DNA of 64,000 bases from Adineta vaga (lineage: Eukaryota; Animalia; Rotifera): the NCBI GenBank assembly GCA_021613535.1, contig CP075497.1, positions 13,392,001-13,456,000 on the forward strand. Direction: 5' to 3'. Of this stretch, positions 1 to 64,000 are shown piece after piece. Position numbers and translations under genes: made by a program. The notes below the pieces were generated by a model, which was not told the DNA's origin, did no database searches, and saw nothing but the letters and a program-made list of their open reading frames with translations. Position 1 is the stretch's first letter. The number at the start of each line of letters is the position of its first letter.

Positions 1-2556
1 TTTGCAAATAAATCGTTTTTTCCATAGAAATACTAATAATGATAAAATCCAGATAATTGCAAATGTAAGAAATAATCCACTCATTGAATCAATTCCCATT
101 GCAGTAGACTCTTCCTCTGTTGCCGGACACGTGCGAGATTCGAACCATTTTACTCTTAAATTTTCCAACACACCTGCTTCTCTTAATGCTAAAATATTAA
201 CATCTAAATCTTTAGCATATAACCATTGTTTAGGTGTAACAATACCAATTACACCCTTATTAAAACCTTGTCCAACTATTGTTAAATTACAATAAATATT
301 ATTGGTAACATATTGTCCAGTAGGCATAGCTATGAAAGCAGCATCAATAGTATCCAAGAATAAACTATCGTATAAATGTTGTATATTTTTTATTGCATAA
401 AAATTTCGATTTCCATTAGAGACTTCTCGTAAGTAAAAATCTACATGAGCCGACCCTGAGAGAATACCAATACGATTAAATGAAATTTTTCCCTTTTTAA
501 TATCATCAAGGCCTTCAATAATACTTTGCGACTTCTTGATTGTTAAATCAGATGCTAAATTAGCAGTATAAGACGCCACTAAGACTAAACATAACAGATA
601 CAAACCAATAGTTAATAATCGTCCAGCAGCTGTTTTCACATGATAATCAACTCCATATCCCATTACTGTTCCAATTGAATACCATAAACTCATTACACCT
701 GCAGAAGGAATTGATCTTTCTTGTAATGAGTCATTATCATGTTTCTCTAATAGACAAAGTGAAATACTTGCTAAAACACATGCACCTAAAACCATTAACC
801 ATAGATTTGGTGAAAATGGTTTTAAATATGATAATAATTCAATCGTAGTAGCAGATTCTTTTCGCATTATAATACATAGTGCATGATCAAATATAGGACT
901 AGAAAATCCAGCAATTTCTCTTCGTGCACTAGTAATTGCGAGATCAGTAACGACAATATCATAAACACCATCGGCTGCTAACTGAACTAACTGAGTATAA
1001 GTCATATTTGACGGCGCTATTCGAATATCTGGAATAAATCCCATTCGACTACGTAGAAGTTCGATTAACTCAGGTAAATAACCAATTAATTTTGTTACAT
1101 TTTTTCCAGATGAATCTAGGATAGTATCTTGTTTTGTGAATGGTGGTGTTTCAAATACAGCAATCCGTAAAGTAACACCTGCAAGTTTTGCTTGATCCAT
1201 TGGAATAGTCAATGAATTACCGGGCCAACTGATAATATTCGCTCCTGCCAGTGAATATCCTGTCCAATCATATGGATATGCATATTTTAACACAGGAGTA
1301 AAAAGAATATCATTTGCACTGTATTGAATATTTTGTGCATAATAATATGAACCATTGATTCGATCAGTTGTATTTCCACTAAATCGTATAGGACCTGAAA
1401 CTCCAACAAACTCTATTGAATTAATTGTATTCAACATTGAATTAGAATGAATAAAGTGACGATCAAAACAATATGATGATCCAGTAAATGATAAACATGA
1501 CTGATTTTGAGTTGTGGCACAAAGCTTTTGTAATGATAGAATTAATGACCATGTAGCATCAAATGCAAATAATGCATATGGGTTGACTTTGGTTGGATCA
1601 GGCACTGTTTCTGGTTCATATTGTTGCCAAAGTTGATAGGCAGCATTTAACAATGTTGTATTGATTGGTGCATCAACGATACTTCCTGTAGCAGGTTCAA
1701 TACTCAACATACCAACTAATTTGTCATACAATGATCGATTAAATGAAGTAAGTGGAACAGTTCCACGAACTATCCAAGTAAATTGTGGACCAAGAACATC
1801 AGAATCAAGAGCATTTTGTAAAACTAATTGTGTAAATTGTGCTGAAACCCATAGAACAACAATTCGAGCTGCACTATTCCTTAACAAACTTTTTAAATCA
1901 CCTCTAATCTTTAATGTATCAATATCAAAGACAATCGAATTTTGAATAATGAGATTATATTTAGTAAATGTTTCACTCACAACCTTGAATCTACCGTCAC
2001 CCAATACATCATTTTGATAAATAATGATACATGATGTCCAATTATATCGAAGAAATAATTTAATAATCGCGTGTGCAGCTGTATTGTCTGAAGGAACTGT
2101 TCGATAAAAAGTGTGATAAGTATAACGATCTGAGAGAGCAGGATCAGTTACAGAATATGAAATAACAGGTATACCAATTTTTTTAGCGAAAGTAGCAACT
2201 TGATGAGCATCTTGAGAATATGCTGGACCAATAATACCAACAATGTTTGAAGAAGAAACTGCTTGACATGTTTGACTAAGAACATTAATTACATCTCCAT
2301 CAGTTTGTACTGATTGATATTGTATGAGTTGGCCTTCAATAGTGATATTATATTGTTGGGAAAGTATGATAGCTGCTTGAAACATCGCACGAGAATGAAC
2401 AGAGAATTCGGAAGTTTCATTTGCATTTCCTGCGTTTGGAAAAAGACCTAATAGTGTGGCATTAGAGGTGCTTGTTGGTGGCCATATTGCCATTGCATAA
2501 TATTGAATATGTAGAATGTAAAATAATAACCATCGAACGTAATAGGAATGTATCAT
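1..2556 (-). CDS. Ionotropic glutamate receptor with K+-channel-type selectivity filter (AvGluR1-like); 3' end runs off the window
   Basis: Manual translation from ATG at 2556: signal peptide MIHSYYVRWLLFYILH, then an ANF/LIVBP-like ATD (VGIIGPAYS..IPVISYSVTDPALSDR..FYRTVPSD), pore SLWYSIGTVMGYG and M3 gate SYTANLAS in the same frame. Absent from the ORF track, probably because no stop lies inside the window. Confidence 0.92.
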   Translation of the reverse strand, partial: MIHSYYVRWLLFYILHIQYYAMAIWPPTSTSNATLLGLFPNAGNANETSEFSVHSRAMFQAAIILSQQYNITIEGQLIQYQSVQTDGDVINVLSQTCQAVSSSNIVGIIGPAYSQDAHQVATFAKKIGIPVISYSVTDPALSDRYTYHTFYRTVPSDNTAAHAIIKLFLRYNWTSCIIIYQNDVLGDGRFKVVSETFTKYNLIIQNSIVFDIDTLKIRGDLKSLLRNSAARIVVLWVSAQFTQLVLQNALDSDVLGPQFTWIVRGTVPLTSFNRSLYDKLVGMLSIEPATGSIVDAPINTTLLNAAYQLWQQYEPETVPDPTKVNPYALFAFDATWSLILSLQKLCATTQNQSCLSFTGSSYCFDRHFIHSNSMLNTINSIEFVGVSGPIRFSGNTTDRINGSYYYAQNIQYSANDILFTPVLKYAYPYDWTGYSLAGANIISWPGNSLTIPMDQAKLAGVTLRIAVFETPPFTKQDTILDSSGKNVTKLIGYLPELIELLRSRMGFIPDIRIAPSNMTYTQLVQLAADGVYDIVVTDLAITSARREIAGFSSPIFDHALCIIMRKESATTIELLSYLKPFSPNLWLMVLGACVLASISLCLLEKHDNDSLQERSIPSAGVMSLWYSIGTVMGYGVDYHVKTAAGRLLTIGLYLLCLVLVASYTANLASDLTIKKSQSIIEGLDDIKKGKISFNRIGILSGSAHVDFYLREVSNGNRNFYAIKNIQHLYDSLFLDTIDAAFIAMPTGQYVTNNIYCNLTIVGQGFNKGVIGIVTPKQWLYAKDLDVNILALREAGVLENLRVKWFESRTCPATEEESTAMGIDSMSGLFLTFAIIWILSLLVFLWKKRFICK

Positions 2557-3341
2557 TATTATATTTGAGCGAATGAATTCAATGTATAAAAGTTTCATAT
2601 AAAAAACAAATCAAAAGACGCCATTTTTATTAGAATATGAAAATGTTTATTTGCTCATATAACCCGTAGTTGCATTATATGTGATTATTGTCAATAGAGT
2701 GTTTAATTCACTATGAAAATGAAAAAAAGATTTTTCATAGTAAATCAAGCATCTTATTGACGATAATCATATATAATCAAACCACGGGCTATATGAATGA
2801 TTTTGCCTCATTTAACATGAATAACACATTAAGATGTTTACCAAGCAATATTTTCGAATATTAAATGATTCAAAAGTAAATAATAACGAATAAAATGATA
2901 TTCCATTATCAATCCAATAATAAAAATAACAAAAAATGCTGTAAAACACTCGATATTACCAATAAATAAATCAATAAGCATGAAGAAAGATGCAGTTGTA
3001 TGCAAGTTCACCACGGTATGTAAAACTGCATTTATCCATAATATTCATCTCCAGCAAAATAATTACAACAGATATCTCTGAAGTATTTTAAATACATCTT
3101 TTATATCAAGAAAAAATATATTTCTAACGTTAAATGTGTAATTGTACTGTTTAATTTAGTTGAAATATATTTACAGCACAAACTGTCAAATTTCAATTTC
3201 TATCATGTGAGCAATCATAGCAATAGCTGTGAATCAGATTGAAATTACAGTAGAATTAGTTTTTATATCTTTTTTTGTATTGAACAAAAGAAGAATTTGA
3301 CCAAGACAAGATAGTAAATCAGTAAATGTTGTTAATGAAAG

Positions 3342-4200
3342 TTATAATGATTCATATAGATTAGGAAAACGAGCAAAATAATACATTTTGTCGCTTTTGT
3401 ACAAACAATCTTTTTCAATGACATTGTTAGCATATACATAATCATATTCATCGTCTGACATATGATCATAGATTATATGTTCATTGATGTATGTTTTGGA
3501 TTTGAAAGTTATAGTATCGTAATACGTATCTTGCAATGATTGTACCTTTAATATATGTAAATTTTGTGATTCAATGTAAAAAATAGTTTTAATTAGACCA
3601 TATTTTGTAACATTCTGATATTTATAAACTACACAAGCATTTGTAAATGTAGTTGATTTGGAGCAGGTCAGTGTTGAAAGAACTGAACCATTATGTACAA
3701 CTATAGAAATATGGAAAATGAATGATTTATGATGATGAATTAATTTATATTGAAAATCAATATATATATATATATGTGTAGATCTCAAAATAACAAATGC
3801 TTACTTGATTTCACAAGTTTCACATCGCCTCTTATTATGAAGCCTTTATTCAATGAATTTAAGTCTTGTATAGATATGGATTCGTTTGACATACGTTGTT
3901 TATTCATAGAAATCTTTCCTGACTTCACATATTCAACAGGTGGAACTAGTTCCGATGATATACAATGATGGTTTGATATGTAATAAGCTTTGGTAAATAA
4001 TCCAAGATTTATTGATAATTCAGTACCAGTTCGTTTTGTTCCATGAATTGATAAAGATCAACAACCTAATCATAAATATAAAACAAACAAAAACAATAAG
4101 ATAAATCTTTTATTTATATATATACTTACCAACGACACTTTCATAATTAAACGTACTATAATTAGACAGAGGACTAAAATCTTCTGTTGTTGTAACAAAC
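3342..4200 (-). mobile_element. Degenerate CACTA/EnSpm-like transposase C-terminal remnant
   Basis: Minus-strand DFSPLSNYSTFNYESVVG, SIHGTKRTG and NACVVYKYQNVTKYGLIKTIF segments resemble the EnSpm-type transposase C-terminus. Broken frames. Confidence 0.55.
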
Positions 4201-4202
4201 GG

Positions 4203-4248
4203 TGAGGATATGAGTGTGGAAATAACTACCATTACTAGTTTCATCTCA
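4203..4248. repeat. Degenerate telomere-like inverted-repeat element (mainly left arm)
   Basis: TGAGGATATGAGTGTGG directly adjacent to the transposase remnant. Confidence 0.45.
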
Positions 4249-5647
4249 GCTACGAGGATCTACGGATGGTTTGTATTTTCAACGATCAAAGATCATTAGA
4301 GAATTTTAAATCTAACTATTACAAAATTTTAAACAAATTTCTGCAATGTGGCCTGATTGTTATGTACTTCAAATGAACACAAATATTTTCTCAATAGATC
4401 GATAGAATGTTACTTGGTATGGATGTGCTTGAGGTGCGATATCATGTTTGAAGAAGAATCTTAGTTTAGTGGTTAACAGAAATACTGCCAGAACGAAAGA
4501 GAGTTGAATAATATCCTGAAAATTGCTTAAGGGACGTGTGATATTGCTTCCAAATTCTGTGATGAAAAATAATTAAAAACTAAAATAATTATTTGCATCC
4601 CGTATATATCTGACAAGATCTATATGAATAACAAGTCATTGATGTCTTTTTTATCTGAAGACAGAGGATTTTAAATATTGATTTATTCTTTAATGGAAGA
4701 AAGAAAGAAAAAAGTATTTGCGATTTAGTTGCACAAGAAAAAGTGAAAACATGTTCAATCACACCCATATAACTACCAATTATTTGCTCCTTGTTAAACG
4801 CGTCAAATAGGAGCAAATGGTCGGTTCAAATTGTGACACCAAACGAGATCATATGCACGACTATATCATCGTTCGGGATTACTACAAATTGGACAAATCA
4901 TATTGAGTTTTGTTTCACCATGAATAATAAAAAATGTTTCAATTCGATAACGTAAGAGTTTTGAACAACTCTCTGGTACTCAATAAATATATGAGGATCA
5001 TTTGAATAAAATCGTCAATATGTGATGTAGCTAGTCGATCATCTACTCCTTTAAAACGGCACGAAGAAGCACCAAAGAATAGAGGCACATCACCGGATCC
5101 AACTTTATCAGAACAGAAGATAGCATCAGCATTATCGTCTAAACGAGAAGGAGAAAAACAAGATCAAATAGTAAGATGAATATTTGGTTAATATGAATTT
5201 GAACATATAGCTGAATGATTACTTTTTGTTGTACAAGATACGCTACTGGTAACAGCAAATAGTCAATTCTTCTATTCACCAATGTATCGAAGATATTTTG
5301 GTTTAACACCTCCTAATCCTCGATTATGTAATCCTCGTCTACTCGAGGACTACATTGATTGGTATCTTAATGTCTATTTGGAAGAAGAACTTCTATGGAA
5401 ATGGGTATGATGAAAGGAATTTTAAAAATAGGAAAATCGTAAAACTAACCAACAGAAAAACATATAAATAATTATGTTTCTTTTATTCATAAAAGAATAA
5501 ACATTGATTTATACTAGATTTCAGTTGGTCGTGGTAGCTCATGTGTATTTGTCTTGAAATGAGGACGATACGACAGTATTTTTATTCGTATATAATATAG
5601 TCAATATGTTCTATGTGAATATTATATGATACTGCGTACATAAAGCC

Positions 5648-5700
5648 ACCTGAAGAGGTCTTTGAGCAAGGTCGAAACCTCAAGATAATATTGACATGCA
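5648..5700 (+). ncRNA. Degenerate hammerhead ribozyme-like motif
   Basis: CTGAAGA-GGTCTT..AAGGTC-GAAAC followed by a TCAA..TTGA hairpin. Lies next to a Penelope-like RT fragment. The cleavage triplet looks mutated. Confidence 0.45.
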
Positions 5701-5741
5701 TAAACTGTTTGTTTAACTATGACTGACAGTGAAGATTGGTT

Positions 5742-6365
5742 TCAGTCGCTAAGCACTATAGTTAATGTAAGAAGGGAACCCATAGCTCCCCCTCTTATTT
5801 GATGATAATATTGATTATTGTAAAAGTAGTTATTGTTTATAACAAATCGAGCCAAACGAATAATAGCTTCAGCTTTTAAACCGTCGATTTGTTTAATATT
5901 TAAATAATCTAATATTTTCTTTAAAGATAATACACCTTCAACTTGTGGAATCATAGTATAAAGATCAGCCACGTCAATGGTACATAAGATTGTTTCTTGT
6001 TTTAAATTAGTTGAAGACCAATGTTTAACTTGTTTAAGTAATTCATAACCAGAAGTAACTGTTATTTTCTTGGCCATTTGATCAAATAATGGTCTTAATA
6101 AAGTGTGGAGAAACTTGGAGATTTCTATTGTTGGATGATTTAATCCAGATATAATTGGTCGAAGTGATGTTCCTGGCTGGTGTGCTTTTGGAAGATAATA
6201 GAGATGAGCTAATTCAGCTTCATCTACTTTAACACACAGTTGTTCATATTGCTTTTGAATAAGCCATTTAGCCAAACATAAATCTAATAAATATTTATTG
6301 ATACCAATAATGAGATCAGGTAATGAATTTTTAGTACCAATACATTGATAAGCTTGAGTCTTCCT
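5742..6365 (-). mobile_element. Penelope-like (Athena/Terminon-type) reverse transcriptase fragment
   Basis: LYYLPKAH.PGT.LRPIISG, TIDVADLYTMIPQ and YYHQIRGGAMGS are PLE RT motifs. Truncated before the catalytic YxDD. Confidence 0.85.
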
Positions 6366-6432
6366 TAATGTAATATTGATTAATCGAAATTTATATTTTG
6401 ATCCTTTTACTGTTCGATGATAATTTTTCTTA

Positions 6433-6448
6433 TGAGGGTGAGAGTGAG
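6433..6448. repeat. Telomere-like element, left arm only
   Basis: TGAGGGTGAGAGTGAG about 70 bp from the break point of the RT fragment. Confidence 0.5.
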
Positions 6449-6873
6449 ATCGGCTGCCATGACTGGTTTCACGTCGGCTAAGACGCTTAACGAATGGCTT
6501 ATCTATTTCGAATTCTTGTTAAAATTGACAAAGGAATTGATTTGTAATGTTTTGTTGATATTATAATTAAGACTGATTTTAGATAAGAAAGAGAGGACTA
6601 CTGCAAAGATCATATTGAAAAAAGTTTTATCTCAAACAGAAATAAAAGACAAGAGATTCAAGCTTTCGTGTTCGAACTAAACACATCATCAATAGTGACC
6701 TTGTGACATATCTATTAAGTTAAATGAGTATTTTAATATAAATTAAGGAGATATAAACAAAAAGTATGAATGTTAATCTAGTTGATGTTTTTGATGTTAT
6801 AAATATTATTGTTCTTATTCTTATTATTTTCGTTTCTGTTATTTATTATTTTTTTATACTATTTATACATTTT

Positions 6874-7113
6874 TTAGGGTGTAGGTGTAATGAACGATTG
6901 AACACCTGCGTCCATCCTTTGAGGTCTGTAGACAGGAAGGTAATTACTTTGTTCCGTATTTTCGTCGGGAACAGAAGAGGGACTTTCAAAAATGACCTTT
7001 CGGAGATAAAGTTTAAGAAAACTCATTCTTCGAGATCTTTTTATTTTTGATTAATCTCTTGAACATCCTGATTTTACGGCACACATTCACACACATCCTC
7101 ACCATCACCTTCA
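6874..7113. repeat. Telomere-like inverted-repeat element with long spacer
   Basis: TTAGGGTGTAGGTGT at 6874 and CACATTCACACACATCCTCA at 7082-7101. Confidence 0.55.
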
Positions 7114-7189
7114 TATTAATACAGTCAATCTTTCCAGATCAATTAAGAGTCTAGTTTAATATAGCCATATTCAGCACGACAGAAAACAA

Positions 7190-10100
7190 TTGATGTGGTG
7201 GACTAGATTAAAAACATTCGTGCGTACGTATAATGCTTTTCCTGAGCGTGAAGATCATGCTATTGATGAATATCAAACTCGAACACAGATTCTTTCTACT
7301 CGAATCTATATTATTGCACTACTGGTATGTCTACTTGCACTCGTCCTTACAAAATCGTTTGCTTTTAACACGACGAATCCTGTCACTCTCGAGTATCCCT
7401 CACTTCAACAATTCAATGCATTAGATAATCCACAATGTTCATGCTCAAATGTTGCCATTCCCTATTCGGCATTTATTTCATTTGAGCCCCGACTGCATTC
7501 GGTTTGCTCCAGTGATTTTGTAACAAGTCAATGGATTGAATTCATCAGTCAAAAAGATTACTCTACCTTCTATTGGCCTTTTGATTTTCGTGCAACGGGA
7601 AGCGTTCAATTTCAAGCTCTCGCTTCTTTCTGTAATCTTTCACGAGTATTCATTGAGCAAAATCTGGCAAAATTTCTTACGACTCAACTGATTAATGTAA
7701 ACGTCATTTCATCATCAGTTCTACAATTTCAAATAAATGTAGTTGTCAATGAATTTAAAGTGAGCGTTGTAGACATATTTTATCGTCAACGGTACTTGAC
7801 CGAACAGATGATTATAAACAACCTGTGTTATTCTAGTCTAGAAACAGGACTCGTAGTTTTCGCTGGTAAGGGAGTCAATGGATTTGGAGCTGGCAGTACT
7901 ATTCTCAGATACCAACAGACAATTAGCTCTCCTCTCTGCTCATGTCGCTTACAAACTTGTCACGTTTTGTCTGGCATATACGATCCAATCAAAGAAATTC
8001 AACTATATCCTGACATTTTCATTTTGCGACCCTATCAGACGAATTTGCAAATGTTTATACCAGGGCTAATTTCTTCATGTTATCCCTCGCAGTCATTACT
8101 GTTTTCAACACTCGAATGTTTTTACGAGCAATCATGTGTGAACAACTTAACTTCGTTCATTCCTTATGTCACTGTCAATAATCATTCTCGTCCTTATTTT
8201 ACGGCGTTACAACTGCCAACCAATAATACCGACAACCAGCCAGAGAACAGAACAGTTAGAGCCCTTGTTAATAATTTGATGCTTGAAACATGGACAGCGA
8301 CCAATATATCACACGAAAACTATTTTGTCACATGTGCTCCATCTGCTTGTATCTATTACGTTACTAAACGAAACGATTTCTTTGATGTTTTTACAACATT
8401 TGTTAGTTTCTATGGTGGTTTAACTATTGCTTTACGTCTGTTGGTACCGTCTATAGTCAAAAGATTCCGACGACGACAACAACAACAAAAAGTAGAATTA
8501 CAGTCGCCATCAACATCAATGCTAAATTTCGGTAAATATCAAGCGCTAGAGAACTAAATAATTCTCCATAAAAAAAATTCAGCAATAATTATTAAATGTT
8601 TTTAGTCATTCTCAAGTATTCTTCGAGCACAGTTATGTTATAGCATCAAAGGCCATTCGTTTTTTGTGCTAGTAGCTTGTGAACATTTCTAAGAGAGAAA
8701 CTATTTTTCTTCAAGTTCTTAAACAAAAATCCTTAAAAGCTCAGTTTCAATCTTAAAATGGTATCTTTTCCTTTTAAGTGGAGAATCTACTAACATTTGT
8801 CTTCTGAAACTTTTCAGGTGTAATTCATCGGTGTGCACTGATTGCTAAAACGAAAGAATTTTTTGTTACTCTCAGCATATTTCGTAAACCTCAAGACGAT
8901 CCGGCCGATGCTCAACTTGTTCTGGATCAACGTCTGTCGACACGTCTCTTCTTTTCCTTCTACTTACTGCTCTCTCTATATTTGTTACGTATTCTTTTGC
9001 TACAGTCGAAAATCGACAAGAAACTCTTCTTCAACCTACTGAAAAGCAAGTGATTAGTCTTCAAAAACTTTATCCCATCTCTCTCTCATGTCTTTGCTCT
9101 CATACTTCGATGACATACAATGTGCTCGTTTCAATGGAACCATACTATCATCAAATATGCTCAAGTGCCTTCGTCGATAACTCATGGATCAAGTACGTTA
9201 CTGCATTTAACATTCGAAATGTTACACCCGGTCTTGTGGCTGCTGATTTCCGGCTTTCAGCTAGTAGCTTTTTTCAATTATTGCAGACATTATGTGTCTT
9301 TGCTCAACAAACAACGAAAGTTAGCCAACAGATTTTCTTGCAAACAGAATTGATAAGTACGCAAGTTATTGAACAATCACTGTTTGAAGCGAAGATGCAA
9401 ACGGCCATTCGTGAATGGCAAACAGCAACAATAAATACCTTTATACGTGATCAACAGCTTATTCGTGCCATTTTCCAAGGAAATCAAATCTTAGCCGGTT
9501 ACAGTGGAAGTTTTAATTTAGTAAGATTAACTAGAATATAGAAATTCTTATGGAAGATTACACTACCTTCGCTATTTTAGAACTACTTATCAACTGGTCA
9601 AGTGTTTCCATCCCCAGCATATATTGCAATGCAACCGTACAAGAATACAAAATATCAGAGAGTAAGACCAAACATTCTTTTATTTTTTTTTTCTATTCTT
9701 TTATTCACTAATCGTTCGTAATAATGTATTTCTGCATTCCCTACAAAAGCTGAATCTTTTCACTCCAAAAATATAGGCGTCTGCCAAATTTTTTTGTGGA
9801 TTCTACTGTTCGATACAACATAGAACTCGGCAAAATGATTCTGCCATCTGAAGGATAGATGTGAGTGTCGATCTCGTATTCACACTAACATCCACATCCT
9901 CCATGGCGTGGAGATAGTGATATTCTTAAGTAATGACAGAGTGCGCATGAGCTTCGCCACCAGTAACGTGCCGGTTTACTCTGATTTATTCGATGCTAGT
10001 TTAATGGGCATATTTGTCCAATACAAATTTGAATAAGAGCGGCTCTCAGTGCTTTTGAAAGAGTTTTAGAAGCATTCGTACTCAAGATTTAGTGTCGAAA

Positions 10101-13007
10101 ATATTGTAAAAGCAATCTATTGTAGAATAGTACTGTGTGTCAATGTGCTACTGATCAGACATGTAGATCGGAGTCATGTTTTATAAACTTCAACAGTAGC
10201 AACGACATTATATTTGTGTACGTATTGCCGGGCATATATGTGGGATGTTATCAGATCAACAGTCTGTTTCAATCGACACTCGAATGTTTCTACAATCAAA
10301 CGTGTCTCAACATGATACAACTCAATTCTGGATATTCTATCAATGAATCCCAATTTCCTCTTCTTAATTCAACTTCGAATATAATCAATGAAACAGTAAG
10401 AAATACTTTCTTTCTTCCTAATTTTTCATGTATATTCCTAGATCGAATCGATTGTCAATCGCTTGATGATCGATAATTGGCGAACAACTGTCAATTTTTC
10501 CGCCTATTTTAAGTCTTGTGCTCCGTCATTTTGCACTTACCAATATACACAACATCATAGTTTCACCTATGTGATTCTTACTGTTGTCGGCATCTTCGGT
10601 GGACCAATAACAGCATTAAAATTTTCCGTTCCAATCGCCGTTCGAATCTTTCGCACGATGAAAACAGGTACTGACAACGAAGTGTGTATTTATGTTGTGT
10701 GGAAAATGTGTATTTGACATGAAATTGTTTGAGATAAAGATCTTAACTTGATGTTAGTGTTAGAATTGCAGAAAAAGTGCGCTGAATGCTTTGACATTAA
10801 GGTCCAATTATTATTATTATTAGCATACCCATAATGTTGATGAATTATTAGACAAAAAGAGTGATAGTTTGCATCATTCTGTTTTAGAATTCGATTTTCA
10901 CTGACAGATCGTCGTCTTTCTGTTTGGAGGAACCAACAATGCTAGTATTATGCTAAAACTGATATACCATTAATGTCAAAGTATTAGATCAATTTTTTAA
11001 TGCCAAAAAGAACAATGACCCAACATATATGAGAACTTGAACGTGCATCTTCATCTATTTGTGGAAATGTCACAGCTTCAGCAGAAAATCTCGTATCTTT
11101 GGAGTATAAAGAGAGAGCGCGTCTGCTAACTTTCATACAGTATAACTCCACTCGAAACAAAAAGCATTCAATTATTTTTAATTCTAATACAAATGTATCT
11201 GCATTTCGTCAACATTGATACTTTAGTAATACGCCTAGTTAAAAATACACTTCCGATGGTTCATCTTTCTTTCCTTTTAAAAGCTATCAATTTCTATTTT
11301 AACAGGCAGAAATCCAACATCACCCGGACTCCGTAGACAAATTCGAATGTTCTTCGTTTCATATAATTTATTCTTTAAAATCAATTCAAATGAACTTCAA
11401 CTACGAGTGCAACGTCAAATGACATGGTTCTACCTGTCTATTTTTACAATGACGTGCACCATTGTTTTTCTCTCATTAGCCCTTCGGTTACATGTAAACG
11501 TAGTATCGGTTTCGTCACCGTCCCTTACCGATTATCACAAGCTAGAGACTATTACAAGTCTTCAGTGTTCCTGTTCACGTTTAGCTATTCGATATTCATC
11601 GTTTCTTTCAATGGAACCACCCACCTATCATCAAGTATGTTCATCGGATTTTGTGTCGCAAAGATGGATTCTCCATATGTTCTCGACAAACATGAACCCG
11701 CCTGTAAGTGTACTGTGCTTATAAGTTGAATAAGCCTTCTCCCATAGTTTTTATGTAGAATTTCCTGAAATACGGAAAGCTGATTTCTATCTTCTGGAAA
11801 AGCCCTTTTTACATGAAGAACAGACTAAAACTTTGATGATAAAATCATTTGTTTTATATGAGTATAACATCTGCTCTGCATATGAGAATATTGGTATAGA
11901 TTTGGGTGTAAGTCGGAGCAAAAATTAAAATAATATGGCCCCCATACCTTGCGTACTTCAATAAAATCCCAAATGTTTTAAATGTGACCTCTTTCAAAAG
12001 ATGAAAAATAGATTCCCGTACTGAGCCACATGCACTCTATCAGAGCCTATATACAAATTCTGAAGATAAATCGTTTGTCGAAGTTCCCAATTGTTGACAT
12101 CTCACTTGATAAAACTTTGTAGAATACATCGCTTAATTATATCGAACCTTGGCCTCACCTGTTCGACTTTCGATCGATCGCTACCTATCAATTTCGACTT
12201 TTGGCTAGTTTTTGTGATTTGATAAACTCAACTGTCACCGCCGCATTAGAACAGCTGGTATCACAAGATTTCGTCAGTGCTCTCCTTCTTCCTGAGTTTC
12301 AATTTATCAGTCAAATCACTTCTCTTTTTGAACAATTGAAGCAAAGTACAGCCTCTACGTTCCTCGCCAGTCTCCGTTTGATTCGAGCGCATATGCATAA
12401 TGATGCACTTATGACTATGCCATCAAGCAATTGGCAGTTTATTGATATGAATGCAACAGAATTTACGAAAGTTCACACCAAACCCGTGCTCTATGGTGAA
12501 CCCACAGCAAACTGCTCTTGTGCTCTCACACCACTTTGCGTACAACCAGCTCGAATTGACGGAAATGTCATCCTTCCTGGCCTAATGGTTGGTTGTTTTC
12601 CTTTAGAATCTCTTCTTCAATCGACCCTTGAACTTCTATATAATCAAACGCTTGTCGACTTCATATCAAACAGTAACAATGCTACTTTTAAAGCTCTAGT
12701 ATCAGGAACTCAAGATCAACCCAACGTAACAACAGTCGAATCCATGTTGTCTGAACTTATGGTAGAACAATGGAAAACAATAACAAACTTGACATCTTAT
12801 GCGGATTATTATGCTCAATGTTCACCATCATTCTGCTCATACACATACATTAGTCGACAAGATTTACTTGCGAGTATCACAAGTTTAATAGCATTTATTG
12901 GGGGTTTCTCGGTTGGAGCCAGAATTGCCATGCCATTTCTCATCAGATTCGTCCAGCTGATCAAACGACGACGAATGCGAGTTCATTCAGCTGTTCCAGA
13001 GTATTAG
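7190..13007 (+). CDS. Multi-exon Cys-rich multi-pass membrane protein with three repeated TM-ectodomain-TM modules
   Basis: ORFs 7190, 9050, 10135, 10463, 11347 and 12201 repeat the motifs C.CS..I.Y..F..P..HQ.CSS.FV..WI, STLECFY.Q.C and Y...CAP..C.Y, joined by GT-AG introns. Confidence 0.8.
9849..9903. repeat. Telomere-like inverted-repeat element (intronic)
   Basis: TGAAGGATAGATGTGAGTGT..CACACTAACATCCACATCCTCCA. Confidence 0.7.
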
Positions 13008-13495
13008 CGATCGTCACGAGCAGAGAAAACTCAATGATTGAATAAAACGAAAATTTGAAAGCCTGGAGAGAAAACAAAAAAGAAACACGACAGACTGAAC
13101 TGATCAAAAAATTATTTTCTGTTGTTTTTAATGTTGTCTGCATTTCTATAAAAGAAGTCTGCAATAAGATCATATCTGAAAAGCGAAAATACAATATTTT
13201 GTTGTATCTAATCTGGCTTGTGTATCGTACTCATTTTCACTTTACTATTTGTTGTCGTTGTATCATTTCTATTCATTGCCTAATAAATAATACAGTAATC
13301 ACCAACTGGTTTTCAAATACATATGTTTGAACTTCTATGGAAATTGCTTCTGCTCCATTTGTATATCATCTTGTTTCTTTTTTGTTCTTCTGGAGTATAA
13401 GTGCTACAATATACATGAAAGAAACCAAATAAGGACAAACTATTACGTGTTATAAGAAATTAGAAGAGATAGTACGAAGAAAATCAGTAATGTTA

Positions 13496-13520
13496 CTACA
13501 CCCATATCTATAATCTCAAT
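13496..13520. repeat. Degenerate telomere-like element, right arm
   Basis: CTACACCCATATCTATAATCTCAA just beyond the 3' end of the ARH pseudogene. Confidence 0.35.
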
Positions 13521-13534
13521 TTGAATTGCTATAT

Positions 13535-14500
13535 TCTGTTCGAAAAAAACAAAGCCATTCACCAACACAAACTAATAAATCGTAAGCATAAAGTTTCTTC
13601 AACCATATTTTAGGAAGTTTGCGATAACCATAGTAGGCGCCAGCCAATTGGCCATAGATTGCTGCTGTTGTGTCAGTATCATCCCGAAGATTAACAGTAG
13701 CAAGTGCACCCTTTTCAAAAGAGTCCTCGTCAGATCAAAATGCTCATAGTGCAGGTTCAAGAGCGCTCATAACATGCCATTTTCCTCGAATTCCATCATC
13801 GTAACCTCCTTTTTTCTTTTCCTTGACCGGCAGCAACAATGAGTGCAGCGTAATAACGACACGCATCAACTGTTTTGTCATCTCCATGTGTAAGACGTGC
13901 GCTACGACCAGCATATTCAACTTCAAGTTCAGGATATTTATAAAAGAACAGTGGCACAAGAGTAAGACGCATAGGAGCTCCATTGCCTGCTGCATCTGGT
14001 GAGCCACAGTTGATATCGAATATGTCCAATGACTCAATGATTTCCCATGGTAATTCGTCGACATCGCTAGCGTATTCTGGAATATATTTTCTCAAATATT
14101 TTTGACCATCTATAAATCTCATAAGTGAACTTTTAGTTGCATTACTAATATCAAAACACTTTCCAGTAGGTGATAGATATCCATGCTTAAACCACCACTT
14201 ATAACGAACCATTCGATCATAAGCATTGTATCCTTTTTTCGTGATTAAAGATGAAGCAAGACTTAATGCCATCGAAGTATTATCCATCCATTGGCCTGCT
14301 TCAAGTCTCCAAGTACTTCCACCTACTATATCTGTAATAGGATGAGCTAACCAATATTGAGGAGGACGATATTCTAGGCTAGCTCCTAATGCATCACCAA
14401 TGGCAAGTCCAACTATAGAACCGATAAAGAGATCGACATTAATATTTTGTGAATAGAAAGTTGAAGAAGATTCGAGATCTATCAAATGAGGTAGGATGTA
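13535..14500 (-). pseudogene. ADP-ribosylglycohydrolase (DraG/ARH family) pseudogene
   Basis: GLAIGDALGA, GQWMDNTSMAL, GNGAPMRL and D.DTTAAIYGQLAGAYYG. Frameshift near 13830 and two in-frame TGA near 13735-13746. Confidence 0.88.
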
Positions 14501-14614
14501 ATTCACCAGTACACCAATCAAGAAGATCAAGAATCAAGTTCATCAGTATCAATCAATACAACAAACGTTAAGAAAATTAAATCAAATGGACCTAGTTCAA
14601 CGGTAAACATAATC

Positions 14615-15389
14615 ATGGGAAATATTCACAATTATGATTTAATACCTAATCGAATATTTTCGCAAATCGTATCCGATGCTACGAATGGACAACAAAATAA
14701 TAACTGGTCATTAAATAAAGATGAACGAATACAATGTGTTCGTCAATATACAAAATTAGTGGATCACTTATGTTACTTGAAACTTCAACAACTACAATGG
14801 AAATATTACCTTCATATTGGTACAACAGAAAATATTGGGGATGCTCAATTGACAAAATCTTTGGCACGAAAGTATTCAATTTCTCGAACATATCATCGAT
14901 CAAAAGCTGTTATTGAACAACATTTGAAGCAAATTGAAAACTTATAACAAATGCTACAGATACATGTGCAAAATTCGAAGATGAAATGTTACCTCAATAT
15001 GAAAGTTCCAATGATATAGATCGTTTTGTAGTCGATATTCCTTGTGTTATTCATGCATTTGTTGAAGAAAAACAAGAACATATACAAGATGAATTTCTAT
15101 TCAAACGTACTATGTTCAAGATGGATACAACTGATCATCAATTACTTCAACAATTTCTTGAAATAAAACCACATACATCATATGTAAAATATTATCTTAT
15201 AAATATCAATACATTTGGAATATCTCGATTATTTTGATACTCTATTTTAGACCAATTCTACTCCACGTATTTGGTAAACAACAGATGAACAAATGAAAAC
15301 AGCAGAAGATAATGCATTGTTACAACATCGTCTTGTATCATCAGTAGCACATGCGCCATCAAATTCGGTCCATCGTATGTTAAATGATA
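14615..15389 (+). mobile_element. Disrupted ORF resembling the N-terminal or accessory ORF of Athena/Terminon retroelements
   Basis: Recognised from memory (RQYTKL..LCYLKLQQLQW.YY.HIG..TY.RSK..IEQ). Frameshifted, and ends at the element at 15390. Confidence 0.5.
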
Positions 15390-15403
15390 TTGAGGGTGTG
15401 AGG
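15390..15403. repeat. Telomere-like element, left arm
   Basis: TTGAGGGTGTGAGG, followed by a switch to more GC-rich unrelated sequence. Confidence 0.65.
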
Positions 15404-16914
15404 ATTAGGGGTCATAGGTCAAACGTCAGGGTTCAAAGGTTAAAAAAAGATTTTTTTATTATTTTTTTCCCCAAATTTTCAGGGAATCGATGGGTGCACA
15501 AGCGCCGCAATATGGACGCAGTATTTGGGCCCAAGTGGCGTATTTCGGCAGAGTCTCAAAGCAAACAGATGTTGTTCGCAGAGAAAAATGGTAATGCTAT
15601 GTATCAATGAGGTTTCACCTCACTAGATCGACCAACCGAATATGATCAAGTCTAAAACTAAAAACTAGGAAAATGAAAAAACTAATTGAATGGGATTGTT
15701 TAGTGGATTAAAGCGTATTTGTAATGTATTGTTGAAGTCAGAAGACGATGGCTTACGTTAAAGATGGGGAAGGCGCCGCAATGGGTATTCGTGTGAGACG
15801 CCTCGCAGGAGTGATGACGAACGAGTACGTGTTCTGAGCGGCGTCTATGTTGAAATTATTTTAGAACTAGTTGATTTTTTACTTCGAGATGTCTGTACAA
15901 TTTGTATACTTGTGACAGGTGGTCTGCAGTCTTTAATCTAGCTGTTCGCAACGTCTAGTTTTTAGATTAAAGATGTATGTACCAGAAAGGAACAGAGAGA
16001 ATTATGATTTAAAGAAGTTTTTGCTTGAGAAGTTCTTTTCACAACTGATAATAATTGGTAATTTATATTCTCGAATGTGAGGAAGAACTGATAACGAAAA
16101 GAAATCTGTCTTATTGTATCTCTATCTAAGTAAAAAAAAGAAGAAAAACAAAATGTATAGAAGAAAAACAATCTAAAACCTTAAATAGTCATGTTAGGTA
16201 TCTCAATACAAATATTTGTGAAAGATAATTGGTTTCATAATTTCTATTTCATATTGAATTTCATTTTATATATCTGAATATGAAAGTAAAAAAGAAACTC
16301 ATCGGAGATAATTTATCGAAATACTAAATGTTGATTAGTTTTAATTTCTCCAGGAAAGTTTTTAAAATCTTATTATTCTAAAAAAGATATTATTCGAGGA
16401 TAATATTCCTCATTGTATTCTCATAAATAATTGATTCGTAGAAATATGACTACGTCAATTGTCCATCTGTTTAAAAAGAAAGTTTCTGTTTTACAAAGAA
16501 CAGCTTTAAAATGATCGAGTTATTCATTTAATTTTCTAAATTGCGAACGAAAATGTTTTTCTTTGATGAAACTTATATAAAATTCATAATCATAGAAATG
16601 CTTCTATTGAGAAACAAGTTACTTTTCTTTTCATAAACGTTAATAGTATACTTGTTGCAAACAATTGTTGTCCAAGGTATTTAGACATCTTTTAACTTTC
16701 GAAAAGAATTTTTATCAATGACTTTGAATTTACACGAGAAAAATCTGTTTCTCAATAAGATATACGTGATGATGAGAGTGAAACAACTATATGATTATCG
16801 AGGCGTTTTCGCCCATATTCATTCATAATTTATTAGCTTGAATAAAATGTATTCACAACAACAACAACAAAACTCGCATATAATCTTAGCAGAAGATTAA
16901 ACTCTGTCAATTGT

Positions 16915-17796
16915 CTATATCATAAATAATTGTACTGGTGTTTCAAATTTGAGTTCAGATTTATTTTCTTGATAATATTGATTTGTCCGAACGTACCATA
17001 TACCTTCAAATTGACGATTACGTAGATTCCTGGTGAGTTGAATGACTACCTCATGACCTAAATTCTCTTTTGGATCACCTCTATCATGTTGATAAGTTTT
17101 AATTAGATTAAGACGTTGTGTTTTAGTTGAATAAACCCCAAAGATCGTAAATACACCGACATCATCATTTCCTTTTCCTCGAACTTCAAATTTTTGAGTA
17201 TCGAATGAAAGTGCTAGACGATTTTGATTATGCCATTTTCCATATTGATGATATCGACTGATTCAAGTGCCTGATCGGAAGATAAATACATTATCCATTT
17301 CATCTGTATGACATCTGGGAACAACATTAACATCGTTCCGATTAGTAGACATATGTTGACCCGTAGCGTTGTATTTACCACATGGAAGAATGGATTTGTA
17401 ACAAGTATACAGCATAACCAGACTAAATATACCAACGATTGCAATTATTATAATGATTGCTATACGATGGCACATGGCTGATTCGCAATGACATCTACCA
17501 CCATTATCTATATGAAATATGAATGTATCGTCGAAAACGACACATAGAAAAGTTATCATTGACTTAATTCGATTCTTTAAATTAACCAGAAAACGTATCT
17601 CTATTGTATAAACCGAGACTATTTTTCTATCCGTAAAGTCTTAGTTTTTCATCTGAAACGGACAATAAATTATTCTTTATATTTACGAGGAAATGTTACC
17701 GCCGCCGCTACCGTAGCCTCCAGCTCTTTGACTAGCCACCAAAATGACTGTAGTAATTGTGATAATGAAAAATGGAAAGAGTAGACGGATCGCCAT
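16915..17796 (-). pseudogene. Signal-peptide/TM protein of an uncharacterised family, with internal TGA
   Basis: Exon MAIRLLFPFFIITITTVILVASQRAGGYGSGGG, a TM segment, then RSGT*ISRYHQYGKWH..GKGNDDVGVFTIFGVYS..ENLGHEVVIQL..FEGIWYVRT. Confidence 0.6.
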
Positions 17797-18849
17797 GAAA
17801 ACGTTCTTCAAATAGTTCTTGAATATGAAAAAGAATAGATATTGTATATGAGTATTCAGTGAGTAAAACACTTACAACTAGATTTCACGATATTTTCACA
17901 GAACAAGTTTTTGTCTACGATGATGAATGGCGGTATTAGAAACTATAAAGCGAACTTTTGAACAAATAATCGGAAACATTCAATTTTAATAGACTGATGC
18001 TGTTCACAAAAACATGGTACGTTTGAGATATATATATTATCGAAATCCTAACTTAGTTGATAACATATCTATGAAATGTCGTCTCTATATTTATTTTCGC
18101 TTTCTATTCTTAATAATTGATATATACATAGATAGATTGTGCTAAGAGCAGACCGTTTTCTAGTTTGAGTGACGTAATAAAAAACACTGTGATATCTTTT
18201 ACATTACATTTTGTATGTATATTTATGTATCTGGTTTCTTTTTTCTATCTGTTTGAATAAAATACAATACTGACAATTCTTAGCATTTCCTAAACTTAGA
18301 GGGATAGTATTAGTTTGAGAAATACACATTTCCTAGGAACTTCATACTTACTGCTGTTACTGCTTCTTTTGATTGTTATTCTCTATAAATGAGTTTCTTT
18401 TCACAACTGACTAGTAGTTACTCAGTAAAGGACTAAAATAAAACATTAATTTACGACTTTTCAGAAAAAACAAGCACGACAGGTTTTTTTCTATTCCCTT
18501 CTAAACAATTTTTTTAAAATTATTCTTAATGAGATTCTTTCAATAACTTTCTGAAGTAAAAATAATTTGATCTATATTTCAGAGAAGCTATATTATCTAT
18601 TTCCATGGAAACAATATTTTTCTTTGTAAAAACAAAAACGTGAAAACGTTTCGGCAAGCGCAATTTCAGACGTATTTAAACGCATTTATAGAGCAACCAT
18701 TTTTACAAGAGATATAGTGTAAATAACAAAAGATCAGATTGAATATGGATGCAATAGCTTTAATTTTTAAAACACAAAACATTAGGATAAAAAGTTCAAA
18801 TATGAAGAAGATATCTATTTACTTTTAATCACTAAAGAAAAACCAAAAA

Positions 18850-19080
18850 GGGGTGTGGGTGTGGGTGTCCGCTCATAAATGATCCCTCACTAGGGATCTA
18901 CAAAGTTCAGCTCAAGCTCAGAACCACTCACTTTCAAACAGTTCAGTTCAAATGAGCTGAACTGTTGAAAAAATTCAGCTTGTTCACATCGAACAATTGA
19001 GCAGTTCTAAAGTTCTTTTGAGTCGATTCTTGAGCTTGAACTTGTGTATACCTCTATCCTTCACTCTCACCCACATACCT
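18850..19080. repeat. Telomere-like inverted-repeat element interrupted by a MITE
   Basis: GGGGTGTGGGTGTGGGTGT ... CACTCTCACCCACATACCT. Confidence 0.75.
18891..19056. mobile_element. hAT-like MITE
   Basis: TIRs TAGGGATCTACAAAGTTCAGCTCAAG / CTTGAGCTTGAACTTGTGTATACCTCTA. 8-bp TSD TCCCTCAC / TCCTTCAC. Confidence 0.8.
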
Positions 19081-22000
19081 GTAGTTTCCGTATTCGTCTT
19101 AAAAGCTCATAATCGCTTGTTATTTCTTTAGTCCTTTTGAATTATTTTTGTTTTACATCTCTCTTTTTTTTTAATGATTCTACCATTTCATTAATAAATT
19201 TCATCAAGACGTTCATTTTCATTGAAAAAATCGATTTATAATATGTTAAAATATGTTTTACAAAATTCTTCAGAATAGGTCGTTACAGTTAGAATAAAAC
19301 TAGTGATTGTTTTTACGGCGCTATCTTTAATTATATTCAAATTCGAAATCTACCTAAGCATGCCTAGAAATATGCGAAGACGTAATTTAAATTGAATTTT
19401 GACAATTTTTTAATCTCATTTCTATTACAAAAGTTTTTCTTTGATGTCATAATGATAATATCTATCCTGTCGTCAAAACAGGAAGCAAAATTTTCCAAAG
19501 AACATAGCACATTCGACATACTGATGATGATTGAACAATGATTTATTCTATTCAATATTATTTTAATTTTGAGCACAACTTTAGCTGCTCTATTTGGTAT
19601 TATTTTTGATAAAACATGTCATACGCAGTTTCAATGTTATTACATAATTAATAATAATTTTCTTTGGAATAATAATACTTATAGTCAAGCAGTATTTTCA
19701 TTACAGAATGATTTGCAATAAATTGAAAATTCTGATCTATTTTGTATGAGGACAAAGAAGTCAAAAACAATTTCGAAATGTAATATTTTAGATGTATTTC
19801 AATGAAATATAATATCGATATATCATAATAACAATATTCATACCATAATAATCATATATATCTTTTAATCCATTATGAATAGGTTCATATTCGTATACTT
19901 TGTCACTTTGATCATTCCATTTTATCAATTCAAAACGATCAATGGGACTACTTCAACTGAAATTTCCAAATATACTCTCATCAAAGTACGATGTCCATAT
20001 AAATCTATCTTTGTCAGTTTGAACATCACTATAATTCCATCACCTAATAAGATTTGAAAAATTAAATTTCCTTCTTTATCGAATATTCTTCCATATTGTA
20101 ATCTACGAAACCATCCTCATAGCGTTGACATCTTGAAGAGACGAGAAGAAAATGATTTCCTAGTAAAATTTTCACAAAATGCCAAGCATCATTTCTATTA
20201 AAACTCTGTTTGGATGTGAATTTCAAATTTTTTTTATAGACTTTTGTCTCACGTGAATAATTGTTTTTTATATTCATATATAATATTCTGTAGTATTCCA
20301 TTTCATTTTTAGTCATTAAAAAAAGAAAGGAACTATCATAGTATAAACGAAAACCATATAGAATCTAATCATTCAACTCCTTTGAACAATCTCTATAGAG
20401 AGGTAATCGATGTTCTTCAATGTTGATGTCATCTCTTATATTGATGTCAATAAAGAGAATAGTATTACGATAAAAATATGACATCGTTTTTTATAGATAT
20501 CGTAAATTAACTAAATAGAGCACGATCATGCATTAATGTAATGAGTCGTTATAACATGTTGGTTTTTTCCTACTCATATTATTATTGTTTTTTTCGTTCT
20601 TCTATTAATAACACGACGGAAGTAGGTAATTATTGAGAATCAAACGTAAAAACGTATATTTAAACGTGTTATATATTTAGAAAAGAAATACATGAATGTT
20701 CTCTCGTTATCTACTTCTGATCACTCCGTAATTAATGGCTAATTTCACTTTTTGAGTCAATCCTTTTCTGCGATCATCGATTTTGTTTTTTCCATGTTTA
20801 TCGATCTTTGAAGTGAACATATACAAAGCTATCACTATGGTATAATAAATATCAAAATAATTGTTAATTATCAATAAACCTAAAATTCTTGATAGTGTAT
20901 AATCTCTTTCAATTTAATAAGAACAAAATATTGATGAATAAGAAATGTAAATCATTCATATTTTTGAACAAATTATTCATTTATCATGTTTTGAATCTTT
21001 ATATTTCTTTTGAAACTACTCGAGAACGATCGATCACACAAATTCGACTAACATATAAAGAATACATAAACAACTGATCATTAATTCTGTTATTTCATTT
21101 AATATCGTCTTTGTTGTTTTTCTACTTAATTCAAAAATGTACAAAAAAAGTGTTTGAAAAATCTCTTAAAAATTGTAAACGACGAATTTATCAAAAGAAC
21201 ATTTCTTTTAACTTTGATCGATACTATTCTTTTGTTTATTGTAGACAAAATAGATATGAAAACTTCGGATTTGATTCCTATTGCAAAAAGTCTATGAGAT
21301 AGATAAGTCATTCGAGAATATCTGAATATCAAAATCATCATAAATCTTCTTTTCTGAGTACGATTTCTGCTGCTCATCTGAAAGAATATGGGATTCAATC
21401 GAACTAACACTTTCTACACCAACAAACTTTCAAATTATGGAAAAGAACTTCTTTCTGCCGATCTTTCGATATACAGGAAAATCTTAACAAAAACTTGTCA
21501 ATTGTTTAGTCCCACATAGTCTTAGGCTACTCTGGTAAATGAATTGAATTTTTAATTTACACGACGAGCTGCAGATCTAAACATGTGAACACATACCACT
21601 GAACTATATACTAGCTCGATATATTAGTGCAATGATATTGACTTCGGAGAAAAAATATTCAATACTTTATCTTATTTTTCCTAAACAATCATTTCAAATT
21701 ATCTTTGAGATATTTTTTTACAACAGAATCTTGAATGAAGTTCAAATAAATCATCAAAGATATAGAATCAGAAATAATGAGTCCAAACGTATTTCAATAG
21801 ACATTAACAACCGTTTAAAAAATTTGATTTTGTTGACAACTACGTCCAGACTCATTTCAAAGTTCTTTTATCAGCATTTGAAAACGATTTAAAACTAAAA
21901 ACTCATTTTTACACGTAAAACATTATCTTGTTTTTGCGTTTGTATCAAAATACGCGTAGAAACGCGGTGAAATTATTTTTTAATCGCGTCTGAATGACAT

Positions 22001-22309
22001 TTTCAAAACAAAATTTATCTTCTTCCTTTTTATCATTAACCCATTGATGATTCTTATTTGATAAATATCACCGCGTTTTCCGACGAAATACATAGTTACG
22101 AAAACAAAAATCTTATTCGATTCGATAAAGAATAATTTGATATTCACCTTGTATTTTTAGTTAAAATAATTAATGATATTTTCTTTTTCATAACCGTATC
22201 TTTTTCTTCTTCCGTGCATTCTAATGACACATCAAGCGATCAAATAGAGTTGTTCTTGTATATAAATACATTGAAATTAAACATAATTCATTTGACATAA
22301 AACTAAATC

Positions 22310-23377
22310 ATGTCTTCACCAACTTACGCACCTCCATCGTATTATCCAACTATTACAGATTCCAATCCATTACTTTATACATTTCGAAATGATGATACAG
22401 CAATTCAACCATATTTTATAGTTGTAGCACAAATTCTTTTTTTTGAAATATCATTTCGTCTTTGGGATCGAATCATTTATGGAACATGGTTATTACCCAG
22501 TGATTTCATTGATATTCAAATAGGTCCATCATCACCACCACAACGTTTACGCATACGCAAAAGTATATCTTCTCTTGATAATCAAAGAGCAATTTTATTA
22601 AAAGTTAATGAAGATCTTGAAGAACATAAGAAAAAGCCAACATTTGATATATTTGATCTTCTTTTTTCTTCTTTACCATTACTTGGTCATGCAATTTGGT
22701 ATTGTGTTATTCAAGCGAATTCTAATTGTCAATCAGTTAACAATGGAACAACATGGAATTGTTATAATTTATTTGGTTATCGAATTTATAATTATTTATT
22801 TAGTTCATTTTCAATGTTTACATTTGAATATATTTCTAAATTAATTATTTTACGTGATAAAAAACTTCATAATATTCCATTTATTATTCGAAAACAAAAA
22901 TGGCGAAGAACTTTAGGAAATATTATATTTTATCCATCGATTGTCATATCAACAATAACATTTATATTTGTTTTAGCTATGCTTCTTCCTTATGTATTTA
23001 CAAATGTTATTCCAATGATAACTATTTATTCATTCATTGTTATTATTTATATATATATTCTCACAATTTATACGTGTTTATTAAAATTTTTTACATTTAT
23101 TACAACGAAAATTTTCAAATTTGATACTGATAAACTTTCTCGAATAAAAGTGACCATTAAAAAGTATCATTTTAAACGACGATTAGTTATTCGTTTTGCT
23201 ATTCGTTTATCTCCACATTTAATACCATTTTTATTTAATTTATCTCAATATTTTTATTATAGTGGAGATTTTCTCGATGCATTAAATAAAGAAGCATCAT
23301 CAAGATATATAACTGATTATTTTGAACGGATGACAAATTCATCACAAATTGCTCATACAATATTAACGACAATTTAA
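22310..23377 (+). CDS. Uncharacterised multi-pass membrane protein (355 aa, intronless)
   Basis: Long ORF with several hydrophobic helices and a TATA-like TATAAATA about 50 bp upstream. Confidence 0.75.
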   Translation: MSSPTYAPPSYYPTITDSNPLLYTFRNDDTAIQPYFIVVAQILFFEISFRLWDRIIYGTWLLPSDFIDIQIGPSSPPQRLRIRKSISSLDNQRAILLKVNEDLEEHKKKPTFDIFDLLFSSLPLLGHAIWYCVIQANSNCQSVNNGTTWNCYNLFGYRIYNYLFSSFSMFTFEYISKLIILRDKKLHNIPFIIRKQKWRRTLGNIIFYPSIVISTITFIFVLAMLLPYVFTNVIPMITIYSFIVIIYIYILTIYTCLLKFFTFITTKIFKFDTDKLSRIKVTIKKYHFKRRLVIRFAIRLSPHLIPFLFNLSQYFYYSGDFLDALNKEASSRYITDYFERMTNSSQIAHTILTTI

Positions 23378-23702
23378 TAATATAGATACTCCAATTTACT
23401 TAAAACTTTTAAACTAACATTCTAATACGAATTTGTTCGCATTATTTATCAGGATTAATAAATATTAAATCAAAAATCAACTTCTATTTTTTGTTTTGTA
23501 ATGAAATTAGTTAAACAGACTTACCGCCTTGATATGAAAGAATCACGAAGTGTGATCGCGTTTCTATTACAGAGAAAATATCGAAGAGAGTTAATCTAAA
23601 GACATTTCGCATTGACATATTTTATTTCGTTAGAATTTAAACGATAAACTCTAATGATTATTCCGATAACTTCGTAGATTAAATTCTTAAGTGAATGAGA
23701 TA

Positions 23703-23760
23703 TTGAGAGGGTGTGTGTAAAGTAATTATAATACACTATATCCATACTGACACTCTACAA
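23703..23760. repeat. Telomere-like inverted-repeat element
   Basis: TTGAGAGGGTGTGTGT..ACACTATATCCATACTGACACTCTACAA. A further left arm TGAGGATGAGTGAGT lies at about 23808. Confidence 0.6.
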
Positions 23761-23896
23761 TGAAAGTCAATCATTTATTTATAAAGATTACGAGGTGTGA
23801 CTGAAAATGAGGATGAGTGAGTATTGGTGAATGAAAGAGTCATTTTTCAGTTAAAATTTAATTCGTCACACTTTAGAAATGTTCTATTTTTGATTT

Positions 23897-24379
23897 TTAT
23901 GCCTCATTAATGTTCCATAATTGAGACCCATCATCGTTTGGAGGCCAGGTATATACCTTACCTTTGTGACAATCCAGTTGACGACCTGTCGCCACGTTTT
24001 TAAATCAATACTGATTATGACTATGATGAAGCATTTTTCATTTCTCAAAAGTTGCCGCCATTAGGTGCATGACTATAAATATCACCGGCATGATTACTAT
24101 CAAGTTGAAGACCTGTAGCAACGTTTTTTTATCTAATAGAAGCCATTGCCAGGTAATAAGTCCCATTTTTGATCATTATCATTACCTCTAAACAAATATG
24201 CACCACCCTGATGACTACTAAACAAAGTGAGACCTTTTGATCTATATTGCCAACTCGGCATTGGATCACACCCTAGTGGTGCAATTATTACCCTTCTTGC
24301 GTTTGTTTCCAAAACAAATAGACTGGAAATTACCACAAAAAAGTGAAATTAAAGCATTGAAATTATTCAATGTATTCAT
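23897..24379 (-). pseudogene. Secreted ricin-B/actinohivin-like lectin pseudogene
   Basis: Signal peptide, repeats of KNVATG.QLD and N...Q.W, internal stops and frameshifts. Confidence 0.65.
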
Positions 24380-25833
24380 TTTTTAACCGAAGATCTGAAA
24401 TAAGAAGAGAATTTTTTTATTACACTTATCCTATATTTGAAATAGTTAAACTCAAAGAAAAACTTTGAAATTCTTCAGTCTTAAGTTAGTTGTGTCAAAT
24501 AAACTCAACAAATACATTAAAATAACAAAGTGAATACCTCTTCGAAACATCTCGGAGTGTTTTTCATTCCTAAAACTTGATTTCAAAGCAACCTTGAAAT
24601 CATTGTAGAGACAAAAATGCATCTATTGTCACATCTTTAACACGCGAAAACATTAAAAACAAAAATGAATACTATAAAAATAGTGATTTTCAATTGTTTA
24701 TGAGTTTTTCTACATAAATATTAGTCAAGGAACTTTTCGTTGAATAACAACTATCGGAATAGGATACACAATCAAATTATATCACAAAATCTATCTTATA
24801 GTCAGAATTACTCACTGAAAATTGCCAACAATAGTATGGAATGAATGAAACTATTGGAGTCTCTCGCCGTATTTATTTAGATAATATTTCATACGAAAGA
24901 TGCTTTCTGCCCGCAACGTGGGAAATAGAATAAGAGCCTTATGAGAACAAATTTTCTCCCTCCAATATTCCCATCGTCATTTCCATGGGAATGGGAATAA
25001 AATAATATTGTAGTTAAGAGAATTATTTATGCAAAACACAAAAATGTTCAGAAGAAAAAATAAATAAAGTAAAAGAATTAATAGAAAATGATTAAGAAAA
25101 ATGAGAAAACCTTAAAAAAAAAACACAAGTTCATGTGATAGAATTTACGAATATCTTTCGTATTTATATGAATATTTATTCGAAATATAACATTGATAGA
25201 TTCGATTTTACGATGAAAAAGAGTATATAATTAATTTCAACTTCGATTGATTCAAACTGCTAAATTTCTTATGTAAATTGAAAATCTTCACATATATCAA
25301 TAACAGAAACTGAACTCAAATTTTGAAGGTCATATTGAAATTGAGATATTTCCTCTTGAAACATCTTTGAACAGATGTTTAAAAATTTTAATTTAGGTAA
25401 ATATGTTCAATTAAAAATAAAGTCGATGGATGATAATGAGTTGTAAGTTGTTCAAGATTTGTTAATCCTGTACATCATTTATTCGAAAAGATCTATTTTA
25501 AATGATGAGAATTGTGATGCTTCTTTTACAATTTCTTGTTCCATAAAATGTAACAGAAACAAAAGAATAATCTGAATATTCATTTTTTGAAGTTAATGTT
25601 AATGAAGTTACATTTAGGAAAATAATATTGATTTGTTTCTTTCTATTAAGATTTTAGAATAAATTGTTAAATATTTTAGTTTATCAAATGTATTTCTATA
25701 TGATTATTATATCTTTTTATACTTGATTTTAATTCAAATTTATGAAATAGATAAAGTATATTATAAATGAATGATGAATTATTTGATATAGAATATTTTG
25801 TATACTAATTATGTTTATAATTCCAAAAATCAT

Positions 25834-25883
25834 GGTGTGGGTGTGGGTGAAGATTATTAGAATACCTACATTCATACCCTCAA
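25834..25883. repeat. Telomere-like inverted-repeat element
   Basis: GGTGTGGGTGTGGGTG..TACCTACATTCATACCCTCAA. Confidence 0.8.
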
Positions 25884-26025
25884 GACTGTATCAGAAGAAG
25901 TATTACAATTACCATCAAAACATTTGAAGTCTAACAAGAAAAACTTAGGATCGTTAAAAAAACTCTTCAGATTTCTAGAATAGAAGTGTTATTTGTTGTA
26001 GAGAACAATATTTTTTTTTATAATA

Positions 26026-27773
26026 TCAAAGTTGTCGTGGAGATATCCGCATCCACATTCCATATCGAGGTCTAAAAGATAAAAAAAAAAGTCTGAAATA
26101 TAAGGTATGATCTCTACATAGTTCACCTCATGGTAATGGCAACAGCTGGAACATACATCTGACCCGGTACAAGTTCGAAATGAAATTGTCGCACAATGGT
26201 TGCTAATAGGATTTTAGCTTCTATCATTGCGAAATTTTGTCCAATACATGAACGAGAACCAGCAGCAAACGGTAGAAATGCTTCTGATTGACCCCGATCA
26301 AATCTTGATGGATCGAACTTGGATGGTTCTGGCCAATATTTCTCTGAACTAATATCGTAGATAAGAAAATATATTAAATAGAAATGAGAATAGAGAATGA
26401 TCTCATTACTGATGAAGCATATATAAATTGATAACAAGTTCTGTTCCTTGTTTGATTTGGATATGTTTACCATCACTAGCTATCAAAGTATTGTCTTCAA
26501 CTGCTGTACGAAATAGTAGAGGCACTGAAGGATAAAGTCGTAATGTTTCTTTCAATACCGCTTCCGTATAGGGAAGTAAAGAAAGCATTGAAGCGTTGAA
26601 TTCATTGTCAATACTCATCACTGAATCAACTTCATCCAGACAACGTTGATACACCTCGAGATTCGATGCCAAATTGTAGAGCGCCCATGTCATTAAATTG
26701 GACGTGGTTTCATGTCCAGCAGCCACTACAAGATTTCACTGGATTAACTAACAATGTGAACAAATTTCAAACACTCACCAAAAGTGATTGCTTCCTCATA
26801 GATTTCTTCATCAGTGAATTTTTTCTGTTTACCATCGTCTCGTGCCGCTAACAGTAGATCAAGTAAATCAGGTCCTGAATGCGAATGAAGGAGAGAAAGG
26901 ATTCAAATAACTCGTGAAATATTAAAAGTGAATCAAACCTTTACAAGCTGACTTTGACAAGCCTTTCTTTCGTTCATCAATAATATGTTGAACAACACGT
27001 TTAATTTCTCTCATCGATGCATCAATGCGTAATTTGCTTGGCAATGGTAATCGATTGACGAGCGGAATTATAGCCAGTAATTTAAAAGCTCGTTTCTCCA
27101 CTTCATCCAATGCCACAGCAATATTGCGAGTAACTGTTTCGTAAGCTGGTTTTTCATTTTGAGCACTCATTCCAAAGACACATCCAGCTAAAATATTGAG
27201 CGTAAGATGTGCCATCTCTTTGTGAATATCAATTGTCAACACATGGTTCTGATTCTGTCTCGCAGATACTGTCCATTGGTTAAGATAATGTGATGTCGTT
27301 TCAATCATAAGTGATACCATTGAATTCAAATTTTGATAATGAAAGGCAGGAGCTATGAGTCGTCGATGATAAGCATGCGTATCATTTTCTGCCAATATAA
27401 GATTATTGACACCAATGATGTTGTTCAACATTGATCGTACGAAAGTCGACTTGTGATAAGCGCGAACATTGGTCTTCAAAACACCGTCAATTAGTTGTGG
27501 ATCACTGACAAGAAAGCCCATAATAGGACCAAACGACATTTGATAATACTCACCATATTTTTTTGTCATATTTGCAGCATACTCCAAATGTTTGTTGTTG
27601 AGTATGGCCCAATGCATACGAAGTATGTCACCTATAATCGGTATGTATCGTCCTGGGATGCCTTGTGATCGAAAATGTCTATACGTTCGCCATGAATCAA
27701 GTATCCAAAAATTTGCAAGATGATAGAAGACGAACAACAACAATACTCCACCTAATATCACAGTCAACCACAT
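26026..27773 (-). CDS. Cytochrome P450 (multi-exon)
   Basis: AAGHETT I-helix, KETLRLYP (ExxR), FDPSRF and heme motif FAAGSRSCIG. GT-AG introns. Confidence 0.95.
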
Positions 27774-28036
27774 GTTCTTTGAAAATTTCGAAAATATTTG
27801 ATAAAGTCTTCTTTTCTCTCTCACGCTCTCACATCCTCAGGTGATATAATAGATCTACATATGGTCACCTGTACTCACTCAAAAAAGATAACAATATATA
27901 CTCGATTTTGTTCGATGAGTGCTACAGTTTATTTATACAAATGTGAAGTCTTGAAGTTGTTCTAGTATTCCATAATGTTCTTTTGTTTTTCCGTAGGCTT
28001 CTTGTATTGACAAATGTATATTTCTATTCTTCAAGT

Positions 28037-28126
28037 TTGAGAGTGAACGTGTGTTAGACTGAAGAGAAGACTATCACCCCACACCCACACCCACACCCAC
28101 ACCCACACAATCACCCACATCTTTAA
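28037..28126. repeat. Telomere-like inverted-repeat element with five perfect CCCACA units
   Basis: TTGAGAGTGAACGTGTGT..(CCCACA)5 at 28078-28107..CACCCACATCTTTAA. Confidence 0.85.
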
Positions 28127-28285
28127 GATGATTTTAAGTTGGAAGAAATCGACTTCTATTTTTCTCTATGCTTTTAACATGATTAAGTGATGACTAATGC
28201 TTCTTTTGAAGAACAGAACAATTTTCATGATTCACATTGAGGAAGTAAATGAATAAGTTCTGTTTTTTCGTCATATTCATTCATC

Positions 28286-29256
28286 ATGGCAAGAAGTAAC
28301 AGTGAACAGAATAGCGATAATGACGATCTTATTTGTCCCATCACCATGGAATTATTTCGTGATCCAGTAACTGCAAGTGATGGACGTGTTTATGAACGAT
28401 CAGCAATCACACAATGGATTATTAAACATGGTACTAGTCCATTTACTAGACAACCATTGCAATTGAATGAATTGCAACCAGATGATCATTTAAGACAATT
28501 GGCGGCATGTCGTCGAAATTCAGTCGTTTCATACAACGTACAAAAGGGCACAATCACTTTGCCACCACTACGAACTAGTTCACGAAATGCTAGACCTATA
28601 CATTCCGGAGAACTTAGTAATAGAACAGCCATGGAGCCTGTTAATAACGATTGTAATAAAGGTGCAATTTGCTCGTGTTCCATTCGTATAGCAATTCCTT
28701 TGGGAATTGTATTCATAGTATATGTTCTACCTATCGTTTTAATAAATACAATTGGAAAATCACATTCGTCTTCAAGTAAGTAATTCTAATAGAGAAAAAT
28801 AAAGTTATTGAAATAATCTATTTTGTTTTTCTTTTATATATTTAATTAGCATCATCAATTTCATCCAACACAATATTTAACACAACAACAAATTTTTCAA
28901 ATGTATTAACAACAATGAGTTCAACATATACACCACCACATTATTTGACATTATCTAATTCTCACTATTATATTGTACGTAAAGTATTTATCAACATTTC
29001 TGGTTATTACGAAATTAAAAGTAATAGTGTCATAGATCTATATGGATATTTATATAATAAATCATTCAATGCATCAAATCCAATGATGAATTTACTTATA
29101 AGAGATAATAATAGTGGTGGTTTACAACAGTTTCGTGTACGACTTAATCTTTCTTATTCCTCTGTATATGATTTAGTGATCACTACCTTTTTACCAAATG
29201 TCACAGGATCGTTTTCTGTCTCAGTGGGTGGTCCAGCGACAGTAATTATCCAGTAA
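28286..29256 (+). CDS. U-box domain protein with TM helix and C-terminal extracellular domain (2 exons)
   Basis: LICPITMELFRDPVTASDGRVYERSAITQWI..TSPFTRQPL. Intron about 28777-28849. Confidence 0.88.
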
Positions 29257-29420
29257 AAACTGTCTCCATCTTCCATTTATTTTTATTCGAGAAAAATACT
29301 GAATGAAAATAATTTTAAGATCATTGAGAGTCTATTCATTTTTTTTATTCCAATCAACTTGTATTTTTTTCATGATCATAATCAATGTGATTGGTTTTCT
29401 AAAATTATTGATGAATTTTT

Positions 29421-29481
29421 TTGAAGGTGTAGGTGTGGTTGATACATAAATATGTTGTCTACACTCAATCTTACACTCCCA
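29421..29481. repeat. Telomere-like inverted-repeat element
   Basis: TTGAAGGTGTAGGTGTGG..CTACACTCAATCTTACACTCCCA. Confidence 0.7.
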
Positions 29482-29594
29482 TTCTTTCTTCAAATAATAG
29501 AAAACTTATCTAAAGAAATATCTCAATAGTATTTTTTTGTTTTTTCAAAGAAAAAGTTTAAAAAAAGACCTTGATCAACATCATTTTGTCTGTC

Positions 29595-29597
<3 letters not shown>

Positions 29598-29632
<35 letters not shown>
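29598..29632. repeat. (TA)n microsatellite
   Basis: About 17 TA units. Confidence 0.95.
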
Positions 29633-29634
<2 letters not shown>

Positions 29635-30504
29635 TTATTAAAACAGAGAAAATAATAATATAATTGTAATATGTCCGATGTTACCTAGATAAATATTTTT
29701 TTAGTTAAGTAGAATATCTATTTCAGAGGAAATTACAAAACAATAACTTTTTCATGATCATATAGTGTTTCAATATTATAAAAAAATGATTAAAAAAAAA
29801 TTAATGAAAGAAAGAAAGTGAAGTATCATAGAATTGAAAATTCGAAGATATGTATTTACATTTTCTGAGTGAAAAATTATATTTAGAAAAATCAAAAAGT
29901 ATTGTTAGAAACTGGGTTTTCTTTGAATAGATAGAACATCGTTTTTCTTTGTATATTTTTATCTTATTTGATCAATATCAAATTAAAAATAACGTAGTTT
30001 CTCTTATAATAAATAATCATCTGTATATACATTAACATATTTACTTTATAAATTAGATGAATTTAAAAAAAATAATAATTGAAATTAGATTTATTTTTTT
30101 TTAACATTATATTATATTATATTATATTAAAATATTTTCTTTTATTTTCTATAAACTTCCATTAAGAATATTAAAAAGTTTAATTGATTTTATAAAAATA
30201 AATATTTTTAAATAATATATTATCTTTTATCATCTTATTCAATAATAAAATCTCATTTTATAACTTTTGAAATTGTAATTAAAGTTTAAAAAGTATTTTT
30301 ATATTTAAATAATAAATTAAAATATCGAAAGTCATGCGTTGTTTTAATAATATCACTTTTATTTTCACATTCACTTGAATAAATTAAAATCGGAAATTAC
30401 TAAACAATATTTCTACGTAGTTATTATTAACTATAGAATAAAAATATATATCGAAAATTTCTATTAACACAATTTTATTTTTTCTTCTCTCATAAACATA
30501 AAAT

Positions 30505-33500
30505 ATGTCTTTGTTGAAGAATTATCTTCGTACTCTAAATTTTTTTGAACCAAAACCTAACAGTGATGAAAGAGAAAGTGAACAACAACGACGATGGAAT
30601 ATTATTGCTACTCGAATTTATTTGTTAATCCTAATTATTGCTCTTATTATTGTAGCTCTCATTTCATGGATGGATTCTCAAACAATAATAGTAACATTAG
30701 AACATCCGACTGAAGAACAGTTTAAAACTCTTCCTATTGATGTTCAATGTCCTTGTTCTCAAGTTTCTATTTCATATGGTGATTTCACTTCGATTCAAAC
30801 AATATTTCATCCAATATGTTCCAGTACTTTTATCTCTGATGAATGGATTAGAACAATTAATTCTGGATCAAATGCTACGCGTTTTAAACAAACAGATTTT
30901 CGAAAATATGGAAGTGCTTACTTTCAATCACTGGCTAGTTTTTGTCGTCTATCGAAATTAAATGTTGAACAGAGTATTATATCATTGTATTTGAATACTT
31001 TTCTTAGTCCAAAAGTCTTAATGAAAACAACTCTTGATTCACAAACACAATCAGCTATAGATCAATTTCAACGTACAGCACCTAATTCATTTGCATCTCA
31101 ATTACAACTAATACGACAAACGACTCGAGATAATGATCTTATATCTGGTCTTCAATCAAATAAATATTTAGAATATTCGTCACTAACTGACAGATTTGTT
31201 GTGTCGATTCCGTTAGGTACTTCATCAAATCCTAATTATCCTCCTTGTAATTGCATTAGCAGTATCGATTGTATATTACCATCGCAAATAGTTAATTCTT
31301 TTAATGGATTGAAAATTGATTTTAATGAAGGAAATATTTTAATGGAAATACCTGGATTTGTATGGAGTTGTTTACCAGTAAATGGAATTCTTTTCTCAAC
31401 ACTCGAATGTTTGTATAATCAAACATGTTTAGATGAACTTACTTCATATTTTACAACAACAAATCAATTCTTAGCAATGAAGGAAATACATAACAGTGAT
31501 TTCACAGCAAATTCTACTGTCAAATCTATGATCGATGTTTTAATGGTAGAAAAATGGACATCAATAATTTCTTATGAAAAATATTATGCTCAATGTGCTC
31601 CTATATTATGCACATATCTCACAATACAACGTCATAGTGTGTTATTTGTGTTAACAAGACTTATTGGTATACTAAGTGGTTTAACTCTTATCTTAGGATT
31701 GATGATTCCAATAATTGTTTCATTTATACGACGTCGATTATATCCTGAGCCAAGTCCACGTATTGCTTGTAAGTAGAATTTTATAGACTTGTACTTATTG
31801 AGAATATTTATTAATTTCTTTTTTTATTCTATTTTTAGTATTTGATCATTTACGTCAATTGAAAATAAAACTTTTGAAGATATTAATTGAACTTAATATT
31901 TTCAAACGTTATCCAAGTAATGATCGACAAATTTGTTTTCAACGTTATGCCACTCGATTTCACATATTATTCATTATAATTTCATTAACGACGTTAACGT
32001 TTTATTATTCAGTAATTAAAGTAAATTATCTTTCAATTATTCATAATCCAACTGTTTTTGAATATAATCAACTTGAACAAATTTATTCCGATAGTCTCTC
32101 ATGTCCATGTTCTTCAATTTCAACAAATTATTCAACTTTCATAACTATTGAACCTCATTATCATCAATTGTGTTTAAGTGATTTTGTTACACCACAATGG
32201 ATTAAATATTTCTTTTCAGTAAATGATGCTGAAGTTTTTTTTGGTGATTATCGAATAACGGCTTTATCTCACTTTCAATCACTTATAACGTTTTGTCAGC
32301 AAGCTCAACAAACAATCAATAATAGTCTGGGTATATTTTTTCAAACAGAATATATAAGCCCACATGTTGTTTCTCAACAAATATTGGTGTCTGAAATGAA
32401 TGTACTTATCAATGATTGGAAATTGACAACTCTTAATCAATTTGTATACACAATTCAACTTATCGGGACCATCACCCAAGGAAATCAGTTGGCAAATAGT
32501 GGTGTGAATTTCGATTTAGTTGCTTATGCGGATTCACTAAACGTAACAATAGAACCCAAGGTCTCTTCTAACTGTTCTTGTGCTTTATCTTCAACATGTC
32601 GTTTTGTTATTGGTATTTACAACTATAATGCATCTTCGACAGATTTGATCGAATTATATCAAGTCCCTAATTTCTTTCGAAGTTGTTATTTAGTCGAAGC
32701 TCTTCTAGAATCAACATTAGAATGTTTTTATAGTCTTCGGTGTATGAAAAAAATTGATGAATATATATCTGGTGGAACACAATTTAATTTTTCTGCTCTG
32801 AGCAAAACTCGCAATTCACCATATGAGAAAGTTGAATCAATCATTAATAAACTTATGGTTGATTCTTGGTCATGGAATGTCGCTTTTGCTTCATACTATA
32901 ATTCATGTGCTCCTGCATCATGTACATTTGAGTACGTACGTCGAAATAATCTTTTCTTCATTGTGACAACAATAACTGGTGCTTTTGGTGGTTTATCACT
33001 TGGTTTTCAACTTATTATTTTAATTATTCTTCGTGTTATCGAAAAATTAATTGAAGATTCTTCTCATATTAGTATGATGCATTTTATAAGACGATTATTT
33101 AGTTGTCAAGATGAACATCAATTGATACGACGATTGCATTTTATTTTAGTGATCATATCTCTATTTATTCTCTATTTATTTTCTGCTTTCAAAACTGAAA
33201 TAATGACTGTAGAAGTGAAGAAACCACTACTTTCTGACTATCAAGATTTGATTAGAAGATTTCCTGATTCAGTACAATGTTCTTGTTCACAGATATCAAT
33301 TACCTATCATACGTTTCTCAATATTACACCTCGTTTTCATAAAGTATGTTCAAGTGTCTTTGTGTCGAAAACTTGGATCGAATATCTGTACAATCCAGGG
33401 AAACTTTCTCGTCGTTATGATTATACCGATTTTCTATACTCAGCCACTGCACAATTTCAATTACTCGCGTCACTTTGTCAACTATCACAACAAGCAGTAA

Positions 33501-34204
33501 ATGAATCAATTTCACAATTAATTCAAAGTAATTTCATTAATAGTCAACTCTTATCGCCGATTTTATTTAATAAACGAATTCAAAAAGTTATTACTCAATT
33601 TCAAATGGCCATACCAAGATTATTTTTAAGTATTCTCTCTTTAATTCGAGAGACAACAGGTGCGAATATGATAATCACGACATTTTCTACAAGCTGGGTG
33701 CTCGATACTTCTTCAACTACAAGTAATAATCTACGTATAAATACAGCACCTTTAATTTATAATGGATGCAGTTGTTCTGTATCAGCAAAATGTGTTCAAC
33801 CATCCCGAAACATGTTAGCTGGTTGTTATCCACTGGAAGCTTTGTTGCAAACAACACTAAAATGTCTCTATAATCAGGAATGTATCGATTCAAGTAGAAC
33901 GTTCAAAGCAATGATACTTTCTTCTTCAAATCCTAGTCGTTTTAATATTAATTCAACAATTGAATTAATTATGAACGAACTGATGGTTGAACAATACCTA
34001 AGTAACATATATTTTGAAGATTATTTTACTCAATGTGCACCATTATCGTGTACCTATTCGTATATTGTAAAAAGTAATCTAATTGACGGAATGACAAGCC
34101 TCATTTCACTTTATGGTGGTTTGGTGATTATTTGTCGAGTACTTGCTGTATTAATTATTAAACAATTTCGACGTCAAACAATAAGAATTAATCCACATTA
34201 CTGA
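30505..34204 (+). CDS. Cys-rich multi-pass membrane protein, three modules; paralogue of 7190-13007 (2 exons)
   Basis: Same repeated motifs. Single short intron about 31769-31838. Confidence 0.88.
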
Positions 34205-34337
34205 CATCGTTAATTGTACTTTATATATTCTGATCTAAAATCACCAAAATGAAGAAAACAATACGAAAATAAAAACTAATATCAGATACGTAATGATCAT
34301 TTTCCCCGAAGAAAATAAAAATTTTGTGCTATGATAA

Positions 34338-34387
34338 TGAGGATCATACAAAATAATATTCAGAAGAATTAATACCCATACCCTCAA
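34338..34387. repeat. Telomere-like inverted-repeat element (degenerate left arm)
   Basis: TGAGGAT..ATACCCATACCCTCAA. Confidence 0.6.
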
Positions 34388-34526
34388 GAAAACTCGCTTC
34401 AGTCTTTTTATTCGTTAATAAATGACGTTTTGACTTAAACGAAAACCATATCATATCGCACTTCGAACGACTTCTAAAGGTGTTATGATGAAGTACAAAA
34501 CAAAAGTATATCGAGAAATGCGAGAA

Positions 34527-34586
34527 TAGGGTATGAATGTGAGTAGAATATTTACATATCAATCTCATTCTCACCCACACCCTCAA
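34527..34586. repeat. Telomere-like inverted-repeat element
   Basis: AGGGTATGAATGTGAGT..CTCATTCTCACCCACACCCTCAA. Confidence 0.8.
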
Positions 34587-34692
34587 ATATAGACAAAGAG
34601 TACAGTTACACATTAACATCTTCATTCTCAAGATTCGAAATTTTTATTTGAAATCAAAAATAAGATATTTTCGTTTTACGATTTAATTCTCA

Positions 34693-36247
34693 TTAAGAAA
34701 TAAAATAAAATTTTTGAATTCGATGATTGTCTTGATCACTAACATAAAGATTTTCTTCTAAATCAAATGATAAATCAGTGGGCCATTTCAATTGATCTGA
34801 TTCTCTTTCTCCTACATTTTCACCGACAATAATTTCACCTACTGAACCTCCTTCACTCCAACGAATTATTCGATTATTATAACGATCTGCCACAAAAATA
34901 TTATTATAATTATCGATAAACAATCCTTCAGGATCATTCAATTGATTAAGTTTATTTCCTTGACCATTTCATCACACGATGATTCAAACTATCTGATATA
35001 TAAATTGATTGTTCATCATCAACAAACATATAAGAAGGATACTTCAATTGATTAAGTTGATCTCCCCATCCGTTTCCTTCAGCAACTAATGTTCCATCTT
35101 TTCCTTTTATTTCTCCCATTTTCCATCGTCTCACATCTTTTTTTATATAATCAGAAACATAAAGAAATCGATATTTATCTATTGCTAAACCATAACAATC
35201 GATGTTTTTAATAAGAATTTCTTGTTGAGTTTGATTGAACCATTGAATTACTCGTTTATTGTCTCGATCAGCAATAATCAATGAATTATTTTGTTCACCG
35301 ACAATTATATCTGTTGGATTATACAATTGATTTATTCTTGTTCCATTTCCATTACCACCAGCAATAATATCTCCTTGATTTTCATTGAATTTCCAATGAA
35401 TAATACGATGATTCAAGAAATCAGCAATAAAAATATTATTATTTCGATCAATAAGCATTCCAGAAGGACCATTGAGTTGATTTAATTTGTTTCCTTTTCC
35501 ATTACCTCCAGCGACTGTGATTTCCTCTTGTTTCCATTTGTTGAATTTCGTTTCTGAATATAAGATAAAAGAGAAATATCAAAAGACACTTCGCGGATGA
35601 ATAAGCGTCGAGTACATGTTTAACACTGATAACAAATTTTAGTCTCTCATTTTCGATGTGAAATATTGATAAGTTGAAAATATTCTGCTGAAACTTACTT
35701 GTCGTTGTAATCTCCGTTGGTGTGATGGTAGTTGTCACTATTCATCAATACAAAACTTCTCAACTTTCGACGAAAGAATGAATTATATAATTTCTACTTA
35801 TACTTGTTGATATTGATGGACAAATGTTTTCACTCATCATTGATACTGGATAACAAACAGGATCGTTCCTACATCGAGAGTGATGAACACACACATGATC
35901 TGGATCAGAACATTCTTGTGAAGATTCACATGGTATAAGTTGAGAACAGAATTTCCAGAGGAAAGTACAAACACCAACATTATTAGCACCGACCATAGGA
36001 AAACAACCACAAGCACTATTAGTCGAACATCGATCATAAGGAGTTGTACTATCACATACTTGAGAGTTTATTCGAACTATCAGACATAATTATACTAAAG
36101 AGTAAATCTATAAGATATAATAGCAAACAAATCTATCAAACTAGAATAGAATATATTCAATGTCGAAAAGTTTAGAAAAAAAAAATGAAATTTTCAATAC
36201 CTTAAAGTAACAAAAACGAAACCAGTGATTGTTGTTTTTCTTGTCAT
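34693..36247 (-). pseudogene. NHL-repeat protein with N-terminal Cys-rich domain; frameshift near 34950
   Basis: Repeated AGGNGNG..NQL..P..I.VD and YVSD..NHRI motifs, with a frame break between ORFs 34952 and 34693. Confidence 0.8.
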
Positions 36248-36532
36248 TGTAGAATTGAATTTAAATGACAAAATATTGTTTCCTAACAAATATGTAATCT
36301 TTTGATAATTGATAAAAAAAAAGAAAAGAAAAAATGATATCGCTTTTATCGATTATAATATAGTTAATCCTATAGTGTATCTTGAGGATGAGGCCTTTCT
36401 CTTCCCAGCATCGACAAAGTCAATGTTTCTGTATTTCGTATTATCATTATGGATAATTGAGAATTTTTCATATTGGAATTTTCTCTTTTCCTTTACCAGT
36501 AAATTCTTTTTAATTTTTTTCTGACGAAATCT

Positions 36533-36660
36533 TTATCGAGAAATAAAATCAAATTCTCGAATTCGATCAATCTCTCCATTGCTTACATATAGATTCCTTT
36601 CCAAATCAAATGATAAATCTAGGGGAGAAAACAATAGCTTTGGTCCTTCTACCCAACCAT
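36533..36660 (-). pseudogene. 3' fragment of an NHL-repeat gene
   Basis: PLDLSFDLERNLYVSNGEIDRIREFD. Begins immediately at the element at 36662. Confidence 0.7.
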
Positions 36661-36661
36661 C

Positions 36662-36736
36662 TTGAGGGTGGGTGTGGATGTGAATGTGGGTGATGGTGTT
36701 ATCAGTTTCTGTCTGCAAAGACACCCACATCCTCAA
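36662..36736. repeat. Telomere-like inverted-repeat element
   Basis: TTGAGGGTGGGTGTGGATGTGAATGTGGGTG..ACACCCACATCCTCAA. Confidence 0.9.
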
Positions 36737-37221
36737 ATGTTCAAATACCGAAGAAAAACGTTTAAAATTTTAATATATAATTTGATTTTTTATTCTACTT
36801 TTTTTAATTACTCCTATTTACACTTGTTTCCTAGAAATACATTTCTTATTACATAATTTAACCATCGACTGATAATTTTTTTCTGGTAAATAATTGAACT
36901 GTAACAATAGACAAATAATAGATCTTTTTATAATGACAAAATAAAATGAGGAGGTGATTGACAGCGTCATTCGTTGATATCCACTCACATCCACAACGAT
37001 AGTCGCCAATTGAACAATGCTATTGTTCTTATTGGTTTAATCGAACGCGCAATCATATGCAGTAAAGATTTTTTTCCTTTATTTAAGAATGACTATATAT
37101 AAAACAAAAGATGCACTCTTTCATAGCGAAAAGAATATAAAGCAATGTTTCATCATATTTGATTGAATCTCTTTAGGTACATAAAATATTTCTTATAAAT
37201 TTTCTAAATCATTAAACATCG

Positions 37222-38423
37222 ATGGTGAGTTAAATTTTATTAAAATAAAAGTTAGAAATATTAATTTCTATGTTTGTTTATAGGCTGATGAATTAATAAT
37301 GAATTTTAATGACACAAGTAACAATTTAACAGTGAATTGGAAAGTCATTAATTTTAAATCTATAATGGATCAAAAGTTTATTGAATCGAAGAAGTTCTCA
37401 ATGCCTTTCTTTTCTGCAATATTATGGACCATTAAATTTTATCCTCTTGCTCAAAACAATACTGATAATATCACCTTTTCTTCTAACCAGAAAAACAGTA
37501 TCGGGGTTGTACTTTGTGCTGACGGGAATGTATTTGCAAATTATAAATTTGACTATCAATCAAAAGACGCACACCAATATATGATCACTTCACCTTTTAC
37601 TATTGGTAAGTTTTCATATAGTATAACTAAACTTTATTAATTATATTTTGATCTCGATTCATTTCTAAATTTAACTCTATCATAATTTTCGACTTTAGTA
37701 ACACAATCATATTATTACATGAGAAATGGATCAAGTCAATATTTCTGTACTGCACGTTCCGAAAGTTCTATGTTTACTTTTGATCATTGTGATATATTAT
37801 CAAATGACGTTCAAATCATTTGTACGATTACAATTCCATTCGATTCATATATTGGCGGTGAAATGTTACGTCCATTTCAGCATGGACTAAAAATTTTAAA
37901 TAGTCAAAGACATTGTGATTTTGTTATCAAAGTTCAAGATAAATGTTTTAATGTTCATAAATGTGTCTTATCTACTCATTGGCCACATTTTGTTACTTTG
38001 CTTGAATCTGAAATGTCTGAAGCGAAAAGTGGAACAATAATAATTAAAGATGAAAATTTTGATTTGATTGAAGCAATGATTTATTATATTTATACTGGTA
38101 CTTCGAATGTAACAGATGTTAATATGGCTTTAGAACTCATAACTGTTTCTGATAAATACAATTTAATTGATCTTAAAACAAAATCTTTACAATTTGTAAT
38201 TAAAAAGATGAATGAACAATGTGTCGTCAAAGCTCTTTTCAAAGCTAAACTTCATGGTTTAAATGATTTATTGGAAGCTTGTATTAATTGTCTGAAAAAA
38301 GACTCAACTTCGATCAATGCTCTCTCTGATTATGATTTATTGATTAAGTCTAAAGATGGTTTGGAACTTCTTTCCTTGTGTTTGGACAATGTTCGTGGTA
38401 TTAAACGTAAATTCGACGAATAG
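37222..38423 (+). CDS. MATH-BTB (SPOP-like) protein
   Basis: MATH-like WKVINF..WTIKFYP and BTB CDFVIKVQDKCFNVHKCVLS..AMIYYIYTG. Two short introns. Confidence 0.85.
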
Positions 38424-38539
38424 AAGGATGAAAACTAATTAATATTTAGAAAAAAAAAACAATAAATAATAAATAGATTTTTGAATCATAGAATATTTTA
38501 CTACGAGATTGAAAATATACAGTAATCAAACATATGCCA

Positions 38540-39000
38540 AAGGAAAACTTACGATTATATGCATTAGAAACTACAACTGTTCCGTTTTGTTCTACTCCTC
38601 CGTTTGCTGTATACTTTTTTACATAATTATAAAATAGTCTGTTATGTATAGATGTTCTTCTCTCTTGGATCTATTGCAACACTCAATAACCACTCAGCTC
38701 GAGCGGAGAACAGTACGATTACGGAGACCTTTAGACCAACGAATGAGACTCTCTTTTTTCGCTATGAACATTGTACCTTTCTTATCAATAACTAAATCAG
38801 TTGGACAATCAAGTCCATCAATCACCACTGTTACATTTGTCGAATCATACTCCTGTTTGACTATTCGAAAGTTATAAACATCAGCAATAAATAATGTATT
38901 GTGATGATCGATAAATATTCCTTGACGATAGCCAATCTTGTCTGATCCAACAACTGTATCTGCTTCTGTTTGCCACATCGCATCGAGTGGTGGAAAGTCT
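38540..39000 (-). pseudogene. Degenerate NHL-repeat fragment
   Basis: GIFIDHHNTLFIADVYNFRIV, PTDLVIDK. Confidence 0.7.
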
Positions 39001-39156
39001 AACGATAGAAAGCTCTTTCTTTTCGATCACGAACTAATCAATTCTTGAATAATACTTATTCTCAGGTTATTTTTACAAAAATTTTCTTTTCTGTGGAATA
39101 TATCATGAATAAATATACATAGGTTTGTATAGAATTTGACAAGATCGAATAGGAAA

Positions 39157-39206
39157 TGGAGGGTGTGGGTAGTTCTATATTCGGTCATCCACATCTACAT
39201 CCTCAA
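39157..39206. repeat. Telomere-like inverted-repeat element
   Basis: TGGAGGGTGTGGGT..CATCCACATCTACATCCTCAA. Confidence 0.85.
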
Positions 39207-39209
39207 TAA

Positions 39210-39900
39210 TTCTGTGATTTATCTCTAAATTGTACAATTCAAGGTAATTATCTTAAAAGAAATTCTACTAAAATGAGATATATATATACCAAAGTGAATC
39301 ATTTCTCCAATCAACTCTCGAATATTTTCATGATCAATATCCTTTCTTGATCTTATTCAACAAAATACAAATGATCACAATTCATCATCTCTTTCTTTAA
39401 TAAAATTGAATTCATTTTTCGAAAATACAACAATCGATAAACTTTTACATGATTTATTTATCATATTATGAATAATGTTCGTCTTCAATTTGTTTCTATA
39501 CTCTTATTGAAAAATTTAATATTCTTTATATATTTAATCTTATTCTTAATCTTCAAGATGATTAAACAATGATTTTTAAATATGGATTTGTCCAAATTTT
39601 ATTCTAATCGAAAACGACGAATTATTTTCATTTCTTTTTTTATGAAAGTTCATCTCGTATAAAAAACTAATACAACTTTCAATTATGAAAATATCATAAA
39701 CTGAGTAAATCATTTTTGTTTAGAGAGACTCATATGATTGATCATTATTCAAGAAAATATCTTTAATTGTATTAATTTTTTATGGAATGGACATGAAACT
39801 TTTCAAATACAAATAATTTATAGAAATAATACAAATATTTTCATTAATGATAGAATTAATATAAATTTTATTCTTTTCAATTCATTTTAATCTTCAAAAA
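39210..39900 (+). pseudogene. Decayed internal fragment of the Cys-rich multi-TM family
   Basis: CDLSLNCTIQ and LQSTLEYFHDQ, starting mid-module right after the element. Confidence 0.5.
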
Positions 39901-40684
39901 ATATCCTAAACATTTCAACAACTCTATTTTACTTTACAATTTGTCTTAGATTTATCAAAAAAGATATAGTACTTGAAATTCTCTATTAAGTTGTTATTTA
40001 ACTTTCTTGTTTTTTTTTCATCTAACAGTCCTCTTACTGAGAAATAGATTTAAATTCACGCATATTATATTTGTTTTTCATTGATTATATCTAACACGTT
40101 ATGTTTTGACTTTTAATTTAAAAAAACATTTAATGAAATCGCAGTAGATTCGATAGACCGAAAAATTAAAGAAAACATGTGCGCATTAATTGAAAATAAT
40201 TATACACGAATCAATTTATTATATTGTACATCAAAGACCATACAGGTGAGGTTTATACGACATACTCAGTATTATATTAAAATATTTCTTTTTATAATGA
40301 AAATTTGTGTGCAATGTTTAAGAGATCGTGTTAAGTCTTTTGCTATTACTTGTCTATCACACCGTTTCTTTTCTATCAGTTATATCTATGAGTACATGCA
40401 ATTCTTCATTAGTACATTGTCTGTGTATTATAAACTCATTTGATTCTCTAATCAAACTATATTCTTACAAAAATGCATTAAGATGAAAACTACCATAGAT
40501 TATTTTAAATACTAAACAATAAAAAGTATCCTACTCGAAATACTCATACTGTCGTCCTTATAAATCATATTCTTCCATTGATAATTCATTCTCTTCTTAT
40601 TACTCGGACTTATTTATTTAGGTAATATACAAACGTTCTACACGCAACGCAGCTGGTACAGAATAATTCGTTACAGACAAACGT

Positions 40685-43600
40685 ATGATGCTTCCACTGA
40701 CACGTCTAAGTCAGTGTGAATACCTTTGCATTTTCTTTGCGTTTTTTGCAATCACGAACGCACAAAGCAACTTAACATCATTCCCATCATCTAACTCGTG
40801 TTCTAGTTCACAATTGTTATGTGGCGATTCCATTTGTTACGAACCAACAACACAAATCTGCACGTCAAACAACATAATTATCCAGTGCATTCGTGTTTGC
40901 GGAAATCAATGTTATAACCCAACAACAGATTTCTGTTCGAATAAAACTATTTGTTCGTATCCATCTCGAGTGTGCAATGGCCAATGTCTTCCAGAGAATC
41001 AAATGTGTGTTAATAACATGACGACGTGTATAATTCCAAATAAAAATTACTATTATGGATATAACCCATCTGCAATACAATCATGTAATGGTACTTGTTA
41101 TGATTCAGCTTTTCTCATCTGTTCTAACGGAACCATTCAATGTGTTAACTACTGCTCAGGTGTATGTTACAGTTCATCTTCACAACAATGTTTCAATGGA
41201 ACGTTGTGCGGTCTTGAACAAAACTTGTGCTATGTGAAGTATTACAATGGGGGAACAATGGTCAATCAACCGACACCTCAGTGTTATAATCCTTTATATC
41301 AAGTATGTATTAACAGTTCTCTCTGTTCATACCCATCTCAAGTATGCAACGGACAATGTCTTCTGAATAATCAAATGTGTGTTAATAATGTGACGACGTG
41401 TAAAATTTCAAATAATTTTGCCTCCTATGGATACAACCCATCTGCAGTACAATCATGTAATGGTACCTGTTATGATTCGGCATCCCAAATTTGTTCCAGC
41501 AATGCGATTGAATGTATTAGTAACTGCTCAGGTAGATGTTATAATCCATCCACACAACAGTGTTTCAATGGGACAGTATGCTCTTTTAATGACAAGTTGT
41601 GCTATATTAAATACGATAATTCGGGAACAACGGTCAATCAACCGACACCTCAGTGTTATAATCCTTTATATCAAGTATGCATTAACAGTTCTCTCTGTTC
41701 GTATCCGTACCCGTCTCGAGTATGCAATGGACAATGTCTTCTAAATAATCAAATGTGTGTTAATAATGTGACGACTTGTAATATTGCGAATAACGGTTAC
41801 TATTATGGATACTATCCATTTGCAATACAATCATGTAATGGTACCTGTTATGATTCGGCATCCCAAATTTGTTCCAGCAATACGATTGAATGTATTAGTA
41901 ACTGCTCAAGTAGATGTTATAATCCATCCACACAACAGTGTTTCAATGGGACAGTATGCTCTTTTAATGACAAGTTGTGCTATATTAAATACGATAATTC
42001 GGGAACAACGGTCAATCCACCGACATCTCAGTGTTATAATCCTTTATACCAAGTATGTATTAACAGTTCTCTCTGTTCATACCCATCTCAAGTATGCAAC
42101 GGACAATGTCTTCTAAATAATCAAATGTGTGTTAATAATGTGACGACATGTAAAATTTCAAATAATTTTGCCTCCTATGGATACAACCCATCAGCAATAC
42201 AATCATGTAATGGTACCTGTTATGATTCAGCATCCCAAATATGCTACAGTAGTGCCATTGAATGTATAAGTAACTGTTCTGGTAGATGCTACAATCCATC
42301 CACACAACAGTGTTTCAATGGGACAGTATGCTCTTTTAATGACAAGTTGTGCTATATTAAATACGATAATTCGGGAATAACGGTCAATCAACCGACACCT
42401 CAGTGTTATAATCCTTTATATCAAGTATGTATCAATAGTTCTCTCTGTTCATACCCATCTCAAGTATGCAACGGACAATGTCTTCTAAATAATCAAATGT
42501 GTGTTAATAATGTGACGACATGTAAAATTTCAAATAATTTTGCCTCCTATGGATACAACCCATCAGCAATACAATCATGTAATGGTACCTGTTATGATTC
42601 AGCATCCCAAATATGCTCTAGTAGTACCATTGAATGTATTAGTAACTGCTCAGGTAGATGCTATAATTCATCTTCGCAACAATGTTTGAATGGAACGTTG
42701 TGCGATCTTCAACAAACGTTGTGCTATGTGAAACACGATAATTTGGGAATATCGATCAATCCACCTTCGCTTTGGTGCTATAATCCTTCAACTCAAGTAT
42801 GTCTTAATAGTTCAGTCTGTTACTATCCATCTCGATTATGCAACGGACAATGTCTATCAGATAATCAAATGTGTGTTAATAACATAACCAGATGTAAAAT
42901 ACCCAATAACGGTTACTATTATGGATACTACCCATCTGCAATACAATCATGTAATGGTACCTGTTATGATTCGGCATCCCAAATTTGTTCTAGCAATGCG
43001 ATTGAATGTATTAGTAACTGCTCAGGTAGATGTTATAATCCATCCACACAACAGTGTTTCAATGGGACAGTATGCTCTTTTAACGACAAGTTGTGCTATA
43101 TTAAATACGATAATTCGGGAACAACGGTCAATCAACCGACACCTCAGTGTTATAATCCTTTATATCAAGTATGTATTAACAGTTCTCTCTGTTCATACCC
43201 ATCTCAAGTATGCAACGGACAATGTCTTCTGAATAATCAAATGTGTGTTAATAATGTGACGACGTGTAAAATTTCAAATAATTTTGCCTCCTATGGATAC
43301 AACCCATCAGCAATACAATCATGTAATGGTACCTGTTATGATTCGGCATCCCAAATTTGTTCCAGCAGTACGATTGAATGTATTAGTAACTGCTCAAGTA
43401 GATGTTATAATCCATCCACACAACAGTGTTTCAATGGGACAGTATGCTCTTTTAATGACAAGTTGTGCTATATTAAATACGATAATTCGGGAACAACGGT
43501 CAATCAACCGACACCTCAGTGTTATAATCCTTTATATCAAGTATGCATTAACAGTTCTCTCTGTTCGTATCCGTACCCGTCTCGAGTATGCAATGGACAA

Positions 43601-45539
43601 TGTCTTCTAAATAATCAAATGTGTGTTAATAATGTGACGACATGTAAAATTTCAAATAATTTTGCCTCCTATGGATACAACCCATCAGCAATACAATCAT
43701 GTAATGGTACCTGTTATGATTCGGCATCCCAAATTTGTTCCAGCAGTACGATTGAATGTATTAGTAACTGCTCAAGTAGATGTTATAATCCATCCACACA
43801 ACAGTGTTTCAATGGGACAGTATGCTCTTTTAACGACAAGTTGTGCTATATTAAATACGATAATTCGGGAACAACGGTCAATCAACCGACACCTCAGTGT
43901 TATAATCCTTTATATCAAGTATGTATTAACAGTTCTCTGTTCATACCCATCTCAAGTATGCAACGGACAATGTCTTCTGAATAATCAAATGTGTGTTAAT
44001 AATGTGACGACGTGTAAAATTTCAAATAATTTTGCCTCCTATGGATACAACCCATCAGCAATACAATCATGTAATGGTACCTGTTATGATTCGGCATCCC
44101 AAATTTGTTCCAGCAGTACGATTGAATGTATTAGTAACTGCTCAAGTAGATGTTATAATCCATCCACACAACAGTGTTTCAATGGGACAGTATGCTCTTT
44201 TAATGACAAGTTGTGCTATATTAAATACGATAATTCGGGAACAACGGTCAATCAACCGACACCTCAGTGTTATAATCCTTTATATCAAGTATGCATTAAC
44301 AGTTCTCTCTGTTCGTATCCGTACCCGTCTCGAGTATGCAATGGACAATGTCTTCTAAATAATCAAATGTGTGTTAATAATGTGACGACATGTAAAATTT
44401 CAAATAATTTTGCCTCCTATGGATACAACCCATCAGCAATACAATCATGTAATGGTACCTGTTATGATTCAGCATCCCAAATATGCTCTAGTAGTGCCAT
44501 TGAATGTATTAGTAACTGTTCAGGTAGATGCTATAATTCATCCTCGCAACAATGTTTGAATGGAACGTTGTGCGATCTTCAACAAACGTTGTGCTATGTG
44601 AAACGCGATAATTTGGGAATATCGATCAATCCACCTTCGCTTTGGTGCTATAATCCTTCAACTCAAGTATGTCTTAATAGTTCAGTCTGTTACTATCCAT
44701 CTCGATTATGCAACGGACAATGTCTATCAGATAATCAAATGTGTGTTAATAACATAACCAGATGTAAAATACCCAATAACGGTTACTATTATGGATACTA
44801 CCCATCTGCAATACAATCATGTAATGGTACATGTTTTGATTCGTTATCCGAAACATGCATCAACAGTACCGCTGAGTGTATGAACAATTGCTCAGGTAGA
44901 TGTTACAATCCATCAATGCAAAAGTGTTTCAATGGATTGCTATGTGGTGTGAAGGAACAGCTGTGCGAAATGAAAAATGATAATAGCTCTGCTGTTGAAA
45001 ACAATGGTGGAACTAATCGATGCTATGATCCTTTGTATAAAGTGTGTTTTAACAACACAATTTGTGATCGATTTACTCGTTCTTGCAATGAACGATGTCT
45101 TGGAGAGAAGCAAGTGTGCGTTAAGAATATCACGATATGCAATGTTACACGTTCATACTTTTATTACCAACTAAGCCAAATTCAGTTATGCGACAATGTT
45201 TGTTATGATACAGCTATTGAGCAATGTGTTCGTGGAGTCGTAACAGTAGGCTTCGTTTCAACTCATTCACCGGAGACAATGGCAACAGAGACGAATACGT
45301 CATTGGATTCAGATTCATTGGTGTTAACGTGGGTTCATTTGACATGGTTCAAGATACTCATAATTCTCTTGTTTATGTTGATCGCTTTCTCTCTTTTGGG
45401 TTTTGGTGCATGGCGAGTATATACTTCATGGTGGAATAAAAATGAAGAGTCGAATTCTTCGAGTCAGAATGAAATGGAATTAAGAAATATTGGGGATGTA
45501 AATCTGATTGATGACTATTTAAGAACACAAAGCCATTGA
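40685..45539 (+). CDS. Type I membrane protein with near-identical ~122-124 aa Cys-rich tandem repeats; apparent 2-bp frameshift at about 43935
   Basis: Signal peptide, repeated CNGTCYDS..C and CYNP units, C-terminal TM. TTCTCTCTGTTC is TTCTCTGTTC in one copy. Confidence 0.88.
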
Positions 45540-46013
45540 GATTATGTCGACTATTGGCTATCTTCGAGTATTGAAATAATTTAAACGAACTCATTTTAAA
45601 GACGATTAACTTGCAAATTTTTAATATTTGATAATAGAGATTTTATTAGAATTACTGCGTGGATAGTAATAAATAATGGCAGAAAATTGTATCCGCCAGT
45701 TATTAATCGATAGAGTACATACGAATGAATTTGTGTGATTAAAGAGAAATTGGGTTGAATGCGAATGCTCGAACTGGCAAAGGAAAATAAACAAAAGAGC
45801 ATGGGCGTATATCTAGTACCTATAATAACACATTTTCTTGTCACATCCAACAAGAATGAAAGAAAAAACGTAGTTGTTCGAAATACTAGTAGAGTTATCA
45901 ATAAACTTGGTCTTTTCATGTTGAAATGTTTTCATTTGTCCTGAACTATTTAGTTAGACACACTTTTTTTTCTATTTTTTATCACATTTACTCAAACAAA
46001 TTTATGGTGATTA

Positions 46014-46069
46014 TGAAAGGGTGAGTGTAGATATCGGTTGAAGTTGTGCACTCTTACTCACATCCTTAA
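46014..46069. repeat. Telomere-like inverted-repeat element
   Basis: TGAAAGGGTGAGTGTAG..CACTCTTACTCACATCCTTAA. Confidence 0.7.
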
Positions 46070-47730
46070 AATATATCTATATGCAATTTAATGTCATTTA
46101 TTTTTTTTGGGAGATATCGCTAGTTTTTAAGTAATTTAAACGAGAAAATAAGAAAGAATACGTTCATAAATATTATAATTAAAGATAAAAACTAAATGTT
46201 AAATTTTTAAATAAATCTTTAAAATGTAACACACTGCCAATGGATTTATATGATTCAATTAAAACATATTAGATTTGATTAACATATGAAAAAGTCCTAC
46301 TGAATAATAAAAATAACATAAATTTGTAACAAATGATAAAGTAAAATTTTCATTGATGATCTTATATTAAAATATAACTTGTTGTTATTCCATATGATGT
46401 TATTCTTATAAAAATAAGTAAAATTTGTTGATCAAGAAGATTTCTTATTAAATGAATATTTTCATATGTTAAATATGCAAATATAATCATAATTATTATT
46501 GAAATAATACTCGTTAAATCAAGTGAATATAAATAATTATATATTCTATTTGTAACAATACATGTTTTTGTTATGGAAGATATATCAACAAATAAAAAAG
46601 ATGAAGAATTCTATGAAGACAACAAATAATAGAATTAAAATTAAAATAATTCGATATGTCCATTTTATATTACTTAAACGATACGTAAAGAAACATTTCT
46701 TGATGTAACAAAATATTGATCAATTGAAGTTAAACATGAATAATATAAATGAAAAAATACGAAAAACAGCTATGAAATATTGTCGTACACGACACCAATC
46801 TAAAGAATTTTGACTTAAATCAAAATTAAAACTAATACTTACAATACACGATATAAGATTAATACGAATAAATAAATGATTATCAATTATATTAATAACA
46901 ATTAAAAATAATTAAATATAAATTGTTAATTATTCATTTATATATGATAAGGACATTTAATTTCATTTAAATTATCAATTTTGTTTTTCTATTGAAAAGA
47001 CAAATTTTTATTTCAATTATTATTGAGAATTAAGAAAAATATAGACAGAAAAAAAATAATAGTCAGCTAAAAACACATGGATAAACCTTTCTTTCATCTT
47101 CATCAAAAAAATAAATAAATAAATTTTCAATCAATTAGAAAAACATTACTTTAACACGCAAAGCAAGAATAATGATTAGTTTTATTATAATATGTGAAAT
47201 GAATTTTTTAATTTAATGACAAAAATCAAATGATTATTCACATTTTCAATAAACATATTTTAGAATTTATTGTTTCATCTTTTTTTCTCTATATTTACTA
47301 TTTTGTATGTATCTCCGTATGAAACAAAGAATAAACAAGAAAATATTGATTATAAATACGAGATTGAATATAAGATATTTTGGTGAAGATGCACAACAAT
47401 ATAATAAAAATCGTGTAGTAATAATTAATAAAATTAATTCTTGAATTTATAATTCAAATATTTGAGAAGAAATAACGGATAAACTTATAAATTGATTTGA
47501 ACTTTGTTTTATTTACTAATTGACAAAATGTACTCAAATCTTCAAATGTCGATAGATATATTTTATGAAAATCATTATAACGAAAAGATATTTCAAAATC
47601 AACTTCAGAAAATGAATTTATCCATTCAGCACTTATAAATATATTTGATGATATTCATATTCAACATTTGACAATTTTCAAGAAAAACGAACAGTTGTTC
47701 CCTAGGACGTTAAAGGTTCAAATAAAAGAG

Positions 47731-47758
47731 TATCCATACTCACAGCCACATCCTCTAA
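47731..47758. repeat. Telomere-like element, right arm
   Basis: TATCCATACTCACAGCCACATCCTCTAA. Confidence 0.55.
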
Positions 47759-49223
47759 CTGGAGAAATGAAAAGAAAAGTTTTTATTTTATTTTAGAATA
47801 AATGATTGTTGATAGTTTGTGATAGCAAACCATCTAAGTTCCCAATTGCCATTGTTTATTTTGTGTTCAGGATAACTTTTAGTAGAATTTTCCATGATAT
47901 AGTCAAGATGAACTATGAATGATGTTTGTTTTGCTTCATAAATCGCGCTGACATACCAACAAGACTCCAATGATCTCGTTCTCCATTTATTGAAGTGAAA
48001 TAATTTGATATTTCAGATAAACCACAATGACTAGTATCCACATGTAAGCCAAATCATCTCCATGGACCAAACAGAGAATCAATTGAGGAAATTGAGTGCA
48101 TATAAGTTATACGTATTTTCCCAGTACACAGATGGTACCATAATATGATCGAGCTATCATTGTTTGTTTCTTTAATTCAATAATTTCTTTTGTTAGATTC
48201 TGTTTTTCATTATTGAAATGATAAAAATACGATCGAGTTTGTATTATGTTTCGTTTCAGTTCAGTAATTTCTTTTTCTAGTTGCTTAACTTGATGTTGAA
48301 GACTTTGATCACTCTTTTTTGCACTTTCTACGCAGTGAAAACATTGATTAATATGCAGATGACAAGGATAATTTTATTGACTTTCATTTGTATATTTCTA
48401 TTTATAACACTTAAAATGATTGATTCTCACAATGACTATCGTATAAATACAATTTTAGTATTGATAGTCATGTTTCTTGATGACATACTCTAACCTATTG
48501 ATATGATTGGATTGATTTGTGATAGAAAGTGCACACAACTTTTCAAAAAACCTTTTGCGATCAATTGCACAGAAAGTAATTGAAATTTTGACATTTTACA
48601 AAATGTGTTACGATATTTCATCATATCCATCTATATGTTAATCATATCTCAATGGAGGATATATTATATTAAACAGAATCGAAATGTTCTATAATATCTT
48701 GTTTTTGTACAACAATATATCTCAAACTAAATCAAATAATTCAACATGAAAAGATTTAGTTAAATATAAATGAAGAATAATTATGTTGTTGAAATATGAT
48801 CGATCATCCTTCTTATAAAAGTTATATAGATTTATAATCAAATGGGATAAAAGACAATATTCATAATATATTGATATCTTAAACAATAAACTTTAAATTT
48901 TTCCTAGTTAATACGAACAATACGTACTTGAGTTTATGAGTACGAAATAACTATCTGTAATAATGGAAATACAATGAACATAATCAATGATACGCGACAA
49001 CACAAGTATAAATACATATGGAGATAATCAAATTTCGTAGACATTTCTTTTATTTTTCTTATTCAATGGAATTGTTGTTGGTTTAACAAAAACATTCAGT
49101 TAGAGGAAAAAAAAAGAATTTTCATACAGAACTGAATTGATGATAATTGTGTTGAACAAAATTTCATTTAGAAAAGAGAAACGAAGATATGATCTTATAT
49201 AGGTTAATGAATTTATTTTGCTC

Positions 49224-49289
49224 TTGAGGATGTGATTGTCTCAAATAGAGATAAAGCGTATTTATTAACTGAATTCACACCCACACCCA
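49224..49289. repeat. Telomere-like inverted-repeat element
   Basis: TTGAGGATGTGA..CACACCCACACCCA. Confidence 0.8.
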
Positions 49290-49771
49290 TTAGCATGATC
49301 AAGAAAAATTCCAAATTTATTATTATAATTAGAAATTCCACTATTTTCCCACACTTTACTCATAAATATGTTTTTGATAATTGTATACTATCTATTCAAA
49401 AAACGTGAAATCGATTATTTTGCATTCCTATTTGTTATTATGTATCAATAAGGAAAAGAGATAAATCCATTGTATTGATATAGATATATTATATACATTT
49501 GTTTCGTCAAACGAAATAATTGTATTTTTCTTCACTTTAAAATAGTTTTACCGTTCGAAAGTTATATTATTTTCTGTTCCAGATAAATGAGAGCACATGG
49601 ATTAGTACAATTTAGGTTTTTTTCTCTTATGTACAAACATATATATATATCGTCGATTTTCTAACCTCAGTATTATTCATTCACAATCATATACGAAGAT
49701 AAAATTGTCAAAATAAAATAGATTTCACGTCTATAACTACACGTAAAACAAATAAGATATATTCAACTACA

Positions 49772-49969
49772 ATGAGTAATGTTCATAGATACGAAAGACT
49801 TCAAGTTGATGGTCTTAGATCAGCTAGAAGATTTGGACTCGGTAATGGAGTTCCAAGAGTTATAATGGTTCCATGGGCATCACAATTTGCTATGGCTTAT
49901 CAACAATTTTTTAATAGTGGTTCTAGAATTGGATATGGGTGTGGAGGAACAGGATTTGGTCGATTCTAA
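49772..49969 (+). CDS. Small Gly/Arg-rich protein (65 aa), unknown function
   Basis: Coding-like composition in very AT-rich surroundings. TATA-like run upstream, AATAAA downstream. Confidence 0.55.
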   Translation: MSNVHRYERLQVDGLRSARRFGLGNGVPRVIMVPWASQFAMAYQQFFNSGSRIGYGCGGTGFGRF

Positions 49970-50601
49970 AACAAAAGTTTTATAAATGAAAAGAATAAAT
50001 CATTCTTCTCTTTTAAAGTGAAGAAAGATATTTATTTACACAAAATGTGTATAAATAAATAAAATTGATATTTATACTATTAATTAATATTATCAAATAT
50101 CTATACATTCACATTCACACAACTAATTATAATCATTGACATAGATTGAGTTGTTTGTTACCAATAATAACTCTATTTGATGTTAAATAATAGATTATTT
50201 CACGAACATACATACCTATTTGTTTATCTAGTTGTGGTAAACTCATAATAATGTAATATAAAGCGTAGAACGAAATTATGATGAATAAATGTAAGAAGCT
50301 TTTATTTAACAGAAATTTTCGTGACAAACGACTCAATCTATGTCAAGTTAATGTTAATTCATTGAAAATGAAACAAAATTAGTTCCAGATGGTTTCTTAA
50401 CATCAGATTCCATGTTTTTGTATTTTTGTATCTGGTTATGTTTTGTTCTAATTTATAGTTGTGACATCTGTATATTTTTTTCATTGAATTATGTTTGTGT
50501 TATAGTTGATAATGATCTTCAAATAAGATCGAAAATTTCTGTTAAATGAAAGCTTCTTACATTTATTCATCTTAAATTTTAATTTGATTAAAATTGAAAG
50601 A

Positions 50602-50661
50602 TTGATGGTGTGGGTATATAGATGTTAGTCGAGATAAGAGAAAAGGTATATACACCCCCTT
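50602..50661. repeat. Telomere-like inverted-repeat element
   Basis: TTGATGGTGTGGGTATATA..TATATACACCCCCT. Confidence 0.7.
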
Positions 50662-50887
50662 ACTTGGTAATAGTTACTCGTATTTTACCTTAACATATAT
50701 TTATACTTGTTCAATCATACATATTTCTGTTAAGCTTAACAACTTGTTTATCCATCTAATCAAATTTTATTGTAATATATTAATTTCGAAAAAAGAGATG
50801 TTACAAATTTAAATAGTTTCAGATGGATGTGTCTCTACTTCATATGTAATTCACTTTTCACGTATAGCTAAATGAATTATGAGAAAA

Positions 50888-51190
50888 TTATAAGAAATTA
50901 CCAAGAAAATTGCCGTCCATATCCGTATAATCACCATTTGACCAGATTTTACCATGATGATCATTTTCTAATCCAATATTTTCTTTCATTTTTTCCAATT
51001 TTCTACCCCATTCACGTGGATGCAAATTCTTATTAAATTCTTTATTCAATGCTGTTGCTGTGCCTTTCTGCATTGTATGTCCACCTGTTTGTAGAACATG
51101 CTTTTCCTTAGCACTAGTAATTGGATCAAGTAACAGTAATGTAACAACAACAACAACAACCAGAAATAAGAGAGTAGATGATGAGAACAT
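50888..51190 (-). CDS. Small secreted protein (100 aa), possibly resembling a bacterial polymorphic-toxin C-terminal domain
   Basis: Clear signal peptide, then REWGRKLEKMK..GLENDHHGKIWSNGDY.D.DGNFLGN. Confidence 0.65.
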   Translation of the reverse strand: MFSSSTLLFLVVVVVVTLLLLDPITSAKEKHVLQTGGHTMQKGTATALNKEFNKNLHPREWGRKLEKMKENIGLENDHHGKIWSNGDYTDMDGNFLGNFL

Positions 51191-52200
51191 TATAAAGTTG
51201 TGTGAAGCACAGTAATAAAATGAATAGAGTAGAAAAATGAAAAGCTATGTTTTAATTAAAAAGATTCTCAAGATATTGAAGCAAAGAGAAAAACAAAGAG
51301 ATTTTTTTATAATTCTCTTTAAAGAATATAAGAAGAGGATGAGTTTAATTATGAATAGAAACCACTACGCCATAGTATATCTTTAATCTTATATTTAATT
51401 TATTAACATGAATCGATCGAAAAAAACCTTGAAGAATAATCCTCTATTTCGTTTTCTCTTTTTCACGAAACAGAAATTTGAAACTAATCTTTTTTTTAAT
51501 ATTTTCCGAGAAAAAATGTTTTTCTGTTGTTGTGTAATTGAATTCATCTTTTTGTTTGGCATTGAAATTTAATTTATATTTACTTTGGAACCAAACAACG
51601 GAGAAATATATTTATTAGAACAAAAATAGATAACTTTTGCAATACTTTTTTAGTACTCTGTCTTGTACAGTATCCAATAAGAGACAGACTTTTTCCATGA
51701 TTTATTTTCGTTCATTAACACTTTACTTTTTGTTGAAAATATACTAATAGTTAACTTTTACGTTCGAATTAATAATACAATTACATTTATTTACTAGTGC
51801 AACGTTACATGGCTACTTTCTTATCCATAGTATTAATATTATCTGCATCGTTGTGTTGCATTCTACATCACAGTGAGTAAATTTGACGTTCACTTACTTT
51901 TAGAATTCTGTGACGAATAGACAGTAATACAAATAATGTTGTTAAAAAAAATAAGATCTTCTTTTGTAAAAAAAAACATTGAAAATACGCTAACTGAAAA
52001 AATTATATTTGTAATGAATGAAATGAGCTCGTACAAACATATAGATGAAACTCGCCTCATTCTACTTCGAATATATCCACAAGACGAAGTGTATTAACTG
52101 TAGTTCTCAGATTTTTCTCATTAGTTTCAAAAAATAAGAAGTTTAATGTCGATTTGAAACGAAAATATCCGTAAAATACTTTTGTCTGTGTATGTACTTA

Positions 52201-52600
52201 GCTTCAGCCGCTGCAGGATGGTGTTATCAATGTGATTCGAGAAATCCTCGATGTGGAATGCACATAGATCCTTCAATGCGAATTGATAAGACGCCTTGTA
52301 ATGGTCAATGTTATACGTCTATACGAAAAAACAGTAAACGCTAATATAAATATGTAAACTATTGTTATAGTTAATTTGTTCTAGCGATCTATCGAGGATG
52401 TTCATGGGAACATGGTTTTATGGCTCCAGAACCAACGGATGCTACTATTCATGAAAAGGCGGGAATATGGCGTTTTTGTAATACATCATTGTATGTTTTT
52501 TATTTCATTTAGCATTAGTTTGAATTTTACTACTTCTCATTAAATTCTCAATTTTGTAGATGCAATTCTGACGGAAGTTCAATTATGCGAGGTATGTATC
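52201..52600 (+). CDS. Ly6/three-finger-fold (quiver-like) protein, multi-exon; 5' exon not resolved
   Basis: WCYQCDSRNPRCG..PCNGQCY..YRGCS..FCNTSL|CN. Confidence 0.65.
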
Positions 52601-53405
52601 ACTGAAAAATTGTTTAAAATTGTTGTTGATTTTTGGAAAAAGTTTATCGATCTTTTAAAACTCCGTGTATACGTCTCATTGTCATTAATATTTGTTATTT
52701 TAGACATGTGTTATGAGGAATCATGCAGCTATTTTGACTTTCCTCAAGATTGCGAATTATACAATCTCAACATGGTATGTGGTAAACAATGTGGTAATCA
52801 AATGTGTTAGAAAAATATCGATGGAAACCTTTTAATAACAGTCAAAAATATAATCACTGAAAAGAATTTTTTCTTTGATGCTAACTGCTAATCACACGTA
52901 ATGATCTCTTTGTTATATGAGCAGTCAATAAAAACAAATCAGCATAATCATAAGAATTATACTGAATCAATCGAAAACAGACTGACCTGGATATTTAAGA
53001 TAAACAAATCGATCTGCTAGTTTCAACTTTTGCATTTCAGCAATCAATCAAATCGTGAATCAAGCCTATACTGAGTAGTGTGTTTGCTAATGTAAAGGAA
53101 TCAAAATAATGCAGCAGTGAATTCGGCGACGCGTTTTGTGCTTTTTATTTAATAATGAAAACATTCATCAGGACTCGACATTATATTTTGCAGCACAAAC
53201 ATATGAGGTAAAAGGATGGAGGAGAAACAATCAAATATAACAAAAATATGAAAACAAATAAAGAAGAAGAGAAAATGTAAAAAGGCAAAAAGGAAAGAAG
53301 CAAAACTTTGTTTACTTTAAGATTTTTCAAAGTACGAGCGTAGGTCGGTTGATATTCAAATTGAATGGGTACACAAATATCTTGATGGTCATTGGCTATT
53401 GACTA

Positions 53406-53470
53406 TTAGGGTGTGAATGTGGGTGTTAGATAGATTTAATACTCACACCCACACTCACCCACACCCTCAA
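53406..53470. repeat. Telomere-like inverted-repeat element
   Basis: TTAGGGTGTGAATGTGGGTGT..ACTCACACCCACACTCACCCACACCCTCAA. Confidence 0.9.
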
Positions 53471-53718
53471 GAGAATAACGGTTATTCACTTTTTCGTCAA
53501 CACACGATAACGGTTATGGTATTTATCAGATTACAAATCCATCTCCTAATTATAATGAAGTTTGGAACTGGAAAGCAAATGTTGATAAAAGAATTCAGAT
53601 TCTCAATGAGAAGACCAATGCTGCAGTTACGTGGATGATTAGTCAACATGTGTAGACCAAGAAGGAAACTGGTAGAGATCACCAAGTCGATGATGAACGA
53701 CTTGGAGTAAACTGTTTC

Positions 53719-53780
53719 TTGAGGGTGTGTATAGGTGGGTTAAGTAAAGAGGAAGAGCTCTACCCATCTACTAACACTCT
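53719..53780. repeat. Telomere-like inverted-repeat element
   Basis: TTGAGGGTGTGTATAGGTGGGT..TACCCATCTACTAACACTCT. Confidence 0.8.
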
Positions 53781-53914
53781 TTTTTTGTAAGATTATTTAT
53801 ACATAATTATTAGAAAAGATACACATTTTTTCGTTCCTTTATTATGAAAAAGAGTAACGTTTATTTAATTGATAATATAAAAGCAGAAAATCTTTCCAGA
53901 ATAAATGAAATGTA

Positions 53915-55671
53915 TCATAAATGTTGTAATAATAATGCCATTTGATGACGATCAATGATTGGTGTAGTAAAACTAATGGGATCGAGCATAAACATATAAT
54001 TCGATGGATACCATGGGCCGCCGCACCACCAAGTCCAACCCATCCAAATGTTTGAATGATTTGAAAGATGATCTAGAAATGCTGGACCTTCATTTGTGCA
54101 ACTTGAATCATTTGACCAAGCGAATTCACCAAGAAAACCCTTGAATCCGTTTGTGGTTAACCATGTTGTTGCGGCTTGAAGGCTATTAGAACAGTTTGTC
54201 CTGCACGTCTGGTGTGTCCCTGATGAGTCGCTATCAAGATATTGATGCATTTCAAAGACGAAATTATTTATCGGATCACCGTTAAATCCATTCCATGCTG
54301 CGGCATTACCACTTGAAATCCATGAGTGTGCACCTGTCCAACTTGTACCTGGAATAAGAATTAGTTGCGATGCACCAACAGCTCGAATAGCTTGAATTGA
54401 TGGAAATGCTCCTGTATACCATTGGACAGCAGTTTGTGCGTGAGGTTCATTCATAAGACCAAACAATACATTAGGATAGTTCTTATATAAGGTTCCCATA
54501 TGAGCCCAGAAGTCTGCAAACAGATTCGTACCTTCGGCGTCTACACCGATCAGACGTTGTACTCCGACTCGATTGTCATAAATAACTCCGTAATTATGTG
54601 GATCCAGAATGACGTACATACCTTTGGACAGACAATAATCGACTACTATTTTCATGTAACTCATTTCTGTCATATTAAGCGATGAATAAGGTACAGGATA
54701 AGCACGTGTCATATCAAATGGCATACGAATTATCCCAAAACCTTGTGACACGTAATAGTCGATTTCTTTTGTGGTTGGATAAATATAATCGTATCCGTAT
54801 CTTTTTCCAACACCAGAATTAAATTCACCTCCCGATAGATTAGGACCTTTAAAATTATTAATCAGTGTCGGAATTGATGTCGGAATTGGATACGAAACAT
54901 ATCCTAATTTAGAAATTCATCAAAATAATATTTAAATCAACTAAACTCAGATATATTAAATAGAGTTTTGACTTATAGAAACAAGCGAAACAGAATTTTA
55001 TTTGCAAAAACACTCTATGAAGAAATTCGATACCGAATTGTGATCTTATCCGTCAATTCGTTAGTTCGCTGATAAAAACTGTTAAAATAATATTTAAAAA
55101 AAGAAAGAATTCTTTTTTCGTTTGATAGTTTCAAGATGATTTCTATCGTATTAGATCGATCGTTTATATAACCTATTCCAAACTGTCGAACAAATCAAAG
55201 TGATTAACAAAATAGTTTACCAGTTATGTTATTTGAGGATGTTGACGTTATATTTGTTTGATAATTCGTTAATATTGATGCTAAAAAAGAATAAATTGTT
55301 ATAGAAAATTGCTTTCAATGAATGATAGAGATTACATGTACTTAATCCTGTTGTAGTTGTCATAGTCGTAATTGATGACGTGCTTTTCATCTGTGTTAAA
55401 ACAATTGATAAAATTATAGCAGTTGATACGACAAGTGCGATCAGAAAGATGATTAGAAAACTGCAACATTTCCCAAAAACTGTACTACGCCTAAAAATGA
55501 CATATTTATTTGAAAACAGATTTATTCATATTTTAATTTACCTTGAAGAACGTGATGGAATTTTTTGAATTGATCCAATATCAAATTTGATAGATGATGG
55601 AAGATTCTGTTGAAATATAGAAAGGACATTTTAATAATTCAATCTTTTATTCCTAATATACTCACCGTCAT
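53915..55671 (-). CDS. Glycoside hydrolase family 5 endoglucanase (cellulase) with N-terminal TM anchor and Ser/Thr stalk
   Basis: GPNLSGGEF, ILDPHNY, GLMNEPH (acid/base), FEMHQYLDSDSSGT, FLGEF (nucleophile), WTWW. Catalytic exon 53915-54903 plus small upstream exons. Confidence 0.9.
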
Positions 55672-56123
55672 TATTCCTTTAATACGACCAACTAAATAAA
55701 TAGAGAAAATATTTTTCTTTTTTTTTTTTCTTCAATAATAAACTTTATTTTCGAAGCCAATAAAAATCGTATGCAACTACAAAAACTAAAAAGGACATTA
55801 AACATTCAATGTTGTTCTGGCAGCACGACGATTTTTTTTCGCCACGTTACGTCAAATATAAAGATATTTATGAAGGGATTGATCGAGTAATGCATCTCTT
55901 ATTTGTTTTCTAATAAAGTCAATTTGAAAAGAAAGAAAATTTCTTTTAAGGCCTTCCTACCATTCCAAAATCTTTCTCAGGTTAGGCATATGAAAATTGC
56001 TTGAAATTTTCAGAATATGTTGCGAACGTAGTAGAGAATCTATGATAAAAATCCCTACCCTATGTCATGCTGTTTAAGGGAGATATTCGCCAAACAAGGG
56101 TCAAAAATAGCTCATTTGGAGGA

Positions 56124-56415
56124 TTGAGGGTGTGGGTGTGGGCAAGAGAGATAAGCGGATCCTAGGATCGGTCAGGATCTACCAGGATCCATCTTCTATA
56201 TCGACTGAAAATTGTTATAAAACTAATCAATTTTTCATTGATTATTATGGGTTTTGATAAGTTTATCGAAATACAGTAACTTTCGATGAATTTTCACAGA
56301 TTTTGAGAAATATAATCGACAATCTATCAGGATCCAACACATCCGGGAATTCATGATCCGCTTTTCCCCCTTGGTTGTGGGTCGTCTTGTTCTCTTAGTC
56401 GAAACCCACACCCAC
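56124..56415. repeat. Telomere-like inverted-repeat element interrupted by a MITE
   Basis: TTGAGGGTGTGGGTGTGGG ... ACCCACACCCAC. Confidence 0.85.
56143..56373. mobile_element. MITE with 8-bp TSD (hAT- or P-like)
   Basis: TIRs CAAGAGAGATAAGCGGATC / GATCCGCTTTTCCCCCTTG. TSD GGTGTGGG / GTTGTGGG. Confidence 0.8.
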
Positions 56416-57174
56416 GCGTTTATCTGCTTGGAACCGCTAATTCAAATTTTTCTCAGTCGTACCATTTTTTTCTTTATTTTGGGATATATTGAAATATTCT
56501 TATAAACAGTTAATCAAGCTACATAACTTTGAAGTCTAACCTAATGAAACTTTTGTTGTTAATCTATTAAACCATTTTTTGATATAACGAAATCAATGGT
56601 AAAGATATGTCTCATACTCATGACATCATCGATAATTGTTTCGGCAAACGTAATACTATCTTGAGTTTATAGATATCTATGTGAAAATTTCATTCATATA
56701 ATTATAATTATGTACACTCACTCCTAAAAACAAATCAAATTATCAATAATTGTTCAGTGTTTCTGATTGGACTGAAATTATTTGGAAGTCATTCTTTCTA
56801 AAAGATCTATAAGTTCAGCCTTATTTTTAGATCAGATCGTTGGAAAAGGAATTGACAAGTGAGAAACAACCCGTTGTCATTAGAATAGCGCGGCATAGCT
56901 GATGTGAGATTCTGTCATTTATTTTTTGATATTTTTAAGTGAGGGAAACAACATATATAGAGAGAGAAGAGCTGTTAGTAAAAAATAACTACTGAATATA
57001 CAGGATCAGGGCTACTTAGATCTATGCGCGAAGAAAGAAGAAGAAACAAATATGCGAGTAATACAGCAGACAGAGTGATGAGCAGATGTCGGACGATTAT
57101 CAACCACAAATAGTTTTGTTATTAAAACAGTATGCGAAGACAAGCAAATCAAAAACCAATACTAATTGAGAACA

Positions 57175-57595
57175 TATCAACTTGTGATAAGTCATGTAAC
57201 TCTGCACTATCTAGAGCTTCTATATAATTAATACCTCCACTGGAGGCCATTCAATGATTAGCACTTGTCCATTTTGTAATATAGATGCTGTGTGCCAGGC
57301 TCGTAAGTTATTCATGCTGCCAATATTTGTCCAAATTTCTGTTAATCGATCATATAATTCAGCCCTGCTCGTAGGGATATTGCCAACAAATCCACCCTTA
57401 AGTAACACTATTCCATTTGTTAAAATGGGTGCTGTGTGTGAAGCTCGTAGATTATTCATGCTGCCAGTAACAGACGAAATTCCTGCTGGTGAATCATATA
57501 ATCCAGCACTATGCATATATAACTATACTATCATTAAATCCACCAACAACCAATACTTTTCCATTTGTTAATAGAGTTGCTGTGTACTGACATCG
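57175..57595 (-). pseudogene. Kelch-repeat gene 3' fragment
   Basis: TGSMNNLRASHTA..L.NG.VL..GG and AELYD repeats. Frameshifted, and starts at the element. Confidence 0.8.
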
Positions 57596-57602
57596 TGAAG
57601 AA

Positions 57603-57649
57603 GAGAGTGGGTGTAGATAAAGAGACAACACTCACACCCACACCCTCAA
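57603..57649. repeat. Telomere-like inverted-repeat element
   Basis: GAGAGTGGGTGTAG..CACTCACACCCACACCCTCAA. Confidence 0.85.
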
Positions 57650-58130
57650 ATATTGATATATAATATTCTTTGAACGAAATGCAACGAAATAAAACTTAAA
57701 ATTCTATTGGACAGTATTGATCATCAAAGTTTTGCATAATAAATCTTAAGGTATTTTAGGTTTGAAAATCTTCTGATAAAAGATAATATTTAGTTTCCAA
57801 GTAAAGTTTATTACACATCATACGGATAAAACCCTTCTTATCTATGTCGAAATTCCAAAATTTTTATCATATAAATATAGGTACTTTCGCAATATTTTTA
57901 GATAATATTCATTTTTAATGTTACTTACCGTTTTTTTCTATTGTTGTTTAAACTGTATTCCATCTTCAAGATGATTTTGATGATATCTATATAAAGGTTT
58001 GTAAAATAATTGATATTAATCGTCGCTGTATCGTTAAAAAATCTGACATAGTATAGTATTTTTAAATTCAAGATCATATATCGATGATTAAGTTAATCCC
58101 AATTGTATTTAGCTTCTTTTTCTAGATAAT

Positions 58131-59413
58131 ATGAATACCGAAAATCATACAAATAGTGGTGCGTCGGCCAATGGAAGCTTTCCAACAATAACAATACTAC
58201 AAACAGATATGGATGAATGTAAAGCAGCGTTTACAGTTGGCGGTGTCAAAGCATATGAAACATTATGCTACGCAACAAAACACAAGAATGGAAGACAGTT
58301 CCTCTGAATATTGGTGTTATTGGAAATAGTGGAGCAGGAAAATCAAGCTTTATTAATGGTATTAGAGATCTAGATGGAGACGATGAAGGTGCAGCAGAAG
58401 TTGGAGTTACAGAAACCACGATGGAATCAAGGTCTTACTCTCATCAAAATAATGAGATGATGAAATTTTGGGATTTACCAGGAGTTTGAACGAATTTATT
58501 TCCGAAAGAATCATATTTAGAAAAGATTGGTTTTGAAAAATTTGATTTCTTTCTTATCCTGAGTCATACACGATTCACAGAACTCGATACTTGGTTATCG
58601 AACGAAATAAGAAACAAAGGAAAACAATTTTTTTTCCTACGAACAAAAATTCAATCTGATATTGTAAATGATCAAAGATCTCATCCGAAAAAGTACAGAA
58701 ATGATGTAAAGGTTGTCATAAAAGAATTATTACATGAAGTACGCGCCAATCTGCAAGAAAATCTTGGTAATCTTTATGAAGAAGGAATAGTCTTTCTCAT
58801 CGATAGTTATGAACGAAACAAATTTGATTTTGCTCTGTTGGCACAACGTCTTGTCGAAGATTTTCCCGGTCTCAAGCGCCAAGCATTTATCTTTTCTATG
58901 AATACGTTTAGTGAGCAAATGGTCCGGGTAAAAGCTCAGGAACTTCGCTCTACATTGTGGCAATATTCTAGTTTATCAGGTTTGGCAGCTATTGCTCCTC
59001 TTCCTGGTCTCTCTGCCTCTGTCGATTGCGCGCTTATTATTAAAGCAAGCAAATTTTTCTATAATCAACTTGGACTCGGTGATTTATCTCTGCAGAAAAT
59101 AGCCTATTTTACAAAAACAAATTCAGTGACGTTACAAAATATCGCTAAAGAAGATCGCGATGTGGACAAACTTCTTACAGTACAAGGAATTGAACAAATA
59201 ATTCGTAATACACCAGCGCTGATGATTTCAGCAGCAGTTGAAGAGTATCTGCATGTATTTCCTTATGGTGGTTCCGTAGTAGCAGCGCCACTTTCATTTG
59301 GAACTACGTATTACATTCTTAATTTTATCTTGAATAAAATGGAGGAAGTTGTCTTACGTGTTGTAAAAACTGCTGCTGAGAATGCTTCCATTAATGCTAC
59401 AAATAATGAATAA
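58131..59413 (+). pseudogene. Interferon-inducible GTPase (IIGP/IRG-like) pseudogene
   Basis: GNSGAGKSSFIN, AAEVGVTETT, WDLPGV*, FFLRTK. Frameshift near 58265 and TGA at 58487. Confidence 0.88.
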
Positions 59414-59532
59414 ACAAGCAATAAAACTTTATTTTGTGAACATGAAACTTTTTGATATTCGCTGTAATCTTAATATTTATCCAATGAATTACAATTTACT
59501 CTTCTCTCTAAGATATTTAATTTTCATCATTC

Positions 59533-59735
59533 TATAGAGGGCGCACTTTTATTACGATATACTAAGATTGGTTTCATTAGTTCATTTCGTTCGTTAGAAA
59601 AAAGAACATTTTCATGACAATGTCTGGTCGCAATTCAAATATGTCGAATATTGAGTACCGAACTGTAATAAAAATTTTCATCCGAAAAGGGCTAAATGCC
59701 ACCGAAATTAGCAAAGAGTTGAATAATGTTTACTA
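59533..59735 (+). mobile_element. Mariner-like transposon 5' fragment
   Basis: TA-TAGAGGG.. end and HTH MSNIEYRTVIKIFIRKGLNATEISKELNNVY. Confidence 0.75.
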
Positions 59736-59769
59736 TGCACTGTTGGAATTAAAAGTATTTTCCGAAAAG

Positions 59770-60420
59770 TTTTAAACGAATAATATCAATAAAAGTAATA
59801 TCATCGTCATTGACATTGTCTTTTATTTCTGTTACAATGAACTTGAAACCAGCAGGTAATAAAACTTCTTCTTCATCTTTCATTTCGCTTAAATGTGAAA
59901 TATCTACAAGTCAATTAAAACAAAATCTTTCTGTAAAATGACTTAAATCCATATTAAAAATAACATTTTCACCAAATCCTTTTACCATATCAATCGATTT
60001 ACTTGTCGATGTAAATCCTATAACCATTGAACTCGTTGTTATTCATTTATAATCTTTCTATATTGATCAATAATTGATTGTTCAAAATAACAACTACGAT
60101 ATTACATGTCAGTGTATTATTATCATAAAGATAAACAGTAAGTAAATAACAAAATATGGTTCAAATGTTTCTGATTGAGTTTCATCAATATTTCGAAGTG
60201 ATTCATTTACAACTTCATAAAGAAATATATTACGTGTGTACAAACGAATACAATACATGAGAATTTGATTAAATGATTTAAATCACTATGTACTGCATCT
60301 ATTACATATTCTTCGTTTCCTTTTAATTGACATTTTTTCATTTTAAAATCAGAATAACATTTTTCATCAAAACTTGAATTTGATTTAGATGGAAGAATTA
60401 CTTCAGGATCGATTGTTCTT
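59770..60420 (-). pseudogene. NAD:arginine-type ADP-ribosyltransferase pseudogene fragment
   Basis: YTRNIFLYEVVNESLR, GFTSTSK and DISHLSEMKDEEEVLLPAG (STS and ExE motifs). Confidence 0.8.
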
Positions 60421-60427
60421 TCTAATA

Positions 60428-60471
60428 TGAGGATGTAGGTAAATACGAATGAATGACACTCACATCCTCAA
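60428..60471. repeat. Telomere-like inverted-repeat element
   Basis: TGAGGATGTAGGT..CACTCACATCCTCAA. Confidence 0.85.
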
Positions 60472-60939
60472 TTACTGAAAATTCTTTTTAACTCTACTTT
60501 ACTTTTATATTTTAAGAAATAAATATTTCTGTCTAAAAGAATCTTTTCTTAAACATTCCTTTTGTATGGAGATAAGAACAATCTATGACGAATTGATACA
60601 TACCGTTTTTTTTAAAAACAGAAAATGACTCATTCAATTGACGTCCACTTGTTATTTCACGTTGTTGTGCAATAGCTAGTGTGTATTTTACTTTCTATAT
60701 AAATAATTGAGTTGCTTTAGAAACTTTGTTATGAATATTTCGATGTTAGAGAGAAAACGTCGATCAAACAACGATGAAAATAATATTAAGAGTAAAAAAA
60801 GAAAAGGTAAAATATAAAATTTATAGTTTTCTTTTTTAACATTTTTTTCTTCTTTGATTTTACTAAGAACAAATGGGTGAGTCATCAATAAAGAGATATT
60901 AAAAAAGAAGTTATGTTTTGTTCTCTTGTTTAACTTTAG

Positions 60940-62701
60940 TTTTTCAAAAGAAAATATAACTTGTATAGAAGATCTTTCGAATGAATTATTCTATGATATC
61001 TTTGAATTATTAAATTTTTATCATGTTTATCGAGCGTTTTATTCATTAAATATATGATTTCGTCAATTAATTACTAATTCTACATTACCTATTCATTTAA
61101 ATCTTTCATCTCAATCAAAACAAAGTTTATATTGTTATTATAAAGATATAATTTTACCACAAAAACATCGTATTGAATTACTTCATTTATCGAATTCATG
61201 TTTATCTGATCATTTTATTTCCTTAACTGATAATTTATCAAAATTTCTTAATCTTAAAATTCTTTCTTTTAATAATATAGAATTTAACCAATTTCAATGA
61301 ATAATTTCCATATTAAAATCATTAAAATATCTTTCATCGTTATCTCTTAATACAATATATGGAAATCCAGATATAAATTTTATTTGTTCACATATATTTC
61401 AATTATCAATATTGAAATATTTTAAAATATCAAATATGAATATATCTTATAATGAATCATTATTAATTTCAGTGAATCAATATAGTTCTATTGAATATTT
61501 TATTATCAATTGTAATATTCCTGTTGAATTGTTAATATTATTATTACGTTATCTTCCTCAACTTCATTGTTTATATATTCAATATATATCCTTCTCTTCA
61601 AACAATCAATTTCAAATATCTTCAATTAAATTAAATTATTTAACACATGTTTCAGTTAGTTTAGTAGGTACATCTTTTGATCAGTTTGAACAAATGATTC
61701 AAATAATGTGTTCATAAATGCAAAAAAATGGAAAGAATTAATTTCATCTCATCTTCAATATTTACGTATATTTGATTTTCAATATAATACTTTATCAATA
61801 ATTAATAATAATAATAATATTAATCAAACAATAATCAATAAATTAACAGATGAATTTTCATCTTTATTTTGGATTAAACAAAAATATTATTTTGTAGAAC
61901 AACATCAAAAAACAAAATATCATTTACGAACAATTTTCTTCTCAACTAATCCATACAGGTATAAATGAATAAAATAGTTTTTTCATTAGATTGATTGATT
62001 TATTTATTTATTTAAGACGAAAGAATTATACATTATTTGATATAATCAATGAAAATATTCAAAAAACATATCTTAAATCTGTTGAATATATTCATATTGC
62101 AAATAAAAATCTTATTCAAAATTGTCAATATTATTTTCCAAATGTGATTACACTTACTCTTGAAGATAGTTTTTCATGTACTCTTGATTCAATTATAGTT
62201 GATCTTAATCGTGTTATCACTTTATCACATCTAACAAAATTGATACTCGATTCTCATTATTTTTCATTAATAAAATTAATGAAATTATTACTTTTCTCTC
62301 CAAATATTCATACATTAGTATTCAATTTACTTTCACTTTATGAACTTAATATTCAAACTCTTTCACAAAATGAAACTTTTCAAATAATATCTCGTACAAA
62401 TATTATTACAGATATAACTTTGAAAAAAGTTTGTTCATTGGATAAACTTGAAATACTTATGGATTTGTTTCCTCGAATGGAACGTCTTCAAATATTGATC
62501 TATTCAAAAGATTCAGAAATAATTGTACGATATATATTGAAAAAAACTAAAGAACAGAGTAATAGTCATTTACACTCTGTTTGTCTCAAGAGTGCAACGA
62601 AAATATGGACAAACAGAATAAAAACATTAATTGATTCAGAAAAATTACTCGATAATTATATGTTAAAATTTATTGATGATGCTTTAGATTTATGGTGGTA
62701 A
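60940..62701 (+). pseudogene. F-box/LRR-like gene with in-frame stops
   Basis: TCIEDLSNELFYDIFELL F-box start and LRR-like body. TGA at about 61055 and 61298, frame break at about 61710. Confidence 0.75.
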
Positions 62702-64000
62702 TTATAACGTATGTTTTTAATAATCTATGATGAATAATTATATTTTATGAAAAACATTTGATTCAGATGTGAATATCGTGTACATCTTTTTCTTTATTGA
62801 ATAAAAACTTAATCATTACTCTTTCTAATATGATCATGAATCATCATATTCTTATGAATTGTATCGAAAAAGTTTTATATAGGTCGATGAGCTGGGTCAG
62901 TCTCTTTCAAACGACATCAAATTGAACTTTATATATGATTGTAGAGATATTCGCCCGTCTTTCTTTTCTGAATAGATATTCATATTTTGTACTATCTTTT
63001 TATATGAACACACAAATTAACTGTTTGACAAAAAAGAAGATAGATAACACAGTGCACACAGTCACTCAATTCCGATTTTCAGCTACTAAGTGTAAGCAAA
63101 ATTCGTCTTAAATCTAACTAAAACAATATTCCTGACCGCTTTTTTTTTCGGATTCTAAAGTCGTGCGTTGAAAAGTCTGAAATTAATCTTAAGAAACCTG
63201 ATAATTCCAAAATGAAAAGTAAAAATATTACGACGAAATTTTTTCTCAAATGAGATCCTTGGCAAATTTTGTTCACTTACAGATGCTGAAAACCGTAAAT
63301 ACAAAGTCTTTTATTGTTTGTATAATGGTGAATGGATTTTAGGAGTTATCTTCAACATACATATCGTTCTAACTCACTTATATTCATTTATTATTCCATT
63401 GTTTTATCTTCAGAATAATGATGAAAAGATATATTCTTTTTTGTTTTAGTTCAATTGAAATAATTTTATCGTATGAAACTAAATCTATTTTCTTTATGAT
63501 ATTTTGAAAATAATATTAATCAAATAGTAGCTAAACGTCTTGATCTATGAACAACTTATCTTTATATTTGTCCTACTCTTTACTACTTTTGACATTTTCT
63601 CTCTCTATACAATTGTTCAACGACAAATGTCGACAAAAATTCTTGATAAATCATCTTATAATCTGTATGATTCTTTCAAACAATAATATGGTGATCAATG
63701 TCGAATGTTCATATATTCAAGTATTTCATCGGTACATCATAGATTTAGTTACTATAGAATCATCTTTTCATGAAGTAAGAAGAAAGTAATGACATTCTGC
63801 TTTTATCATACTCTTATTTACAGATCTGTTCAAGTCCATTCACTTCAAATTAATGGCGAATTGATCTTACAAGAAATATGTATTCTGATCTTTCTAATTA
63901 CATATGATCAACAAGATTATCGTCGATTTCTTTCTTCATTATTTTTATCACAAATCAACTTTTATCAAACGAAAATTTCAATGATCGTCTGTTTTCATTG

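Follow-up and report, generated by a model that had tools for sequence, protein, structure and literature searches.

Human 2q13, the site of an ancestral telomere-telomere fusion, carries a head-to-head interstitial telomeric sequence. The hairpin sites analysed here in Adineta vaga, a rotifer of the bdelloid group, resemble such fusion sequences in that they read G-strand and then C-strand repeats, lie internally and decay with time, but they differ in number (at least hundreds per 100-Mb genome), in their arms of two to four repeats with a fixed starting register, in a spacer of 7-50 nt that is often recurrent, and in flanks that are gene-sized rather than whole chromosomes. A second comparison is with de novo telomere addition at breaks, as in yeast, in ciliates and in the DNA elimination of Ascaris. 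As in such chromosome healing, the hairpin repeats start exactly at the break, on a 3' end, with a fit of a few bases to the putative template; in contrast to it, both ends of a junction carry additions and appear to have been re-joined, so that healed ends would have become internal, and the first templated bases, (CC)ATCTTGAG, lie outside the repeat. Neotelomeres have been described at A. vaga deletion breakpoints (PMC13564844).

Within bdelloids the closest known counterparts are the Athena/Terminon elements, endonuclease-deficient Penelope-like retroelements with (ACACCC)n 3' tails on G-rich ends and with 5' ends capped by short telomeric stretches (PMC6431247, PMC3846280). The hairpins are likewise telomere-associated and have host genes caught between copies, whereas terminal additions of the Athena kind give head-to-tail tracts that are G-rich on one strand only. 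No reverse transcriptase body or hammerhead was found by a C-rich tail, and Rfam was null at the gathering score for the window and for four tail-bearing loci. The ciliate TBE1 and Tec elements are telomere-bearing transposons that encode a transposase and generate a 3-bp target duplication. Like these elements, the A. vaga units have inverted telomeric repeats on both sides, with C-rich 5' ends as on a free linear minichromosome, but they consist of ordinary or horizontally acquired genes and show no duplication. Integron attC sites and MITEs are similar in being short, dispersed, imperfect palindromes between cassettes with a fixed polarity; they differ in that here neither an integrase nor a core site nor a target duplication was found (in a scan of 10 window ORFs and at the inspected copies), arm length is unconstrained, and homology, once broken, does not resume in four of five filled/empty comparisons. 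Bdelloids are the textbook case of ancient asexuality, tolerate DNA breaks to an extreme degree and have the highest horizontal gene content among animals; to our knowledge, any route by which foreign and duplicated genes are built into their chromosome ends has so far been a matter of conjecture. In the literature searched there was no description of head-to-head pairs, leader motif or spacers.

Inverted telomere-like pairs and the units between them

The window, the whole 64,000-nt stretch of DNA that was analysed, lies on chromosome 6, ~440 kb short of its right end, in an AV20-type assembly of A. vaga and contains about 18 inverted telomere-like arm pairs, the G-rich arm leading each time. 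The sites proposed by the first-pass annotation are present far above chance: a 17-mer search allowing up to two mismatches gave 12 window matches against 0.02 expected, and G-rich arm, spacer and C-rich arm could be read at 18 of the 18 listed sites, several of them heavily decayed. They are as follows, the hairpins being given without strand.

9849-9903: decayed G-first hairpin, arms read
18849-19080: long foldback with telomeric arms (18849-18871 and 19062-19080) and nested inner inverted repeats; DNA fold z -6.7
23703-23760: weak decayed site; G arm clear, C arm doubtful
25832-25883: the P450 unit's 3'-end hairpin, at whose outer edge (25882) homology to locus L053 ends
25884-28036, minus strand: P450 gene unit, hairpin-bracketed; 90.6% identity to L053, which has other neighbours
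28037-28129: hairpin between divergent P450 and U-box genes; long C arm (28076-28119)
29421-29483: hairpin separating the 3' end of U-box from the following gene; C arm decayed
34338-34387: hairpin 3' of a gene for a 1186-aa membrane protein; G arm nearly lost
34527-34586: hairpin 3' of the NHL gene; two-arm architecture
36662-36737: hairpin between divergent NHL and BTB genes; CCATCTTGAGGG boundary intact
39157-39207: hairpin 3' of the BTB gene; two-arm architecture
46014-46070: decayed hairpin; two-arm architecture
49224-49292: hairpin; boundary on the G arm, absent from the C arm
50602-50665: decayed hairpin; two-arm architecture
53406-53470: hairpin; spacer like the TAGATAGAT group (by eye); z -3.9
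53719-53780: hairpin 3' of GH5, orthologous in A. steineri; synteny stops at its outer edge (53719)
53781-56123, minus strand: GH5 cellulase gene unit, hairpin-bracketed in A. vaga and A. steineri; neighbours differ
56124-56416: long foldback 5' of GH5; arms 56124-56143 and 56401-56416, nested inverted repeats, unique interior
57603-57649: hairpin; outer C arm perfect
60428-60471: hairpin; arms transition-decayed

The claim that the G-rich arm always comes first holds well beyond the window. Distinct window pairs are all G-first save one weak, chance-like C-first pair; 342 kb of the A. vaga genome hold 72 G-first pairs and 2 C-first ones, and a genome-wide pattern search with exact 10-nt arms and spacers of 8-38 nt gave 659 against 3, so that the G-rich strand runs 5' to 3' into the junction from both sides. 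Similar pairs were found in A. steineri, A. ricciae and Rotaria sordida. Hairpins are concentrated in distal chromosome regions and do not occur at every gene. Centromere-side and telomere-side arms show no asymmetry, as copies of the boundary are equally frequent on both strands of the right arm of C1.

That consecutive sites enclose one gene holds for 25.8-39.2 kb and for 53.4-57.6 kb, where Pfam searches, run exon by exon on gene models and not on joined proteins, confirm P450, U-box, NHL, BTB and GH5, but not the kelch gene that had also been proposed. Homology to a U-box paralogue begins at 28133. The stop codon in TTGAGG does not serve as the gene end, as ORFs end 30-500 nt from the sites.

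Boundary, arms and spacers

The outer boundary, originally described as a fixed TTGAGG/CCTCAA, is real but not fixed, and it is longer: a graded motif, (CC)ATC-TTGAGGG, of which the 15-mer ACACCCTCAAGATGG has 179 occurrences against 0 for the control. Conservation falls stepwise going outward, from 93% for TT to 50-63% for the next C/T/A and ~20% for CC. The gradation is also seen in paired arms that were collected without using the boundary, where TTGA precedes the first GGG in 40% and ATCTTGA in 16%.

The two arms of one hairpin vary almost independently (length rho 0.25; similarity within versus between hairpins, p 0.056), which argues against snap-back copying into a perfect palindrome, as does the finding that self-complementarity in short spacers does not exceed chance (mean z -0.32, p 0.057). 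Nor would a single template pass giving a fixed arm length account for lengths that spread over 13-41 nt without a sharp mode. Arms decay freely, by transitions, and in R. sordida they reach 350 nt and resemble true telomere tracts. A pre-existing palindromic cleavage site, CATCTTGA..TCAAGATG, was considered and discarded, there being only 2 in the genome.

The spacers, in turn, are not unrelated to one another as had been stated. Recurrent families hold ~30% of them, a significant partner exists for 14 of 48 unbiased spacers, and one 19-nt spacer is found in 36 near-exact copies, of which 30 were read, all between arms and all in different flanks. At two loci one spacer family is present in opposite orientation. 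One young hairpin copy is a perfect 25-28 bp palindrome (z -12), and the interior of the 18849-19080 foldback has ~10 related copies near chromosome ends. Rfam does not point to a known RNA family: the window has no hit at the gathering score, and the long foldback yields nothing but miRNA-like noise below threshold.

Homology ends at hairpin edges

Close paralogues, haplotypes and species were compared in five pairs (window/L053, L048/L049, window/A. steineri GH5, L057/L060 and L054/L062), and breakpoints of homology coincide with hairpins: of only eight internal ends of homology blocks, five fall exactly at the outer edge of a hairpin and one inside a hairpin, while two lie 110-175 nt from one. 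As BLAST ends can drift to low-complexity arms, each exact case was verified by eye or with a local alignment; local alignment gave no homology past the edge in either of the two cases tested. In four of the five exact cases a hairpin is missing from the partner copy, which runs on into unrelated DNA, in one case into an ORF. What stood at the break beforehand (TCTT, TC, TTGA and TG) is in register with the motif. The L057/L060 pair is 99.3% identical; in L054/L062 the gene-side arm is common to both loci and the partner side differs.

When filled and empty sites are compared, flanking homology resumes in one of five comparisons and fails to do so in four. The one that resumes is an allele pair with a decayed 39-nt copy, flanked left and right by homologous sequence and lacking a target duplication; inspected copies and ends were in every case free of a target-site duplication. 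Hairpins also persist across species: the GH5 hairpin, the one orthologous hairpin compared, is shared by A. vaga and A. steineri at 72% identity, against 82% for the adjacent UTR, and thus evolves faster than its neighbour. Its orthology, taken together with the loss of synteny at its outer edge, calls for a second event at a hairpin that was already there, and such rearrangement does take place, as at GH5.

Probable seams of joined ends and the competing readings

We think it probable that the hairpins are seams of repair or capture, at which two 3' ends were extended from a C-rich RNA template and joined head to head. Ligation of telomere-capped ends was one of three readings offered at the outset, and it is the one that best fits homology that stops at hairpin edges and junction bases that lie in register. 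Each site would mark the repair of a double-strand break or the capture of a fragment. The architecture, orientation and register of the sites, their coincidence with homology breakpoints and their persistence across species are observed; which enzyme acted, in what sequence the steps ran and where the spacers came from we infer as follows. A broken end would anneal to the template over 0-4 bases of microhomology, and a reverse transcriptase, perhaps telomerase or possibly an Athena-type enzyme, would extend both 3' ends in a fixed register, first (CC)ATC-TTGAGGG and then one to four or more TGTGGG units; the capped ends would then be joined head to head over a short filler. Because G-rich DNA would be added only to 3' ends, the product would show, whichever strand is read, a G arm, then a spacer, then a C arm. 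Rejoining of the original partners would leave a small insertion, joining of non-partners a junction of unrelated segments, and repetition of the process at chromosome ends over time would leave gene-sized blocks between seams, the seams thereby outlining the blocks from which chromosome ends are built. In A. vaga lines, telomeric repeats and Athena fragments have been found at deletion breakpoints (PMC13564844), and bdelloid subtelomeres contain short telomeric stretches (PMC2861651, PMC6431247). Against seams stand the spacer families: neither a 36-copy spacer nor a foldback interior that recurs about ten times is expected of random filler, and both look like copying of whole hairpins.

A live rival, even if we judge it unlikely, is that the hairpins are tiny foldback elements of one mobile family, either MITE-like or retro-copied as hairpin RNAs, with terminal inverted repeats that are telomere-like by chance. 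The earlier argument against a MITE was half right: it was correct that inspected copies lack a target-site duplication but leaned on unrelated spacers, so the foldback family stays a rival. Elements of this kind that insert at breaks would also end up at rearrangement junctions, and common descent would give the G-first orientation. Terminal inverted repeats are present, internal sequence is shared between copies in unrelated flanks although arm length is unconstrained, long members have nested inverted repeats (one with a multicopy interior), the young copy is a perfect palindrome, and one allele pair behaves as a simple insertion. What speaks against such elements, besides the missing duplications, is the failure of homology to resume in most filled/empty comparisons, arm lengths that range from 12 to 191 nt within one spacer family and are barely correlated, a boundary whose conservation is graded rather than uniform, arms of 100-350 nt in R. 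sordida that are hardly TIR-like, and the want of a common palindromic empty target.

Recombination sites of a gene-cassette system, whether served by an attC-like recombinase or by ectopic homologous recombination or single-strand annealing of the shared arms, are improbable. The GH5 and P450 units do retain their bracketing hairpins while their neighbours differ between genomes, the shared gene-side arm of L054/L062 is what such a system might leave, and the spacer family found in both orientations would fit conversion between hairpins. But the partner copy lacks a hairpin at four exact breakpoints, so that two sites cannot have been exchanged there; apart from the telomeric register no core is conserved; and none of the 10 window ORFs scanned with Pfam is a recombinase, in line with the first-pass annotation, which saw no cognate recombinase in the window. 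Its attC-like reading has no positive evidence.

Selected cis-elements, acting as two-way terminators or insulators or as sites of programmed breakage at which each new end would keep a telomere seed, are more doubtful still: the hairpins are intergenic, occupy almost every gene gap in 25.8-39.2 kb, present a GU-rich arm first to either strand's transcript, keep their position at GH5 in two species and in one case lie 45 nt beyond the end (34631) of an RNA contig of the NHL gene, but AATAAA/ATTAAA toward hairpins is not in excess (22 vs 20 flanks), which also disposes of a terminator or poly(A) downstream element, 5' ends and divergent gaps hold hairpins as often as 3' ends, the concentration is distal rather than at all genes, and both the free decay of the arms by transitions and the faster evolution of the orthologous hairpin than of its UTR leave programmed breakage with no support. 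Bulk DNA contigs from several studies, moreover, hold most of one queried stretch (at 33800-39300, at least 85% of sampled words in eight runs from four studies), contigs being unable to show molecule ends; the same limit applies to RNA-like contigs, which are sparse and leave hairpins uncovered.

If the sites are indeed seams, they constitute a base-pair-resolution record of at least hundreds of joining events, with junctions that are datable, comparable between species and drawn around single genes such as the bacterial-type GH5 cellulase. The seam reading makes a clear prediction for existing long-read data from irradiation and desiccation, and in the constant arm leader a search for the template RNA has a concrete sequence to start from. 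It is tempting to go further, on what we regard as a speculative and rather unlikely extension, to a general bdelloid 'cap-and-join' route in which free ends in the germline, foreign ones included, are seeded and stitched into chromosome ends and the seams are reused as break or recombination points. Were this true, subtelomeres would work like a cassette array in a eukaryote, with gene-sized units being gained, lost and flipped, a physical route of massive horizontal gene transfer would be at hand, and the constant leader of the seams would reveal the template of the rotifer telomerase RNA. On a practical note, hairpin arms may inflate the calls of TIR transposons in automatic annotation of bdelloid genomes.

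Abundance, orientation and leader of the paired arms

The window (GC content 22-38%) corresponds to C6:13392001-13456000 of a 100.8 Mb assembly in six contigs, and the right end of C6, which is 13,893,210 bp long, lies ~440 kb away. When a 17-mer arm was used as the query with up to 2 mismatches, there were 12 matches in the window against 0.02 expected, and at all 18 sites listed in the first-pass annotation (18/18) we recognize a G-rich and a C-rich arm on either side of a spacer, with many of the arms decayed. That annotation had also claimed that the G-rich arm always leads. In a looser scan of the window this proved true of every distinct pair, the single departure being a weak C-first pair resembling a chance match. 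A detector that ignores the boundary, applied to 342 kb of the A. vaga genome (the window, C1:16.0-16.2 Mb and 26 further loci), returned 72 G-first pairs versus 2 C-first, in which the spacers have a median of 15 nt (range 7-49) and the arms have medians of 18.5 and 21 nt; it also returned 85 single arms, a decayed partner lying next to many of them. Across the whole genome, exact 10-nt arms lying 8-38 nt apart gave 659 G-first matches versus 3 C-first, counts that include overlapping registers so that the distinct sites are fewer. The 17-mer with at most 1 mismatch matched 1440 times genome-wide versus ~100 for a control and, among the matches listed on C1, the interval from 2.2 to 11.5 Mb is avoided while the distal parts are crowded.

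The arms share more than their repeat. In half-sites aligned on TTGAGG, positions -3 to -1 are A in 61%, T in 63% and C in 50%, and positions farther out are at background; in paired arms that had been found without reference to the boundary, the first GGG is preceded by TTGA in 40%, by CTTGA in 27% and by ATCTTGA in 16%; and the 15-mer ACACCCTCAAGATGG occurs 179 times, equally on the two strands, versus 0 for the control. From these three observations the full consensus is (CC)ATC-TTGAGGG-(TGTGGG)n, with conservation dropping stepwise outward. The first unit resembles TGAGGG and later units are mostly TGTGGG, a distinction that is not independent of the anchoring of the alignment on TTGAGG. 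Both A. steineri and A. ricciae also have G-first pairs with the A. vaga-type leader, the four pairs present in 24.7 kb of R. sordida are all G-first (4/4, the arms reaching 350 nt), and a higher-GC bdelloid-like metagenome contig carries CATCTTGAGGG followed by (TGAGGG)n. Between the A. steineri haplotypes that were compared, at 96.7-99.5% identity, the hairpins are kept in place.

Judged by eye, arm decay consists mostly of G>A changes where the arm is G-rich and of C>T changes where it is C-rich, which is equivalent to C>T on the C-rich strand and might be related to cytosine modification of the repeats. Examples in the window are:

25866-25883, decayed arm
39186-39207, decayed arm
60428-60471, hairpin with decayed arms

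Homology breaks at hairpin edges

Close relatives of hairpin-adjacent DNA were compared for the points at which homology ends, and five pairs were informative. Between 25882 and 27929 the P450 unit of the window shares 90.6% identity with a contig designated L053. On its 3' side the two share ...AGTCTT, after which the window enters GAGGG... of a hairpin and L053 continues into unrelated, hairpin-free DNA, with no resumed homology within 1 kb beyond the break; on the 5' side a hairpin is present in both, 110-130 nt past the end of homology, and the neighbours differ beyond. L053 is CAJNOH010002584.1 of GCA_905250005.1, filed as Rotaria sordida (35% GC), and probably reached that assembly by contamination with Adineta-like DNA or by misassignment. 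Two 96% paralogues on C3, 0.8 Mb apart (L048 and L049), cease to be homologous at CCCTCAA/GAAAAAG of the L048 hairpin (break at the slash), where the hairpin-free L049 goes on into unrelated DNA. In A. steineri, a pair of 99.3% identity (L057 and L060) is common up to ...GATGTTGA, from which L057 passes into a 39-nt hairpin and different DNA and L060 runs on hairpin-free. A second A. steineri pair of 91% identity (L054 and L062) is common up to ...GTATGATG, followed by a G arm in L054 and by apparent coding sequence in L062; at the opposite end the gene-side arm is common to both and the partner side is different.

The fifth pair is the GH5 gene of the window and its A. steineri counterpart (89% protein identity). 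Here the 3' hairpin is itself orthologous, with 16/21 spacer positions matching and 72% identity as compared with 82% for the adjacent UTR, and the alignment stops exactly at its outer edge; on the 5' side a hairpin lies 115-175 nt upstream in both species, with different neighbours. Overall, five of the eight internal block ends fall on a hairpin outer edge, one is inside a hairpin and two are 110-175 nt away from one, for a hairpin density of ~1 per 4-8 kb and a chance of coincidence within 3 nt of ~0.003 per end, which is a rough estimate and not a computed test. At the exact breaks the pre-existing bases (TCTT, TC, TTGA, TG) are in motif register, and the added bases carry the register on.

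Only one case resembles plain insertion: at 34198/34199 a contig from another A. vaga sample (run X10) contains a 39-nt decayed mini-hairpin with homologous flanks on both sides and no duplication. The CATCTTGAGG leader of this insertion provides a TGA stop at the end of a 1186-aa gene. Two 2.5-kb copies at C1:16070295-16072849 and C1:16138828-16141377 share 97.8% identity and lack telomeric arms in their vicinity; they probably reflect either a recent duplication or an ordinary transposon.

Proposed joining of capped ends and its rivals

On the favoured reading, G-rich DNA was added to 3' ends that were then joined, which must produce G-first pairs on both strands and explains the orientation with no need for selection. 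Within a hairpin, the length and variants of one arm are nearly unrelated to those of the other, and arms have no set length; two ends extended separately fit this better than a copied palindrome. Priming on a C-rich RNA template would give both the stepped boundary and the in-register microhomology, and seam arms would begin in the (CC)ATCTTGAGGG register. The locus of such a template would hold CCACACCCACACCCUCAAGAUGG in a non-hairpin, conserved and non-subtelomeric setting, for example C1:9065604 or C3:8482232, both of which are among the mid-chromosome matches to the boundary. Where a hairpin-free partner runs on, the hairpin-bearing copy would be a fragment whose end was capped and then joined elsewhere, so that capped-fragment joining could duplicate segments and, if the argument is extended, also take up foreign DNA. 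Hints in the published record agree with this: bdelloid subtelomeres contain short telomeric stretches and host genes trapped between copies of the telomere-associated retroelement Athena (PMC2861651, PMC6431247), and deletion breakpoints in A. vaga lines carry Athena pieces and telomeric repeats (PMC13564844). Bdelloids are already known to have neotelomeres and telomeric stretches in interstitial positions; in the literature surveyed, the coverage of which was incomplete, we found neither the paired head-to-head architecture and its scale, nor the constant leader and spacer families, nor the cross-genus conservation and base-exact match to homology breakpoints.

The spacers had initially been described as unrelated, but some recur: GTCAGRCTATACTCTTAAC is present 36 times at up to 1 mismatch, and each of the copies read (30/30) has a G arm on one side and a C arm on the other (12 to 191 nt long), with 30 different flanks. 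In an unbiased set, 14 of 48 hairpins have a spacer partner that exceeds the 99th percentile obtained with shuffled sequences, 8 of them in the GTCAGRCTATACTCTTAAC family. Recurrent spacers could derive from a common RNA template, from arm-homology conversion between hairpins, or from hairpins being genuinely copied as small mobile units. Self-complementarity does not exceed chance in most short spacers; one young hairpin copy is a perfect palindrome (stem 25-28 bp, z -12), and two long foldback members have nested inverted repeats inside telomeric arms:

18849-19080, long foldback member, interior with ~10 related copies, mostly near chromosome ends
56124-56416, long foldback member, interior unique

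It is unlikely, but deserves to be taken seriously, that the hairpins are a mobile foldback family, either instead of seams or as a secondary process. Recombination at hairpins, again as a rival or secondary process, seems more doubtful still. Both retain a place because the recurrent spacers, and a second event at the outer edge of the orthologous GH5 hairpin, fall outside the capture-seam account. The latter is left unexplained by the seam reading, whereas it would follow from single-strand annealing if arms of neighbouring hairpins paired with each other. The proposal that these are programmed breakage sites, or a regulatory role, finds no support, as the arms decay with no sign of constraint and an oriented excess of poly(A) signals near the sites was sought and not found.

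Elements and genes around the sites

A SINE-like element of ~250 bp combines a head of tRNA origin (called tRNA-Thr-like by ARAGORN and tRNA by Rfam) with a 3' tail of C-rich telomeric repeats, and has no hammerhead at the Rfam gathering score. It looks like a non-autonomous partner of the Athena/Terminon retroelements, priming on G-rich ends. Copies were found at the following comparison loci:

L008:8541-8790, SINE-like element
L002:1558-1792, SINE-like element
L015:4280-4495, SINE-like element, 5'-truncated
L004:6085-6294, SINE-like element, 5'-truncated

The hairpin sites fall between genes, with 30-500 nt separating them from the ends of ORFs; some lie 3' of a gene, others 5' of one, and others separate divergent genes; from 25.8 to 39.2 kb every intergenic gap has one or two. 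Of the gene identities assigned to the intervals, P450, U-box, NHL, BTB and GH5 were borne out by Pfam and kelch was left without confirmation. RNA-like contigs are few and do not cover the hairpins, one from the NHL gene stopping 45 nt short. At 40952-45142 a 1099-aa ORF, with only a weak DUF5648 match, contains an internal tandem repeat of 372-bp period with units 84-92% identical. The GH5 cellulase gene I4U23_031505 (53781-56123), whose best non-rotifer relatives are bacterial (47-49% identity), is likely a horizontal acquisition, and it is bracketed by hairpins in two Adineta species. Next to it, a 250-bp fragment at 53471-53718 is flanked by two complete hairpins and has no counterpart beside the A. 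steineri GH5 gene, which is consistent with the capture of a very small fragment.
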